Shown: positions 1-64,000, counted from the first letter of the stretch. The stretch is 64,000 bases of DNA from an uncultured virus (IMG/VR IMGVR_UViG_2061766007_000699) (IMGVR_UViG_2061766007_000699), one strand, 5' to 3'. The notes: generated from the sequence alone by a model not told the origin. A program made the numbers and translations.

Positions 1-647
1 AAAAAGCCCCCGTAAACCGCCAAAAACCCCCGCAAAAATTTTTTCTGAAATGGCATAGAGTCAAAAACACAGCCCCATAAAAAATCGCCCCTGAAAGCAA
101 AAGGATGTCAGGTGTGTATCAAGAGGGCCGAGACCTATAGAAAATCCTTTATGATAGGTGTGTGTTTTGAGACGGTCTAATTTTTAGGTGTGTGTTAGGA
201 CGGCCGAGCCCCTAGAACAACAGATAAAGGATTTGTGTGTTTTGAGAGGGCCGGGCAATAGGTGTGGGAGACCTAGACCTTCGGCCCCTCCTATAAAAAA
301 TGGGGTTAACAGAGATTTTCCTCTAAACAGACACACGCCCGACACCAATTTTGGTTTTTTGACACAACCATTAAATTATGGTTATCCATTTTGATTATAT
401 GTTTTAAGTATGTATTTTAACTATTATTAAACCCCCGGCCATCCACGACACCCCCGTCAAAACCCCGTTTCCCTGACAAATATGGCACCCCATTTCCCCA
501 ACATTCCTTGACATCTCCCTAGGCACCTCGGTAATCGGTCGGGCTTTCTATAACACCCCATCCATTCCTGTCATCCTATGTCACCCCAAATCCGCATAGT
601 AAAAGCCGGGTCAGATGTCAAGCAATTTTAATTTTACACCGTTTTCC

Positions 648-676
648 TTGACAATCCTTCCTAGAGAATGTATTTT
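648..676 (+). promoter_or_regulatory. sigma70-type promoter TTGACA-N17-TATTTT with upstream TTTTACA element
   Basis: ttgaca at 648, 17-nt spacer, tatttt; lies upstream of ORF 692. Confidence 0.6.
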
Positions 677-691
677 GAGGGGGTATGAATT

Positions 692-1003
692 ATGGTAGCA
701 GTCTTACAGGAAACGCATAAGAAAGAGATGGGCACTTATTCCACGGTGAACGATTTTATGGGTTATCTATTCAAACGACCATCTAATACCCTCAAGCAGA
801 CAGCAAAGGATTGTTATTTGACCCACAAGAATCCGAAATGGGCTGTAGGCAATAAAATCCGCATTCTTCACATGTCAGGATTTCCCAACTATTCAGGTCG
901 CATCGGCAGAATCCATTATCAGAACAATTTGGGACAGCTCATTGGCTCGTGGGGTCAGATGGCGATTATTCCTGACCAAGACAAATTTGAGCTAGTTCCT
1001 TAA
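692..1003 (+). CDS. hypothetical protein with C-terminal DUF4314-like domain
   Basis: C-terminus GQLIGSWGQMAIIPDQDKFELV resembles ORF 11236-11436 (GQLHGTWGGLAVQPENDSFTVL); promoter and GAGG upstream. Confidence 0.6.
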   Translation: MVAVLQETHKKEMGTYSTVNDFMGYLFKRPSNTLKQTAKDCYLTHKNPKWAVGNKIRILHMSGFPNYSGRIGRIHYQNNLGQLIGSWGQMAIIPDQDKFELVP

Positions 1004-1769
1004 GGCCCTCCTTTGCCCACAATACTAACGGGGGACTCGGAGATACCAACGGCTCTGAGTTCCCCTTTTCTTTTTGTGTGAATAAGAAGATGGCCGGGAT
1101 TTTCATAGATAAAAAAATTAGACACGGCCCACAGGAGCATAAACCGTTACCTAAACCCAATCTGTCTCTCGCCATTCCCCCGGCAATCCTCTTCTCCTCT
1201 CAGCACCTTAAATCTCGTCTTACATCTAGGAATGCGAGATAGCCCAAGAGTAGACACAGGAACGAAGAACAGCTAGCAAATCCCAAGACCAAGAAACCGC
1301 CACAGAGACCTCAAACCCAAATCCACCCAAGAAATCCCCTTCTTTGAATCTCGGCTTACAACGACAAACGAATGCGAGATGGAACAGGAAACAGGCGAAC
1401 AAAGAAAAGTCTCTGAGCAGTTGCCAAGTCACAGGAAAAATTGCTATCATTATTTAGTTTGGCCATCCCATACATACCTTAAAGAACCCGGCCACTTAGG
1501 ATGACATAGGATGACAGGTATTGTGGGGAGATGTGGGGTGACAGGAATGACATGGAAAGCGATGGGGCCAATAGGTTGCCGGATTTAACCATCTAATTTT
1601 TGACCGATTCTTTAGTTAAAAATTTGATTGGTGTTTAGAGGCCGGGCGTTAAACTTGACCCGACATTGTTTTCTTTTCGTGGACATTGTTTTCTTTTTGG
1701 CTGACTTGTTTTCTCGCTCCCACTTCTCCCCATTTTACCCCATTCTTTGTTCTTTTCCGTCCCCTTAAT

Positions 1770-1952
1770 CTATCCACATTTTATCCACAAGTTATCCACA
1801 ATCTATCAACATTCTATCCACAAGTTATCAACATTTTATCAACACCCTATCAAATATAAGAATTGGCGATTTCGGTCTGATTTCAAAGGTCTGACAAATC
1901 TATCCACATTTTATCAACACTCTATCAACATTTTATCCACACTTTATCCCTT
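1770..1952 (+). repeat. two arrays (8 + 5 units) of DnaA-box-like 9-mers at 11-bp period; candidate origin or DnaA-binding region
   Basis: (T/C)TATC(C/A)ACA-type units start at 1770,1781,1792,1803,1814,1825,1836,1847 and 1900,1911,1922,1933,1944 (last unit of each array degenerate); three are the perfect box TTATCCACA. Confidence 0.8.
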
Positions 1953-1987
1953 ATTTCCTTTCTTTTCGGTTTTTTGTTTGATGGCAC

Positions 1988-2016
1988 TTGACACAGGGAT
2001 TTTGATTGTGTATATT
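1988..2016 (+). promoter_or_regulatory. sigma70-type promoter TTGACA-N17-TATATT
   Basis: ttgaca cagggattttgattgtg tatatt, upstream of the plus-strand operon. Confidence 0.6.
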
Positions 2017-2228
2017 TGTTTGCATGTGGCTCTGTAGTTCAATTTCGGTCTTGCGGTTGGTCTTCCATATTTTTGTAGTTGGAGAATATGGGGTTGCCAC
2101 GGCTGACTGCTTTTCCTTTGTAGAACGAGACCCCAACTTTGGTCTAGATGAGGGTCAAATCCCTCCTGAGCCTCGTTTTTTACAATGAGTTTACATTTCT
2201 CTTCGTTGGGTTTTGCTAGGTTTGTGAT

Positions 2229-2525
2229 ATGACTGCTGAAGAACTCATGTCTGTTATTCAGAAGAGACTGATTGCGGATGGTCTTGGTTTCTACAGGACT
2301 TACGACCCTCTCTTGATTATTATCGCTTCGTCTCTTGAGCAGTCTGTTTCTGTTCATGTGGAGCCCGGCCCTTCTAACGATTCCTCTGTTTCCGTTCGCT
2401 ATCGGTCTTCTCATGCTTCGGAAACTTATTACCTTCGGAACTGCGAGGACATTCCTTCCGCTCTTGTTTCTGTTTTGAACATGGTTTTACTCAAACACGG
2501 TCTATTCATCAAGGAGGCTCTATGA
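2229..2525 (+). CDS. hypothetical protein
   Basis: 98-aa ORF with ATGA overlap to the next gene. Confidence 0.65.
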   Translation: MTAEELMSVIQKRLIADGLGFYRTYDPLLIIIASSLEQSVSVHVEPGPSNDSSVSVRYRSSHASETYYLRNCEDIPSALVSVLNMVLLKHGLFIKEAL

Positions 2526-2764
2526 CTGACACTCTTGACACTCTGAAATCGTCTTTGGAGCGGTTTGGGTTTTATCCTTCTCCTGACCCCTACAATCCTT
2601 CCAATGTTCTCGTTGGCGGGGTGAAGGGGTATCTCGTTGAAGTGGAACGGACTTCCGACAGCTTCAGGGTGTTGACCTATTCGTGCTCCACTCAGGTCTA
2701 CAACTACGATGACTTCTCGTATGTTTCCGATGTCATTGGATTTCTGCGGGGGCTCGTGGCATGA
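2522..2764 (+). CDS. hypothetical protein
   Basis: AGGAGG Shine-Dalgarno; ATGA overlaps at both ends. Confidence 0.7.
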   Translation: MTDTLDTLKSSLERFGFYPSPDPYNPSNVLVGGVKGYLVEVERTSDSFRVLTYSCSTQVYNYDDFSYVSDVIGFLRGLVA

Positions 2765-2910
2765 TGTTTGATTTTGAAAGTGCCGAAATCGGGCGGATTG
2801 AACGGTTTTTGTTCAAGGCGGCTGAACTCGTCTGTTGCGTGTTGTTCACGGGGCTCATGATTCTCACCGTCATTGGCTTTTCCAAACTTCTCTTTTGGTT
2901 CCTGTTCTAG
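2761..2910 (+). CDS. small membrane peptide (49 aa)
   Basis: hand translation MMFDFESAEIGRIERFLFKAAELVCCVLFTGLMILTVIGFSKLLFWFLF; coupled to the previous gene. Confidence 0.6.
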   Translation: MMFDFESAEIGRIERFLFKAAELVCCVLFTGLMILTVIGFSKLLFWFLF

Positions 2911-2918
2911 GAGGATGT

Positions 2919-3047
2919 ATGATGTCTTCGTTTCTCACCGCTCTCGCCATCACCTTTGGCATTTGCACGGGCTTGGTGTTGGCCTTGTGCGTTGCGTTGC
3001 TCCTGTTCATTCTGACTCTGAAGATTGGCGATAAGATTCTCCTGTAG
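2919..3047 (+). CDS. small membrane peptide (42 aa)
   Basis: GGAGG SD, then MMSSFLTALAITFGICTGLVLALCVALLLFILTL... Confidence 0.6.
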   Translation: MMSSFLTALAITFGICTGLVLALCVALLLFILTLKIGDKILL

Positions 3048-3064
3048 CTCTCTTGGGATTTCTC

Positions 3065-3229
3065 ATGTTCATAGTTCTCTATACCCTTGGAGTGATATGC
3101 TACGCTATTGGAGTTTGGTGCATGACTTGGCACGCTGTTCATGACCATGACCTGTTGGGAATTGTCCTAGGTGTGGCCTTGGTGAATGTGGGGCTTTGGC
3201 TAGGTATCTGTTTCCACCGCCACGATTGA
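3065..3229 (+). CDS. small two-helix membrane peptide (54 aa)
   Basis: hand translation MFIVLYTLGVICYAIGVWCMTWHAVHDHDLLGIVLGVALVNVGLWLGICFHRHD. Confidence 0.55.
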   Translation: MFIVLYTLGVICYAIGVWCMTWHAVHDHDLLGIVLGVALVNVGLWLGICFHRHD

Positions 3230-3239
3230 GGTTTCTTTC

Positions 3240-3368
3240 ATGCTCAATATTCTGCTAGGTTTCGCTGTTGGCTTTGCCGTCAGTTTCTTGGTCAGCTACT
3301 TCTTGGGGACTTTGATTTTCCGCATGGAGTTTGACGGTATGGAAGACGATGAATCTTGCGAACGATAA
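3240..3368 (+). CDS. small membrane peptide with acidic tail (42 aa)
   Basis: GAGG SD; MLNILLGFAVGFAVSFLVSYFLGTLIFRMEFDGMEDDESCER. Confidence 0.6.
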   Translation: MLNILLGFAVGFAVSFLVSYFLGTLIFRMEFDGMEDDESCER

Positions 3369-3407
3369 ATAACCCTGTCAATATCAATTCCAACACACAG
3401 GACGAAT

Positions 3408-3569
3408 ATGGCGAATCGCTACAACCCTTCCGAATTTGAAGACGAATACGAAGATGACGAATACGAAGGGTTTATCCCTCAGAAGACGATTTCCAAAATC
3501 CATTCCAAGCAACGAGATTTGGAAAGGCGTGAGACCCGGCGCAAGAACGCTAGAAGCAGTGGTTTCTAG
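3408..3569 (+). CDS. small acidic/basic protein (53 aa)
   Basis: AGGA SD; MANRYNPSEFEDEYEDDEYEGF...RRETRRKNARSSGF; GATAAATA upstream. Confidence 0.6.
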   Translation: MANRYNPSEFEDEYEDDEYEGFIPQKTISKIHSKQRDLERRETRRKNARSSGF

Positions 3570-3726
3570 GGGGCCTGTGTCCTACACCTGTCCGTGGTGA
3601 AACGGGCTTCTAGGGGCCTCTCTGTTTGTCTCAGAGGGTGCTAGGAGTTTGGAGCAGTTTCGCTTATTTCTGCTTGGGAGATTGGGCAGAAATCCTAAAT
3701 GCCCAAAATAGACGATTTTAATATAA

Positions 3727-3761
3727 AAAGATGACCGCCCTGTTTGTGGGCGGTCATCTTT
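3727..3761. terminator. bidirectional intrinsic terminator between convergent units
   Basis: aaagatgaccgccc-tgtttgt-gggcggtcatcttt perfect inverted repeat. Confidence 0.8.
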
Positions 3762-3782
3762 GTGTATATTGGATTTTATTGT

Positions 3783-4586
3783 TTAATCACCATAACATTG
3801 TTTGATAACTTCATCTCCAATGTCTTTCAAAGAGTCATTATCTTCAACTCTAACAGTAAACCAATACTCAGCGACTAGGAGCTCTTCACCTTCTTCATAT
3901 TCATAGTCATTTTCAACTTCTTCTGTCCCTGAAACATCGCTAGTGGAAAGTGAAAGAATCAGACATTCCTCGGCTGTGTCTTGATTAGTCCTGACATCAA
4001 ATACAACATTACCATTGATAGGTTCATAGTCCTTTGCCAAATCCACTAGACCATCAAAATCTAGGACATCGCCTTCCTTGCAAGAGGCGGTATATCGTTT
4101 GTCATTTACAGTTACTTCAACACACTTGAATACTAGCTTGCTGTAATCGGTATCTAGCCGTCCATAGGCTTCCTTCAACAACTTGGTGAATCTAGGAGAC
4201 ATGCGATTTTCTTTGAGAGACCGCTTGCGGAGGGGTCTGTGGGATTCCTTGACTAGATTGCTGTCATGTTTCATGTCATCTACCAATCCTTCAGTGACAT
4301 CCCCCATACCCCTAGCTATGTAACCCGCACCAATCAGGTATAGAGCCTCGTGGTCTTGAAATTCCTGACAAAAATCATGGTCATCCATATCAGGAGAAGG
4401 GCGCAAGTCTTTGCTCATCATTCCTAGAGCTACAAGGCCATCGCTAATCAAACCTACCTGTTGCCATTCAAACCATCCGCCATTGCGGTAATTAGCCAAG
4501 ATTCTCATGCCTTTTTCTGTTTCGGTCAGCTTTTTGCAAACCGCTTCAAGGTCATCCAATATGGCCATCTGTTCTTTCGTCATCAT
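3783..4586 (-). CDS. two-module acidic protein with basic ES..LKE linker (putative head internal protein)
   Basis: linker LVKESHRPLRKRSLKENRMSPRFTKLLKEA; CTAAATA upstream at 4669; start moved to MMTKEQ after GAGG. Confidence 0.65.
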   Translation of the reverse strand: MMTKEQMAILDDLEAVCKKLTETEKGMRILANYRNGGWFEWQQVGLISDGLVALGMMSKDLRPSPDMDDHDFCQEFQDHEALYLIGAGYIARGMGDVTEGLVDDMKHDSNLVKESHRPLRKRSLKENRMSPRFTKLLKEAYGRLDTDYSKLVFKCVEVTVNDKRYTASCKEGDVLDFDGLVDLAKDYEPINGNVVFDVRTNQDTAEECLILSLSTSDVSGTEEVENDYEYEEGEELLVAEYWFTVRVEDNDSLKDIGDEVIKQCYGD

Positions 4587-4667
4587 GACTATCCCTCGTA
4601 AATTCATAAAAACCCCGCATGGTGGGCATTGTCAAAAAGACAAGATGCGAGCGGGGTCTTGTCTTAA

Positions 4668-4841
4668 CTATTTAGATGATAACTCTTCTCCATAGTGGAT
4701 GATGAGGATTGCTATGAGCGCAATTCCAAAACAGATGTTGAGTTCGCCGCCAAGAAAATGATGGTAAAACAAAGTCAAGAAAGAGATGGTGATTATCTCA
4801 ACAACAATCTTGAACATCCACAATAGAAAATTGGTTAGCAT
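4668..4841 (-). CDS. small membrane protein (57 aa)
   Basis: hand translation MLTNFLLWMFKIVVEIITISFLTLFYHHFLGGELNICFGIALIAILIIHYGEELSSK fills the gap in the operon. Confidence 0.5.
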   Translation of the reverse strand: MLTNFLLWMFKIVVEIITISFLTLFYHHFLGGELNICFGIALIAILIIHYGEELSSK

Positions 4842-4845
4842 TAGG

Positions 4846-5061
4846 TTAATCTTTGTTGATAGCAGTTAGTAGGATTGTGGGGTCTTCCTGAACGGCCTTC
4901 ACTAGTCGCTTGACTTTCGCACAGGTTTCGGGCTTGCCGTCTCTAATGGCACAAAACTTTGCGGGGCATTTGCTACAACTCACATTCGTTTCCGAATTGG
5001 CCCATTCACGAAGAGCGGAAAATTCTCGCTCCATCTTGCGCATGAATTGCACTTCGGTCAT
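4846..5061 (-). CDS. hypothetical Cys-rich protein
   Basis: CSKCPAKFC...C; tight packing in operon. Confidence 0.6.
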   Translation of the reverse strand: MTEVQFMRKMEREFSALREWANSETNVSCSKCPAKFCAIRDGKPETCAKVKRLVKAVQEDPTILLTAINKD

Positions 5062-5064
5062 GGC

Positions 5065-5472
5065 TCAATCCTTTGAAGACACTTCTAGAATTTCATTGAC
5101 TTCGTTGACAGAAGTCCTTTCTCGCAAGTTTGTCATCAGATATTCCTGTGTAGTTGCTGAAAGAAATTCATCGTTGGCCAAGAACTTCTCAATCTTGGAT
5201 TTGAACTCAGGGTCATCAGTTCGGAAACAATTTATCCCATCGCCATACCAATAATATCCATCGTAGCTGATTCTCTCAACATATATTCTTACGAATGGGG
5301 GCCATATCGTATCTATCGCTTTCTCTTCATCAGACAGCGACACGGCTTCAACTAGACACTTGAGAGCGGACTTGAACTTTTCAAAAGACGAAGTGCAACA
5401 GACTTCCACTTTGCTGTAGTTGTCATGCTTTATATTCAGCATGTATTGTTCAATCTTCTTTTTGTCAGTCAT
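5065..5472 (-). CDS. hypothetical protein
   Basis: GGAG SD; tight packing. Confidence 0.65.
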   Translation of the reverse strand: MTDKKKIEQYMLNIKHDNYSKVEVCCTSSFEKFKSALKCLVEAVSLSDEEKAIDTIWPPFVRIYVERISYDGYYWYGDGINCFRTDDPEFKSKIEKFLANDEFLSATTQEYLMTNLRERTSVNEVNEILEVSSKD

Positions 5473-5702
5473 ACTAGTTCTCCGTTGTCAGGATTGAATA
5501 GTCTTTTGGGGAATATCCAAACCGATTCAACTCCTCTTCAGCAGACTCCATTCTGTTGAATATCTTTGCATTTTCCTCGCCTTTTACGAAAGTTCTTCCA
5601 TTCCAAAAAGAACAGAATATACAAGCACTACCGACATCTGCATCACAACGGACAATATATTTCGTTTCTTCTGCCTCAGCGTTCGCCCTGTTGTTCAGGA
5701 AA

Positions 5703-5969
5703 CTATTTGGCGATTTCAGCCCCGTTTATCATTTTGCCGACCCCGGCAAAATGGTCAGCATCGTCTTCCTTGGTGTATGCCAAATGCGTGTTGCTCTTCA
5801 TCGCATAGGTGAAGTAGTCTTTCAGATTTCGGATTGCGTTCCTGTAATCGCTCAGCTCGTATCCAAAAGACGGAAACGAATCCTTGTAATTCTTAATATC
5901 GTGCTCAAGGAAATCGTCTATGCTCTTGAGCACATCAACAGTTTCCTTCAGGTCAATCAGGTATCTCAT
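5703..5969 (-). CDS. hypothetical protein
   Basis: ATGA-coupled to the upstream gene. Confidence 0.65.
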   Translation of the reverse strand: MRYLIDLKETVDVLKSIDDFLEHDIKNYKDSFPSFGYELSDYRNAIRNLKDYFTYAMKSNTHLAYTKEDDADHFAGVGKMINGAEIAK

Positions 5970-6190
5970 CGTTCAATCAGCTCCAAGATGTTTGGGTATA
6001 GGATGACTTCGTATAGCTTGCGCATTTCCTGTGTTGTCTTTCCTAAATAGTCTGCCAACTCTCTGAACAACTCAGGAGCGGAAACTTCCTTCTCGTTTAG
6101 GAAATAGGACATCTTGTTGTTTGGCAACATTACCCCTGACAAATAAGCGTTCTTGTGCTCGTTGACGAAATCAAGTATCTTGTTTTTCAT
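5966..6190 (-). CDS. hypothetical protein
   Basis: operon packing. Confidence 0.6.
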   Translation of the reverse strand: MKNKILDFVNEHKNAYLSGVMLPNNKMSYFLNEKEVSAPELFRELADYLGKTTQEMRKLYEVILYPNILELIER

Positions 6191-6196
6191 CTTCTA

Positions 6197-6586
6197 TCAC
6201 CCACAGGTGATTTCAGGCCCCTTCGGAAAATCGTTGGGAGAGTTCCAAGGATATTCCCAAGGCTTGTTCCACTTCTCAGGGTCATTCTTCGGAGTGTTGA
6301 TGGGCTTGACCACAGGGGCTTCGTATCGCTGAGTTGGAATGGTGAGAGTCATCCTGTCTAGTTGCTTTTGAAGGTGCTCAATCCGCTCATTCAACATCTT
6401 CGTCTTTTCGCTCTCGCCCGTCATGACAGCGTATTGGTCTCCAAGGCAACATTCGTGAATGATGTTGTTCACCTTCTGAAGAGCGGACAAAAGAGTTTCG
6501 TCTCGCTCCGCTTTGTCCTGAACGAAAGCCGCTGACAACAGACTCTGAATGGCGAATAGCTCGTCAATGAAATCGTTTCGCTTCAT
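6197..6586 (-). CDS. hypothetical protein
   Basis: GGAGG SD; abuts the upstream gene. Confidence 0.65.
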   Translation of the reverse strand: MKRNDFIDELFAIQSLLSAAFVQDKAERDETLLSALQKVNNIIHECCLGDQYAVMTGESEKTKMLNERIEHLQKQLDRMTLTIPTQRYEAPVVKPINTPKNDPEKWNKPWEYPWNSPNDFPKGPEITCG

Positions 6587-6877
6587 CTACTTTTCCTCCA
6601 CGATTACGATAGCGTTGTAGACCATGTTTCGCTTGCCGTTAATGTCAAAGACTATTGCACCCTGTTCGTTGTTGGAGATGTCAAATTTGCCCGTCCAAGA
6701 GCCAATGACATCTCCCGTATACGAATATGCCGTAAGAGTCCTCTTCATCCCAACGGCTGAGGATTTGAGCGACTTCATTGAACGCCCAACGGCCTCGCAC
6801 CCTGACAGAGTGCACAACAAAGCAATCAGGACAATGATAGAAACCAAACCGATTTGCTGACTGATGTTTCGCAACAT
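6587..6877 (-). CDS. putative lipoprotein (DUF5052-like)
   Basis: hydrophobic signal with lipobox LSGC, then RTLTAYSYTG...GKFDI. Confidence 0.6.
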   Translation of the reverse strand: MLRNISQQIGLVSIIVLIALLCTLSGCEAVGRSMKSLKSSAVGMKRTLTAYSYTGDVIGSWTGKFDISNNEQGAIVFDINGKRNMVYNAIVIVEEK

Positions 6878-6895
6878 ATTGACCTCTTGTTAGGA

Positions 6896-7117
6896 TTATT
6901 CCAAAGCCATGGAGACGGGGTAGCTGTTTAGAATGGCCTTGGCACACCATGTCTTGTTGTAACCGCTGAGAACGATTGATTCGGGATAGTCGCTGTCTTC
7001 ATAAAAGATTTCAACGACAAGATGACCGTATTCGTTTTCCTTGGTCTCCAAAGTCACGCTCTTGGGTAGGACAGAGCGGACGGCTTCCACGGCTTTGAGC
7101 TGTTCTTCGTTTTTCAT
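6896..7117 (-). CDS. hypothetical protein
   Basis: GAGGAG SD. Confidence 0.65.
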   Translation of the reverse strand: MKNEEQLKAVEAVRSVLPKSVTLETKENEYGHLVVEIFYEDSDYPESIVLSGYNKTWCAKAILNSYPVSMALE

Positions 7118-7131
7118 GTTAGTCTCCTCGT

Positions 7132-7431
7132 TTATAGGATTCGGTCAATGATGTCCCATCCCTCAATCACATAGATTCCGTGGTCAAGGAAATAGTCGCA
7201 GTTCGGATGGAATTGTTCAATGCCAATTGTGCCAAGACCAACACCAAACATGTTGCAAGCCTCGTAGCAAAGTGCCGCCCATCCGTATCTAGAATCTTTA
7301 TCAGGGGAAACATGACCCTTCTTCTTGCATTGTTCCAAAATAGCTTCAATGTCTTCCCTGTATCCATTCCAATGCGTGTATAGGCATAGTCCGTTTTCGT
7401 CCTTAGTTCTGATGATGGCCCGTTCACCCAT
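7132..7431 (-). CDS. conserved phage hypothetical protein (YxHWxG type)
   Basis: MGERAII...LYTHWNGY motif. Confidence 0.65.
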   Translation of the reverse strand: MGERAIIRTKDENGLCLYTHWNGYREDIEAILEQCKKKGHVSPDKDSRYGWAALCYEACNMFGVGLGTIGIEQFHPNCDYFLDHGIYVIEGWDIIDRIL

Positions 7432-7454
7432 TTGCTAATCCTTTGTTTGTAGGT

Positions 7455-7835
7455 TTACTTTTTCTTGTTGGACACCTTGCGATAGTCTTCTACCTTTGGA
7501 ATCAGTTTCTGATTGTCCCAAACATAATCAGCGAATCGTTGCCAATTGGCTTCAATCTGATTCCAAACATCAATCTTGTAGCCGCTGTCGTTTTCATGCA
7601 TGGGCCACGGACACAGCAGAAGTTCATACTCGCACTTGCTCCAAAAGCAATAGCGCAAGATACGGCCAAGTTCCTCTTCAAATTCCTTCCGCTCCAACTT
7701 CTTCTTCTTCAGAGCATACAGGTCAAGGGAAAACCTGTAGTGGTCAAAGATGTTGTAGGTCTTTGGCTCATACGGCTCGTTACCGCTCCATGCCGTAGGA
7801 TATTCCCACACAAACCATTCAAGTTTCTTCTTCAT
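7455..7835 (-). CDS. conserved phage hypothetical protein
   Basis: FWSKCEYE...KIDVWNQIEANW motif; SD present. Confidence 0.65.
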   Translation of the reverse strand: MKKKLEWFVWEYPTAWSGNEPYEPKTYNIFDHYRFSLDLYALKKKKLERKEFEEELGRILRYCFWSKCEYELLLCPWPMHENDSGYKIDVWNQIEANWQRFADYVWDNQKLIPKVEDYRKVSNKKK

Positions 7836-8136
7836 GTTTCACTTCTCCGTAGGTCTTTGAACGAATATCGTAACCGATTTCCTTGGCCATCTCGTCAATC
7901 AGATTCATGAGGTTGACATAGAAATTATCGGTATCGTGATTGCATTCGTTGACACATAGCAACACGAAGTCAATCTTCTCCTGTCTGTCCTTGATGGCCT
8001 TGTATTCTTTCACTACCGTGGCGATTTCGTTTTGAACTAGGTCTCGCTCAACATCGCCATATCGCACTTCATCGGAAACTTCGTCTTCACGAAGCAGAAG
8101 TTCCAATGCTCGTTGTTCCAATTCTCGCTTAGTCAT
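7819..8136 (-). CDS. hypothetical protein
   Basis: GAGG SD; operon packing. Confidence 0.65.
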   Translation of the reverse strand: MTKRELEQRALELLLREDEVSDEVRYGDVERDLVQNEIATVVKEYKAIKDRQEKIDFVLLCVNECNHDTDNFYVNLMNLIDEMAKEIGYDIRSKTYGEVKHEEET

Positions 8137-8158
8137 CGTTTACCTCTGAAAGATAGTA

Positions 8159-8560
8159 TCACTCTTCGTTTTCGTCAAGGGGCTCGCCAACATAATTTTT
8201 CTTGGCAATCTTTTCGTTGCGCTTCATCATGGACACGGCCTTGGCGGCAAACGGCCCAAGAATGGTCTGACCTCTCTTGGATGTCTCAATGAGCATTACA
8301 CACTTATTCTTTTTGCTGTCGCACCTATGTTCGGAGCGCACAGTAATACCCCAAGTATTTCCTCCCGAAGTCTTGTATTCTCCATACCATTCCGCATAGT
8401 CCGAATAGAGACTAGAGTCCCACTTGGATTCAATTCGGCTCATCGCTGTCTTTCCTGTATTCATAGACCACAGGATAGAGCGGAGGGTCTTTTCAGTCTG
8501 CTCGTTGGCATTGAGCATGTGGAGCTTTTCTAGAGTTTCCTTGGTAGTCTTCCTAGGCAT
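8159..8560 (-). CDS. hypothetical protein
   Basis: GAGG SD. Confidence 0.65.
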   Translation of the reverse strand: MPRKTTKETLEKLHMLNANEQTEKTLRSILWSMNTGKTAMSRIESKWDSSLYSDYAEWYGEYKTSGGNTWGITVRSEHRCDSKKNKCVMLIETSKRGQTILGPFAAKAVSMMKRNEKIAKKNYVGEPLDENEE

Positions 8561-8636
8561 AGTTTACCTCGTTTGTTGGAGATTGATGGAAGTGGTGTTA
8601 TACTAGCAGTTTTGTCGCTTTTCTGTTATTATAACA

Positions 8637-9008
8637 TCACATTTCTTTTAGTGAACTGACAATTCCTTCGGCAATGATTTCCGCAGTATGCTTGTTGAAA
8701 TACCCTCGCACTTTCGCTTTCCCGCAAACTCTGAAGAACTCGTTTGCAGCGACACACAATTCGTTCGCAAAGCGAATGTGGTCTTCTTTCTTGAGAGAAT
8801 GGTCATTCAACTCAGCAATTTCTTCGTCGGTAGGATAATAAGGCTGTTCATCGCACGGTTCAAAGTATTCCCTAGGAGCGGCTTTCGCCTCTTCCAAATA
8901 TTTGATGAAGTCGCTGTCCGTTTCAGCGGTTTCCTTCTTCTCAGGAGCCGTTGGAGTTCCAATAACAGCGTTGAAAATCTTGTTCCAACATTCATATTCT
9001 TTCATCAT
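8637..9008 (-). CDS. hypothetical protein
   Basis: AGGAG SD; promoter at 9055-9100. Confidence 0.65.
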   Translation of the reverse strand: MMKEYECWNKIFNAVIGTPTAPEKKETAETDSDFIKYLEEAKAAPREYFEPCDEQPYYPTDEEIAELNDHSLKKEDHIRFANELCVAANEFFRVCGKAKVRGYFNKHTAEIIAEGIVSSLKEM

Positions 9009-9054
9009 TTCAGTTCTCCTGTTGGAGTTTGGGTGGTTTCAAGTTTCTAATTCA

Positions 9055-9100
9055 AATATACATTCTTGAAATGGAATTGGAGCAAAAATCTTTGTAAAAT
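9055..9100 (-). promoter_or_regulatory. promoter with TTTTACAAAGA element 28 nt upstream of TATATT
   Basis: same architecture recurs near 11485-11530, 11777-11822 and 15865-15910. Confidence 0.6.
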
Positions 9101-9143
9101 CTCGCTTAACATCATTTCTCAAAAACCTAAACTTGGTTAAAAA

Positions 9144-9173
9144 GAAAAGCGGGACAAATCTCATCCCGCTTTT
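9144..9173 (-). terminator. intrinsic terminator after tRNA-Arg
   Basis: aaaagcggga...tcccgctttt inverted repeat with U-tract on the minus strand. Confidence 0.7.
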
Positions 9174-9180
9174 CTGTTCA

Positions 9181-9508
9181 TACCCCGTAGAAGACTTGAA
9201 CTTCTGACTCGTGGTTTAGCTTCTAGCATCATGTTTCCATGACCACCCTTTCGGGCTTGCTAGCCGGACTATTTCTTCAGCATCTCAGCTGACATGCGTA
9301 TAGTCTCTACGGAACCCTTGGTCTAGGTTTCCTCGGAGTTGCCGTGTGCCGTTACAGATTGCAAAGACACTTACGGTGTTCTCCGATATAGCATGTTTCA
9401 TTTCATGCGTTCTTTTCATGAGAGGAATTAAGTTGACCATCATCTCAATTTTCCGCATGAACGCTCCTAATCAAAGACCACTGCTCTATCCAACTGAGCT
9501 AACGGGGC
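9181..9508 (-). tRNA. tRNA-Arg(UCU) interrupted by a group I intron (exons 9474-9508 and 9181-9219)
   Basis: spliced sequence GCCCCGTTAGCTCAGTTGGATAGAGCAGTGGTCTT^CTAAACCACGAGTCAGAAGTTCAAGTCTTCTACGGGGTA folds as a cloverleaf with loop CU-UCU-AA; CCA not encoded. Confidence 0.88.
9220..9473 (-). ncRNA. group I self-splicing intron, 254 nt, no ORF
   Basis: follows exon U, ends in G; core motifs GUAGAGACUA and AAAUAGUCC (P7 strands); internal guide UUAG-GAG pairs with 3' exon CUAA (P10) and 5' exon CUU (P1). Confidence 0.88.
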
Positions 9509-9520
9509 AAACACTAGTAT

Positions 9521-9796
9521 TTACGCATCTACAAAACGAAAGTGTATGTCTTCCCAAACACCTTCACGAGTTTGACAGCTACCATAGCCGACAATCTTCA
9601 GGGTCTTGGAATCCACAATCGTGAAACGCTCTACCCATTCGTCTTCCGTGTAGCTAGGAATTGAAGAAATCATCTTCTGTCTACCGTCCCACACGATACC
9701 GATGTTGTCCCAATCAGAAATGCAATGTCCAAGTTCTGACTTGATTCGCTTTTCGGTGCAATGAACGATTGAGTAGGTCTTGTTTTGCATGTGCAT
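9521..9796 (-). CDS. hypothetical protein
   Basis: 91-aa ORF on the coding strand. Confidence 0.55.
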   Translation of the reverse strand: MHMQNKTYSIVHCTEKRIKSELGHCISDWDNIGIVWDGRQKMISSIPSYTEDEWVERFTIVDSKTLKIVGYGSCQTREGVWEDIHFRFVDA

Positions 9797-9816
9797 AAAC
9801 CTAGTGAGTTGAAGAT

Positions 9817-10074
9817 TTACCGTGCGGCCTTCTTCGCCTTAATCTTGAGTAGCTTCAGCATGGCGGAGGCGGACTTGGAACTCTTCAGAATGATTAGCTT
9901 GTTTTCGCTAATGCGTTCAGGACAGTTCGCATTCGCCTTGCTGTTGCCATAGGGATGGACGGTAATGCGATTGCGGCTCTTGGCGCAAGCGTAGTCCTTC
10001 CGAATCCAAAAGACCATACCCTTGTAAGCGGGGTCATTGGAAATGGCTAGAATCTTGGTTTCGTTCTTCTTCAT
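9817..10074 (-). CDS. basic hypothetical protein
   Basis: AGGAG SD. Confidence 0.6.
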   Translation of the reverse strand: MKKNETKILAISNDPAYKGMVFWIRKDYACAKSRNRITVHPYGNSKANANCPERISENKLIILKSSKSASAMLKLLKIKAKKAAR

Positions 10075-10220
10075 CTTTTTCTCCTGTGGAGGTTTGTGGT
10101 TAAGAAAAATTCTTGACTATGCTATATGTCAGAAAGCACACGGCCAACACATAGATTATCCATGCAATGACAATCGCCGTGCTTTCCAACACAAAGCATA
10201 TCTTCTCCTGTGTCTCTTCG

Positions 10221-10418
10221 CTAATGAATGCCACAGCCGAAATCCATGATGTCTTCAAGATAGTCAGGCTCAAGCCCAAGCATATCCTGAATGATGTCAT
10301 CAGATTCAAACGGGTCGCTGTTCAGAAGGGCCTCCATGCAATCGTTAATCATGTTGGTCGCTTCTTCTTCAGTGACCCCATCACGATTGACGAGGAGATT
10401 CACGAGACGATTCTTCAT
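10221..10418 (-). CDS. conserved phage hypothetical protein
   Basis: MKNRLVNLLVNRDGVTEEEA...LGLEPDY; start re-assigned. Confidence 0.65.
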   Translation of the reverse strand: MKNRLVNLLVNRDGVTEEEATNMINDCMEALLNSDPFESDDIIQDMLGLEPDYLEDIMDFGCGIH

Positions 10419-10453
10419 GGTAGTTTCCTTGTTGAGGGTGGTGAAAATTCTCT

Positions 10454-11224
10454 CTAGTCCTTCTCCATATCCATCCAATCAGGATAGGAGGTCAGGACAG
10501 CGATACCCGGCTGTGGCCAATTCTTCAGTTCAGTTCCGTATTCCTTCAGGCAACTGTCCGCCTTGACCGTCATGTCACCCGCAATCTTGCGAGAGGCGGG
10601 GAGAATGTTGGTGAGGTCAAAAACCTTGTAGCGGAACGGAGAAGAGGTTTCCACGAATACGAGATAGGTGCTCCATTCGTCTCCGCCTTCAACGCACTTG
10701 TTCAAATCGTTTACATAGAAACCCATCTGAAGGTCATACCGCCTCTTCCAAATTTCACGATATGCCTGAGACACATCAGAGATGGACTTCATGTCCACTA
10801 CGATTCGCTTGGTGTAGTTGATGGCATCAATCTGAGCCTTGACATTCACGCCATTGACTGTGGCCGTGACGATTTCTTCGGTCTTGAAATCATCACCAAG
10901 AATCATCTTTGCGGCCTTGTCCCATTCGGTAGCCATGGCGCAAATCTTTTCCGCTTCTTCAGGCTTGACAACGGTCAGACCCTTGGCCTCAACTTCGGCG
11001 GCACGGGCCTTTCCTTCCTTAGTTCGCCTATCAATCGCCTCAACGAGCACTTCCTTGTTCCACTTCTCAGGCTGAAGTGCCTTGAGGTGAGACATAGTGC
11101 CAAGTTGCATGGACGGTGTGGATTCCTTTTCCCCGTAGGTTACTTCCCACAGTTCACGAGGGCCACCCGAAGCAAGAGCCTTGATTTGAGTGGAGCGAAG
11201 AGCGTTGATTTCGTTGTAGTTCAT
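10454..11224 (-). CDS. PD-(D/E)XK exonuclease, RecE/exonuclease VIII-like
   Basis: GTMSH, KAQIDA, VVDMKS, YDLQMGFY motifs; start MNYNE after AGGAG. Confidence 0.75.
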   Translation of the reverse strand: MNYNEINALRSTQIKALASGGPRELWEVTYGEKESTPSMQLGTMSHLKALQPEKWNKEVLVEAIDRRTKEGKARAAEVEAKGLTVVKPEEAEKICAMATEWDKAAKMILGDDFKTEEIVTATVNGVNVKAQIDAINYTKRIVVDMKSISDVSQAYREIWKRRYDLQMGFYVNDLNKCVEGGDEWSTYLVFVETSSPFRYKVFDLTNILPASRKIAGDMTVKADSCLKEYGTELKNWPQPGIAVLTSYPDWMDMEKD

Positions 11225-11235
11225 CTGTTGTTCTC

Positions 11236-11436
11236 CTAATTGAGGACGGTGAAAGAATCGTTTTCGGGCTGAACGGCTAGACCACCCCAAGTGCCGTGAA
11301 GCTGTCCCATTGAATCGCAATAATTGACCACACCTTCCTTCCCATCGTAACCAACTTCGCCTTCCATGTGTTCAATGCGAATGCGCTTTCCAATGAGATG
11401 TGCGTAGTCTTCGCTGTGGTCAATACTCAAATCCAT
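11236..11436 (-). CDS. DUF4314-like small protein
   Basis: GKRIRIEHM...GVVNYCDSMGQLHGTWG; paralogue of the C-terminus of ORF 692. Confidence 0.65.
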   Translation of the reverse strand: MDLSIDHSEDYAHLIGKRIRIEHMEGEVGYDGKEGVVNYCDSMGQLHGTWGGLAVQPENDSFTVLN

Positions 11437-11535
11437 TTCAGTTCTCCTGTGTTGAAGTTTGGTTTGTTCTGACCAACTGAGACAAATATACAAACTTATC
11501 GGCCATGTGAAACGAAAATCTTTGTAAAATCTTCG

Positions 11536-11739
11536 TTACATTTCTCTCGCTTGAATTTCCAAATGCTTGAACTTGTTTTTTGCCGTTGTCAGGTCATAGG
11601 TGCCAAAGACTTGATGACCATCCTTCGTCAGGATTTGATAGCAATAGAGATTCTGAAGAAGGACATAATACTCGCCTTCGTCAATCTTCTGTATCTCACC
11701 TAATGCGTTGAAGTCTTCCACTTCTGCTACCTGACTCAT
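11536..11739 (-). CDS. hypothetical protein
   Basis: start MSQVAE; CTAAATA at 11754. Confidence 0.6.
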   Translation of the reverse strand: MSQVAEVEDFNALGEIQKIDEGEYYVLLQNLYCYQILTKDGHQVFGTYDLTTAKNKFKHLEIQAREM

Positions 11740-11874
11740 GTTTGTGCCTTCGTTATTTAGATTTGACCCGTGGCAAAGTATAGCAAATGTTCGGAACATT
11801 TGTTAATGGTCTTTTGTAAAATCTGTATGATAAAATCAAAACGAATTGATTTACTTCTCAGGATTTGCAAACAG

Positions 11875-11958
11875 TGCCAAGTGTGGGATTTGAACCCACA
11901 CGCTCTTGCGAGCAGAGGTTTTTGAGACCTCCCGGTATACCTGTTCCCGCAACTTGGC
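11875..11958 (-). tRNA. tRNA-Leu(CAA)
   Basis: GAGGT-CT-CAA-AA-ACCTC anticodon arm, long variable arm, T arm GTGGG-TTCAAAT-CCCAC. Confidence 0.9.
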
Positions 11959-11965
11959 AAAAGTT

Positions 11966-12245
11966 CCCACAAGGGATAGCCGACTCGCCATCTCACAAGC
12001 ACAGCTGTAGCACTGCGCACCTTGTGGGCCGTTCACACCAAGCTACATTCAGCGTGAACGAAATTCAAGCACATGGGCTGACCACAAAAGGAGACTTGAA
12101 AAGTCTTACTCGTTGGACATCGCAAGGGGGCTTCCGTCCAACGCTCCCCCATGTGCTATAGCGACACTTACTGACTCTATCCGTCAGACCTCCCGTAGGA
12201 CTAGCTGTATAGAGTGTGCTAGTTGCGGTGGAATTATGTCGCTAT
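11966..12245 (-). ncRNA. unidentified structured RNA(s) between tRNA-Leu and tRNA-Gly
   Basis: four consecutive closed helices with nested stems; no credible ORF. Confidence 0.5.
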
Positions 12246-12255
12246 GTTTTCTGAG

Positions 12256-12327
12256 AGCGCATAGTCAGAGTCGCACTGACATCTCCGCCTTGGAAGAGCG
12301 GGGTAATGACTGTTATACGATATGCGC
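12256..12327 (-). tRNA. tRNA-Gly(UCC)
   Basis: GCGCATA/TATGCGC acceptor, loop CT-TCC-AA, atypical T-loop TGCGACT. Confidence 0.85.
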
Positions 12328-12332
12328 TACTA

Positions 12333-12421
12333 TGGGTGGGGTTGGAGTCGCACCAACATCGTTTACCACAAGGGACGGGATTTACAGTCCCGTGCAACAC
12401 CGCTATCGTTGCCGCCCACCC
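12333..12421 (-). tRNA. tRNA-Tyr(GUA)
   Basis: CGGGA-CT-GTA-AA-TCCCG, long variable arm, atypical T-loop TGCGACT. Confidence 0.85.
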
Positions 12422-12428
12422 AAAGGAA

Positions 12429-12508
12429 GGAAGCTGTCAGGACGATTTTGAAATCACCACCCTAAGTCCCATAGGCATTGCCCCGTTGGCGTTGCCTTGA
12501 CAGCTTCC
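12429..12508 (-). ncRNA. tRNA-sized structured RNA
   Basis: 11-bp closing stem GGAAGCTGTCA/TGACAGCTTCC enclosing GGCA/TGCC and a T-arm-like GATTTCAAAATC. Confidence 0.45.
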
Positions 12509-12593
12509 ATCCGAACAGTTTGCTGAGATGTGGGGTCACCATCGTCCGTTTATAATCACCCTATTGTTATTCGCCCCACATCTCAGCAAACTT

Positions 12594-12830
12594 CTATTCG
12601 TCTTCGGTATTCCATTCGTGGTTTTCGTCCATCAGACACAAAAACATCGTTTCCGCTTCCTTTGGCAACACATAACCCATTCCAAGAAGAGCATCGTGAA
12701 ATACCGAAACGAACTGAGGCCACAGAATAAAGCCATCTTCGTTGCTTCGTTCAACTGTCACACCGCTTTCGTCTTCTGAGTTGGCATATCTCATCGTTAC
12801 GCTGAACATCGTCTTTTCTTCGTCTTTCAT
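12594..12830 (-). CDS. hypothetical protein
   Basis: GGAG SD before MKDEEK; FHDALLGMGY motif. Confidence 0.65.
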   Translation of the reverse strand: MKDEEKTMFSVTMRYANSEDESGVTVERSNEDGFILWPQFVSVFHDALLGMGYVLPKEAETMFLCLMDENHEWNTEDE

Positions 12831-12857
12831 ATCGTCTCCGTTGTTGAAGTTGAAAAG

Positions 12858-13156
12858 GCAAGCGAGAGCAGAGATACCCCTTATCTCAACTATGGCTGTT
12901 AGAGGTGCCAAGTTACATCGCCCTTCTGTATCAGGTGCCGTCCGAAAAACGGAGGTTCAGTGATACAGGGACTTCTACTTTTCGTTGCTACCTCTCACTT
13001 GCAAAAAGAACAATCCACTGTGGCCCGTTGGTCATCATCCGAAACACCTTAGTGGCCCTTCGTGTGTTAGCGGACTACAACGGATGGATATATACACTCT
13101 GTTGGTATCCTTGACCGCAGTGGCACTTCAGACTAGACAGAGAATTGCCTGAAGTG
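12858..13156 (-). ncRNA. unidentified structured RNA(s)
   Basis: stems gcaagcgagag/ctctcacttgc, ctgtatca/tgatacag, ccactgtgg/ccgcagtgg, ccgttg/caacgg, cacttcag/ctgaagtg. Confidence 0.45.
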
Positions 13157-13160
13157 TTGA

Positions 13161-13230
13161 AAGCCTCACTTGGATTTGAACCAAGACCTCCTAATATGTC
13201 TAGGTGCTCTGCCATTTGAGCTATAAGGCG
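13161..13230 (-). tRNA. atypical tRNA-like gene (CAT in a shortened anticodon arm)
   Basis: normal D arm (GCTCAAATGGCAGAGC) and T arm, but a 15-nt anticodon arm CCTA-GACATAT-TAGG and C1:U72 mismatch. Confidence 0.55.
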
Positions 13231-13300
13231 ATTGCTGAACTTTTCTTCGTTTTTCAATCCGCTAAGGAACCTCGGTGGATTCCTTAATCATCTGAGAACA

Positions 13301-13329
13301 AATCTAACAAACTTTCGTTCGCCTGTCAA
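13301..13329 (-). promoter_or_regulatory. sigma70-type promoter for the RNA cluster
   Basis: TTGACA-N17-TAGATT; a second TTGACA-N17-TATGTT lies near 13383-13411. Confidence 0.6.
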
Positions 13330-13415
13330 GACCTTTTCGTGATTTTTTTTCAGGTCTCTCTGTTCTCTAGTTAGACTTTCCAAACATAGAATCTTTTTTG
13401 GCGATTGTCAAGGGT

Positions 13416-14381
13416 CTACTCGTATTTTCCAATCAGGGATTTGTCAGACCTAAATCTTCTATATTTGGATTTTGATTGGGACTTGTATAACGGAATCATC
13501 TTGGTGAACATCATGCGAGAAGCCATCGGGCTCCGCCCCTCTGTCTTGTCAAAATCGCTCAGTGACTTCCAATTCCCTGAATGAAACCTGTTCCATCGTT
13601 CCCTCGCAGAAGACCAATGCTTTTTGTTGTCTGTCATGACTTGGCATCGTTTCCTGTCCAATCTTTCCCTCGCAGAAGACCTATGCTTTTTGTTGTCTAA
13701 CATGACACGGCACCGTTTCAACTTGACTGTTATGGTGATTGGAGAAAGATACTTGTTCACCTTGTGCCATTCAATCACTCTCCCTTCTACCCAATCGTCA
13801 TTCGGCTTTTCATACTGAAGAGTTGATTCGTTGGTCTTCGTGTTTTTATACCAATGCCTTCCACTGTCTTTATACACTTGCTCAAAAATGATTTTCTTGA
13901 TTGAACAAGATTGACCGTTCAATTTGTTCCTACCTCTTATCCATTCAGGGCCGGGGTCTTCGTCAAACGCTCTAGAACTTCCATCGTTGATGTTGGTATA
14001 CCACATTTTGCTAAACATGAAATTGCATTTTCCCGATTGCCTCTTGCTCGCTGATTCGCTGTATTCCGCTTTGTATTTTTCATACACTCTTGCGGTAAGA
14101 CGGCGGTTTGTCATCCTGTTTGATTCTTTGAAAGGCTCTGAACGCATAAAGAAAAAAGCGAGAAGCATTTTATTTCTTTCCATTGTCCCTTTTGCAAACA
14201 TCTTGATGAGTAACCAATGACACAGGAAATGTTCTCTTGCGGTCAGGATTGCAATGTTGCTCTTTTCGTTTGAGCCGCCAAGAGACTTTGGAACGATATG
14301 ATGTCTTTCCGTATAGCAGTTCGGCTTCGGTCTTTCCTTCGCTCTTCTTATTATATCTTCATAAATCTTTCTGTAGTTCAT
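13416..14381 (-). CDS. free-standing HNH homing endonuclease
   Basis: N-terminal ERHHIVPKSLGGSNEKSNIAILTAREHFLCHWLL; WYTN/WYKN...W.xGR repeated DNA-binding-type motifs. Confidence 0.85.
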   Translation of the reverse strand: MNYRKIYEDIIRRAKERPKPNCYTERHHIVPKSLGGSNEKSNIAILTAREHFLCHWLLIKMFAKGTMERNKMLLAFFFMRSEPFKESNRMTNRRLTARVYEKYKAEYSESASKRQSGKCNFMFSKMWYTNINDGSSRAFDEDPGPEWIRGRNKLNGQSCSIKKIIFEQVYKDSGRHWYKNTKTNESTLQYEKPNDDWVEGRVIEWHKVNKYLSPITITVKLKRCRVMLDNKKHRSSARERLDRKRCQVMTDNKKHWSSARERWNRFHSGNWKSLSDFDKTEGRSPMASRMMFTKMIPLYKSQSKSKYRRFRSDKSLIGKYE

Positions 14382-14412
14382 TTCGTCACTTCCATTTTAT
14401 ATCTGTAAAAAG

Positions 14413-14440
14413 AAAGACCGCCATCTCAGTAGCGGTCTTT
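14413..14440 (-). terminator. hairpin/terminator between the tRNA-Ile-like gene and the HNH gene
   Basis: aaagaccgc...gcggtcttt with U-rich tail on the minus strand. Confidence 0.6.
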
Positions 14441-14448
14441 CAAGTTAA

Positions 14449-14518
14449 TACTCCGTCTGTGAGTTGAACACAGCAAGGCAACCTTATAAGAGCCGCCCGT
14501 GCAACCGGCACCCGGAGC
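14449..14518 (-). tRNA. atypical tRNA-Ile(UAU)
   Basis: loop CT-TAT-AA, T arm CTGTG-TTCAACT-CACAG, short D arm GTGC-CGGTT-GCAC; TTGACA-N17-TAGATT promoter directly upstream. Confidence 0.65.
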
Positions 14519-14610
14519 GATATAAATCTACATCATTCGTCAGCGTTTGTCAAGAGGGTGAGAGGATTTTCTTTGTTTAAAATTCTTTGCATTCGCTCAC
14601 CCTGTTTGAC

Positions 14611-15597
14611 CTAGTTCATATACTGCTCCGCTTCCTTGACACCATGCGCCATCCGAATGGGCTTGATGAGAGTGCGGAAATGGAAACACTGAATGTTGTA
14701 ACCACCCGCTCCAATCGTTTCCACCCAAGCAGAGCCATTGGTTCCGTCAATCCGTCCGTTCAGGTCTCCCTTGTCACCAACGGAAAGATTGGAGGCATCG
14801 GTAATCTGACCAACAATCCCGTTAGTGCGCTCAATGATGAAGTCATACTTATCGTCCGCTTCCTGATTGAGCATCTTGTTCAATTCGTTCATGTCAATTT
14901 CGTTTCGGTAACTGCTGTAAGCAATGAGACGGTCGCAAATGCCATTGGAATAATGATACTGCTTGGCGAGGGAACGGAGTTCTTCTGCTTCGTTGGACAG
15001 CCACATGGGCTCTTCCTTGATAGCATTCTTTTCCGCTTTGTTGTAATCGTATTTGTCAATTTCTCCATTGCTGAAAATCAGAGAGCAGACCATATTAAAA
15101 TAATCCTTTTGTTTCCATTCAGCCTGTTCAGCGACTTCAGGATGATATTCGTTAATGAGAGTCTTCACACCCGCATTAACCTTGGCCTTGAGTTCCTTCG
15201 CCTTGTTCGCATGGTCAACATAGAAAGTGCGGACACGATTCTTCCATTCTTCAAGGAAATCAAGGATGGGCTTGATGTTGCGACTTGCGGCCTTCTCTTC
15301 AAAAGCCTTCATTTCCGCCTCAGCACCTTCAAGACCAATCTTGGCGATGTTGACCTTTTCTTCTGCTTCACGGATTCTTTCGGTGTATTCCTTGGTGAAG
15401 AAGTCTTCAGCGGAAAGATGTTCCTTGTTATGGTATTCCAAATCCCACAGTTCGTTGTCAGTGAACTTCCCTTTCTGAATCCTCTTGGGGAGGTCATCCA
15501 ACTTCTTCTGAGCACGAGCGAGAGCGGCTTCTGCCTTTTCGTAACGGGCCTTGGCGGTATCAATGTGCTTGAGGATGTATTCCTTGGAAACGGCCAT
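14611..15597 (-). CDS. conserved phage hypothetical protein (coiled-coil N-terminus)
   Basis: C-terminal ETIGAGGYNIQCFHFRTL; AGGA SD. Confidence 0.75.
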   Translation of the reverse strand: MAVSKEYILKHIDTAKARYEKAEAALARAQKKLDDLPKRIQKGKFTDNELWDLEYHNKEHLSAEDFFTKEYTERIREAEEKVNIAKIGLEGAEAEMKAFEEKAASRNIKPILDFLEEWKNRVRTFYVDHANKAKELKAKVNAGVKTLINEYHPEVAEQAEWKQKDYFNMVCSLIFSNGEIDKYDYNKAEKNAIKEEPMWLSNEAEELRSLAKQYHYSNGICDRLIAYSSYRNEIDMNELNKMLNQEADDKYDFIIERTNGIVGQITDASNLSVGDKGDLNGRIDGTNGSAWVETIGAGGYNIQCFHFRTLIKPIRMAHGVKEAEQYMN

Positions 15598-15622
15598 GAT
15601 GTTTTTTCCTGTGGTGTTTGAA

Positions 15623-15820
15623 CTACTTTGTCATGAAGTGCTTGAGAGTTTCAGAACTCATCACTTCATAGAGAGCGGTGAGGACATGCTTGCTGTGGAT
15701 GTCGCTGATGTCGCTGTTCACACCATCATAAGAGATGGTCAGGACATCACCGTTCACATTCACTTCAATCCCCTGAGCGGTGAGGATGTCATAGATGTTT
15801 TGCATGCCGATGATGGTCAT
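15623..15820 (-). CDS. hypothetical protein
   Basis: AGGAG SD; promoter near 15865-15910. Confidence 0.6.
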   Translation of the reverse strand: MTIIGMQNIYDILTAQGIEVNVNGDVLTISYDGVNSDISDIHSKHVLTALYEVMSSETLKHFMTK

Positions 15821-15946
15821 AGTGTTGCTCCTAGGTGGGTGATTTCTCTTTCCTTTCTGCTAATAATATAGCAAATCCATACCCAAGATGTTGTAAACTC
15901 TTTGTAAACTTTGGGTATGGATTTGGATTTTAGGAATTTTAGAACT

Positions 15947-16678
15947 CTAGAACTTGGCTTTTGGATTCAGGCCACGGGTCTTGGCCCATGATTCACCCGC
16001 TTCGCCCCGTTCCTTTTTGGCCCTTGTAATAGCACGATTTATCCACACACGAAATTCATCCATGTTATCGTAATCTTCAGCGACATTGGCAACGAATTTC
16101 AGTGCATCAAGATAACCGCCTTTATAGTTCAAATTAGCAAGTGTCCACTCATTAGCTCTTACCTGTTCGGTTTCTTCACGAAGCATGTGTCCTCTGCGCT
16201 GACGAGATTCATCAAAGTCTTCGTCTTCTTCATCGTCTTCATCAACATCTTTGTCAGCAAACATTTTTACCATCTCCTCACCGTCTTCAAGCAAGTCTTT
16301 AGCCAAAGTGTTGTAATTTTCTTCTCTATAAACAACAACAGTGTCATCCCAAACATCACCATATTCATTAACGGGGTAAGGCATTTGGAAGTCTATGTCC
16401 ATGTCAGACTGCATTGCGTTGTGTGCAGTCTGATAGCGAACAGAAGCACAAATACACCATTTACCATCAGCATAGACATCTTCAACCATGTCATCATCTA
16501 TATCTTGGGATTTAGACCATCCTAGAACAACATCCCATTCCTTGCCGTCTTCTTCGTAATAAATTGGCCAATGATAACAGCCGCCTTCATCACGATTGTC
16601 CCATAAATCCTTGACAGCTTCTTCCAAATCTTTAGCCAACTCGCTGACAGATGGAGCACGCCAATTATCCTTAATCAT
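15947..16678 (-). CDS. two-module acidic protein with ES..RGHMLREE linker (putative head internal protein)
   Basis: linker FDESRQRRGHMLREE; conserved leader at 16679-16736. Confidence 0.7.
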   Translation of the reverse strand: MIKDNWRAPSVSELAKDLEEAVKDLWDNRDEGGCYHWPIYYEEDGKEWDVVLGWSKSQDIDDDMVEDVYADGKWCICASVRYQTAHNAMQSDMDIDFQMPYPVNEYGDVWDDTVVVYREENYNTLAKDLLEDGEEMVKMFADKDVDEDDEEDEDFDESRQRRGHMLREETEQVRANEWTLANLNYKGGYLDALKFVANVAEDYDNMDEFRVWINRAITRAKKERGEAGESWAKTRGLNPKAKF

Positions 16679-16736
16679 ATCTCAATCCTTTTTTTTGAGC
16701 GACATTGCCCAAATGGTTTCACCTGTTTCTATTTAG
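16679..16736 (-). promoter_or_regulatory. repeated late leader: CTAAATA + hairpin + SD
   Basis: CTAAATAG...TTTGGGCAATGTCGCTCAAAAAAAAGGATTGAGATATG; related copies at 33103, 53840 and 54082. Confidence 0.75.
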
Positions 16737-16776
16737 TATAAGACCTTCTTTCATTTCAAACACTTCAAGACCACTA

Positions 16777-17175
16777 TCAAATATCCAATGCTTCTCCCCG
16801 TGGAACAAAACACGGATGATTAAACAGATTCATAACACGATTAAGGTCTACTTCTACCTTGACAGAAAAATAGAACCAAAGACTTCCTGTAGTTGCGATA
16901 TAAATTTCTGCTACATCAATCTCCACAGGGCCTTGAAAATCAAAGTATGGCGCATCTTCTTTTCCTACCCATACGAATTTCGCAGAATGGCCAATCTTCA
17001 TCAACTCTGTAAGGAAATTATCAAACTCTATCTTAAACTCATCAACACTATAAACATGTTCCTCTGAAGACTGAGTAAATGGAAAAGCCTTATGAAAAAG
17101 TTTTTCCACTCGCTCGTCTATGGAGTCATTCTGTTCTTCGGTAAAAAGATACTCTATATTCACATTATCGCACAT
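16777..17175 (-). CDS. hypothetical protein
   Basis: AGGAG SD. Confidence 0.6.
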   Translation of the reverse strand: MCDNVNIEYLFTEEQNDSIDERVEKLFHKAFPFTQSSEEHVYSVDEFKIEFDNFLTELMKIGHSAKFVWVGKEDAPYFDFQGPVEIDVAEIYIATTGSLWFYFSVKVEVDLNRVMNLFNHPCFVPRGEALDI

Positions 17176-17178
17176 CGT

Positions 17179-17346
17179 CTAGTCTCCTGTCTGAAAACCC
17201 ATCTGAATTTTCGCCATGTCTTCCAATCCCATCAGAGCCTTCATCTCTTTGGGTGTGGCCTGAACTTTCTTCCATTCGTTTCCGCCATCAACGGAAAATT
17301 GAACGATACCTAACTCGTGGTTAAATCGGAAAATGAACTCAGTCAT
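17179..17346 (-). CDS. hypothetical protein
   Basis: AGGAG SD before MTEFIF. Confidence 0.55.
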   Translation of the reverse strand: MTEFIFRFNHELGIVQFSVDGGNEWKKVQATPKEMKALMGLEDMAKIQMGFQTGD

Positions 17347-17354
17347 CTTTTCTC

Positions 17355-17630
17355 CTAGTAATGAACAACGAAAGACACGCTCTGAAAGCAATCATCGCCA
17401 AGTGTGAAGGAAACCTGTGCTTCTCCACACTTTTCGCTATGGACACTCATCTTGGCTGTAGGAATGCTCCTGAACTTCTCAAGATGTTCGGACAGCTGTT
17501 CATCGCTCATCAGGCCACAATGACCCTTGACAGCTTTGAAAAAGCCGTCAAAGACCTTTTCAATCAGTGCGCTGTTCTCGTCAAGAGGCAGAGCGAGAAT
17601 ACAACAATCGGAGATTTTCAGAGTTTCCAT
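17355..17630 (-). CDS. hypothetical protein
   Basis: AGGAG SD. Confidence 0.6.
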   Translation of the reverse strand: METLKISDCCILALPLDENSALIEKVFDGFFKAVKGHCGLMSDEQLSEHLEKFRSIPTAKMSVHSEKCGEAQVSFTLGDDCFQSVSFVVHY

Positions 17631-17643
17631 TTCAATGGGTCTC

Positions 17644-17985
17644 CTAGCGGATGAAACCTTCGCTCAGAAAATGGGTCATGATACCAACTTCCACTTCAAA
17701 ATAAATGTGAATGAAGCGGAACGGGGGCTGACCATAAAGCCCAATGTTGATGAGCGTGTAGTCTTCCTTGCTCTCGTAGCGAACATTGAGAACATCGTCC
17801 AACTTGTTGAGTTCTTCAACGAACCATTCAATCTGACCCGCCTCAAGGCGGTCATGATAGGAATGGGAAAAGCGCATCAGTTTGTTCACCTTGGCCAACG
17901 CTTCCTTTTCGGCATCGTTGGGACTGTTCGGCTCATCCTCAATGACATCATAGACCTTGAAACGAAGTGCGTTCACAGCAGACAT
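17644..17985 (-). CDS. hypothetical protein
   Basis: GGAG SD; promoter near 18037-18082. Confidence 0.6.
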   Translation of the reverse strand: MSAVNALRFKVYDVIEDEPNSPNDAEKEALAKVNKLMRFSHSYHDRLEAGQIEWFVEELNKLDDVLNVRYESKEDYTLINIGLYGQPPFRFIHIYFEVEVGIMTHFLSEGFIR

Positions 17986-18117
17986 CTCAGTTCTCCGTTG
18001 TTCAGTTGCGACCCGCTTTATCGTGGGTCATAGAACAAATCTAACAAAAAATTCAGAGAGCGAATAGGAAAACCTGTAAAATCGTCTTTACAATTATTCT
18101 CAAAAATCTAAAATGAA

Positions 18118-18146
18118 CAAAGGGCGAGATTTTTGTCTCGCCCTTT
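18118..18146 (-). terminator. intrinsic terminator
   Basis: caaagggcgaga...tctcgccctttg. Confidence 0.7.
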
Positions 18147-18167
18147 GTTCATTCACAATCCAATCTT

Positions 18168-18691
18168 CTACTTGTGGAAAGGACTACGGAGTTTGCGGTG
18201 AAGTCTGTGCTCTCTGAGAACAGGCTTGCGCACTTCTTTATGTTCAACAGTNNNNNNNNNNNNNNNNNNNNNNCAGCGAGTCTCTTGTGTAGCCGTCTCA
18301 TGGGGCGATAGGATTCACCGAACTTTCTCATATTGCGTAGCTTGCGTAGCTTGGGCATGCGCTTTTCATTGAGGTCTTCGGATTCTTCATCGTCATCGTC
18401 AAGTTTGTCTTCGGTGTCTTCCTCATCCAAAGTGTCATCCATGAAAGATTCCACTAGACGAGTGAAGTCTCTTTCGGTCTTGCTTTCGCCTAGGAGCATT
18501 TCATCGTCAAATTCACCTTCAACATCATCGCCTGTGAGGAGGAGTTCGTCATCGTCAATTTCAACTTCTTCCTCTTCCTTGATTTCCTTATCGCATTCCT
18601 TGCCCTTACAAGTCTTGCGGAGTTCCTTGCGGAATGGCTTGCGATTTCTAAGTCCTTCCAAAATGCTGTGTCTCTTCGTCTTTCTAATCAT
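18168..18691 (-). CDS. acidic/basic low-complexity protein with repeated LxE sites (putative head internal protein); spans an N-gap
   Basis: post-gap frame reads VRKPVLREHRLHRKLRSPFHK*, similar to the C-terminus of 31738-32772; CTAAATA at 18725. Confidence 0.6.
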
Positions 18692-18727
18692 TGTTCGCTC
18701 CTGTGCGATTGTTACTGTTTCTCTTAT

Positions 18728-19036
18728 TTAGTCTTCTTGGTCTTCATCGCCTTCCAAACCCCATTCAGCGAAAGCATCCTCTTCCATTCTGTTCAGTCTA
18801 GTGTAGTAATCGGGGATTTCAACTAGATGGTCTAGGGCGATTCTCTTTGCGACTTCGGGGTAATCGGTGTGCTCCATTTCCACTTTGACACCCATGTTTA
18901 GCTGTCTTTCCAAGTCAACATGGTATCCTACCCACTTCGCCTTGATTTCATCAATGGTCATGCCTTCTGCGTTGCCGCCTTTGAGAGGATTTGTTGGCAA
19001 CGCTTCTTCACGAAGGTATCGTCTGCTGTATCTCAT
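18728..19036 (-). CDS. DUF5661-like protein with N-terminal YLREE leader
   Basis: GVKVEMEHT...IALDHLVEIPDYYTRL motif. Confidence 0.7.
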   Translation of the reverse strand: MRYSRRYLREEALPTNPLKGGNAEGMTIDEIKAKWVGYHVDLERQLNMGVKVEMEHTDYPEVAKRIALDHLVEIPDYYTRLNRMEEDAFAEWGLEGDEDQED

Positions 19037-19037
19037 A

Positions 19038-19328
19038 TTAGGTATCCTCAATAATTTTCATGACATCACCCCATCTACGGAGTTCCTGTGTCCGTCCCCC
19101 GTCAATCTTGATGGTGTAGCCATCATCGGTAACACGCACCACGATTTTGGAGCTGTTGCCGTCATTGAATCGCATGACACAGCATTCGTAATCAGGGTCA
19201 AACGAAAATCTGCAATAGCCGTCATTCTTAGAGGTATAGGTCTTCAAATCCATTCTCTCTTGGTCAGAGAACATGGTGCTAGCTAGATACCGCTCTAGGA
19301 ACATATCACATGCCTCTTTGATAACCAT
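19038..19328 (-). CDS. hypothetical late protein
   Basis: GAGG SD; CTAAATA at 19346. Confidence 0.6.
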   Translation of the reverse strand: MVIKEACDMFLERYLASTMFSDQERMDLKTYTSKNDGYCRFSFDPDYECCVMRFNDGNSSKIVVRVTDDGYTIKIDGGRTQELRRWGDVMKIIEDT

Positions 19329-19353
19329 TCATTCACCTCTGCCTATATTTAGC

Positions 19354-19767
19354 TTAAAACTCGTTGTATGTGAAGGGGTATCCTGTAAAATACTTTTCCT
19401 GTTCCATTATCCGTTTCCAAAATCTACCCCATTCAGCTAGACTGCTCACCACAATTTCGTTGGAATCCTGTCTCTTTTCGCCATGAGAGGTAGACCAAAT
19501 CGCTAGAGGTTTGATTACGAGAGTTCCTTCACAATCCACTAGAACATTTGATTTGCCCTTGTATGTTCCAATCTTCAATGTCTTTTGCGGCTTCTCCTGT
19601 CTCTTGATAGATGACCTGAAGACCTCCATCTTGGGCTCTCCGTTCTCAAACCAAAGACAGCCCAAGATGTTTTTGTCAGGCATTCCAAACAAGTTCATCA
19701 GATGAGAGGATTGCTTGTAGACCCTCTCGTTGATGACATAGAGTTTAGCCAAGTCTTCTGCTGTCAT
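19354..19767 (-). CDS. hypothetical protein
   Basis: start at MTAEDL directly after the upstream stop. Confidence 0.55.
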   Translation of the reverse strand: MTAEDLAKLYVINERVYKQSSHLMNLFGMPDKNILGCLWFENGEPKMEVFRSSIKRQEKPQKTLKIGTYKGKSNVLVDCEGTLVIKPLAIWSTSHGEKRQDSNEIVVSSLAEWGRFWKRIMEQEKYFTGYPFTYNEF

Positions 19768-19771
19768 GGTG

Positions 19772-21692
19772 CTAGACGATACAGACATAATTGGTGCCGT
19801 TTTCAGTCTTGACATATAGAGAGCCGCTTGGAAGACCGCTCCGATATTCTACCATGTTCTTTATTTGAATCAGTGTATTTGTAAAGTTCACGGGCCCCGC
19901 AGCCGCAACACTAGTCTTTCCAACAACAAACCCGACACTGTTGTCACTTGACCCTATTTCAAACATCGGCCATATTTCTCTAGCATAAGTTGACCCATCA
20001 GTTATCTTTTCATAATTGCTAGCCGTGAAACCATCGCCTAGAATGAAGTGAGGATAACCACAATCGTCATCTCCGAATGTTGCTGACACATTGGAGCCGA
20101 AGACATAGGCGGAATATGTATTGGTGTCGCTGATGTCGTTGTCTGCGGATATGGAGTTGTCATGTCCTAGAATGACAATGGGTTTCTGAGAGCGAATGTA
20201 GTGGCCTACTTTATTTCCGTTATCCTTGGAGTATGATGTGCGCATTATCAAGTTATTACTGCCAACAACAAGAGAATTTGAAAGGAAAGGTATTCTACCC
20301 TGATTACCTCCGATATTCAAAGACCCAACAAATACGGAGTTCTCACATTTTGGCTGTCCCCGTCCAACTAGAACGGAATTGATAGCCAATATGCCTCGGA
20401 AACCCTGAGCATTTGTATCAGGTATCACATTGACAACAGAGTTTTGAATGCCAATGACATAAAGACTATTAGATGTAGTTGGTGAGTAACCATTGTAGAT
20501 TGAATGGTTTACCTGTCTTCTGAAACCTGAAGTCTCGGTGAAACCCCATCCGCCCCATGAAGGATGTTCATTGTCAATGTTCTGAGCAGAAGTGGTGAAG
20601 TCTGCTGAAGAAGAATGAGTTAGGACTTCATCGTAATTGGTAGTGAACGCCATCTTATTCGCATTGACTAGAGAATCCTTGATTAGACCGAAGTTTCTGT
20701 TAGTCCCAACGAAAATGGAATGCTCAAAACCTGAAATGGGTTCGCCCGAAGTATTGATGATGGAGCCGCCGATTTCTCTGTAGGACATCGTGTTGTTCGT
20801 GGTGTCCGCAAAGTAATCCACATAGTTGAGCCCCGAAGTTCCATCTCCATACATCGTGATGAATGATTCGGTATTCGTGTTTTGGGATGTGGGAGGAATG
20901 CCAACGAAGAGTCTCCCCTGATACGCTATGGGATTGACCACATCAACGGATGTTTTGTCCGCATATCCCCAATAGCCCGAAGTGTTGCCAACAATGTGGA
21001 CGGGGATTTGGCTGAGGTTTGCTGTGAAGCCAATGGAGAACAGAATGCTGAAAGAAGAAACCCCGCCCGTGTCTCCGCTTTCGTGTCTTACAACAACGGG
21101 GTTTGCGAGAGCGATTACAGCAATGGGAGTCACACCGCTATCGCCCCCGCTGACGAATACTAGGACTTTGTTGAAGATGACATCCCCCATTTCGTTGGAG
21201 TCCAAGGTAATCGTATACTGATTGAAATGAACATCGGTGCCTTCTTCCGTAATCTGTCTAGTTCTAGCAATNNNNNNNNNNAGGTGAGCCTGTCATTTCT
21301 CCGCCTTGAATCTCCGCATTGCTGAACGCTGATGTAGTTCCTCCACAAGGCAGAGCGTTATCGCCCAATGCGGGGACAGTTCCCTGAATGTCAACGAAGC
21401 CGCTTGTGGCGGAGCCATAGGCATAACCCCGTTCCTTGAAGGTGAACTTGCTAGTCCCCTGTTTGAAATAGAAAGCACCGTTGAAGTCATCAAGCGTTGG
21501 ATTGCCCGCACTGATTATCGCATTGTCAACGGAGTCTGATGGGTTTACTAGACTTCCATTGTCTCTGACACTTGGGTCTAGAAGGTCATCGTATACAGGA
21601 ACGAAACCGAAAAACTCAATGGTGTTTTCGTTTCCGTTGAGGACATTGAGACCCGCTTGCAAAACTATTGTGGCATCGTTTCTATCTGACAT
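19772..21692 (-). CDS. baseplate/tail-fibre-like protein (one gene split by an N-gap)
   Basis: reading frame is open across the gap (IARTRQITEEG...LDSNEMG); G/S/N-rich beta-type C-terminus; follows wedge genes. Confidence 0.55.
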
Positions 21693-21708
21693 AACTCAAA
21701 ACCTCTTA

Positions 21709-23181
21709 TCATCCCAAAGGGAGATTGCTATAATGACCCATGTGAACAATAATGCTATTGCTATTTAGGGATACGGGTTCAGGCACATTCTTGAGAACCC
21801 ACTTCTCTTCGTCCACATCCCACATGATGTTTGACAGGTCATATTGCGAACTTCCTACAACATGAATCCCCGTGTGAACTGTTGGCGTTCCGATTGCATA
21901 GAGATACTTGTATTTTCCTTCGGGTGCCTTTGGATTCCAATCAACATCTTCGCTCAAGTCTTTCTGAGCAAGATGGCCGTTGAAATCCAACACCAATCTG
22001 TAATCGTCAAAGACGGTGTTGATGGGCTTGCTTCGGTCTACCGTGTCTTTGATGATGTAGATGGTGCTGTCAACTACCAATCCCGAATGGGTGATGGTGA
22101 ATGTGACACCGAAGTGAGGAGTGAGCATTTTGCCGTCCCCGTCTTCGGTATCAAAGACGATATAGTCAGTTGAATACAGTTTCTTGAAATCTACCTTCAC
22201 GCCGAACATGCAAAGGAAAGACTTGAACAATCTCTCGGTGCTCTTCGTTGCGTAGAAGAACGGCAAAGTCCTACACAGGTTTCTGATGAATGGAACAACG
22301 AAGTTTTCGTTGCCAAAGACCTTCATGTAGGTAGCTTCGTTGTAGTTCAAGTTGTAGCCAATGTTGGCTAGGAAATTGTGAAGGAAATCGGAGTCTATAT
22401 CGTCAGGTGAACGATTGTCCAATATCTTCTCAATCTTCTTCAGCACTGAAACAGGAATGTCCCATCCGCCTACGGGCTCTGCTGTCTTATACAATTCGTA
22501 GTTGAGGAAATCCTGAAACAACTTGACGAAAGAGAACATCTCAGTGTCTCTCAGATTGCTTGGTAGATAGGACACAATGTCTATCAATCTGTCATTGATT
22601 GGATGGGTGATTACGGGCGGATTCTGCTCGTGGTCAAAGATGTATCTCTGCGGATTGTAGACTTGAATCGGAGGAGCTTCAACGCCAACTGTCGCTATGC
22701 CGTTGAGGTATCCGTTTTCGGTTGTTGACGAAGCATCTGCCACACCAAGCATAAGAAAGAAAGAAGGACTAGGAGAAATGATTTTGAAGATAGGATTATC
22801 AGGAGGGTCAATGATTCTGCTGTTGGAAATCAAGTAGACCTTTTCCAACTCAATCGTGATGTTCTTTACTCTCGCACCAATCTTGAATACATTGCCGTCC
22901 CAACTATCTTCCAAGTTGCCGTTCTTGAATCTGACCGTGAAACCCTTGATGTCCTTCGGAATGTTGACGGTGCTGTGATTGCCACGGCTGTTAGACCAAA
23001 TGGCGTAGTTGCCCAAGTCAATGGTCAGCGTTCCGAAATTCAGAAAGGTGTCTTTGTCAAATGTCAGCGACTCGTAGGAGACCTTGGTGAGACGAATGGT
23101 GTCTCCTGAGGACAATAGACCTGAACTCAGTATCTCCGTGACACTGTAATAATTGCCCTGTCCTACAATGAACTCTGCCAT
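21709..23181 (-). CDS. baseplate wedge subunit (gp7-like position)
   Basis: follows gp6; C-terminal FYATKST...SKPINTV pattern typical of wedge/tail-protein-I-like subunits. Confidence 0.55.
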   Translation of the reverse strand: MAEFIVGQGNYYSVTEILSSGLLSSGDTIRLTKVSYESLTFDKDTFLNFGTLTIDLGNYAIWSNSRGNHSTVNIPKDIKGFTVRFKNGNLEDSWDGNVFKIGARVKNITIELEKVYLISNSRIIDPPDNPIFKIISPSPSFFLMLGVADASSTTENGYLNGIATVGVEAPPIQVYNPQRYIFDHEQNPPVITHPINDRLIDIVSYLPSNLRDTEMFSFVKLFQDFLNYELYKTAEPVGGWDIPVSVLKKIEKILDNRSPDDIDSDFLHNFLANIGYNLNYNEATYMKVFGNENFVVPFIRNLCRTLPFFYATKSTERLFKSFLCMFGVKVDFKKLYSTDYIVFDTEDGDGKMLTPHFGVTFTITHSGLVVDSTIYIIKDTVDRSKPINTVFDDYRLVLDFNGHLAQKDLSEDVDWNPKAPEGKYKYLYAIGTPTVHTGIHVVGSSQYDLSNIMWDVDEEKWVLKNVPEPVSLNSNSIIVHMGHYSNLPLG

Positions 23182-23192
23182 CCGCTTCTCTC

Positions 23193-25562
23193 CTAGTAGC
23201 CCACAATGTTTTTGTCAAAGTAAATCATCGTCATCTCGTTGTCTACGGAGAAGTGAGTGATGTTTCCGTTTTCGTCAAGCATGGAGTAGTCAAGCAACAG
23301 AGAGTATTCCTTGGCCAACTGCTTCATGGCATTGATGAATACAGCTGACGAAATGTTTTCTCTTTGTGCCCATCCCCAAAGTTTGCGGAACAGGACAGCA
23401 TAAATGTGGTAGACATCCAAGTTCTTAATGAGTTTGATTTCTCTCTTATAACCGTCATTGGATGTATAAGTAAAAGCACCTTGACTACCAAAAGAAGAAG
23501 GGATGTTTAAGACCTCTGTTAGAGTGTTGAAAGAATAACTATCGTCTTCGGGTGTATACACCCAAACAAGGTCATTACCATGAGTATAGTTACAATACTG
23601 TTCCAAGAAATCCGCCATAATATACCCTGACCCTCTTATTCCGAAGTCAGGTATATTGTCAAAGTCGGTAATCTTTCCTGTCTCATCTTCCTTGATGGCA
23701 ATAGGCTCAAACCAAATGTTTGAGTTCTTCACCTCGTTGATGTTCTCAATGATGTTGGTGATGTCAGAAGTGTAGATGGGCGTGTTGACCACGGAAGTTG
23801 AGTTGAGGAACGAATAGACGGCATTCTGAATCTTGCGCTGAGCCGTCCCAAGTTCAGCAAATTCGTTGAGAATGATTTGGCCTTTGATGACAAAGCCGTG
23901 CACATACGGAGGAATGTAGCTGTTCAACACGGTCAACTGAGACTTGGAGTCCACTGTCTTGTTCAATTCCTGAACTTTCGCATAGACATCGGAACCCGAA
24001 GTGCTGTTGGTTTTGCCATCGTTCACGAAGTAGTCAAAGTAGGCAGAAGTCCTGTAATTGGCATCGGAGCCTTCAACGAATACCAAGTCAGAAGCCCCCG
24101 TGTCATTGTGGGAAACATAACTGCTGTTCATCAGTTCAACTGCTTCCCAATTATCGCCTTCCTTGTAGTATGGAGAGCCAATGACCGTGTATAGGACTTT
24201 GTTGCAGAAATCCTTGACCGAAGTAACACCCCGTCTTCTGCATTCCTCTGCCTCTCCCCAAGCCTGAGCATAGTTCACCTTGATTGGGGATGTTAGACTT
24301 CTCAGATACGCTTCGTAGTCGCTCTTGGTAACAAGTCTGTCCAAAGCGGCAAACACCTTGGGAGCGTTGTATCTGATTGACTGAATGTCCTCAAAGTCCG
24401 CACCTCCGTAGATGTTGGATGTGGCAACAACGCTGATAGTCCCCGTGAATGTCCTGACCTCGCTGTTGGTGCCCTGTTGGGTGAGGAAATTGAAAGTGCC
24501 GTTGACCTGACAGTTCTTTCCTACTACACCCGTTTCGTTTGCGCTAGCACCTTCTGTCGCTAGATATTTGACAATGACATGCTCTCCCGCATCAGGCCCC
24601 GCCTTCAGTGTGTTTCCTTCACCGAACAACAGGTCAACTGTGGTGTCCTTGTTTGTCTTAATCAAGCAAGCGGGGATTTGTTCAACACCCTTCTCAACTA
24701 GTTCCGACACGAAATCGTCAACGAAAAGAGACCGTCTGTTGACATGATATTCGGTGTTGGTGATGTTGTTGTTCATCAGATTTAGGAAAATGTCTCCGTT
24801 GTAGGTGCCATCGTCTTTTTCGTCTGACACCACGGCAACTCTAGTCAATGACCTAGGAGAGCCAATGAACTTCTCCGTTCCGTTGTTTTCTATCCATTCG
24901 CCCTGTGCAATGTCCTCGTCTCCGTAGTAGTTGGAGAACTCAGGATGGTCAATCTTGTATTGTTGCCATTTCTGACCCGCAAGAGTGCCGGGATACAATC
25001 GGATGATTTTCGCTTCGCCCTGAATGGCATACAGCGGCTCAGGACTTGGAGTCGCACCCTGTCCTTCTCTGTCATCGGAATAGTTGATTAGGATTGACTG
25101 ACCGACTTGGAACGCATCGTAGTCTTCCTGTGTGATGTCATAGTAGTAGCTCTTCGGAAACACGAAGGACTTTCCGTTCAAGGTCATCGTGTTTCTGATT
25201 TGGTCAATTACCAATCTGTCCCCTACCATCAGACTTCTGTCAGGGTCAGCGATTGAAACCTGAATGTTCACCTTTGCGCCCGTTGGCCGTCTAGGAACAT
25301 AGCCAATTTGCTGTGCTCCTAAAATGACCGAACTGAGGTGCTTGGCCGTTTCCAAGAAACTCTCTTCAGCCGTCCGTTCAATGTAGTAGTTGGTCAGGTC
25401 GCAAGAGGCCAAGAAATTGTCCAAGATGACCTTGGCCAAAGAAGATTGCATGAAGTTCTTTGTCTTATCGTCTTTCTGAAGGACATCAAGCAACTTTGAC
25501 TCAATGTCATCATAAGTCAAACCCGTGTAACCCAATTTGTTTCTGTTGCTCGTATCCGCCAT
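23193..25562 (-). CDS. gp6: baseplate wedge subunit, T4 gp6-like
   Basis: ESFLETA...SV...AQQIGYVPR, GGADFEDIQSIRYNAP...RLVTKSDY, AWGE. Confidence 0.88.
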   Translation of the reverse strand: MADTSNRNKLGYTGLTYDDIESKLLDVLQKDDKTKNFMQSSLAKVILDNFLASCDLTNYYIERTAEESFLETAKHLSSVILGAQQIGYVPRRPTGAKVNIQVSIADPDRSLMVGDRLVIDQIRNTMTLNGKSFVFPKSYYYDITQEDYDAFQVGQSILINYSDDREGQGATPSPEPLYAIQGEAKIIRLYPGTLAGQKWQQYKIDHPEFSNYYGDEDIAQGEWIENNGTEKFIGSPRSLTRVAVVSDEKDDGTYNGDIFLNLMNNNITNTEYHVNRRSLFVDDFVSELVEKGVEQIPACLIKTNKDTTVDLLFGEGNTLKAGPDAGEHVIVKYLATEGASANETGVVGKNCQVNGTFNFLTQQGTNSEVRTFTGTISVVATSNIYGGADFEDIQSIRYNAPKVFAALDRLVTKSDYEAYLRSLTSPIKVNYAQAWGEAEECRRRGVTSVKDFCNKVLYTVIGSPYYKEGDNWEAVELMNSSYVSHNDTGASDLVFVEGSDANYRTSAYFDYFVNDGKTNSTSGSDVYAKVQELNKTVDSKSQLTVLNSYIPPYVHGFVIKGQIILNEFAELGTAQRKIQNAVYSFLNSTSVVNTPIYTSDITNIIENINEVKNSNIWFEPIAIKEDETGKITDFDNIPDFGIRGSGYIMADFLEQYCNYTHGNDLVWVYTPEDDSYSFNTLTEVLNIPSSFGSQGAFTYTSNDGYKREIKLIKNLDVYHIYAVLFRKLWGWAQRENISSAVFINAMKQLAKEYSLLLDYSMLDENGNITHFSVDNEMTMIYFDKNIVGY

Positions 25563-25592
25563 AACGCCTCAATGCCTCTTTAAACCTATGTA

Positions 25593-26063
25593 TTATGTGG
25601 AAATCTTCTGTTTGTATTCGCCAACTTCACCTGTCCTGAGGATGTAGTATTTCAGGCTCATGTCAATGCTGTTTTCGTCAGGATACACAAACACCTTGCA
25701 TTCAGACCTGACGAAGGATATTCGCTGTTCCACGCTCTCTATTTCGTTCAGCACCGTGTTGACTATTTCGTTGTTGATTGAAGTGGTCATGTTCTCAAAT
25801 GGAACTGTGGGCAAAGAAGTCCCCACATTCGGTCTGAAAATCAACTCGCCTTTCATGGTCAACAGGAGGAGTGTGATGGATTCGTTTATCGCCTTCTCGT
25901 CAAAGACTTCACCCTTGGTGATAACATTGTGAGAAAGGTCATAGGCGAAATGCGGCTCAATACCGACCTTTGATTCCAACTCGCTTTTCTTGGAATCAAA
26001 GACCCATTGTTCTCTTGGGTATTTGTATCGGTTTAACCGTATGTATTCAGGATTGACCGCCAT
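25593..26063 (-). CDS. gp25: baseplate wedge subunit, gp25-like
   Basis: AINESITLLLLTMKGELIFRPNVGTSL...EQRI. Confidence 0.85.
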   Translation of the reverse strand: MAVNPEYIRLNRYKYPREQWVFDSKKSELESKVGIEPHFAYDLSHNVITKGEVFDEKAINESITLLLLTMKGELIFRPNVGTSLPTVPFENMTTSINNEIVNTVLNEIESVEQRISFVRSECKVFVYPDENSIDMSLKYYILRTGEVGEYKQKIST

Positions 26064-26087
26064 ATACTTTCTCCCCTAGTATTTAGA

Positions 26088-26429
26088 CTAGGCCCCGGAC
26101 TCAATCCACAAACCCCAAAGCCGTTTCCTGTCCTCTTTCTCCCAATGAGGAAACAACTTCAGCAAATCGGTGAATACCTTTGCCACGCCACGCTTGCGCA
26201 GTTCTCTGAGTTGCTTGACCCTAGCTCTTCCTAGTATGCGCTTCTTCCTCAGCTCTGGCAATCCCTTTTCGTATTCGCCTTCAATGTAATCGGCCCACAC
26301 GAAATAGCAAAGACTGTCCTCGCTAGAATAACCTTGCTTGACCTTGGTAGTCCCTGTAGCCCAATCAAAAACAACAGGGTCATCGCCATAAGACCACACA
26401 CCGTCCGAAACTATCATTCTATTGCTCAT
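26088..26429 (-). CDS. hypothetical protein
   Basis: operon packing. Confidence 0.55.
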   Translation of the reverse strand: MSNRMIVSDGVWSYGDDPVVFDWATGTTKVKQGYSSEDSLCYFVWADYIEGEYEKGLPELRKKRILGRARVKQLRELRKRGVAKVFTDLLKLFPHWEKEDRKRLWGLWIESGA

Positions 26430-26432
26430 ATC

Positions 26433-27394
26433 CTATAACCCAAAACAGACTTTCGTCTTTTCGCTGTTCTTCCATGACCTCATCGTTTTGTTCAAGTCAG
26501 AGGCCAACTGTATCGCCTTGTTGTAGGCATTCGGTGTCTCCAAAATCCTTGACCGCCAATCCACATGATACTTCTTTCTTTTGTCATCCTTGAAGTTGAC
26601 CAAAGACCTACCGAACTCGCACATCGCAAAGGCGCATTCCATGAACATGTCCATCGCATCCATCAGGTCAAAGATGTTCCCCGTGTTTTCGTCAAAGACT
26701 TCGTTGGGGATTATGTGCCCCATTGAAAGTCTCCATATCGTGTCAAAGTTTGGAACAACATCCTTCAACGGCTGACGAATGGCGGCATCGTAAGNNNNNN
26801 NNNNNNNNNNNAAATGCACCTGTCTATGCCGTATCTAGAGTTGCCAATCAAGTCATCAAGCCATTTGGCCAAGAGCTGTTTCGTTGCATCAGCCCCCGCT
26901 GAAATCATGTCCTTCAGGCTGAACTCGCAAATCATTTTCTTGAACCATTCGTAGGAATCGTTGATTTCGTTGAAGACATACTTATCCGTATTGGGGTCAA
27001 GGTGAAGAGAAGTGAAGTCAGGCAAAGAGCCGTCTGTCTGAGCACCCACTTGACTTATGATGTGTCTGAAAATGATTTCGCACTTGATTAGCATTTCGCA
27101 AAGGTTTTCTCTCACCCTCGTTAGCCAATCAAGAGTTTCCTCATCAATCAGTCCTACCATCGCATCTATGCAATTGTTGAGAGTTGCCGTGATGGCATCC
27201 ACTATGCTGTCAACGAAAGTCTTGAGGACATTATACCAAGCGTTGATTACGGAGATGGTCATTCTGCACACATCGTCAAACCATCCAAGCACATATTCAA
27301 CGAACTCTGTTGACATCTTATACCATCCCTCTACCACAGCACACAAGGTGTATGATGTGGGGTCAGGTCTGCTTGTCTCTAGCCAAACACCCAT
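26433..27394 (-). CDS. helical hypothetical protein (one gene split by an N-gap)
   Basis: ORFs 26765-27394 and 26433-26819 meet at the gap. Confidence 0.55.
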
Positions 27395-27397
27395 CGT

Positions 27398-29671
27398 TTA
27401 ATACCTCTCAAAGAATCTGTCTGTCTTTCCACATTCGCAATCGGGGACATAGGATTCAGCGAAACTCATGTCATTGGTCTTCAAGTTCATGTAGTCAGTG
27501 CCGAAGATTTGAACAAGATACATCTCATCGCAACGCAATTCCGCTCTAGCTTTGTCCAATCCTTCGGAATACTTTGGCGGAGGGTCAGTGTAGCAATCGG
27601 GCACTTCAACTTCAACTGTGCATGGCGAAGCGATATTGAAGTCAGTATGAGGATTAGTGTCAACGGTTTCAACGCCATATTCAATGTCCAACACGGTAGT
27701 TCCTTGAACATTGGCGGCTCTGATGTAGTCGTTGGACTTCTGTTGTTCATAGTCCGTTTTCGGATAAGATTCGCCTATGGTCATCAGTCTGTAGATGGAT
27801 TCCGTTTTTGTCCCCGTTTTCAAATCGTGGATTTCGGAATGCACATCGTCTCTTCCGCTTGCATCAATTCTGATATAGTTCAAAGACGATTTCAACGGAT
27901 ACCAAACCTCGTCCTGTCTGATTCCGCTTGTTGGTATCTGATGGTCAAGTTCCAAGTTCACTTTGAAATGAGCACTAGTGTTTATGTTGTCCGTATACAA
28001 AGACCAAATCTTTTCGTTTCCGTTGTCTTCGTAATAATATGTCTGAATGCCCTGAACGGTGTATTCATCGTCTTCGTGTCCGAGATTTCTGAGAACTACC
28101 TTGTGAACGGGTTTCCCCTTTTCGTATGGGTTTGATGTGAAGAAAACGCTAGTGTATCCCAAAGAGTAGTCTGCCGTTGGATTGGTGTAGTTCATTGCGA
28201 TACTAGGATTTTCTCTCAATGTGTCAATGGCATTCACATCCACGAAAAGACCGTTGATGTCGGAATATCCTTCGCCATAGTAGTCAACATAATTCGGATA
28301 ATAGATGTTTCCGAAATAGGATTCCGTGTTTTCGTCTACATCCCCATTGATGGATTCTATCAGTCCTAGATGAACATATTTCAGAGTTGTTCCTGATGAA
28401 TAACCCTGTGCCGCAGTTCCGTTGAATATGAACTCATCTCCCGTTCCGCAACTGAATGCGGGGAGAGAAGTTGGCATCGTTTTCTGCAACATCGTATAGT
28501 TGTAGTTGTATTTGACGGTTATGTTGCTAGACGGAACATTGTGATTGTCTTCAACGGAATAATTATGGTAGTATCCTTGGAATCTCAAATATCTTCCGAA
28601 GTTTTGAGCCGTTTGGTGAGCGAAGAAGAGTTTGCTGTAGTCGCTGTTGAATCTGACAGTGCATTCGTCACCGCCTTCGGGATAGATGTTGTTTGTTATC
28701 TGTATTTTGCCCTGTTCCGATTCCAATGTGATGGTCTTGAATATGCACAGATTGTAGTCATCCATTCCGCTGTAGGTATCCTTTTCATACGGCCTGTATT
28801 CTATGTCAACGCCCGTTATAGGCAATATGTAGGACACATTCGTTCCCTCTAGCGTTGTTGACAATTTGTTTGGTTCAGTGTTGTAGTATTTGAGAAAAAA
28901 CGCTCCGTTGACCGAATTGGAATACCATCTCTTCGGTGCAAATTCAAATTTTCCGTATGAATCGTCTGACAGAATTTCGGGCTCAAAGTCCGTAACGGAA
29001 ACATGTTCGGTAGTTGAGCCGCCAAAACTTCCAAGTTGCAATTCGTAGTCACCTTCGTCAATGTGATGTGAACCCCATCTTCCGTTGGAAATGACCGAAT
29101 AGTCTTCGTTGCTTGGCAGAAAATACGAGTTCAAGTGCATACCGCCAAGCCCGTTGTTCTTGGCATGAAGATATTGCATCGTATCGTCAATTATGGGAGC
29201 AATGAGGCCGGGGATGTATTTGACATAACCGCTAGTGGCACTCAAGAGGGGGTAGTCTTTTCCATCTTCTCCCATGAGATAGAACTTCGTGGGGCCGTTT
29301 ACGGAAAGATTGAATGTGAATTTTCCGTTCAACAAGTCTTTCACGATTTTCTGACGATTAATCCTCACGCCCTTTATTGTGGACAGAATGATGAAGATAA
29401 TCATCAACAGAGAAAAGATGATGGTGATGAGTTTGTCAGCGGGGATGTTTGACAGACCGAAGTTCTTTCCCAAGTTCATGTTCACCGAAGGCACGCTGAT
29501 GTCAGGTGCTTCTATTTCAGGAGTGTCAATCTTTTTGTCTTCGGTTTCTATTTCGGAAATTCTAGTGGCGAGAGCACCGAACGAAAGCAGACCCGCAATG
29601 ACACCCGCCGCCCACTTCTCCGCTTCTTCTCTAGTCTCAAACTCGTTATACTTAGAGGAATTTACACTCAT
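27398..29671 (-). CDS. large protein with N-terminal hydrophobic segments, function unknown
   Basis: 757-aa ORF; hydrophobic LITIIFSLLMIIFIILSTI; within the baseplate cluster. Confidence 0.7.
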   Translation of the reverse strand: MSVNSSKYNEFETREEAEKWAAGVIAGLLSFGALATRISEIETEDKKIDTPEIEAPDISVPSVNMNLGKNFGLSNIPADKLITIIFSLLMIIFIILSTIKGVRINRQKIVKDLLNGKFTFNLSVNGPTKFYLMGEDGKDYPLLSATSGYVKYIPGLIAPIIDDTMQYLHAKNNGLGGMHLNSYFLPSNEDYSVISNGRWGSHHIDEGDYELQLGSFGGSTTEHVSVTDFEPEILSDDSYGKFEFAPKRWYSNSVNGAFFLKYYNTEPNKLSTTLEGTNVSYILPITGVDIEYRPYEKDTYSGMDDYNLCIFKTITLESEQGKIQITNNIYPEGGDECTVRFNSDYSKLFFAHQTAQNFGRYLRFQGYYHNYSVEDNHNVPSSNITVKYNYNYTMLQKTMPTSLPAFSCGTGDEFIFNGTAAQGYSSGTTLKYVHLGLIESINGDVDENTESYFGNIYYPNYVDYYGEGYSDINGLFVDVNAIDTLRENPSIAMNYTNPTADYSLGYTSVFFTSNPYEKGKPVHKVVLRNLGHEDDEYTVQGIQTYYYEDNGNEKIWSLYTDNINTSAHFKVNLELDHQIPTSGIRQDEVWYPLKSSLNYIRIDASGRDDVHSEIHDLKTGTKTESIYRLMTIGESYPKTDYEQQKSNDYIRAANVQGTTVLDIEYGVETVDTNPHTDFNIASPCTVEVEVPDCYTDPPPKYSEGLDKARAELRCDEMYLVQIFGTDYMNLKTNDMSFAESYVPDCECGKTDRFFERY

Positions 29672-29675
29672 TATT

Positions 29676-30885
29676 CTACCTCATAGCAGAACTTTCCTGT
29701 AATTCTTGCCCAATGAGATTATCCACGGAGCTAAACGCTCCATCCTTATCCTCAGACAGCAAGCTAACCCCGTGTCCCCCACGGTTATCTATTATATTCA
29801 AACCTTCATCTAAAATGTTCCTAGCCGCATTGACATCCCTATCGTGATGACAATGACAGCTNNNNNNNNNNACAGTCCCATTCTCTGATGCCTAGATTCC
29901 AATTTTCCATCTTATAGCCACAATGGTTACAGGTCTTGCTAGTTGGAGACCATCTGTCTATCACTATAAGTTCTTTTCCATACCATTTGCATTTGTATTC
30001 TAGTTGCCGTCTGATTTCTCCAAAGGAAACATCAGATATAGCACCCGCTAGTTTATGATTTTTAAGCATACCTAAAACATTGAGGTCTTCAATGCAAATA
30101 ACATCATTGTCTCTAACCAAATTTGTAGTCAACTTATGGATGAAGTCTTTTCTCTTGTTGCCTAGTTTTTCATAGGCGATAGCAAGTTTGACACGGGTTT
30201 TTTCCCTGTTCTTACTACCTTTCTTTCGTCTAGAAAGTTGTTTCTGTAACATTCTTATTCTAGCTTGCACTTTCTTGGCGAAATGATTGTTCTTAATCTT
30301 CTGACCGTCAGAAGTGACGATTACATCTTTAAGTCCAAGGTCAACACCTACACATGCGCCTGTGTGTTGAAGTTGCTGAACTTCAACATCACAGCAAATG
30401 GAACAGTAATACTTTCCACTAGAACTTCGTTTGATAGTCAGGTGTCTTATCTTCTTAATGCATGAAAGGTCTTGGTGAGACCTGAACTTGACAACACCAA
30501 CTTTAGAGATAAATATACCGCCTTCTCTAATCACCTTATCTATCTTCTCTGTAGGCATATTTGCACAAGTTGTATAAGACCCCTTCTTAGATTTCTTCTT
30601 AAACTTGGGATGACCTTTCTTAATACCTTTCTTCAGATTCCTAAACCAATTCTTGTATGCTACCTCTGCGTTTTTAGCCGCTTCTTTTATAGCTCTTGAA
30701 TCGCATTCCTCCATCCATGGATATTCTTCTTTGAAAAGCCATGCTTTTGGTGTGAAGGACACACCGTGNNNNNNNNNNNNNNNNNNNNNNNNNNNNNNNN
30801 NNNNNNNNNNNNNNNNNNNGTTGAACATAGTCGCTTGGCCCTTTGATGGGTATAGTCTGATTTCAATGCCTTTCGTAACTATCAT
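29676..30885 (-). mobile_element. tnpB: TnpB (IS200/IS605-family RNA-guided nuclease), copy 1, no adjacent transposase; two N-gaps
   Basis: GVDLG, CIEDL, PTSKTC..CG, and post-gap HDRDVNAARNI; true stop at 29676. Confidence 0.9.
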
Positions 30886-30925
30886 ATTCTATATTTATGC
30901 ATCTCTAAAGAATTTTCATTCCTAC

Positions 30926-31644
30926 TTAGACATCACTTCCTCCAAGACCCATCACACCCGCCATGTTGCCGCCATGTGGAACGCCCGTGAACAGACAGTT
31001 GGGACACACATTGGGTTGCCATACCTGAGTGGTGCCGTCTTTTGACGGTAGCTTGATTTTCTGACCGTATATGCTGACATCGTTGGCCGCATTCATCACG
31101 ATTTCGCCTTCAGAGCGAATCTCCATGTTCTTGGCCGCAAAAATTTTCATGTTGCCGTCTCTGTCTATTCGGATGAAAGACCCTGACGAATGCTGTAGCT
31201 CCATGCTCTTTGAAGTCCTGTTGATTCTGAAGTAGTCTCCGTTGTCCGTTTCAAATAGCACCATCGTGTTGGGGTAGTCTTCCTCAATGTCTGACACCAT
31301 GTTCTTCACCGAACTAGGAGTGAGGACTTTAGTGGTGTATTTCGGTAGGTAGATGTCTCCGCAATCAAAGTAGACATTGACTATGGAATCAACAGGAGGA
31401 ACAGTGAACGAGCCGATTGTAGACCCTATGAANNNNNNNNNNNNNNNNNNNGCAAATTCTCAGTTGGAATGCCGTCAAACACACCGAAGACCATTATTCT
31501 GCACCGACCGATTTTTTCGGGGTCATTGTTGTCAACGATTTTGCCGGGGTAGAATTGGTGTTTTTCTTCGTTGACTGATTTCCTAGTGACCGCTTCCTTG
31601 AGAACAGAAGCGAAGTCTAGCCCCATTGACTCTTGAACTTCCAT
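30926..31644 (-). CDS. baseplate central spike, gp5/gpV-like OB-fold, no lysozyme domain (split by an N-gap)
   Basis: GKIVDNNDPEKIGRCRI, VPPVDSIVNVYF, beta repeats HSSGSFIRID, terminal CPNCLFTGVPH. Confidence 0.8.
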
Positions 31645-31691
31645 TGTTATGCGACCTCAATGTCGTTTTTAACTCTGTATTATTTAGTTGG

Positions 31692-31720
31692 AAAAGGGAG
31701 AGACTTTCGCCTCTCCCTTT
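31692..31720 (-). terminator. intrinsic terminator followed by CTAAATA promoter (31681)
   Basis: aaagggag...ctcccttt inverted repeat. Confidence 0.65.
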
Positions 31721-31737
31721 GATTTCAATCTTCCGAA

Positions 31738-32772
31738 TTAGTGAAACCGTTTCTTGGAGAAAGGACTGCGCATCTTGCGAGATTCCTGTAGCTTGTGATT
31801 TCTGCGTGCCTGCCTGACGGCTTCCTTCATCATGCGGCTCTTACGGGCTTTGGAATGATTGAAGGATTCATCACAGTTGTATCGTGGGCCCTTTATACCA
31901 CGCTTGGTAGGAGCATACTTTTCGCTAAGCCGTCTAAAATGACGGGGCTTGCGACCTTCGTGGAGCATTAGCTTGTGAGAAGGCTTGCGTGATTCATCAA
32001 CATAGTCAAACCGCTTAAAGGTAACTATATCCATGAATGCGGGGGCTTCAACAATAAAGTTTTCTATAATTCTTCCGTTGACTCTTTTTTTATCTGAAAA
32101 AACAAAACCTTGGATTCCTCGCCGTCTTAATGTTGAGCGAGCATCCGCCAATGAAGGTTGGTTTAGCCATGATAAGTATGATTTCCCAATAGCTGACTTA
32201 GCTTTTGTAGCTATGAAATCTGCTGACACATCCACATTTCCATTTTCATCATATTGTATAATTTCATAGCTTGTATCATACTTAATTTGGTCATCATCAT
32301 GATTATATGGAAAGGTCAACAAAGTTAGTCTAGTTTTGGCGGGTTTTTTGTGTTCAAAGTATATGTCTCTTATAACACTCACACAATCATTATGACCGTG
32401 TTTATCCCTAACTTTACAAAATTTACCAACCACAAATCCTTCAGGACTTTCAGCCATTTCAGTTAGCATTGCGGAATCGGTTTCCTTTGATTCACCGAAA
32501 TCAATTTCATCGGCAACTTCAACATCTTCTTCATCATAGAATCTACGCTTGGGTCTGTCTTCAAAGTCTAGTTCAGCTTCCTCTTCTTCGTCTTCGGAAC
32601 CAAAGTCAATGTCCTCTTCTTCCTCTTCATCGCTGAGATACGCTTCAGCGATTTTGAGGGTTTCTTCGTCTAGAATCATGTCATCGTCAAGGTCACTGAT
32701 GATTTCTTCTTCGTCATCGGAGCCTAGCAAGAGGTCATCCTGTAGCTCGTCCTTGTCAAATTCCTTTTCCAT
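31738..32772 (-). CDS. modular protein: acidic N-terminus, AT-rich central module, basic ES/LxE repeats
   Basis: DESRKPSHKLMLHEGRKPRHFRRLSE...RMMKEA...LQESRKMRSPF. Confidence 0.7.
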   Translation of the reverse strand: MEKEFDKDELQDDLLLGSDDEEEIISDLDDDMILDEETLKIAEAYLSDEEEEEDIDFGSEDEEEEAELDFEDRPKRRFYDEEDVEVADEIDFGESKETDSAMLTEMAESPEGFVVGKFCKVRDKHGHNDCVSVIRDIYFEHKKPAKTRLTLLTFPYNHDDDQIKYDTSYEIIQYDENGNVDVSADFIATKAKSAIGKSYLSWLNQPSLADARSTLRRRGIQGFVFSDKKRVNGRIIENFIVEAPAFMDIVTFKRFDYVDESRKPSHKLMLHEGRKPRHFRRLSEKYAPTKRGIKGPRYNCDESFNHSKARKSRMMKEAVRQARRNHKLQESRKMRSPFSKKRFH

Positions 32773-32808
32773 GTGATGTTCCTTTGTGTTTGATTGTTGA
32801 ACTCTATG

Positions 32809-33102
32809 TTATCGTCTGTGGAATCTGCGCATACGAGATTCACGGAGAGTGCGGCCACGGAGCTTGCGAGATTCTTTAATATCTTCATCTTCAATTTCCT
32901 TCAAAAACTCTTCAAGTTCTTCAAGTTCACCGTCAGCTTTTGACCCCTCAAGGCTATTCATATATCCCCACCACAAATCTACAATACTGTCATACCCGTC
33001 AATCCAATCCATATAAATGCTATCATGAGTTTCAGACAACTTGTCCATTTTGTTTGACAGATAATTCCATTTCTTCTTCTGTTCTGCGTTCATGCTCACC
33101 AT
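32809..33102 (-). CDS. small protein ending in the ES..RGRTLRES linker
   Basis: IKESRKLRGRTLRESRMRRFHRR; conserved leader at 33103-33144. Confidence 0.7.
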   Translation of the reverse strand: MVSMNAEQKKKWNYLSNKMDKLSETHDSIYMDWIDGYDSIVDLWWGYMNSLEGSKADGELEELEEFLKEIEDEDIKESRKLRGRTLRESRMRRFHRR

Positions 33103-33140
33103 CCTTTTTGAGCGACATTGCCCAAACTTTCTATACCTAT

Positions 33141-34427
33141 TTAGTTGCGCACCAAGTCATCCATAGAGCCTTTGGTCTCAGACTCGTTGTAGCCGTCTCT
33201 GAAACAAAGATACACCTCATTCATGGCATCTCTGTTCAAGGCCAAGATAATGCCCCCAATCACATAGTTTCCACCTTCATTCAGCGGTTTCATAGCCCTT
33301 TTCCCCGTCCCCTGTATGTCCACATTGACCTTGGAAAGCAAACCGAAATTCTGAAAGGTGCTCACGCTTGCGCCATAGACTACCAAGCATTCGGAGAAAA
33401 TGCGATTCAAAATCATGGTATTCTTGACAGTAGACCTGAAGTAATTGTCATGGATGGAATAGAGGTCAGAGGCGAAAGTGTAGGTTTTCGTCACATCCCC
33501 ATTCTGATTCTTGTTGATGTTGCTGTAAAGAGAAAGCGTGGTCTTTGGAATGTTGCTGAAAGTTTCCTTTTCCAATTTGCCTGTATCGTTGGAAAACCAA
33601 GTCATCGTTGAGGTGTATCCGCCTTCCATGGCGTTCATGAATCCTGAAAAATCCTTGAACTCGTAGTTGTAGTAGGGCACCACAATGTCCGAATGCGACT
33701 CGCCTGTCCCTATCATCCCCGAATCCACGGAAACAGGAGCCACAGTCCCCGTCAGGTCAAAGACCATTGATATGCGGTTTTGCGACACAATGTTCTCGTA
33801 TATGCCCTTGTAGTTCAGCCGCCCTTCAAAGTCCACGAAACACACAGGACAGTCCTTCTCCGAAATCCACGAATGTTTCACGGTGTTGGTGATGTAGTCC
33901 ATGAATGTCATGTTCAGACAGCACCAATTCATTCGGTCATGTGAATCGGTCACGAATATCTTATCCGAACTGAAACCGCACCTCTTTCCTATTTCCTTCA
34001 CGGTGTCGGAGAAGTTGACCTTTCCGAAAGCGACCGATTTGAGCCCCGAAAACAGACTGACATTGTTGTAGATGGCCTTCAGGTCTATCACATTCAGACC
34101 GCCTGACTTTGAGTCAATGGATTTCTTCTCAAAGCTGACAATGGAGAACGGAACATCGGAAACCGTCTTCTTCGTTTCGCCTGATTTCCGTATAGTCACC
34201 TTGATTTCCTGACCGCAAAACAGAGGGGTGACCACATCAAACTGACCATTGTCTATGATGGTCATGGAGAGTGTTGGCAGAAACTCAAAGACCGTCTCTC
34301 TGATGTAGAAGGAAATGATGTTGTTGGGGTTTACGATTTCGTCATTGATAGTAACCACAGCCGTGAAGTTCTTTTCACCTGTGCTTTGAACGGGCTTGTT
34401 TTGAGCTAGACTTTTCTCGCTACCCAT
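33141..34427 (-). CDS. baseplate hub protein (gp27-like)
   Basis: size and position between gp53-like and gp5-like genes; GNYVIGGI near the C-terminus. Confidence 0.55.
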   Translation of the reverse strand: MGSEKSLAQNKPVQSTGEKNFTAVVTINDEIVNPNNIISFYIRETVFEFLPTLSMTIIDNGQFDVVTPLFCGQEIKVTIRKSGETKKTVSDVPFSIVSFEKKSIDSKSGGLNVIDLKAIYNNVSLFSGLKSVAFGKVNFSDTVKEIGKRCGFSSDKIFVTDSHDRMNWCCLNMTFMDYITNTVKHSWISEKDCPVCFVDFEGRLNYKGIYENIVSQNRISMVFDLTGTVAPVSVDSGMIGTGESHSDIVVPYYNYEFKDFSGFMNAMEGGYTSTMTWFSNDTGKLEKETFSNIPKTTLSLYSNINKNQNGDVTKTYTFASDLYSIHDNYFRSTVKNTMILNRIFSECLVVYGASVSTFQNFGLLSKVNVDIQGTGKRAMKPLNEGGNYVIGGIILALNRDAMNEVYLCFRDGYNESETKGSMDDLVRN

Positions 34428-34732
34428 TAGTATACCTTGTATTGGTCAAGATAGGACTGAATCACAGTCGCATCGGGGATTAGGATTTCCTGTCCGCCCC
34501 ATAGCTCGTTCCAAGGGTCATCAATCTTGTTGAACTTCAGCAATACCCACCACAGGGATGAATCGCCCAATAGCCTCTTGGACAGGAGGTCAGGTCTACC
34601 CACTTCCACACCCATCACGATAGCCCTAGCCGCAATGGATGGCCAATACGCTCTGTCCGTATCGTTGGTGAGCAAGTCTCTGTCGCCAACTTCGGAGTCT
34701 ATGGAAATGTAATCGTCTCTGTTTGCCATCAA
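34427..34732 (-). CDS. gp53: baseplate wedge protein, gp53-like (LysM-like)
   Basis: GRPDLLSKRLLGDSSLWWVLLKFNKIDDPWNEL..GQEILIP. Confidence 0.8.
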   Translation of the reverse strand: MMANRDDYISIDSEVGDRDLLTNDTDRAYWPSIAARAIVMGVEVGRPDLLSKRLLGDSSLWWVLLKFNKIDDPWNELWGGQEILIPDATVIQSYLDQYKVY

Positions 34733-35803
34733 TTAATCTCCCATGTCATATAACACGGGTGTCTGTTGAGTTTCATCATATTTCTTCTTAATAAGATTTG
34801 AAACCCTCTTTCTGTCCTCGGTCTCATCATTGAACTTCGGTTGTTCTTCTCTTTCAGTCTCTGTATCGTCAATGTTCATCATAACGACATAATTGCCTAC
34901 ACCATCAGCCTTGAACCATTCAATCACATCACCCCTAGTAGGCTCAATGACAGGCGAGAGATTGATGGAGTAGTCAATATAAATGGGCATTGTGAACGAA
35001 TCCACTTCGTTGATGAAATGCCGTCTTTCTCTAGAGAATGTTGCGTTGAAACTGTTTAGCACCAAGTTTTTCAGTCTGACTAGATTGCCAACTTCCACAA
35101 TGAAAGTTTTGTCCAAACCATTCATTGCGCTGAAGTAATCCGCTATGCTAAAGTCTTCCGTATTCCTTGAACGCATCCATTCGCCAACAACATTTGAATT
35201 GTCTTCAGCGTTGAGATTTCCCCATAGATTTCTGAATACCTGTGCTATGTTCCCCGCTGTCCCCGTAGCCAAGTTCGCAAAATAACCCAAAACACCTGTG
35301 TTGTCGGCCTGATTCTTAATTCGGTCAATGAGAACTTTCCTAGTCGCTTCATCCATCTTTGGATATGTTGCGGCCACGAAGAACATGAATGGCATAATGG
35401 AGTTGTATGTTCCGTTTTCAAAAACTCTGAAATCAAAAGAGAAATCGTTTGTCTTTGAGCCCTGATACACCTTTGCGTGCTGAAGATTTCCTGACCTAGA
35501 CACATGGTCATAGCCCATGGTTCTTTCCGATTCTTTGATACCCGCCGCTACTCTCTTCGCACCTGAGCCCCCGTTGAAACTGCCAAACTCTGTATACTGA
35601 GCCGTTGCGCTGAAATTGAACGGTTTTGTTAGAGGAGCCTTATCAATAACCGTAGTGAGATTTGAGAACATACCTGTGAAATTGCCATACATCGTCTTTA
35701 TGGTAATCCAATCCTCATTGCCTTTTGCATCACCAACACCGTGGGCGGTGTAGTATTCAGGCCCGTTGAACGGTGTGTTTTTTGCTACTTGTATTCGGCT
35801 CAT
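34733..35803 (-). CDS. tail tube initiator / baseplate cap, gp48-like
   Basis: YQGSKTNDFSFDF and PIYIDYSINL; position upstream of gp53. Confidence 0.55.
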   Translation of the reverse strand: MSRIQVAKNTPFNGPEYYTAHGVGDAKGNEDWITIKTMYGNFTGMFSNLTTVIDKAPLTKPFNFSATAQYTEFGSFNGGSGAKRVAAGIKESERTMGYDHVSRSGNLQHAKVYQGSKTNDFSFDFRVFENGTYNSIMPFMFFVAATYPKMDEATRKVLIDRIKNQADNTGVLGYFANLATGTAGNIAQVFRNLWGNLNAEDNSNVVGEWMRSRNTEDFSIADYFSAMNGLDKTFIVEVGNLVRLKNLVLNSFNATFSRERRHFINEVDSFTMPIYIDYSINLSPVIEPTRGDVIEWFKADGVGNYVVMMNIDDTETEREEQPKFNDETEDRKRVSNLIKKKYDETQQTPVLYDMGD

Positions 35804-37005
35804 TCGTGATATGCCCTCAACGCATCTCTAAACACTTTGCCAAACGAAGGAATGAATACCTTGCTGAAAAACATCTCGCATTCCTTCAGTTTGACTTCAC
35901 TCATATTTAGTCTAGTTGCCGCCAAATTAACTGCTTCCAATACCTTTTTCGCTCCTGTTTCGTTCAAGGGCATTACCAACACATTTCCGAAAGCACCGCC
36001 TTCTTCCATCTTGAAGTCTCCCATCGTGGTGTCCAAGATGGATGTGGCCAAGTTCATTTCGTCAATGTATCGTGTAATCAGAGAGTCCGCATAGGGATTG
36101 TTCTTCACCATGCTCATTCGCTTGTTGTAGACAGCGGAAATGAAGTCAGAGGCGTTCATCCCTTCCTTGTAGACCGAATTGAACATCCGCTTGGCCTTGG
36201 CGGGGCCGTGGTTTACCGAAGCAGACCAAAGCATAGAGCCAAGCAGAGGGGTCTTGACCACGATTTCGTTCAGCGGAGGTGTAAGACCCTTTAGAGAGGC
36301 ATCGTAATACTTATGCTTGACGAAATCCTTTTCCAACTGCTCCAACTTGCCTTGAGCGGCCAATCGTCTCCATACCTTTGGTGCTTGACCTGAAGTTGAC
36401 CCCGTGTTGAAATCACCCGCACTTCTCAAAGCGTTTGCGACTTCCTTTCCGTAACCTTCCTGTTTAGCCGCCCACTTGACAAACTCATCCATAGTTCCTT
36501 GCTTGGAGGCTAACTGATATTTGCCGTATGAGGTGCCGCCTGTTGTATCGTAACCGATTGCCGCTGACCCTTTCGTTGAAGCCTCGTATTTCTCCGACAG
36601 AATTCCTAAATCCCCTTGCCACAAGTTCTTCTCAATCTCTGCTGTTTCTTCAGGAGTTTCCGCCTTGGGCTCTTCAAAATATCCTAGTTCCTCTTCATCG
36701 CTGATGAAAGAGGAAATTATCGCTGTGGTCAAAGTTGCCGCCATCCCTGTCAACATGGCCAATGCACCCTTGTTCTTCTTCACAATGCCTGACATCGTGT
36801 TGGAATTGCTGTTGATGATGTCCGTGGATTGATTCAACATTCCATCCATAGTCTTATCGTCAGCGTTGTTCTTTGTGAAAGCCGTCCTGATTATGCTGTC
36901 AATGTCATTCTTGATTTTGGCCAATTTCTTGTTTATGCTGACATAGACTTCAATGACAGCCAACTCAACTGTAACGATACCATCTTTCTGCGTAACCTTA
37001 GCCAT
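35800..37005 (-). CDS. tail-associated protein with lysozyme-like muramidase domain
   Basis: LSEKYEAS...GYDTTGGTSYGKYQL and WSASVNHG, as in VgrG3-type muramidase domains. Confidence 0.7.
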   Translation of the reverse strand: MAKVTQKDGIVTVELAVIEVYVSINKKLAKIKNDIDSIIRTAFTKNNADDKTMDGMLNQSTDIINSNSNTMSGIVKKNKGALAMLTGMAATLTTAIISSFISDEEELGYFEEPKAETPEETAEIEKNLWQGDLGILSEKYEASTKGSAAIGYDTTGGTSYGKYQLASKQGTMDEFVKWAAKQEGYGKEVANALRSAGDFNTGSTSGQAPKVWRRLAAQGKLEQLEKDFVKHKYYDASLKGLTPPLNEIVVKTPLLGSMLWSASVNHGPAKAKRMFNSVYKEGMNASDFISAVYNKRMSMVKNNPYADSLITRYIDEMNLATSILDTTMGDFKMEEGGAFGNVLVMPLNETGAKKVLEAVNLAATRLNMSEVKLKECEMFFSKVFIPSFGKVFRDALRAYHE

Positions 37006-38521
37006 CGTATCGTTCCCCGGCCTTCAATGTCTCAATCATGTTCCTGTAGTTGGGCATGAACTTCTCTTCCATGAATTTCTCGTATAGTTTGGAGTCTGAG
37101 ACATAGATGTTCCTTCTAGCCTGTTCTATGGCACCAAGCATATATCGCACACCATCGTCATCCAACTGTATCACCGCTTCAGGCCCCGCTTCACCCGCAA
37201 TCACATTGGAGTAATCGCCATATCCTTCGGTGTCAAACATACCGCCCGTTGCCAAAAATTCCGCATCCATCCCTATGTCAATCGGAGAAGGTGTTAGCCA
37301 TTTTCTAGTTGAAGCCTTCCCTCCATCATTGGCCGTTTGTTTGTCCAACAGCGCAAGAGCGGGTATGTGCTCCATGTGCCAAGTTTCGGGGAGAACATTT
37401 CCGTTTTTGTCCTTGTAGTTGACACCTTCTCTGTGGCCGAAGTTGAATGTCCTGTAGATGTATTCGGGGAGACTAAAAGAGTTCATGTCAACGGCAATCC
37501 CTAGTTGGTGTCTAGAAATGCCTTTGTTTGGATTGACTGCTTTCGTTGGAGCATTCAGGTGCTCTTCCATTTGGTCTTGATAGGAGCGGTAAGTGGAATT
37601 GACTTGGAGTCTTTCGTTTGAAGCGAAACCTCCATGGAACGACCTGTTCAATGCGTTGTATAAGCCGATTCTGANNNNNNNNNNACGGTAAGTGGAATTG
37701 ACTTGGAGTCTTTCGTTTGGAGAGAAACCTCCATGGAACGACCTGTTCAATGCGTTGTATAAGCCGATTCTGAACAAGTCATCTCTTGCGCCTTCAGCCA
37801 TCGTCAGGACATTCTGAGCCCGTTTGTCATTGAATGCGAACAGCCCCGCCCAATTCTCAAAGTTGGAGCTGTATTTGTCCACATCCAAGTTCTTCACAAA
37901 CTCTAGGAGACTTTCGTATGGCTCAATCAGCGCATACAGTTCCTTCGGTGTCAATTCGTTGATGTCCTTCTTAGTGGCATCCTTCAGAATGTTCAGAGCC
38001 GTGTTGCCGCCTGTGGAGAAATTCTGTCCGCTTGATTTCTTCTTCTCGTGGTCTTTGTCTGTCATTGAGAGGAGTTCGGAGACATCGCCCTTGTATTCCT
38101 CCGCTTCAACTTCCTCGTAGACATTTTGCCAATCCCCATAGGTGTCGTTTTCGTTGACGAGACCCGTGTCAATGGCATCGTCCACATTCGGTATTTCCTC
38201 GTTTTCAATGTAGTCAATGATGTCAGAAGCACACCCCGCAAGCAGACCTACACCCGCAACAGCCGCCCCAACTAGACTTCCGAAAATCCGCTTGAGCATT
38301 CCCTGTTGTTTCAGAAGATTGGAGGCATCAATGATGATGTCCTCGTTGTTGTCCATCAGTTCGCCTTTGCGTTTTCTGACTTCATAGGTCTTCATGTTGA
38401 AGCTAGTGTTGGTCATGTCATACATTGACTTCAGCATTTCGCCAATGACGAAGCATGACTTCTTCTTCAAAGAAGTGATATAACTATCTGTCTCTATTAT
38501 TCTGAACTTGCTGTCAGCCAT
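36998..38521 (-). CDS. tail-associated protein with M15/VanY-like peptidase domain
   Basis: NSTYRSYQDQ, SRHQLGIAVD, ETWHMEH; ATGG...AGEAGPEAVI tape-measure motif; internal duplication at an N-gap. Confidence 0.72.
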   Translation of the reverse strand: MADSKFRIIETDSYITSLKKKSCFVIGEMLKSMYDMTNTSFNMKTYEVRKRKGELMDNNEDIIIDASNLLKQQGMLKRIFGSLVGAAVAGVGLLAGCASDIIDYIENEEIPNVDDAIDTGLVNENDTYGDWQNVYEEVEAEEYKGDVSELLSMTDKDHEKKKSSGQNFSTGGNTALNILKDATKKDINELTPKELYALIEPYESLLEFVKNLDVDKYSSNFENWAGLFAFNDKRAQNVLTMAEGARDDLFRIGLYNALNRSFHGGFSPNERLQVNSTYRXXXXRIGLYNALNRSFHGGFASNERLQVNSTYRSYQDQMEEHLNAPTKAVNPNKGISRHQLGIAVDMNSFSLPEYIYRTFNFGHREGVNYKDKNGNVLPETWHMEHIPALALLDKQTANDGGKASTRKWLTPSPIDIGMDAEFLATGGMFDTEGYGDYSNVIAGEAGPEAVIQLDDDGVRYMLGAIEQARRNIYVSDSKLYEKFMEEKFMPNYRNMIETLKAGERYDG

Positions 38522-38524
38522 GCG

Positions 38525-41022
38525 TTACCCCCAAATAGGAATAAGCGTTGACAGCCCCTTGGGCAATTCGTCCCTGTTTTTCTTGTCGCTTTGGATGAGG
38601 TCAAACAAGGTGTTACCCAATTCGGGGAGCATTCTGTTGACCAAGTAATTCTGAATCCCATCGTCAAAGTCAGCGAAAGACATGGCATCGCCAAGCGACT
38701 TGATTGCACCTTCAAACGATTTCGCAATGTCGCTTTGGGCATCGTTCAAAGACTGAATGCTGTCGCTTCTGTAAGAGCCTAGATTCAACTGAGACTTGAG
38801 GACACCGCCCGTGGCCATTTGCTTGGTATTGTCCACACTCATCAACAGTTGCAATTTCTCGGCACGCTTGGCTTCTTCAAGCATCTTGTTGTAGTCTTCT
38901 ACGGTCATCGTAACTTCGTTGGCATTCACAGGAGTGTTCTTTTGGAAACGCTTGTAGAATACATCCACCAATTCGTCTTCGGACTTNNNNNNNNNNCCTG
39001 TAAGAGCCTAGATTCAGCTGAGACTTGAGGACACCGCCCGTGGCCATTTGCTTGGTATTGTCCACACCCATCAGCAGTTGCATTTTCTCTGCTCGCTTGG
39101 CCTCTTCAAGCATCTTGTTGTAGTCTTCTACGGTCATCGTAACTTCGTCAGCGTTCACAGGAGTATTCTTTTGGAAACGCTTGTAGAATACATCCACCAA
39201 TTCGTCTTCGGACTTCTTCAGCGATTTGAGATACTGAGAAGGCGATTTCCCTGTCTTGGAGAAAATAATCTGTTTCACCGTCTCATCGTCCGACACATCG
39301 TCAAAGTATTCAAACAGCCCTTCCTCAATGAATCTACGGATAAGGGCTCTCTTCTTTTCTTCGGGGAGAGGAGAAGCGACATACTTGAAGACATCGTTCA
39401 AGTTCCATCCGTTGAAGACACCCTTGTTCTCGCTAAACAGAGACAGGAGTTTCAAGTGCTCTATTGCCGTCCCAACATGACCATTCACACCTACATTGAG
39501 AGCGGAAACCTTGTTCCACAATTCAAGCGAACTGTTCATGTCATCAATAGGTGTTGGCCATCTACCCAAGAGGAAATTGTCAGGGGTCATTCTGAACAGA
39601 CCCACATCCATTCCTTCTCTAGGTCTCAGGGCTTCAATCATTCGGCCCGTGTAGTCTTGTATAACGGACGGGTCTTCGGGCACACCATCGCCATCGTATT
39701 TCCCCGTGGCCCAACTCAAGAATTTTTCCATGCCTTCTTTGCCAACGAAAGCACCGATTGCACCACCGATAAGAGCACCCACTACATTGCCAATGCCGGG
39801 GACTATGGAGCCACCTATAGCACCCATCAATGCACCCGCCGCCAAACCGCCAACTAGACCCGCAGAATTGGAGCCGTATTCCACATAAGCCTGTGTTTCC
39901 AACGATTGACCCGTCAATTCCTGAATGTCTCGCAACTGATTGATACGCTCTTCATCGGTAGATGTCTTATAGGTATCATAGATATTTGCCGCCACACCCG
40001 CACCNNNNNNNNNNCACACCCTTTAGCGCATCGGATGTTCTCTTTCGGCCTTCAATGATTAAACGCTCGTTGTAGGTCTTGATGACATCCAACGAATTNN
40101 NNNNNNNNGTCTTGAGTGAAGGTGCCTTGACTTTGGAGGCAATGTTACCCGCCTTAGTGGCGAACTTATCCGTTGCCTTGACTAGAGTTCTTCCTACACG
40201 ATTGTTGCCTACCCTGACTAGGTTTTTCTCTAGCTTTGTTGGGGCTCTGAACTTTCCTTGCGTATCTCGGAAAGAGTTTCTTCCTTTGTTGAGGATGGTG
40301 TCTCTCAATCCCTTTGCTGAGTTTTTCAGGGCGGCTCTGTTTCTGAGAGCGTTCTTCAGGTTTGCGGTGATGTTCCTTATATTGGAGCCCGGCATGAACG
40401 CCAATGTAGTCAGGGCTATGTCTAGAAGAGCGGAGCCTTTGTCATCGGAGCCACTGCCTCTAGGCATTCCACCACCCGCATTGTTGGCGGCTCTCAAATC
40501 GCCAAGAGCAGACCTCAGGAGTTTTTCGTTTTCATCTCCGTTCTTGACACCCTTGAGCGCATCGGATGTTCTCTTTCTTCCTTCAATGATTAAACGCTCG
40601 TTGTAGGTCTTGATGACATCCAACGAATTTGAGACACCCAACAGTAGACGGTTTTCGTATTCCGCCTCTTCCAACAGGGAGGTTTTGTCTCTCCTCCTGT
40701 TCGCAATCTTGGCATTGTCAACGGCCTGACCAAGTTGCTTGGCTTCTCTGCTTTCTTGGTCATCCGTTTTTCCGCCCATGAGTCTTTTCATGGCGGCTTT
40801 CTGCTTTTCGCTCTCATACATCTGTTGGGATTTGTCCAACTGATTGTATGCGCTCATTCCGCCACTGACTGCTGAGCCGATTGCGCCTGAGATGTCTCCC
40901 TGTGACAGCTTGTCTCCCACGCCTTTGAGACCGCTGTATACCGTGCTAGCGACAGCGTAACCCTTGGCCGCTCGTGTCCCAAAGGATGCGAGTTTTCCCA
41001 ATGCCGCCACAGGTATGGCCAT
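38525..41022 (-). CDS. tape-measure-like protein (fragmented by N-gaps and scaffold duplications)
   Basis: helical Ala/Gly-rich sequence GAIGGSIVPGIGNVVGALIGGAIG; MATGG motif; follows the gp26/gp51-like pair. Confidence 0.6.
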
Positions 41023-41035
41023 CTCTCCTCCTACA

Positions 41036-41206
41036 CTACAACATGGACTTCAGGTCAGTCATGTTGTTCTTCTTGTCCTCTCTAGCTTCTATCTTGTCCT
41101 GTATTTCCTTCTTATACATGGAAAGATATGTGTCCACTTCCAAGTAGGTCAAGTGGTCTGATTCTAGTGGACTGACATGCAACAATCTCGCCAAGAAATA
41201 TTGCAT
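41036..41206 (-). CDS. gp51-like baseplate hub assembly / tail chaperone
   Basis: MQYFLARLLHVSPLESDHLTYLEVDTY pattern; directly after the gp26-like gene. Confidence 0.55.
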   Translation of the reverse strand: MQYFLARLLHVSPLESDHLTYLEVDTYLSMYKKEIQDKIEAREDKKNNMTDLKSML

Positions 41207-41219
41207 CTCGTAAATCTGT

Positions 41220-41966
41220 CTAAGCGGAATACTTGGGTAAAAAGAAATTCCCCCGAAAGGAAAGGGGTATTTCAACCCTACCTCCGCACTTCTTGCAATC
41301 CACGGTCAGATTGGGCTTGACCTCAACATCGGCCTTGTTCATCACATCAACTAGTTGCATGAAACATTCGGGATTCATGTTGGTGATGTAATTGTATGCT
41401 TCTTCCTTCTTCAGTTCCTTGCCGTTCAAGGTATGAAGTCTGACGGCCATCGTGAAGATGTCTCGGTCAACGCCTTCCGCTAGATGTTCCATCATGGCTT
41501 CGTCCTTTATCCGAATCATGTCAAGGGTAACGGTGTCATCGCCAATCTTGTATTCCACATCGGCACCACAGTCTTCGGGGACACCCTTGATGGAAACACA
41601 GGACATGTCAAAGCCGTAAGTGGATTCCTCGCCACATTCGGGACAGACGAAGTTCACTTCAAACTTTTCCTTGCCGAAGGTGTTGGCTCGTTGCCACAGG
41701 ATGAGATAGAGTTTGTCAACGAGAATGATGTCATCAACGGCAACGCCTATCACCGAATCCTTGAGAACGGAACGGATGACATCGTTGAAATTGTCCCCGT
41801 CCATGCTTGCGAGTTTCTTCAGCTCAATGACCTTCAGAGCCCTTGAATAGATTTTCGTTCCGCTCTTGTAGAACTTTCCACAAGACGGCAGACCTTCTAC
41901 CAACTGATAACCTGAAGGGATTTCCGTTTTTTCTACTTCTTCAACTAGTTTCATGTTCTTTTTCAC
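41220..41966 (-). CDS. gp26: baseplate hub assembly chaperone, gp26-like
   Basis: LPSCGKFY, DKLYLILWQR, CPECG, CKKCG, terminal NFF. Confidence 0.75.
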   Translation of the reverse strand: MKKNMKLVEEVEKTEIPSGYQLVEGLPSCGKFYKSGTKIYSRALKVIELKKLASMDGDNFNDVIRSVLKDSVIGVAVDDIILVDKLYLILWQRANTFGKEKFEVNFVCPECGEESTYGFDMSCVSIKGVPEDCGADVEYKIGDDTVTLDMIRIKDEAMMEHLAEGVDRDIFTMAVRLHTLNGKELKKEEAYNYITNMNPECFMQLVDVMNKADVEVKPNLTVDCKKCGGRVEIPLSFRGNFFLPKYSA

Positions 41967-41995
41967 CTCAATGTGAAATGGTTAACTATTCAAAT

Positions 41996-42520
41996 CTATT
42001 TATCAAACACCCCCGCCTTCTCCAATACCTTCGTTATCTTTGCGACATTGAAAGGTAATGAAAACAACACAGTGTCCAAATGCTTGCACAAGAGAGATGG
42101 AATGCCCAAGTTGATTTCAGGCTCTGTGAGATGGGTGAGAGTTTCCTCTGCGTTCAATTTGGTGAGTCTGTAGGCAGAGCCCCAATAACGGTGAGCGGGG
42201 CATGTGCAAGTAACCTTGATGTCTCCCATCACGGCTTTCTTGACCATCTGAAAATGCGTGAGACCGCCTTTCTTGATTATCCTGTCCAAGTCAAGCAATC
42301 TGACCTTTTCGTCATACCAAAGACCCGGCACCGTTCCTGAGCGACACTTGAAGAGAAGACAGCCGTTCTTGTAACCCTTGAACATGGCTTTCAGTGGCTT
42401 TGTCCTAGATTTGGTCTTTGGGTCTACACCGTTTCTGAGTTGCTTGTAGTTGGCTTCGTCAAGAACCATCCTGAAGAAGGAACCACATTTGCTACACTTG
42501 GTGTATCTTTCGTTAATCAT
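41996..42520 (-). CDS. SWIM-type zinc finger protein
   Basis: VTCTCPAHRYWG ... LCKHL. Confidence 0.7.
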   Translation of the reverse strand: MINERYTKCSKCGSFFRMVLDEANYKQLRNGVDPKTKSRTKPLKAMFKGYKNGCLLFKCRSGTVPGLWYDEKVRLLDLDRIIKKGGLTHFQMVKKAVMGDIKVTCTCPAHRYWGSAYRLTKLNAEETLTHLTEPEINLGIPSLLCKHLDTVLFSLPFNVAKITKVLEKAGVFDK

Positions 42521-42528
42521 ATCTGTAT

Positions 42529-43113
42529 TTAGCTAGGAAACGGCACATCAAAGGTCTTCTCTAGAGATTCTGCCATGAAAGACAGAGACCTAGTAACAGT
42601 AGCGGCAGATTCATAACCATAGGACATGCTATCAGCTGAAATGTAGTGGACATTCTTGAAGGTGTATCTGACCTTGGCATCAGACAAATGAGTGTCATCT
42701 TTGCCAACAGGTGCACCGAAAGCATAGACCTCTATGTCTCCCAAGTTGCCATCCATAAGCATGATGGCTTCATCAGGGTCAGAAAGAGTGTGCTCAATCT
42801 TCGTAATGAGTTTTTCCACATCATAGTTGTTGGTCTCTTCCAACTTGATTTCCAAATTGATACCGTTGTATTCTTCAGGCAAAGACCACAATTTGACAGC
42901 ACCAACGGTCTTAAGAGATTCCGTTCTATACTTCTTCTGTTCGCTGAAGGTAATGCTTTGAGCGACATGGAAACTGAGTTGGTCTTGGTCGGTCAAGCCT
43001 TCAGCATTCGTGTCTGTAACGACATCAAAGTTGAACTTGACGAGAAACATGTTCTGATAAGCGACATTCTTATCATTGTAGAATCTGTCAAACAATTTCT
43101 TCGGAATGAACAT
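42529..43113 (-). CDS. tail-tube-fold paralogue
   Basis: C-terminal TFKNVHYISADSMSYGY...LSF; tandem with two clearer tube genes. Confidence 0.55.
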   Translation of the reverse strand: MFIPKKLFDRFYNDKNVAYQNMFLVKFNFDVVTDTNAEGLTDQDQLSFHVAQSITFSEQKKYRTESLKTVGAVKLWSLPEEYNGINLEIKLEETNNYDVEKLITKIEHTLSDPDEAIMLMDGNLGDIEVYAFGAPVGKDDTHLSDAKVRYTFKNVHYISADSMSYGYESAATVTRSLSFMAESLEKTFDVPFPS

Positions 43114-43124
43114 GCTTGCTTACC

Positions 43125-43751
43125 TTATTCCAACTCTAGAGAAGCTACATCCACATTCTCAATTATCCTGTAATACTGATAGAGGAAAGAAACTGTGTAG
43201 TTGATTTTGCTACTGCTCTCATAGGTCAGTTCAGCTGATGAAATGGATGTGGGGAATGCCTTGTAAAACACTATCTTTTTGTCAAGTGGCTCACCATTGA
43301 GACCAAGCAAAGTCAGATGAAGATTGGCCGTATGGGAGTCCAATACGGTGTTTTCCTTGTGAATTTCATCTTCTCCGTTCGCATTGAAGATACTAGAAAT
43401 CCAATCGTTGAAAGCGGTGTATATCTTCTGACTTTCAAATTCGTCAAAGGTCAGGTCTAATCGCTTTTCGGATGTGTCTTCAGGAGATGGCAACTGAATC
43501 TTGAGACCCATGAACTTGGACTCGTGATTGCCTATGGAGAGATTTGGTATCTTGGCGGAGCGGACATAATAGGAAACACCATCGTCTTCCGTTGAAAGAA
43601 AATCAATGGTCTGTTGGTCTATGGCACTTTTGCCCCAATCTTCATATCCCTGTGTGCCTGTAGCGATTGGGTAGATTTCCAAATACCACAGATTGTTCTT
43701 CTGCGGGTCTTTGTTACCCCAATGAATTTTTGAAATGTGGTGCTCCATCAA
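43125..43751 (-). CDS. tail tube protein paralogue (gp19/gp54-like)
   Basis: QKNNLW, SAKIP, LTFDE, FYKAFPTSISSAELTY...FLYQY. Confidence 0.75.
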   Translation of the reverse strand: MMEHHISKIHWGNKDPQKNNLWYLEIYPIATGTQGYEDWGKSAIDQQTIDFLSTEDDGVSYYVRSAKIPNLSIGNHESKFMGLKIQLPSPEDTSEKRLDLTFDEFESQKIYTAFNDWISSIFNANGEDEIHKENTVLDSHTANLHLTLLGLNGEPLDKKIVFYKAFPTSISSAELTYESSSKINYTVSFLYQYYRIIENVDVASLELE

Positions 43752-43762
43752 GGCACCTCATA

Positions 43763-44362
43763 TCATTCCTTAGGAACGGTGATATAGGACTCGTTGGCGT
43801 TGACGATTTCAAACCAATCGTATTGGAAAGTGGCATTGTAGGAAACCTTGGAACTGCCATCGTAACCAAGAGAAGCATCGTTCAGAGAAGTGATGAAGGC
43901 ATTGTGGAAAATGATTGCCTTGCTGAGGGGATTGGAGGCCAAGTCAGTCATGCCCAACTTGATTTCAGTGGAATACTTGAAAGAATTTCCATCTCTAGTC
44001 CCCAACTTGGAGGCGGCAAAACCGTGTCCGCCATTGTTGGTGTTTTCAACTGAATTGAAGATGAGATTGACCCATTCGTTCAAAACCGTGTATACCTTTT
44101 GGTCATCGTGCTCGTCAAAGGTGATGTCCAATGTCTTGTTGCTCATGTCTTCGGTAGCTGCATAGTTCGCTTGCATACCCATGAACTTGGTATTCAGAAC
44201 AGGAATGGTTCGGCCCGGTATCTTTGCCGTCTGAGCCCTTATCGTGAGACTCTTGAGGTCAGGAACATCGTTCAAATCACCGAAATTGACTACCCACAGA
44301 TTGTTCTTCTGAACATCGGAAAGAGACCCCAAGGTGCTTGCAATGTGATAATTCTGTGCCAT
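43763..44362 (-). CDS. gp19: tail tube protein, gp19-like
   Basis: QKNNLW, AQTAKIPG, ITFDE, FHNAFITSL...FQYDWF; CTAAATA at 44392. Confidence 0.8.
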   Translation of the reverse strand: MAQNYHIASTLGSLSDVQKNNLWVVNFGDLNDVPDLKSLTIRAQTAKIPGRTIPVLNTKFMGMQANYAATEDMSNKTLDITFDEHDDQKVYTVLNEWVNLIFNSVENTNNGGHGFAASKLGTRDGNSFKYSTEIKLGMTDLASNPLSKAIIFHNAFITSLNDASLGYDGSSKVSYNATFQYDWFEIVNANESYITVPKE

Positions 44363-44394
44363 TGTATTCTCCTACAAAAATCTTCTACCTTTAT

Positions 44395-45948
44395 TTAGTT
44401 CGCTGACTTCATTCGTGTTACCGATTCGTTCAATGACTTGATGTTGTAGAACATCCGCTTGAGGGCATGAACGGAATAGCTTTCCTTTTTGGTTTTGCCG
44501 TCTTCTTCGGTTTCCCACTCATGCTTCATGGCATCGTCCAAAATCTTTCTGAAAATGGTTTCGTCCAAAGTGGAATTTTTCTGTTGGATATGCCCTCTGA
44601 TACGATTAAGAAAACTTCTAGCATCATCGTCATTTGACTTGTAATCGTAGAGATTTCGTTCAAACGACTTGGTGTCAATCTTTTCGGGTGTGGTTATCAC
44701 ATCCCTAAACCAAGCCAATGCCTTTGAAGTTCCGTTTTGAATGCCCTGAAGACCGTCATAGTTATACAGTTTCACGAGCAAATCGTTGTCTATGCGACTC
44801 ACACCCGCATTGGTCAAAATCTTCTTGGCTCTGTTCACCCATTCTGCTTCGTTTGACAGGTCTCCTAAAACGCTGTGTCCAAGAATGAGAATAGCCGCCA
44901 AAACGCAAGCATTCTGTTTTTCACGCTCGGTCTTCTGACTAGCCTCGCCTTCCTTTCTTTTCTCTTCTTCTTTGTCCTTGACCATCGCATCAACGCTCTT
45001 GGACATTTCGTTGTAAAGGTCTTTGTCCACATTGCGCAAATCGTCTAGAAGATTCTTTGCCTTGTTGGCATCCATTTCGCCAACTTGGTCTATCAGATTC
45101 ACATAGTCCTTGCGGAAATCTTCATACTGCTTGTTGATGATTTTCTTGCAGATTTCCCACACTTCCCTGATGTCATCCATCTTGAGATTTACTCGTTTGT
45201 CTCCATAGCTCTTGAGGATTTCCTTTTCGTCCGTGCTGAGTTTTCTAGTAAACCCTCCCATGGCATCGTAGTCCAAAATCATTTTCGGTGTGATGGATTC
45301 CTTGCTCTTGATGTTGACTAGAAATCTCAGAAGGTCGCTGTCCGCCTTGAGTCCGTCACTCTTGGTGTTGTCGGTTTTCTTGCTTTCGGAAACATTTTTG
45401 GACTGTTTCTCTTCCTCGTGCTTGTGGTATTGATTGGCAATGTTTTCCTCAACGGCATCCTTTTTCTTCATTATCTCGTTGGCTCTAGTATTCCAAATAT
45501 TGTATACCTTGAGCTGATTCAAAGTATCTCTGTTGACCTTCTTGGCAACTTCGTCAATCTTCTCGTCTCCTACGGAAAATTCCAAAATGGTGTCAACTAC
45601 ACCCGGCAAGTCATTCTCAGGATTCTTGGAGAGAGCGAGTCTCATCTGTCTCATCTTCTCGGAAATGGCTCTGACATCCTTGTTCTTGCTGTTCTTCATC
45701 TTGTTGGCAAACAGAGAGGATATAATGCTGAAGATACCCTTATCGGAGGAGCCAAATCCTCTGTCCTCGCCCTTGAAGACATCGCCCGTCTTGGCAAAGT
45801 TGATTACACCCTTGGCGAACAGGAGACCCGCCCCCGCTACCAAAGCCAAAGCCCCTAGACCGACATTCTTCAACACACCTTCGTTCAGCACATCCTTGTT
45901 GATGGCCTTGCTTTCTCTCAATACCTGTCGCAATTCTCGTCTATTCAT
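44395..45948 (-). CDS. hypothetical protein with N-terminal LRES/LNEG sites and a hydrophobic segment
   Basis: MNRRELRQVLRESKAINKDVLNEG then VGLGALALVAGAGLLFA. Confidence 0.7.
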   Translation of the reverse strand: MNRRELRQVLRESKAINKDVLNEGVLKNVGLGALALVAGAGLLFAKGVINFAKTGDVFKGEDRGFGSSDKGIFSIISSLFANKMKNSKNKDVRAISEKMRQMRLALSKNPENDLPGVVDTILEFSVGDEKIDEVAKKVNRDTLNQLKVYNIWNTRANEIMKKKDAVEENIANQYHKHEEEKQSKNVSESKKTDNTKSDGLKADSDLLRFLVNIKSKESITPKMILDYDAMGGFTRKLSTDEKEILKSYGDKRVNLKMDDIREVWEICKKIINKQYEDFRKDYVNLIDQVGEMDANKAKNLLDDLRNVDKDLYNEMSKSVDAMVKDKEEEKRKEGEASQKTEREKQNACVLAAILILGHSVLGDLSNEAEWVNRAKKILTNAGVSRIDNDLLVKLYNYDGLQGIQNGTSKALAWFRDVITTPEKIDTKSFERNLYDYKSNDDDARSFLNRIRGHIQQKNSTLDETIFRKILDDAMKHEWETEEDGKTKKESYSVHALKRMFYNIKSLNESVTRMKSAN

Positions 45949-45955
45949 GTTTCAC

Positions 45956-46417
45956 CTATGCGTTTTTGAACTTGAGCATAGTGCCTTTTGTAGGAGTTTC
46001 GGCTGTGTTGCCCCCTGAGAAAATCACCCTGAAATCTGATTCGGTTACGGCAACATTGTCACCGAAATCGTAATAGGCAATGTTTTCGCCATCGTCACCC
46101 GAAGTAGTGGCTATCAGGACACCATGTGATTTGTTGACCGTAATCGTGCCCCCTTCGGCATAATTCACATAGTTGGCCTTGACAACGGTGTTTCCTTCCG
46201 TATCAGGCTCGGACACTTCTATTCCGCTGATTGGCACGGCTAGTGTGTTTCCGTTGCTGTCTTCTGCGAAATTATCGCTGAAGGCGGATGTAGCACCTGT
46301 ATTTTTCTGACTCTCTTTGATTTCTTCTTTCACCACGATAGCATAGGGCGCATTGGTGAAATAATCTTTGCCATGCGCCACACCGTTCAAAAAACTGTTG
46401 AATACGAAATTAGCCAT
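45956..46417 (-). CDS. putative virion structural protein
   Basis: MANFVFNSF...IAYYDFG beta-rich pattern; CTAAATA at 46454. Confidence 0.55.
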   Translation of the reverse strand: MANFVFNSFLNGVAHGKDYFTNAPYAIVVKEEIKESQKNTGATSAFSDNFAEDSNGNTLAVPISGIEVSEPDTEGNTVVKANYVNYAEGGTITVNKSHGVLIATTSGDDGENIAYYDFGDNVAVTESDFRVIFSGGNTAETPTKGTMLKFKNA

Positions 46418-46436
46418 GTTTGTTCCTCAATGGATT

Positions 46437-46991
46437 TTAAACATTGTCTTCCTTATTTAGCTTAACATCTTTGTCAGACCGCTCGTTGACCACGGTATAA
46501 TCAGCATTAATGGAATTGAGACTAGAGCCTTTCTTGGCATCTTCCATCATCTTGAACAGGTCAGCAGACGATAGATTGAGACTAGCCTTCACATTCACAT
46601 TCGGCTGATTGGACTTGGAGACCTTGTGCTCAAACTTTTCACGCTCCAATTTCAGTTTTTCCTTGTTCATGGTCAACTTGTTCATTTCCTTGATACACTC
46701 TAGAATCGTGTTGGAGAGCGTGGAATAGACTTCATACATGCTAGCCTTGGTGCCAATCTTGATGTCTGACTTGAGCACCTTGGCCACATCTTTGGCCTCA
46801 GCCATCAGTTCAGCGATTTTCCCCGCAAGAAACTCTCGCTCTTCCTCTATGGATTTGTCTTTCTTGGCCATCTCAACTAGCTCAGTTCTAGCTACCAAAT
46901 CCGTGGATTCCTCCGTAGCGGGGGCCTCCTCAAACTTGGTGCCTAGAATTTCGTCTAGCCCTTCAAAGCCTGTCTTAGTTTCCTCTTCCAT
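46437..46991 (-). CDS. terminase small subunit, gp16-like
   Basis: follows gp15; ASMYEVYSTL and SSADL motifs. Confidence 0.65.
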   Translation of the reverse strand: MEEETKTGFEGLDEILGTKFEEAPATEESTDLVARTELVEMAKKDKSIEEEREFLAGKIAELMAEAKDVAKVLKSDIKIGTKASMYEVYSTLSNTILECIKEMNKLTMNKEKLKLEREKFEHKVSKSNQPNVNVKASLNLSSADLFKMMEDAKKGSSLNSINADYTVVNERSDKDVKLNKEDNV

Positions 46992-47869
46992 TACATATCC
47001 TCTTTGGCTGAAGTCATGTAGTTGACGAAGCCCAATTCATCCGTTGTAATCACGGGCTGACTGATGAATTTGCCGTCCAACTCGCCCTTTGACGAAGTGC
47101 CTGTCATCTCCGTTCCTGACACGCTAGGCCACAGGACACCATCGGTTTCATAGTCCTCGCCTAGATTGAAGTCAGGCTCATAACCGTAATGCATCTTGAT
47201 TTTCTCAATGACACCCGCATTTCCAACAGGCTTGTAAAACCAATAATCGGCTTTGAAATTCATGGTGCCGTTCACATACCGTTTTCCCTCTTCTTCCACA
47301 GGCTCGGTGAACTCTGTTTCCAATCCCTCCAAGGTAACGCACACATTTCTGTTCAAATTGTGTGAGTTGAACTCTTTGACCTGAAGATAGCATGATGGGT
47401 TAAACCAAGGCGCAATCTGTTCCACAATCTGAGTGAAGTCCATGAAGGATTCCGTTTTGATGTGCAAAGAAAATGATGTGTCGCATGGTGTTGGCATCAT
47501 ATCCGTAATTACACGCTGAGGGTCTGAAGCATCGGTCAGCTCGTTTACGGTGTCAAAGTATTCGGGGTTTGAAAGGAATCTACGGACTCGTGAAGATGTA
47601 GACCTGTCAGCGGCAAACGAAAAACCGTTTAGCATCACGGCCATCGTTGGCAACTGAACATAGTATCTCTTCATGGAGCCGTCTTCCGTTCTCCTCTGAA
47701 AATACTTGGACATGGGGCCGAACTTGATTGGCACCAAGATGTCCTTGGAGACATTTCCTTCGTCATCGTATCGCTTGACATGAATGTTGCTGAACGCACT
47801 CATGAACGCAACTAATAGATTGCGAATGCTGTGATTGAAAAAATACGGCTGCTTGGAACTTACACTCAT
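46991..47869 (-). CDS. gp15: tail sheath stabiliser / terminator, gp15-like
   Basis: YFFNHSIRNLLVAF...VPIKFGP...LPTM...QIVEQIAPWFNP. Confidence 0.85.
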   Translation of the reverse strand: MSVSSKQPYFFNHSIRNLLVAFMSAFSNIHVKRYDDEGNVSKDILVPIKFGPMSKYFQRRTEDGSMKRYYVQLPTMAVMLNGFSFAADRSTSSRVRRFLSNPEYFDTVNELTDASDPQRVITDMMPTPCDTSFSLHIKTESFMDFTQIVEQIAPWFNPSCYLQVKEFNSHNLNRNVCVTLEGLETEFTEPVEEEGKRYVNGTMNFKADYWFYKPVGNAGVIEKIKMHYGYEPDFNLGEDYETDGVLWPSVSGTEMTGTSSKGELDGKFISQPVITTDELGFVNYMTSAKEDM

Positions 47870-47871
47870 AA

Positions 47872-49080
47872 TTATATCTCCTGTAATTCTTGCCCAATGA
47901 GATTATCTACGGAGCTAAACGCTCCATCCTTATCCTCAGACAGCAAGCTAACCCCGTGTCCCCCACGGTTATTTAAAATTGATAGACCTTCATCCAAAAT
48001 GTTCCTAGCCGCATTGACATCCCTATCGTGATGACAATGACAGCTAGGGCATTCCCATTCTCTGATACCCAAGTTGAAGTCAGTCATCTTATAACCACAA
48101 TGGTTACAAGTCTTGCTAGTTGGAGACCAACGGTCAATGATGACCAATTCTTTTCCATACCATTTGCATTTGTATTCTAGTTGCCTTCTGATTTCTCCGA
48201 AGGAAACATCAGATATAGACCCCGCCAAGGAATGATTCTTCATCATTCCTTGCACATTCAAGTCCTCTATACAAATGATGTCGTTCTCCATCACTAATTT
48301 ATGAGTTGCTTTATGGATGAAGTCTTTTCGTTTGTTGCTCAGTTTTTCATGAGCGATGGAAAGACGAGTGTTGGTTTTCGCCCAATTCTTTCCACCTTCT
48401 TTTCGCCTAGAAAGTTGCTTTTGTAACATTCTTATTCTAGCCTGTGCTTTCTTGGCGAAATGATTGTTCTTAATTTTCTGACCGTTTGAAGTAACTATGA
48501 TGTCCTTCAAACCTAGGTCTACACCTATACATGCGCCTGTGTGTTGAAGTTGCTGAACTTCAACATCACAGCAAATGGAGCAGTAATACTTTCCACTAGA
48601 ACTTCTCTTGATGGTAAGGTTACGAATCTTCTTAATGCTTGAAAGGTCTTGGTGTGCTCTAAACTTGACTACACCAACTTTGGAGATGAATATGCCTCCT
48701 TCTCTAAGAACCTTATCTATCTTCTCTGTAGGCATATTTGCATTTGTAATGTAAGACCCCTTCTTACTCTTTTTCTTGAACTTGGGATGACCTTTCTTAA
48801 TGCCTTTCTTCAGATTCCTAAACCAATTCTTATATGCTGTTTCTAAATTTCTAGACGATTCATTGATAGCTCTTGAATCGCATTCATTCATCCATGGATA
48901 CTCTTCTTTGAAAAGCCATGCTTTTGGTGTGAAGGATACACCGTGCTCTCTATAAAGTTCTTCTTTGATTTCAAGGCAAAGATTGTAAGTAAAACGGGCC
49001 GCTCCTATGTTCTTGTTGAACATATTTGCCTGTTTCCTGTTCGGATACAATCTTAATTCTATACCTTTCGTAACTATCAT
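47872..49080 (-). mobile_element. tnpB: TnpB, copy 2, complete, no adjacent transposase
   Basis: LRLYPN..Q HTH, RuvC D (GVDLG), E (CIEDL), D (DRDVNAA), CNHC/CPSC zinc finger. Confidence 0.92.
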
Positions 49081-49123
49081 TTTCAATTATTTATGTGGAA
49101 CTAGGTGTATGATTTCTCATTTT

Positions 49124-50191
49124 CTAAATCCTGAATGAAGACCACTTTCCATTACCGTCAAAGATGTTATCCAATTCGTTGCCTATCTTCTTGCACCCAA
49201 TGGATTTGCAATAACCGTCAATATCCCCGTCAGAAACCCTCACTACCAATTCCATCTTCCACACATCTCGCTTATCTTCTCGCCTGATAAGCACCTTGCA
49301 TGGGATTCCGTTCAAGTCAAACGATATGCCGTTTTTCACGGGTTTCTTGTTGGTTATCTTGAAGTCATCGCCAAATCCGTTGAACTTGTAGAGATACAGT
49401 TTTTCGTTGGAGCGTATACAGAATATGTAGTTCTTCCTGAAAGAGTTTTTGATGAAGTTGGTCAGATACTTTCCGTTGTTCATCAATCGCATGAACTCAG
49501 ACCTGTCATCGGTGTATCGGAGATTGTAGTTCGCTATTCTGACGGTCTTCTCCGTAAACTCTTTCATGGATACGCAATACACCCTGTTGTCCAAGATTAC
49601 AGTCGCATCGGAAACCGTGTTGACCAATAGATTGCCTAACTCTTCCTTGTTCAGATTGGATAACAGGTCTTCCTTGAACAGCACTTCAGGAGACGATTTT
49701 TTGTCTCGCTTGTAGTATTCCAAGATGGAGCCGTATTTGCTTCCACAGGTGATTGCGCCTTTCTTTGCTCCTAGCTCCTTCAACACCTTGTTCTCAAACT
49801 CTCTAGCTCTGTAGAACGAATTGGATGTTGACCTAAAGGTGATGATGATGTGATTGGAGTCCTTTTCAAAATAGACATGCCCCATGCTAGACATGTCCAC
49901 TCTTCCTTTGCTCAATCGTCTCTCAACGCCTTCCGTGGTCAGATAGGAACTGTTTGCGAATGCTCCTGACCTTGACAGCTTTCTCAGCAACTTAGACCTG
50001 TATGAGCCCAAGTCTATGCTATCGTCTACGGAAACTCTTATCTGATGGATTGGCTTTATCCCTTTCCTGTTCAGATAAGACGATTGGTATTGGATGGAAT
50101 CATAGGAAACTTGATTGCCTTCCAAGAAAGCAATCAATTTCCGTTGGATTGAAAACAATAGCTTATCAGTCTTTGATATTTCTGAATACAC
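49124..50191 (-). CDS. hypothetical protein, possible PD-(D/E)XK nuclease
   Basis: AREFE...VSDATV...VSMK pattern; weak. Confidence 0.5.
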   Translation of the reverse strand: MYSEISKTDKLLFSIQRKLIAFLEGNQVSYDSIQYQSSYLNRKGIKPIHQIRVSVDDSIDLGSYRSKLLRKLSRSGAFANSSYLTTEGVERRLSKGRVDMSSMGHVYFEKDSNHIIITFRSTSNSFYRAREFENKVLKELGAKKGAITCGSKYGSILEYYKRDKKSSPEVLFKEDLLSNLNKEELGNLLVNTVSDATVILDNRVYCVSMKEFTEKTVRIANYNLRYTDDRSEFMRLMNNGKYLTNFIKNSFRKNYIFCIRSNEKLYLYKFNGFGDDFKITNKKPVKNGISFDLNGIPCKVLIRREDKRDVWKMELVVRVSDGDIDGYCKSIGCKKIGNELDNIFDGNGKWSSFRI

Positions 50192-50213
50192 CGATACCTT
50201 CTAGAAATCGTTT

Positions 50214-51182
50214 TTAGTCATCAAACCCCTTCATCTTGCGAATCCTAGCGGAGCGGAGACGATTTCTAGTCATCTGTTTCAGTTTGGGGTCTCGCTTGCG
50301 CTGAGCTCTCTTCTGCTGTTTCTTGCGGTCAATGATTTCCTGTGTGGTCATCTTCACTTCTCTAGCATGACCTTCATTGTCAACGGAAACCTTGTAGCCG
50401 TCATCAGCTCTGTCAGTTTTATACTTGATTTTGGTTTTGCCGTCTCTGATGACCCGTTCCTTGTGTAGCCGTTCAAAGAGATGGTGCATTCGTTGGTGTC
50501 TTCGGCATTCACGAATCAATCTAAAACTGTTTCGTCTGCGTTCAACAACATCTTCGCTAATCAGAGGCTCTTTCCGCTGTCTCCAAGAGAGGTCTAGTTT
50601 CTTGCTTAGGATGTTCTTAGACCCTTCGTCTTCTTCGGATTTTTCAGATTCTTCTTCACCGCCTTCTTCACCTTCTTCTGTATCGGCAGTTTCTTCTGCT
50701 GTTTCTTCTGAGCCTTCTTCAGGGGCGGAATCTTCAGGAGTGGTTTCGTTTTGAGATTCAGGCTGTTCTTCGGTCTGCTGTTCTTCGGCCTCTTCGGATT
50801 CCTCTTCTTCGTCTTTGCCTGAGATGGCCTTCCTGATTTTCTTAATCATCTTCTCCAATTTCTTGTCAGACTTGTCTAGCTTGTCAACTTTCTTCTCTAG
50901 CTTTTCCTTTTCGTATTCCGCTTCATTGGCTTTCACGGCCATCTTCTTTGCCGCATAGTCCGCTTCCATTCCACGATATTCGGCCCCGTGCAACTGAGCC
51001 ATCAATCTATCGTTGGGCTCGTTTCTCTGTTTATCGTTGACATAGGTGAACTCTGTATCGTCTTCAGGCTCTGACATACCGTCTTCGTGATTGAGACCTA
51101 GCTTGGAACGGATGTAGCTAATCTTCTCTTCTTTGTCATGAAGCACATCCTTGCGCTCTCTGATATATTCTTTGTAATTCAT
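50214..51182 (-). CDS. prohead core-like protein (gp68-like basic C-terminus)
   Basis: N-terminal MNYKEYIRE, acidic middle, basic C-terminus; CTAAATA at 51213. Confidence 0.55.
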   Translation of the reverse strand: MNYKEYIRERKDVLHDKEEKISYIRSKLGLNHEDGMSEPEDDTEFTYVNDKQRNEPNDRLMAQLHGAEYRGMEADYAAKKMAVKANEAEYEKEKLEKKVDKLDKSDKKLEKMIKKIRKAISGKDEEEESEEAEEQQTEEQPESQNETTPEDSAPEEGSEETAEETADTEEGEEGGEEESEKSEEDEGSKNILSKKLDLSWRQRKEPLISEDVVERRRNSFRLIRECRRHQRMHHLFERLHKERVIRDGKTKIKYKTDRADDGYKVSVDNEGHAREVKMTTQEIIDRKKQQKRAQRKRDPKLKQMTRNRLRSARIRKMKGFDD

Positions 51183-51211
51183 GTGAAACTACCTCTTTAA
51201 ATTTCCTATAC

Positions 51212-51382
51212 CTATTTAGCTTGGTTATCCATCTCTTTGAGCCATTCTGTCAATTTGTTCCAAGCGTAGAAGTATTGGTCATTGAGACTTGAGCCCTCCG
51301 AATTATCGTCCTCGGAAATTGCTGTCTCTGTTTCCAATATCTCGCCCATTTTCATCAGCACTTCATCGGAAAACAACTGCAT
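51212..51382 (-). CDS. small hypothetical protein
   Basis: GAGGTG SD before MQLFSDE. Confidence 0.55.
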   Translation of the reverse strand: MQLFSDEVLMKMGEILETETAISEDDNSEGSSLNDQYFYAWNKLTEWLKEMDNQAK

Positions 51383-51440
51383 ATTACACCTCAATCTAAT
51401 AAAATTTCCTTGCCCCAAAAGACGATTTGAGATAAGACTT

Positions 51441-51866
51441 TCAAATCATATCCTCCAAAACATTCAGCGTATTTTTCAGGTTATCTAGCGCATTCACCTT
51501 AATCTTGTGCTTGATTTCGTAATTGTGATTGTGCGGTATCACATCTATGAAAACATTGTGAGGGGTTATGTCCTCCTCATACGCATCCAACAGGCCCCAT
51601 GATTTCAGACAGAATACGATAGACTTCTTTCTCGTGTAGTCCTCTTCGGTCATGTTGTTGTAGAAGTCTTTTCGGTTTATCAGGCGGAATATCTCTTTGA
51701 AATGGAATACAAACCATCGCCCTTCGTCTTCCATCAGATAGCAAGATGGATACATGACGGGCTTGTTCTTTGAAAGGACACCCATTCTAGTCAAGGTCTC
51801 TTTGATGACATTGACATCCACTTTGGGGAAAACCTCTAGAGGGTTTTCAAAGAACTCTGCAATCAT
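51441..51866 (-). CDS. regA: translational repressor RegA
   Basis: IKETLTRMGV...YPSCYL...FHFKE...LKSWGL. Confidence 0.85.
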   Translation of the reverse strand: MIAEFFENPLEVFPKVDVNVIKETLTRMGVLSKNKPVMYPSCYLMEDEGRWFVFHFKEIFRLINRKDFYNNMTEEDYTRKKSIVFCLKSWGLLDAYEEDITPHNVFIDVIPHNHNYEIKHKIKVNALDNLKNTLNVLEDMI

Positions 51867-51872
51867 CGTTCG

Positions 51873-52493
51873 CTAGGGATTGACCTGAATCGTAGTCCCA
51901 AATTCGTCTTCGTTTTCGTCTGTCAGCGGCTGTCCGTTTTCGTCAAACATGATGACGAAGAAGTCCTCGTAGACGAAAGAAACGGCAAAAGTCAGCTGAG
52001 AGGAATTGCCTGATTGAAGTTGCAAAGTCCCTGTTGAAACGGGAAACAAATTTTTGAACTTGAGCCGTGAAGCGATTTTGCCTATGTTATCGTAACAGTC
52101 CACATTCAGATACTTGATGACATTCTTGTAGTATGGAGTGTCTATCGGAGCCAATCCTGTTCTCATCTGTCTGATGTAGGAGTAAATCAGGAAGAACCCC
52201 AAAAGATTTTTGTCTGCCACAAACTCTATAGTCATGTTGGCCAAGTTATCGTTGCCTCGCTGATTGCCCATCTGTTTCTGAACTCTGTTCAGCAAGTTGA
52301 CTTCCATCGTGTCCAACGATTGTTCAGGGATAGTGATGTTCTTAACATAGTAGTCAAAAACCCTCATGTCCAACGGCTGATTTAGACCCAATCTATCCAT
52401 CGTTTCCTTGATTACAGGAAAATTGGAAAAATTAGCTCTAAAGTTGTCAGCATGAAAAGCATTAATGACATCTGTGGTGAGCTGAAGTTGCAT
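51873..52493 (-). CDS. tail-tube-fold protein (gp3/gp19-like)
   Basis: VKNITIPE, IEFVADKNL, FKNLFPVSTG.L...VSFVYEDF; CTAAATA at 52522. Confidence 0.65.
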   Translation of the reverse strand: MQLQLTTDVINAFHADNFRANFSNFPVIKETMDRLGLNQPLDMRVFDYYVKNITIPEQSLDTMEVNLLNRVQKQMGNQRGNDNLANMTIEFVADKNLLGFFLIYSYIRQMRTGLAPIDTPYYKNVIKYLNVDCYDNIGKIASRLKFKNLFPVSTGTLQLQSGNSSQLTFAVSFVYEDFFVIMFDENGQPLTDENEDEFGTTIQVNP

Positions 52494-52551
52494 AACTATC
52501 TCTCGTATTGAATGTTTGTATTATTTAGCACCACTAATTCTTTGTTAAAGG

Positions 52552-52575
52552 AAAACCCGCCTTTTGAGGGGCGGG
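52552..52575 (-). terminator. intrinsic terminator
   Basis: cccgcc-ttttgagg-ggcggg with U-tract on the minus strand. Confidence 0.6.
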
Positions 52576-52687
52576 ATTGTGAGTATTGATTTCTTATGGG
52601 AATCATATCGCTAGTTCCATCAGATAAAGGACTAAATTGCAGACGGCGGATTGGTTTCCAACTAGCGATATAATTCCCTATTTTACC

Positions 52688-53839
52688 CTAGTATACTTCC
52701 TTAATCTTGCCGTCTTCAATGAAAATGCCATGTCCGTCGGGTTCTGCTAAATCATCGCCACACCAATAGACTTCAAGGTCACCAAATAAAATCAGTTCAT
52801 CTATGGATTCAATTTTCTTGACAATGGCATCTAGAGAAAAATCTATTTCCCATCTGTGTTCAACTGTATCGTAGTCAGTCGTTCCATATCCGTTTCTAAT
52901 ATCGTATCCATTGGGAGGATACTTTTGGTTTTCTGAATCGTTCTTCACATTTTCCACTAGCTGTTTCCATGCGGCTTCAAGTTCTTTGTAGGTGAACTTC
53001 TGCATGCCTACGCTCCCCTTGTCTTCCTTGAGCATACGGCCACGGGGTCTGCGGCCTTCACGAATCATGCGACCTCTGTGGAGACGAGAGCGCATAACGG
53101 ATTCTCTCATACCGTCATCTTCTTCTCTCTCATAATCGGCTTTGGCTCTTAGTTCCTCAATAGCATCTTCTTCGTCAATTTCATCATAGTCTCCCCAATT
53201 ACCTTCTATGCCATCAATAACGGAATCGCCATCGTCAATGAAACCACCGAGAGTATCATTTTCGCTTTCATCTTCGGACTCAACTAGACTTTCTTCGTCT
53301 GTGTCTAGTTCCATCTTTTCAATGTTATAATAACACGAGCCGTATTCCATATAGTGCTGAATAGTCTTAACAAGAGAACTTATAGAATCTTCATCACAGA
53401 AAGCAATAGCATTTCCATTAAACACACTAAAATCAATGTATTCGTCATTCCTAATATCGTTGACAACATCTTCATACTCTGAGTCAGTCAAATCTACTTC
53501 ATCATAGTTAATCCAAGGCTGAGTTGTTTCCACATTCCAATCTATTGTGTAAAGTTTCTTATTGGAGGAATCGGACTCTAGGGCTGTCCGAACAACATCT
53601 TCCACATTGGAGTTATCAAACATACTTGCCAATGTGCTTCCATCGTCTCTCAAAATCGCACAAGGAATCCAATCTTTGTATATTTCTCCAATAATATCTT
53701 CCAATTCTGCATCGTCCTGATTTATCTCAACTTTGTAAATCCCATAGTCAGGGTCTTTCCTTTTGATGTAGAAAGTATCCCCTGAATAGTGGTCAGGATT
53801 ATTGCTTTCGTTCATCATTCTCTTTCCAAATCTACGCAT
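52688..53839 (-). CDS. multi-module acidic protein with RGRMLKE linkers (putative head internal polyprotein)
   Basis: MRRFGKRMMNES leader; MRESVMRSRLHRGRMIREGRRPRGRMLKED linker; conserved leader at 53840. Confidence 0.75.
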   Translation of the reverse strand: MRRFGKRMMNESNNPDHYSGDTFYIKRKDPDYGIYKVEINQDDAELEDIIGEIYKDWIPCAILRDDGSTLASMFDNSNVEDVVRTALESDSSNKKLYTIDWNVETTQPWINYDEVDLTDSEYEDVVNDIRNDEYIDFSVFNGNAIAFCDEDSISSLVKTIQHYMEYGSCYYNIEKMELDTDEESLVESEDESENDTLGGFIDDGDSVIDGIEGNWGDYDEIDEEDAIEELRAKADYEREEDDGMRESVMRSRLHRGRMIREGRRPRGRMLKEDKGSVGMQKFTYKELEAAWKQLVENVKNDSENQKYPPNGYDIRNGYGTTDYDTVEHRWEIDFSLDAIVKKIESIDELILFGDLEVYWCGDDLAEPDGHGIFIEDGKIKEVY

Positions 53840-53886
53840 ATCTCAATCCTTTTTTGAGCGACATTGCTCTTTGGTTTCTGTTTAAT

Positions 53887-54081
53887 TTAGCTCTCGCTAC
53901 CTCGCCACCATGTGAAACACAATNNNNNNNNNNCAATATCTTCCAATTCTGAATCGTCATGATTTATTTCAACTCTATAAATCCCATAGTCAGGGTCTTT
54001 CCTTTTGATGTAGAAAGTATCCCCTGAATAGTGGTAAGGATTATTGCTTTCGTTCATCATTCTCTTTCCAAATCTACGCAT
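53887..54081 (-). CDS. partial paralogue of 52688-53839, truncated by an N-gap
   Basis: first ~49 aa nearly identical with a few substitutions; has its own variant leader. Confidence 0.45.
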   Translation of the reverse strand: MRRFGKRMMNESNNPYHYSGDTFYIKRKDPDYGIYRVEINHDDSELEDIXXXXLCFTWWRGSES

Positions 54082-54142
54082 ACTTCAATCCTTTTTTTTG
54101 AGCAACAATGCCCAAATGGTTATACCTGTTTCTATTTAGTCA

Positions 54143-54931
54143 TCACCAATTCAAACCGAAAGGGTCATCAACGCTTTTGTCTTTCGGGTCATAGGGCTCA
54201 TACAAGACCTTCTTCTTCTCTTCGTCAATCGTCTCATTCTGCTTGAGAGTGTCAGAGCCATTGTCCAAGTAGTCCTTTATGGATGTCAGTTCAGGCGGAG
54301 GACATTCAACTATGCCGTTCACACCGTCCAAGGTCTGCTTGATTTCCTCGTTCTTCACGCCAACTTCGCTCTTGTATTTGATGAGACCGTTTTCCCAAGG
54401 TTTCAGCGTGATTTCCCAAGAGTGTTGCGTATTCAGGAACTGAGAGTTTGTTCCTAGAACGGACACCACTTCGTAAAACAAACCGTCTAGTTGAGTCCTA
54501 ACTATGTCCCCTTGCATTGGCTTGTAGTCTCTTCCGTAGTATTTCTTGGAATAGCTAGCAAAAGCCATTTGACCGATATAAGCCTTGAAATTGTCTGTCC
54601 CTTCTATACCAAATTGCGTGTAATTTCTGCTATCAGGGGGCGACTCAAAATAAAGTTTCAGCGGAAAGTTGGCCACTACATATCGGTCATTATCCTCACC
54701 AAATGTCCTTTCGTTTTCCAAAGAGTAGTCAACAACATACCAATCGCAACGGACACCGAAATTATCAAGGGCTTCCGAAGTCAATTTGGAAAACAGTTTC
54801 TTCTCGTTATCGTAACAGGGATTGTTTGTGTTAAACCAAGAGTTGACTGAATTGGCGCATTGCTTGAAAGTGGCGGTGAACGCTTCTTCTACCGCTACTT
54901 CAACTACCGCCTCGTTCAACTCTATTTCCAT
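54143..54931 (-). CDS. gp14: neck protein, gp14-like
   Basis: EALDNFG...FGED...QFGIE...PMQGDIV...FYEV; adjacent to gp13. Confidence 0.75.
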   Translation of the reverse strand: MEIELNEAVVEVAVEEAFTATFKQCANSVNSWFNTNNPCYDNEKKLFSKLTSEALDNFGVRCDWYVVDYSLENERTFGEDNDRYVVANFPLKLYFESPPDSRNYTQFGIEGTDNFKAYIGQMAFASYSKKYYGRDYKPMQGDIVRTQLDGLFYEVVSVLGTNSQFLNTQHSWEITLKPWENGLIKYKSEVGVKNEEIKQTLDGVNGIVECPPPELTSIKDYLDNGSDTLKQNETIDEEKKKVLYEPYDPKDKSVDDPFGLNW

Positions 54932-54934
54932 TCA

Positions 54935-55816
54935 CTAGCCTACCCAAAACTGAGGACAATCGCCTTCTTTCTTCAGGGATTCCAAAGCGGCATCTCTTAA
55001 TTTTTCGCCATTCTGATAAATGGTATCCCCATTAACCGTGCCCCCGCCTGACATCTGAATTTGGAACTTGGAAATATTAAGTCCCCATTGCATCATCGCC
55101 ATGCCCTGTATCAGTTGCTTGACTAGAATGTGGTTCATTATATACTTCATGTCTTCCTTGCGCCACACCTTGAGCAGACCTATGGCATCGTATTTCGGCG
55201 TAGGGGTAATGGTCAAATTGTGGCTCAATTCGTTGAAGTCGGCCGTGAACATGGGGCTGAACTGATTGTGGACTTCCTTGAGGAAAGTCATGGCGGCATC
55301 GTAACCTACCAAAGCACCGTCAGAGCCACGAAGACCCGGTATATTCCCCTTCTTCACCCACGAATCAAAGAACAACATGTTTTCCGCTGAGTGAAGGATG
55401 TTGATACCGCTGAGAAGGGAAATGAGATTGAAGTCAATGGTATCGGTCAAGGCACACCATTCTTCCTCGCTGTATCGTCCTGTCTTTCCTTCAGGCCACA
55501 CCGCTTCAGGATGGTCTTCATACCATTGCGTGTCTTCGGAGCCGTCTTCCTTGGTCTTGATGACATACTTCATTTTGCCACGCATTAGCTTGAGTGGCAT
55601 GTAGTCCCTTACAACGGTTTCTCCATACAGGTATCTCGTGGCCAACTTGATGGCATCGCAAATGATGTCCACGAATTGTTCGTTCGCCACTTCCACGCAA
55701 ACAACGGGGCTACCAAGTTTTCTCTTGGTATACGCTATCATGTCCTCAATGGTGCAAATGTCCTTGCATTGCAAAGATATGCTACTTCCTGAATTTCCGT
55801 TACATCCGCAAGCCAT
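54935..55816 (-). CDS. gp13: neck protein, gp13-like
   Basis: RKLGSPVVCVEV, QWGLNISKF.IQMSGGGTVNG, terminal PQFWVG; start MACGC after CTAAATA at 55837. Confidence 0.85.
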   Translation of the reverse strand: MACGCNGNSGSSISLQCKDICTIEDMIAYTKRKLGSPVVCVEVANEQFVDIICDAIKLATRYLYGETVVRDYMPLKLMRGKMKYVIKTKEDGSEDTQWYEDHPEAVWPEGKTGRYSEEEWCALTDTIDFNLISLLSGINILHSAENMLFFDSWVKKGNIPGLRGSDGALVGYDAAMTFLKEVHNQFSPMFTADFNELSHNLTITPTPKYDAIGLLKVWRKEDMKYIMNHILVKQLIQGMAMMQWGLNISKFQIQMSGGGTVNGDTIYQNGEKLRDAALESLKKEGDCPQFWVG

Positions 55817-55844
55817 ACGCAATTCTCCTATATGGCTATTTAGA

Positions 55845-57443
55845 CTACCAAAGCCAACTATTAGGGTCATTGCTCGTGTCATAGCTAGTGAAAACCTTGC
55901 CCAATCCATCGTAATTGACCTGTGGCTTCTGTTCGGTTTCGGAGGATGTTTCGGCTGTCGCATTGGAATTTTCGTCTTCATAATAGGGGGTCTGAAGGAA
56001 ATACAGGGCCCACATCAAACTCGTAACCAAGTCATCGTGTGCGCCTTCCTGTGCCTTGAAGACATTGGGTCTGACCTCAACGAAAGTGGATATTTCGTTG
56101 ATGGTGTTGGTATCTCTGAGAATCAGATACCCTAGTTCAAACAGCCGTTTCATGTTCAGGCATGCGGCCACTTTTGACTTTGACGAAGAACGAATGCCCA
56201 ACTGATGTTTGATAAGGTTAACCAATCGGTCACATTCCAACTCATACCAAATGTAGTTGGCCACTTGTGCGCCAATATCGTTGTTTTCCAACATGATGTA
56301 GGCATCGTTATACATGTCCGATATTTCCTTGACTATCAGACCGAATGCCGTGTAGGAGACATCGTTGGCTCTGTAGACAGCCACTTGTTCAATGAAAGTT
56401 GGCGAATCTATCCTGAGCACCTGAACAACGGAATGGTCTCCTCCGTTCCCCGCCGCACTGTCCACGCCTAGGACATACTTTGCGCCTACCTGTGGCCGTT
56501 CAAAGATTTGCATGGCACCGTTGTATCTGAGCTCAATCGGCTCTTTGTAGTTGACCCCGTAACGCTCAATGTATTCAGGGGAGATGAGCAACTGAGAAGA
56601 GCCCAAGAAAGCGCATTCAAATTCCTGTCTGAAGCGAACGGGGCCAATGTCAGAAATCATCTTCTTCTTCCACTTCTCGTCTCGCCCCGGCACCTCCCAA
56701 TACGCAATCTTTATCGGAACGAAATCGTTTTCCTTTCTAGTCGCTTTCTGCCAAATGTCGTAAAACAAGTTCATCCCTAACGGAGTTGATGTGATGATGA
56801 TTCTAGAGGTTTTGCCTGACGAAACCGTGGGGTAAACGGAGGCGAAAAAATTGTCAGCGATATTCTGCGGAACGATTGCAAATTCGTCAAGGATGAGCCT
56901 GTCAATCGTGTAACCTCTGATGGAGCTCATTGAAGTGGCCCCCGTGATTACCTTGCACCCATTCTCCAATTCTATCTTGCTAGCAGTCCATCCAAGAGCC
57001 GTAATTCCCTGTTGAAGGAATTTCGGCAATCTCTCGTATTTCATCTTGAGAGAGGATAGGATTTCCAAGGCCAACTTTTCTCTGTTGGCTAGAATGGCTA
57101 CGGTCTTTTCCTTGTGGAACAGGATGTAGTGAAGAACATAAATGCTCATGCTCTCCGTTTTGCCTGACTGTCTAGAGCTCATGATGATACGGTGTCTGCG
57201 CTCTTCCTGTTCATCGTAAAGCGACTTGAACAGCGACTTCTGATATTCACGCAACTTGACTAGAACAACGCCATCGTCAATCGTGTTTATCCAACAGTAA
57301 TGCTCAGCGAAATAGATGATGTCTTCCGCACATCTAATCCATTCGTTCAGCTTCGTTCTTCTGCCTTCGGGGGTGTCAATGACCTCGCTGTAGTCAACGG
57401 GCTCACCAATTCTTCTAAGGCCGTCATTCCATGTCAAAGACAT
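55845..57443 (-). CDS. gp17: terminase large subunit, gp17-like
   Basis: LREYQ, Walker A SRQSGKT, Walker B LILDEFA, STPLG, RQEFEC, GVDSA, HDDLV. Confidence 0.95.
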   Translation of the reverse strand: MSLTWNDGLRRIGEPVDYSEVIDTPEGRRTKLNEWIRCAEDIIYFAEHYCWINTIDDGVVLVKLREYQKSLFKSLYDEQEERRHRIIMSSRQSGKTESMSIYVLHYILFHKEKTVAILANREKLALEILSSLKMKYERLPKFLQQGITALGWTASKIELENGCKVITGATSMSSIRGYTIDRLILDEFAIVPQNIADNFFASVYPTVSSGKTSRIIITSTPLGMNLFYDIWQKATRKENDFVPIKIAYWEVPGRDEKWKKKMISDIGPVRFRQEFECAFLGSSQLLISPEYIERYGVNYKEPIELRYNGAMQIFERPQVGAKYVLGVDSAAGNGGDHSVVQVLRIDSPTFIEQVAVYRANDVSYTAFGLIVKEISDMYNDAYIMLENNDIGAQVANYIWYELECDRLVNLIKHQLGIRSSSKSKVAACLNMKRLFELGYLILRDTNTINEISTFVEVRPNVFKAQEGAHDDLVTSLMWALYFLQTPYYEDENSNATAETSSETEQKPQVNYDGLGKVFTSYDTSNDPNSWLW

Positions 57444-57578
57444 TGCGGTGTTTCCTCAAGGAATCGTGTTTTTTGTTGGGTATCACTTTTTGTGAAAACC
57501 GTCTGCCGTTATCAGTTTCTCTGACCCGCAACTTCCTTTGAAGGTCGGTTTCCTTGTAGTTTGGTTTGTTCATGACTA

Positions 57579-57905
57579 TTAATTCTTCGGCTCTTCCTTT
57601 GGGCCTTCCTCAGTAACCTTGTTGCCATCGTCAAAATCTTTGAGCGCATCATATTCCTTCACATCGGTAACAGGAGGTAGCTGTTCAACTGCGCCAACAG
57701 CATCAATGAAGGTCTTGGCGGCAACTTCAGCGGCTCTGTTGATGATGTCCTTTACCATGTCTTCGTCACCGTTGGTCTTGGTCTTCAGTTCTTCAAAGAC
57801 CTTTGACCCTGACTTCATTGCGAAATTGGCAATGAGGTCTGCGTAGGTAACGGAGGGGCATTCTTCCTTTTCCATGTTTTCGTTAAGATATTCTCTGAAG
57901 GTCAT
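57579..57905 (-). CDS. small protein with capsid-targeting-like N-terminus
   Basis: MTFREYLNE resembles the T4 internal-protein targeting peptide; CTAAATA at 57941. Confidence 0.6.
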   Translation of the reverse strand: MTFREYLNENMEKEECPSVTYADLIANFAMKSGSKVFEELKTKTNGDEDMVKDIINRAAEVAAKTFIDAVGAVEQLPPVTDVKEYDALKDFDDGNKVTEEGPKEEPKN

Positions 57906-57943
57906 TTTGTATTCCTCGTTTTTTTGTTTGTTTCCTGTAGTAT

Positions 57944-58255
57944 TTAGTATGGATTTCCGCCATCCATAAGAGCGTTGGCGATTTCAGCCTGACTCTTTCC
58001 ACGCTCCCAAAAGAACGGAGAGCTAGGGTCTCGCTTATACATCGTTTGGTCAATGTTTGTTCTACCCATGTTCCTTAAGCATTCTTTCTTGCACTTGGGG
58101 CACTTCACCGTCATCTTGGCTTCAGAAGTCTTGAATGTCTTGGTGAATACCCCGTGTTCCTCGCACAGGTATTCAAACTCATGTTCCGTTTCCACACCCT
58201 TCTGACTGACGATTTCAGCCGTTCCGTTCTTATAGCTGTAGATTGTCCTAGCCAT
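57944..58255 (-). CDS. FmdB-like zinc ribbon protein
   Basis: FEYLCEEHG...CPKCKK. Confidence 0.6.
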   Translation of the reverse strand: MARTIYSYKNGTAEIVSQKGVETEHEFEYLCEEHGVFTKTFKTSEAKMTVKCPKCKKECLRNMGRTNIDQTMYKRDPSSPFFWERGKSQAEIANALMDGGNPY

Positions 58256-58598
58256 TTTTCTTACCTCGCTTGACCATCATGTTCAAAATGTGCCCCGCTT
58301 TCTTGTTGAATCGTCTCCGTTCGGCCCTGTTTCTAGGAGCGGAGTATTTGGCCATTCCGTTCATTGCCAAATTCAAGTCCTTGTTGTATATGCAATCGCA
58401 TGGAATGGGCTCGCCCGTTTCCTTCACGGCAATGTATCCTCTCCCAAAGCATTTCTTGCATTCAGGGTCAGGGTCTTTCAGAATGATATGAGCCCGTTCA
58501 CATACGGCCCTTATCCTGTCCAAAGGCTCCATTGCGTTGAGCTCTTCTCTAGTCAGTTCCTTCTCTTCTTCGTAATACTTGTATGGCTGTTCTTCCAT
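58248..58598 (-). CDS. zinc-binding hypothetical protein
   Basis: CKKCFGRG...PCDC, NRAERR. Confidence 0.6.
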   Translation of the reverse strand: MEEQPYKYYEEEKELTREELNAMEPLDRIRAVCERAHIILKDPDPECKKCFGRGYIAVKETGEPIPCDCIYNKDLNLAMNGMAKYSAPRNRAERRRFNKKAGHILNMMVKRGKKNG

Positions 58599-58606
58599 TG
58601 TTTCTC

Positions 58607-59353
58607 CTAGGATTGGTCTTCCTTCTTATCTAGCCATGTAAAAGACACGGGCTCGTAATCCATACCCAAGATGTCCACTTTATCTCTACACTTCACCAAT
58701 GGAACGGGTTTGTCGGAGTTATGGAGAAACATCTTCATCATTGTCCCCGCCCCACGAATCTGATATGTTGACATGAAAGCTATTTTGCCTGTCTTTACCT
58801 CATCGGCAAACTCATTGGCTACAACAGCGGAATAAACCACTTGAGACGGTCTAGGCTCGCTTCCTGACTTCATCAGTTCCTCGTTTCTCTCAACTATCCT
58901 CTTGAAAAGTCTTTGTGCGAGTTCAGACCTATGAAGGATGTAAAACATGGATTCAATGTTCAGTCTACATTCCTTGAAATTCAGTTTAAGCCAAGCAACT
59001 TCAATCATGAGATTTGGATTGCGCTTCTTCCACACGGCATTCGGATATATTTCTTTCTCCCATGTTGTTGAATATGGAGAAGAAATGAACATCGCTTCTA
59101 TTCCCTTTTCCTTACAGTATTCAATCATCGGAGACAAATCTTGCATGATTTGAATGCTAGAATCCATCACGATTACCCATTCCGAAGATGTGAAATCAAA
59201 CGGATGGGTTTTCACATGCAAAGTCTTCAGCCAATTTGACGAGTCTTTTTTTGGATTGGAAACAACGACATGTTCCACTTCTTTGGAAATGCTTTCGGGT
59301 TTCCTGACCTTATCATAACCGCCAAAGTTGTATGTCAATACGGAATACTTCAT
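58607..59353 (-). CDS. putative GT-A glycosyltransferase
   Basis: VLTYNFGGYD N-terminus, KTHPF, VMDSS. Confidence 0.55.
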   Translation of the reverse strand: MKYSVLTYNFGGYDKVRKPESISKEVEHVVVSNPKKDSSNWLKTLHVKTHPFDFTSSEWVIVMDSSIQIMQDLSPMIEYCKEKGIEAMFISSPYSTTWEKEIYPNAVWKKRNPNLMIEVAWLKLNFKECRLNIESMFYILHRSELAQRLFKRIVERNEELMKSGSEPRPSQVVYSAVVANEFADEVKTGKIAFMSTYQIRGAGTMMKMFLHNSDKPVPLVKCRDKVDILGMDYEPVSFTWLDKKEDQS

Positions 59354-60075
59354 ACTTGCAACTGTCTCATGATGTCATTTATCACGGGTTTTTGTTTGGT
59401 GTAGAAATCTTTGGCATAATCCTTGTAGTCAGGTCTCCAACTTGCACCTTCAATGTGAAAGAAATAATCGTCAGGATTGTCTATCACCATGTCCAACGAA
59501 ATGACTTTGCCTCCCTTCTCCATGATGTCCTCGTAAAATGTCGCACCCACATCGTATTTCGCAATGCCGTCTTTTCTGCATTCGCCTTCGTCTATTCTGA
59601 AGAATTTAGATGAATCGGTCTTCCTGATTTTCTCCATGTTCATGAAGTCTATGTCATGCGAATTGACCCATTCCACATCAATGAAGCAATACCAAGGATT
59701 GACACGGGGCTTCAAAATCCATCCTCCTCTAGAGCTAGACACTTCTCCCAACAGCTGAAAATTCTTGGTCTTCATGAAGTTCACTATGGGCTGTGGATTG
59801 GCTCTGAGAAAACAATCTTCGTCCAACAGCAGACAATACTTGGTCTTGATTTTCTTCAGAGCGGAGTTGACCGTCTGAGCGTGTTTGCCGTTGATGTTGT
59901 TTTGGAACGGAATGTGGTGCTCCAAAAGAAACATCCTGTTATCGTTGAAGTCTCTAGGCGAGTTTTCGTAAATGATGAGACGGTCTAGTAGCCCAAGTCT
60001 CCTCAGAGTTTCGTATTGGATTTTCAGACAATCTGTCGCTTTGTAGGCACACATCAGAATGGTATAGTCGCTCAT
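59350..60075 (-). CDS. GT2-like glycosyltransferase
   Basis: TILMCAYK, IIYENS, TKYCLLLDED (DxD), YDVG, HIEGASW. Confidence 0.7.
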   Translation of the reverse strand: MSDYTILMCAYKATDCLKIQYETLRRLGLLDRLIIYENSPRDFNDNRMFLLEHHIPFQNNINGKHAQTVNSALKKIKTKYCLLLDEDCFLRANPQPIVNFMKTKNFQLLGEVSSSRGGWILKPRVNPWYCFIDVEWVNSHDIDFMNMEKIRKTDSSKFFRIDEGECRKDGIAKYDVGATFYEDIMEKGGKVISLDMVIDNPDDYFFHIEGASWRPDYKDYAKDFYTKQKPVINDIMRQLQV

Positions 60076-60752
60076 TAAGGGGCCTCAAACTTGGATGAAA
60101 ATTCCTCTTTGTCCATTACCTTGATGTCAGTGGTGTTTGGCCAATAGACTACCATCTGTCCTTCTCTAGCGACAATGTGCTTTCCGCAAATGTCTAGATT
60201 GATGTATTCCGTTGCCTCAAACACTTGCACCTTCAGCGGCTTCTGCTTGGCTTCAAACAACTTGAACTCTTCCATCGTGTGAATGGGCTCGTGAGTCCTG
60301 ATGCTCTTGTATGCCTTGAACAGACTTTCAAACTGAGCGTTGTATAGGATACCTTCACGCTCCCAAATGGGGTCTTCGGTGCCATCGTATATTCTCGTGA
60401 AAGGCACCGTGATGTTGAACTGTTCCTTGACCTTGGCTTGATTTTCCTTGAACAGGTATACAACAGTCAATTCTTTTTTCAGAGAGCCAAGATACTTCAT
60501 GTTCTTCAAGTATTCTGAGCACGAGGAACAATGCTCTGCGTTTACAAATCCGTATAGTCCTACCTTTGGCTTCATCTTTTCAAACTCGCCATAGGTAATC
60601 GTGTCCTTGATGGATTCGTCTTTCTGAATGGGTTTCGGACTGTTCTTGGTCTTTTCAAAGAGTTCCTTGGCATACCTAATCTTTTCAAGCGTTTCCTTGA
60701 ACTCAGGAGAATCTTTGTCCTTCAACAGGTTTTCAATGATTTTGTCATCCAT
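60075..60752 (-). CDS. thioredoxin-fold protein
   Basis: HCSSC and ITVPFT motifs. Confidence 0.55.
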   Translation of the reverse strand: MDDKIIENLLKDKDSPEFKETLEKIRYAKELFEKTKNSPKPIQKDESIKDTITYGEFEKMKPKVGLYGFVNAEHCSSCSEYLKNMKYLGSLKKELTVVYLFKENQAKVKEQFNITVPFTRIYDGTEDPIWEREGILYNAQFESLFKAYKSIRTHEPIHTMEEFKLFEAKQKPLKVQVFEATEYINLDICGKHIVAREGQMVVYWPNTTDIKVMDKEEFSSKFEAP

Positions 60753-60796
60753 AGACTCACCTCTCTCTCCATTATATATGCGAGAAAATATAGCAA

Positions 60797-60824
60797 AAAA
60801 GAGCTAGCTTTGCGCTAGCTCTTT
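60797..60824 (-). terminator. intrinsic terminator
   Basis: aaaagagctagc-tttgc-gctagctctttt. Confidence 0.75.
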
Positions 60825-60842
60825 TGATGAGATTGTCTGATA

Positions 60843-61811
60843 CTACATCTTGCCGATGTAGTTGTTGCCACTACCAAAGTTGCGTAGACGAGTAACTTTT
60901 CTCAGCGGAACATTACCATATTCTTTGCTGTCAGAAATGAAAATGTCCTCAATTCGCTTCGCTTCTTCGGGGTCGCACTTGCTAGTTCCGTTTTTGGTGA
61001 ATTTTTCGTAATCCCAACCGAGTTCGTTAGTCCCCCATTCGTCAAAGCATTCAATCCACCACTCGCCATTGTCACTGCTGTTGATATAAACAACGCATGG
61101 GTGCCACTTCTTGTCATACTCGTTGTAATACTGCCGCATTGTGTATGGGATGAAATCTGTGTGGTTACGGTGTGCTTCCTTCAGTATCCGGCCACGAGGA
61201 CGGCGGGATTCTTCAATCTCACCTTCTGAAACTTCGTAGTCAACCTTGGGGTTTCCGTATATATAGGTATCCCCATAGACCTTGGCGTTCCCGAACACTT
61301 GGGCATCGTCTTCCAACCAAGCATCCCCGTATACCTTGGCGTGTCCATACACCAAAGCCCATCCGGTCACATTGGCTTTCCCATGAACATGGGCATTACC
61401 AAATATCTTGGGTTCCCCATATACCTTGGCGTGTCCATACACCAAGGCATTTTCGCAAACCTTGGCATCTTCATAGACCATAGCTTCATCGTCTACCCAA
61501 CAATTCCCTTCATGACTCAGATTTCTCTCTGATTCAATCCAACCGCCAATGTCACCTTTCTCAACATTTCCAAAATCCTTCAATGCACGGATTCGGTGTA
61601 GGGTGTGACCTCTCCTCCTCATGGTTTCACTAGTAAGTTCGTATTTTTTGTCTCCGTTTTCTTCCTTCAACATACGGCCTCTGCGTGAGAGAGATTCCTT
61701 CATATCTTCATCAAGTCCTGTTGGAGAAAACCCGTGTCTATCAGACTCAAACTCATCTATAGTTTTCTTCGCCAACTCTTCAACATAATCTTCCATATCC
61801 CAATATGCCAT
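60843..61811 (-). CDS. three-module protein: acidic leader, hexapeptide-repeat (left-handed beta-helix) domain, C-terminal domain
   Basis: KYELT...HRIRALKDFGNV + A.VYG repeats flanked by ESLSRRGRMLKEE and EESRRPRGRILKEA; CTAAATA at 61844. Confidence 0.75.
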   Translation of the reverse strand: MAYWDMEDYVEELAKKTIDEFESDRHGFSPTGLDEDMKESLSRRGRMLKEENGDKKYELTSETMRRRGHTLHRIRALKDFGNVEKGDIGGWIESERNLSHEGNCWVDDEAMVYEDAKVCENALVYGHAKVYGEPKIFGNAHVHGKANVTGWALVYGHAKVYGDAWLEDDAQVFGNAKVYGDTYIYGNPKVDYEVSEGEIEESRRPRGRILKEAHRNHTDFIPYTMRQYYNEYDKKWHPCVVYINSSDNGEWWIECFDEWGTNELGWDYEKFTKNGTSKCDPEEAKRIEDIFISDSKEYGNVPLRKVTRLRNFGSGNNYIGKM

Positions 61812-61861
61812 ATAAACCTCACAAAACGGTGTTGTTCTGATACTATTTAGTCAATATAGCA

Positions 61862-61891
61862 AAAAGGAGAGGGCCGAAGACCCTCTCCTTT
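61862..61891 (-). terminator. intrinsic terminator after the tail sheath gene
   Basis: aaaggagaggg-ccgaaga-ccctctccttt. Confidence 0.8.
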
Positions 61892-61915
61892 CGTTTTTCG
61901 TCTGTTTTCTCGTGT

Positions 61916-64000
61916 CTATACCTCTTCCATGCTGACACCTGTTCTAGTGATGATGACACGGACATTGATGTATTCAATGGTCTTGACAGGCTGAACATAG
62001 AGGTCTACTGCAAGCTCGTTGTTGTCAATGACCTGAGCGGTGTTGTTGCTGTCATCGCAAACACAGTTCCAAGCATAGACACCACCCGCTGAATAGACAG
62101 TTTCCATGAAGGCATCAATGTTGGACTTGACACGGCCTCTGAGAGTTGGGGTATTGTTTTCAAACAAGTAGGACGCCAACATGGGTTCTATGCTGTTCTC
62201 AATGTATAGGAGAAGTCTACGGACATTGATACGGTCTAGAGCAGTGGCCTTGACCTGACCCGTCTTCTGACCCCACATGAAGTCACCCGCACCACGGACA
62301 CGCTTAGAAGTGTTGATGTTTGAATTATACATGAAACCAATTTCTTGCTCACTAAAAACTTTCAGAGCATCTAGAGTATTCATCGCCCCTCTCTGAAGCC
62401 CAGCGGGTGCATTCCACACATTCGCCACATTGTCATTGTGGGCGATAATTCTACCCGCAAAGCAGACCTTGGGGAGGTAGATTCTAGCGTTGGTGTATTG
62501 GTCATAAACCAAGTCAGCACCCGCATACATGGCGCAATAGCTGTTTCTAGCGTAGCTCATGTTGTTCAGCGAGTCAACGAGAGCAACGGCATCGGTAGTC
62601 TTCAGACCGCCACAGGGTAGAACGGCAAAGCAGTCCTTTCTCGTGTTGGCGATTTCGGCCACGGTCTGAACGGCATCGCTAATGCTGTTATCGTTGACAT
62701 ACGGAGCCATCAGGATGTTGGGAGTGCACTGTTCCTTTGACTTGAAGAGGTTTTGCCATGCTTCGGTGATTCCGTTTGTCTGATTGGCAATATCGTAGAC
62801 ACCCTTTGCGAGAGGAGCGATATTGGCTACCTTCTGACCTGTGGATTCGGTATCAAACCCGCCATCAAACACATCGCCCGGTGCCGTTTCAGAAGGCTTC
62901 AGATTGTCATAGTCCCATTTCTGATTGCAAGTGATGGTCACCTTGATTGTGTCTTCGTCAGCAGAAGTGGTAGTCATTTTGTAATCGCTGAAATCCGCAC
63001 CCATGGCGTTGACGGGGACAATCTTGTAATTGACAACATTTCCGTTAACGGTGAAAACGGAGGCGGCTGAAGTAACACCATCGGCACCTTTAACGATATA
63101 TGCACCTTCGTCATCGGTAGTTTCAATTTTGAACTCGTCACCTTCAAGATAAGCACTAGTAATTTCACCCCAATCACCCGCAATCGTCCAAGCAAGATTG
63201 CCAAGATAGGTGCTTGAAACTTCTGTAGCGGAGGTTTCGCCCTCAGCCTTCACGGAATCCAATTCAATTTCCGCAGAAGTGACCCAATTCTCAACTTCGG
63301 TGAAATAAGTGGCGGAGGTTTCCATCTGTCCAACAGGATTGACATAGATGTAGTTGGAGTTGCCGTTGATGACGGTCTTGGCATACATGGAGTTGCCCTG
63401 ATAGTCCTTGGCTAGAGGGTCATTGGAGACAATCCACGATTCAACAGGAACTAGAGTCTTGCTTGGGTCTTTGCCATCATTGGAAAGGCTGTCCCATTTG
63501 GCATCCTCGTAGGAGTCCTGATGGTCTTTCACATAGACATTGACACGATAGTAGTGGACATCATCACCCGCTGAGTTCTTTTCAGGATACTTGCCCTTCC
63601 AAGAATAGCCGTAGGTGTAGTCCATGCTGTCCGTTTCCACATCGTTTTCGGTGATGATGGAAATGCCAACATCGTCATTGTAATTGGAGGCACCGAGAGC
63701 GACAATGTTGAGGCCGCTGTCATTGAGCTGTTCACCCGCATAATAGAGAGTGGGCTTGTTGCCGTCAGCGAACTCACCCGCCCACATACCGCTACCTGAT
63801 TCGTTGGCGGTAGTCCTAGTGGCAGAACAGCTAGTGTCTAGGGTCAAACCCCCAACAACGGAGTCGCTGTTGGCGGGGCGAACAAAATACATGAAGTCCG
63901 ATTCCTTTAGGAACTCTAGTCCGCAATACATCGGATATTCAGCGGAGACACCTGAAACAGGCTTGCCGAAGACTTCAGCAAAATTGGAATTGCCTGTAAT
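61916..64000 (-). CDS. gp18: tail sheath protein, gp18-like (5' end outside the window)
   Basis: RKDCFA, WNAPAGLQRG, WGQKT, DRINVRRL, FENN, CDDSNNT; frame open to the window edge. Confidence 0.95.
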   Translation of the reverse strand: MTGNSNFAEVFGKPVSGVSAEYPMYCGLEFLKESDFMYFVRPANSDSVVGGLTLDTSCSATRTTANESGSGMWAGEFADGNKPTLYYAGEQLNDSGLNIVALGASNYNDDVGISIITENDVETDSMDYTYGYSWKGKYPEKNSAGDDVHYYRVNVYVKDHQDSYEDAKWDSLSNDGKDPSKTLVPVESWIVSNDPLAKDYQGNSMYAKTVINGNSNYIYVNPVGQMETSATYFTEVENWVTSAEIELDSVKAEGETSATEVSSTYLGNLAWTIAGDWGEITSAYLEGDEFKIETTDDEGAYIVKGADGVTSAASVFTVNGNVVNYKIVPVNAMGADFSDYKMTTTSADEDTIKVTITCNQKWDYDNLKPSETAPGDVFDGGFDTESTGQKVANIAPLAKGVYDIANQTNGITEAWQNLFKSKEQCTPNILMAPYVNDNSISDAVQTVAEIANTRKDCFAVLPCGGLKTTDAVALVDSLNNMSYARNSYCAMYAGADLVYDQYTNARIYLPKVCFAGRIIAHNDNVANVWNAPAGLQRGAMNTLDALKVFSEQEIGFMYNSNINTSKRVRGAGDFMWGQKTGQVKATALDRINVRRLLLYIENSIEPMLASYLFENNTPTLRGRVKSNIDAFMETVYSAGGVYAWNCVCDDSNNTAQVIDNNELAVDLYVQPVKTIEYINVRVIITRTGVSMEEV

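Follow-up and report, generated by a model that had tools for sequence, protein, structure and literature searches.

Two TnpB elements behind the start codons of tail genes in a rumen T4-like phage probably end in a portable translation start

The genome of an uncultured rumen T4-like phage (IMGVR_UViG_2061766007_000699; a stretch of 64,000 nucleotides was analyzed, here called the window) contains two copies of a tnpB element, each immediately following a tail gene's start codon. Based on empty sites, homology of the element terminus and scaffold geometry, we propose that each element separates the ATG from codon 2 and that the interrupted gene restarts in frame from a Shine-Dalgarno sequence (SD) and ATG of the element's own. 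In all probability these are TnpA-less, IS200/IS605-type (IS1341-like) elements of about 1.26 kb with tnpB as cargo, inserted into late structural genes; the 15-mer shared by the two genes would be the element end and likewise the 3′ end of the omega-RNA scaffold with its portable SD and ATG, and the elements would move by RNA-guided homing. On this interpretation, two unrelated genes share their first 15 letters because the last bases of the element bring a replacement ribosome-binding site and start codon.

Results

Extent of the two elements

The elements, their genes and the interrupted genes are located as follows (negative positions count back from the last nucleotide of the element):

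47855..49117, minus strand: element copy 2, 1263 nt, from left end AGAAATCATAC... through tnpB to right end ...ATGAGTGTAAGTTCC; delimited by homology with copy 1 and by empty-site contigs that skip it
29657..30916, minus strand: element copy 1, 1260 nt as written; delimited by alignment to copy 2, with both junctions in N-free sequence
47872..49080, minus strand: tnpB copy 2, 402 aa, intact
29676..30885, minus strand: tnpB copy 1, ORF broken by N runs; C-terminal tail ...GQELQESSAMR, then stop
47855..47869, minus strand: 15-mer of copy 2, ATGAGTGTAAGTTCC, the last 15 nt of the element, with the new ATG at -15..-13, the predicted stem-4 3′ strand UGUAA at -10..-6, the predicted pseudoknot strand GUUC at -5..-2 and C at -1
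29657..29671, minus strand: 15-mer of copy 1, ATGAGTGTAAATTCC, with A replacing G at -5
46991..47869, minus strand: gp15, tail sheath stabiliser, 292 aa (PF16724, E 2.9e-43), now MSVSS followed by KQPYFF...
27398..29671, minus strand: late-module protein of 757 aa (no family), now MSVNS followed by SKYNEF...

In the copy-versus-copy alignment, which sets the limits of both elements, homology sets in immediately past the two upstream ATGs and runs as far as TTCC, and the flanks outside the two copies are unrelated to each other. The copies are 86% identical overall; in 60-nt windows the 3′ stretch of tnpB is 98% identical, compared with 63–97% across the remaining gene. The length of copy 1 is uncertain because of its two N runs (29863-29872 and 30770-30819).

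The first-pass annotation correctly placed ATGAGTGTAAATTCC at 29671..29657 and ATGAGTGTAAGTTCC at 47869..47855 on the minus strand, each opening an ORF, and our alignment also bears out the 94-nt tnpB tails (29788..29695 and 47972..47879) that differ at one base and both contain CTCAT and GAATTACA. The shared homology is not, as had been assumed, limited to these 94 nt up to ...GAATTACAGGA: past this point and a 14-nt indel (extra in copy 1) it picks up again as GAG[G/A]TA[G/T]AAT[A/T]ATGAGTGTAA[A/G]TTCC, identical at 22 of 26 positions, and then stops abruptly. Within the window the 15-mer matches at these two places only, at up to two mismatches (shuffle mean 0.34); as at least two matches arise in 3 of 100 shuffles, the count alone is only modestly unusual. 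That both 15-mers lie 2–4 nt past a tnpB stop codon, and that both are start codons, is far beyond chance. Judged by the alignment, the 15-mer closes a single uninterrupted stretch of homology. It is neither phage sequence nor target site, as the empty sites below show.

Empty sites and tnpB-free relatives

Three contigs from independent metagenome studies (X3, X6 and X8) bridge copy 2 and carry a tnpB-free gp15 site. They join 47845/47852 to 49116-49123, skipping 1270-1272 nt with 7–9 other letters in place, and align over 0.8–3.4 kb on each side at roughly 3.3–3.9% divergence (136/3445, 48/1355 and 27/807 differences). On the minus strand the alleles read TAG AAA ATG AGT CAG GCT TAT; ...ATG TCA CAA CCT TAT; and TAG AGAA ATG TCG CAG CCG TAT. 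All encode MSQ(A/P)Y, start at the ATG that is stranded in the window, and lack the 15-mer. The occupied gp15 site is the empty allele plus the element, without a target-site duplication, a presence/absence polymorphism among close relatives with conserved flanks.

Empty-site DNA covers the gp15 site, and the 757-aa site was judged from protein N-termini. A gp15 relative at 98% identity (P0001) starts MSQAYFFNH, and P0002 and P0003 contain M(A/S)QPYYFNH; relatives of the 757-aa protein start MSSYNN (P0015, 94% identical), MSNYND (P0016), MSSYNN (P0017) and MSQPWH (P0018). Relatives of both proteins are shorter by four residues than their counterparts in the window. The three empty alleles, which use the left-flank ATG, lack the 15-mer, and MSV(N/S)S is absent from all 7 of the closer relatives of the gp15 and 757-aa proteins; both results support the earlier suggestion that start codon and first codons are contributed by the end of the element. 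The other option raised at that time was that the 15-mer is a pre-existing phage sequence, a preferred target common to both genes, with the element landing just upstream. Although both insertions do adjoin the same 15-mer, we reject this option as extremely improbable because the 15-mer is absent from the empty gp15 sites, where the gene starts at the left-flank ATG; the protein relatives speak against it as well, as does the match of the 15-mer's 3′ part to the conserved right-end terminus of TnpB elements lying away from gene starts (see below).

P0021 (a TnpB, 84%) and P0017, the 757-aa homologue with the unextended MSSYNN start, are each reported from a 7200-nt contig. Should the two be neighbours, restoration of the gene would work in another way in some members of the family.

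Translation restart

The old and new translation signals are:

49118..49120, minus strand: stranded ancestral gp15 start codon in the left flank, probably the 3′ end of the TAM (AAATG); empty-site contigs read ...TAG AAA ATG, then Ser-Gln-Pro/Ala-Tyr
30917..30919, minus strand: stranded ancestral start codon of the 757-aa gene (GAATG); joined to present codon 6 it gives MSKYNEF..., the same length as relatives MSSYNNW and MSNYNDF
47878..47881, minus strand: GGAG, SD for gp15, within the element, 8 nt ahead of the new ATG, in the predicted stem-4 internal loop
29679..29682, minus strand: GAGG, SD for the 757-aa gene, within the element, 7 nt ahead of the new ATG

Each interrupted gene has a stranded ATG and a new in-frame ATG with an SD. 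SD-like motifs precede 39 of the 60 window genes, against a background of 19.5%. On reading the sequence, no other in-frame start was found close to the 5′ end of gp15 or the 757-aa gene, and no SD was found for tnpB itself. With the new ATG exactly five codons before the element end and GGAG or GAGG 7–8 nt upstream, in the putative stem-4 internal loop, the interrupted gene would therefore restart in frame as M-S-V-(N/S)-S and continue from old codon 2 onward; the old ATG would stay at the left flank as the end of the likely TAM (A/C-ATG).

TnpB protein and transposon hallmarks

TnpB of copy 2 carries the HTH_OrfB_IS605, OrfB_IS605 and Cas12f1-like TNB domain set (PF12323, 1.1e-12; PF01385, 1.1e-23; PF07282, 1.4e-25), belongs with phrog_506 (4.8e-123) and matches ISDra2 TnpB (8bf8) over its full length (E 5.8e-79). 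Its RuvC motifs GVDLG, IEDL and HDRD align to GVDVG, TEHL and HDRD in 8bf8, and a zinc finger, CNHC...CPSC (CxxC...CxxC), is present. By this alignment the intact ORF retains the RuvC D-E-D triad, whose residues we take to be D191, E278 and D361, which suggests that the protein may be an active nuclease.

Insertion 3′ of a short motif without target-site duplication is IS200/IS605-like. No Y1 (HUH) TnpA was found among the ORFs scanned (48 with Pfam, 54 with PHROGs), and there is no subterminal left-end hairpin, the two left-end folds of -1.5 and -2.0 kcal/mol (z +0.45 and +0.47) being equalled by 126 and 137 of 200 shuffles. An Rfam gathering search of the whole window returned three tRNAs only, with no omega-RNA family match and no intron RNA fold around the element. 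Seven TnpB clusters at 81–97% identity occur on other contigs; X3, with its empty gp15 site, has a tnpB left end 6134 nt further on.

Element terminus and omega-RNA scaffold

The tail of the 15-mer, GTAA(G/A)TTCC, agrees with GTA(A)GTTCAC, the sequence at which the right ends of eight distant TnpB elements terminate (34–57% TnpB identity; L002, L003, which is the same as L004 and L024, L005, L023, L026, L045, L046 and L048). These end in [hairpin]-G-GTA(A)GTTCA(C/T) and are not located at gene starts; for example, L005 reads CCATGAGT[12 nt]GTAAGTTCAC and the phage element ATGAGT-GTAAGTTC-C. Among 57 loci with both flanks, the terminus motif occurs 10 times in a 351-nt zone at the tnpB 3′ end (20,007 nt) compared with 8 times in the other 216,615 nt. 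As judged by sequence, the 3′ part of the 15-mer is homologous to other TnpB right ends.

The candidate 5′ strand of the pseudoknot lies upstream:

47958..47961, minus strand: GGAC, loop of the first hairpin (CCGUG-GGGGA-CACGG), at -107..-104

The GGAC loop is found at -106..-103 in L003, L005 and L023 and at -108 in L002, and with the end set after TTCC the stem-4 tetraloop of copy 2 falls at -20..-17. For ISDra2, the published account (PMC10097598) gives a pseudoknot of -102..-106 with -6..-2, in which -103..-105 pair with -5..-3, and a tetraloop at -20..-17. When its end is placed after TTCC, copy 2 thus fits the ISDra2 omega-RNA layout. The last parts of the predicted scaffold would be, in order, the 3′ strand of stem 4, (G/A)UUC as the strand of the pseudoknot, and one C.

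The pseudoknot first proposed for this region was half right. Its pairing of GAATTACA with TGTAA(N)TTC is the counterpart of stem 4 together with the 'decoy' extension seen in ISDra2, but the CTCAT/ATGAG pair is unsupported, the partner predicted by homology being the GGAC loop about 105 nt upstream. The a-b-a′-b′ pairings can be drawn but have little thermodynamic stability: in copy 2, the 35-nt hairpin (proposed stem 4) has -3.8 kcal/mol and z -1.0 and is equalled by 28 of 200 shuffles. Compared with relatives, the scaffold is without the A at -2 and without the compact stem-4 hairpin, and its function could be impaired; copy 1 has A for G at the pseudoknot edge, plus 14 extra nt.

We evaluated two other origins for the shared 15 letters. 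First, the scaffold might end before the ATG, at ...GAATTACAG(GA), as the first-pass annotation had considered, making the 15-mer the guide or part of it, shared because one copy gave rise to the other through guide-directed retargeting. TnpB guides do derive from the flank, according to PMC13565253, and the near-perfect 94-nt identity stops about there in a gap-free comparison; with the 14-nt indel allowed, however, homology runs on at 22/26 to TTCC. The ISDra2 geometry fits only with the end after TTCC: an earlier end would put the GGAC loop at about -92, compared with about -106 in relatives and ISDra2, and the family-wide GTA(A)GTTC terminus would be lost. The 15-mer is also absent from empty sites, and we reject this placement as very unlikely. 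Second, the 15-mer (or 26-mer) could derive from the start of a previous host gene, taken along when the cassette was copied by recombination, and have no guide-RNA role. Sequence past the right end is indeed unusually divergent from tnpB-free relatives: the 757-aa protein differs at 7 of 14 residues there versus 39 of 738 elsewhere, and P0017, only 52% identical overall, has its first 16 residues in common with P0015, which resembles co-conversion from a foreign donor. Such co-conversion of the flank is compatible with an element end that supplies the start codon, whereas a carried-over host-gene end accounts neither for the match of GTAA(G/A)TTC to the ends of eight distant elements found in different settings nor for a scaffold length that fits only with this stretch included; we judge it improbable.

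Guide, TAM and homing

With the scaffold ending at TTCC, the predicted guides are:

47839..47854, minus strand: predicted guide of copy 2, 16 nt, old gp15 codons 2-7; placed by the end of copy homology at 47855 and by ISDra2 analogy
29641..29656, minus strand: predicted guide of copy 1, 16 nt, old codons 2-7 of the 757-aa gene; same basis

The sequences after TTCC differ between the copies and are unrelated. A guide taken from the 5′ coding sequence of the phage gene, as suggested before, is still predicted, but it would start right after the scaffold end, at old codon 2, and not at the 15-mer. The three left junctions (GAATG, AAATG and ACATG) point to a likely TAM ending in ATG; one of them, a further left-end junction in X6, reads ...TAGGAGAACAAC ATG GGG, then AATCATAC, and its first three element bases differ.

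The empty gp15 alleles mismatch the predicted guide at 4, 5 and 2 of the first 9 nt, compared with about 3.5% divergence in the flanks, and a perfectly matching (currently cleavable) target was not found among the three. They keep M-S-Q-(P/A), yet their codons differ at nearly every synonymous choice (AGT/TCA/TCG, CAG/CAA/CAG, GCT/CCT/CCG). In a mixed infection, TnpB with its omega-RNA would cleave the DNA of a relative without tnpB at the junction of ATG and codon 2. Repair by recombination would then introduce a copy of the element, which would amount to RNA-guided homing.

The elements could instead be dead relics that neither move nor cut, the start-codon swap being a fixed scar and tnpB decaying or domesticated, for example for regulation. 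Consistent with this are the lack of TnpA, of a left-end hairpin and of an SD for tnpB, the remodelled stem 4 with its lost -2 A, a copy-1 ORF interrupted by N runs, and the lack of a matching target among the observed empty alleles. The intact ORF and catalytic motifs of copy 2 argue against it. So do the 98% conservation of the scaffold region between the copies, compared with 86% identity over their whole length, the presence or absence of the element among relatives whose flanks are about 96.5% identical, its occupation of other sites in relatives, and the seven TnpB clusters above 80% identity. We consider the relic explanation unlikely.

Discussion

A close comparison for elements that would home and restore the interrupted gene is ISDra2 TnpB–omega-RNA (IS200/IS605; PDB 8bf8, 8exa, 8h1j). 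Shared features are full-length protein similarity (E 5.8e-79), a scaffold, predicted in the phage, that overlaps the tnpB 3′ end, with a pseudoknot partner about 105 nt upstream of its end and a stem-4 tetraloop at -20..-17, and a guide from the right flank, likewise predicted. Unlike ISDra2, the phage elements (i) are without TnpA and left-end hairpin, (ii) have a likely TAM that ends in ATG in place of TTGAT, (iii) carry an SD and start codon in the putative stem 4, with the element end in frame with the host gene, and (iv) reside in a lytic-type T4-like phage.

As IS1341-type elements are, they are TnpB-only, and spread of that type is expected to occur via cutting of the empty orthologous site and copying in (review PMC13565253). 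In that review, 'transposon non-restorative homing' of TnpB elements is called theoretical for phages and a plasmid experiment is cited; the present elements differ in that they occur naturally in a phage, have empty alleles to compare with, and bring along the means to repair the gene they interrupt.

The free-standing homing endonuclease genes of T4-like phages (seg, mob) similarly lie among conserved late or essential genes and are present or absent in close relatives, and the divergence of the flank beside the TnpB insertion is compatible with co-conversion. In contrast to seg and mob, recognition by the phage TnpB would be by guide RNA plus TAM and not by protein, and the cassette interrupts a gene at the start of its coding sequence and is not placed between genes.

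IStrons, in which a group I intron is fused to an IS200/IS605 or IS607 element, splice out of RNA. They represent another route by which a TnpB element renders its insertion harmless to the host gene; no intron was found in the phage elements (Rfam), and harm would be avoided by a donated translation start.

More tentatively, the start codon itself may be the TAM, or part of it, for this TnpB family, in which case the elements would act in rumen phages as a natural gene drive that is guided by RNA, and an arms race would be visible at the guide seed; we regard this as possible but somewhat doubtful. If ATG is the TAM, the host gene could not escape via TAM mutation because its own start codon would be destroyed, and, to keep the gene alive, the element would have to bring its own portable SD and ATG within omega-RNA stem 4. 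The only escape would then be the recoding of codons 2–4, which wild tnpB-free alleles appear to do.

Genomic setting and limits of the two elements

Between 26 and 51 kb of the window every gene lies on the − strand, in a T4-like virion module whose products, assigned with PHROGs and Pfam, comprise baseplate wedge and hub proteins, tail tube paralogues, the tail sheath stabiliser gp15, head-tail connector proteins, the large terminase and the tail sheath. This late module is interrupted by two tnpB genes. It also holds a RegA-like translational repressor gene (51441-51866, − strand; phrog_242, E 1.1e-23) adjoining a third tail-tube paralogue (51873-52493), the remaining two lying at 43125-44362. 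The phage carries a second type of selfish nuclease as well, a homing endonuclease-like ORF of the free-standing type (13416-14381, − strand; phrog_655, E 4.5e-36) next to three tRNA genes (11874-13230, − strand; Leu-CAA, Gly-TCC and Met-CAT). Neither tnpB locus matched any of 50,697 GenBank phage records by megablast; at the protein level, GenBank phages gave no match to the 757-aa protein, at most 27% identity to gp15 and at most 40% to TnpB. The window DNA is nearly complete in two runs, both from a single bovine gut metagenome sample that is its probable source, and partial in at least 18 other runs, the matching runs (at least 20) spanning at least 11 studies.

tnpB genes and the copy 2 element
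47872-49080, − strand: tnpB of copy 2, intact, 402 aa, all three Pfam domains
29676-30885, − strand: tnpB of copy 1, with N runs of 10 and 50 bases (29863-29872 and 30770-30819)
49117..47855, − strand: element copy 2, 1263 nt, between the stranded ATG 49118-49120 and gp15 codon 2

The TnpB of copy 2 aligns over its full length with ISDra2 TnpB (E 5.8e-79) and has both the RuvC and the zinc motifs at the expected positions. Copy 1 as written has a broken frame, and its 10-N run replaces 3 bases of copy 2. Further N runs occur near 26.8 kb, 38.97 kb and 40.0 kb, and the N runs of the window resemble scaffold gaps or masking of repeats; contigs of the metagenome run X1 likewise break inside tnpB.

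The first-pass annotation had pointed to a shared 15-mer at the start of the 757-aa gene (29657..29671) and of gp15 (47855..47869), and both copies are indeed present there as the sole matches in the window; alignment also confirmed that the 94-nt tails of the two tnpB genes differ at one base. Beyond these tails the aligned copies show a 14-nt indel and then a 26-mer (22/26) ending in the 15-mer, with homology stopping exactly at TTCC. On the left, homology starts directly behind an ATG located 3' of each upstream gene's stop codon, and the junctions (slash) read GGAATG/AAAATTC... and AAAATG/AGAAATC.... A search of the window for TnpA found none, and neither element has a left-end hairpin. 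Both element lengths as written (1263 and 1260 nt, that of copy 1 being uncertain) are divisible by three, which may be chance (1 in 9); the reading frame depends on the last 15 nt only.

Empty sites and protein relatives

Empty-site DNA comes from one of the two sites, gp15, the locus to which metagenome contigs were aligned. Contigs from three runs and three studies bridge copy 2, with both flanks ~96-97% identical to the window, and jump from 47845/47852 to 49116-49123 with 7-9 letters between. On the coding strand the empty alleles read stop-AAA-ATG-AGT-CAG-GCT-TAT, ...ATG-TCA-CAA-CCT-TAT and stop-AGAA-ATG-TCG-CAG-CCG-TAT, and the 15-mer is absent from them. Since these alleles begin from the ATG at 49118-49120, this stranded ATG is the ancestral gp15 start codon. 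We also considered an old start codon followed by three codons at the left flank (ATGAGAAAT + TCC...), and rejected it because the empty alleles join directly behind the ATG.

The protein relatives have similarly short N-termini: the gp15 relative P0001 (98% identical) starts with MSQAYFFNH, P0002 and P0003 contain M(A/S)QPYYFNH, and relatives of the 757-aa protein begin MSSYNN (94% and 52% identity), MSNYND (51%) and MSQPWH (33%), the window protein being four residues longer in each case. At copy 1, joining the ATG at 30917-30919 to TCT AAG TAT AAC... yields MSKYNEF..., which matches MSSYNNW and MSNYNDF in length and pattern. Two readings of the 15-mer had been put forward, namely that the element end supplies the start codon of the downstream gene, or that the 15-mer is a preferred target site, with a search for tnpB-free relatives beginning MSV(S/N)S as the check. 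No such start occurs in the protein relatives listed above or in the three empty alleles. The empty gp15 alleles, which start at the left-flank ATG and lack the 15-mer, support the supply of a start codon and are incompatible with a target site. As two relatives, P0021 and P0017, were both reported from a 7200-nt contig, some family members may rebuild the host gene another way.

Searches of other collections returned distant relatives. In IMG/VR the 37-nt right-end pattern had 0 matches, TnpB queries reached best identities of 40% and 48%, and gp15 retrieved one locus at 50% identity, with a gp15 beginning MKRSGWPYF and no adjoining tnpB; this locus is too diverged to be used as an empty allele. 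A single match of the 21-nt right-end pattern in metagenome contigs (L025) lies in GC-rich bacterial coding sequence and was set aside as chance. The best TnpB match in genome contigs (L026, 57% identity) belongs to an element that is not at a start codon.

The right end and the predicted omega-RNA

We compared the right ends of distant TnpB elements (34–57% protein identity) found on other viral contigs and in bacterial genomes, where eight distinct elements show a hairpin and then G-GTA(A)GTTCA(C/T). Among 57 loci having both flanks, this terminus motif is 13-fold enriched at the tnpB 3' end (10 in 20,007 nt vs 8 in 216,615 nt), and one such locus, L005, reads CCATGAGT-(12 nt)-GTAAGTTCAC where the window reads ATGAGT-GTAAGTTC-C. 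The 15-mer is therefore the right-end terminus of the family, from which one A and half the final hairpin have been deleted, and the earlier proposal that it acts as the guide does not hold. A MAFFT alignment of the right ends with relatives was partly usable, and the conclusions are drawn from motif and position counts.

Predicted omega-RNA features of copy 2 (negative positions count back from the element end after TTCC)
−107..−104: GGAC, putative first hairpin loop (relatives, −106..−103 and −108)
−20..−17: putative tetraloop of the last stem (UUACA/UGUAA plus AUA/UAU)
−5..−2: GUUC

In the published ISDra2 structure (PMC10097598), the pseudoknot pairs −102..−106 with −6..−2, the stem-4 tetraloop occupies −20..−17, and a misleading predicted pairing joins −5..−3 with −30..−32. 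With the end of copy 2 placed after TTCC, its predicted tetraloop takes the same position as that of ISDra2 stem 4 (−20..−17). In folding energy, the last hairpin of copy 2 does not stand out from shuffled sequences (z −1.0), and the putative stem-4 and pseudoknot assignments rest on homology and geometry rather than on thermodynamics or covariation. The a-b-a'-b' pseudoknot of the first-pass annotation is partly retained: its GAATTACA / TGTAA(N)TTC pairing matches the predicted stem 4, and the remainder would be the same decoy extension as in ISDra2. Its CTCAT/ATGAG pair is unsupported: CUCA(U) has other partners when longer stretches are folded, and chance alone should provide a complement to a 5-mer. 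The variable base in the 15-mer would be the first base of the predicted pseudoknot strand.

Close TnpB relatives (P0019-P0036) fall into two C-terminal, or right-end, types: ...GQELQEI, which copy 2 shares with P0019 and P0020, and the commoner ...GQELCACSTNEVELC(I/M/V). The right end of the GQELCACSTNEVELC type is known from proteins and from two 12-30-nt loose ends, at 47884 and 47885 in runs X3 and X6. In a distant relative, L024:1500-1720 is a 5'-truncated tnpB remnant retaining the last ~31 codons and the complete omega-RNA region. This remnant and the full element in L003/L004 have identical right flanks, which makes the remnant a decayed copy in a site of the same type.

Probable restart of the interrupted gene

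Along the last 35 nt of copy 2, the end of tnpB is followed first by GGAG, next by the tnpB stop, which falls in the predicted tetraloop, and finally by an ATG with four codons behind it. This new ATG opens exactly the last 15 nt of the element, so that a gene entered right behind its own ATG restarts in frame. SD motifs accompany 39/60 genes in the window vs a 19.5% background, and no other in-frame start was found near the 5' end of the 757-aa gene or gp15. The predicted scaffold would extend through ...GUAAGUUCC and be followed by ~16 nt of gp15 codons 2-7; the predicted guide is the 16 nt behind TTCC, and these 16 nt differ in sequence between the copies. A literature search returned no description of a TnpB right end donating a start codon, although one may still exist.

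At the left ends, the stranded ATGs open mini-ORFs: one of ATG plus 8 codons and TAA (49091-49120, − strand), ending 10 nt before the copy 2 tnpB ATG, and one of ATG plus 3 codons and TAG (30905-30919, − strand), ending 19 nt before that of copy 1. Because both tnpB ATGs lack an SD and the mini-ORFs lie just upstream, tnpB may be translated by re-initiation behind them. In both copies CATAAATA is found 8-10 nt before the tnpB ATG (30892-30899 and 49088-49095, − strand), and it is conserved before tnpB in the distant relative L023 too. A T4-type late promoter is unsupported for this motif, since the window has 5 occurrences of ATAAATA vs 6.3 expected, which is no enrichment.

Mobility and the predicted TAM

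With neither TnpA in the window nor a left-end hairpin, RNA-guided cutting and copying is more likely than peel-and-paste transposition: the element would spread by RNA-guided cutting of empty alleles, then recombinational copying. A 2026 review (PMC13565253) describes such a 'non-restorative' RNA-guided homing route as theoretical for phages.

Seven TnpB clusters with 81–97% identity occur on other contigs. A 14-kb X3 contig has an empty gp15 site, yet its terminal sequence, 6134 nt past 44401, is a tnpB left end that matches 49110..49003; this is near another late-gene boundary at ~38.3-38.5 kb in window terms. A third left junction, an X6 loose end at 49114 (slash) that belongs to another copy of the element in that metagenome, reads ...CAC TAG GAGAACAAC ATG GGG/AATCATAC. 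Here too the element follows an SD-ATG without a gap, and it differs in its first three bases (GGG vs AGA). These observations are consistent with ongoing mobility, and from the three left junctions we infer a predicted TAM ending in ATG.

The three empty alleles keep M-S-Q-(P/A), carry 4, 5 and 2 mismatches to the predicted guide in the first 9 nt, and differ mutually at most synonymous positions; the flank divergence is ~3.5%. At the 757-aa site, 7/14 residues behind the Met differ from the relative P0015 vs 39/738 elsewhere. Target escape would account for this divergence near the insertion, and so would co-conversion from a foreign donor. We classify the locus as TnpB/omega-RNA, IS1341-like, with a predicted homing lifestyle.

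Implications

A TAM ending in ATG, if true, would be a compact tool for targeting gene starts. Natural matched occupied and empty alleles are available, so that 'non-restorative' RNA-guided homing between phages is directly testable. In one 35-nt stretch the end of tnpB with its stop codon coincides with the ribosome-binding site, start codon and initial codons of a tail protein gene, and with the predicted guide-proximal omega-RNA. The locus shows a guide-RNA nuclease element living in the densest, essential part of a lytic phage genome, with the phage surviving.
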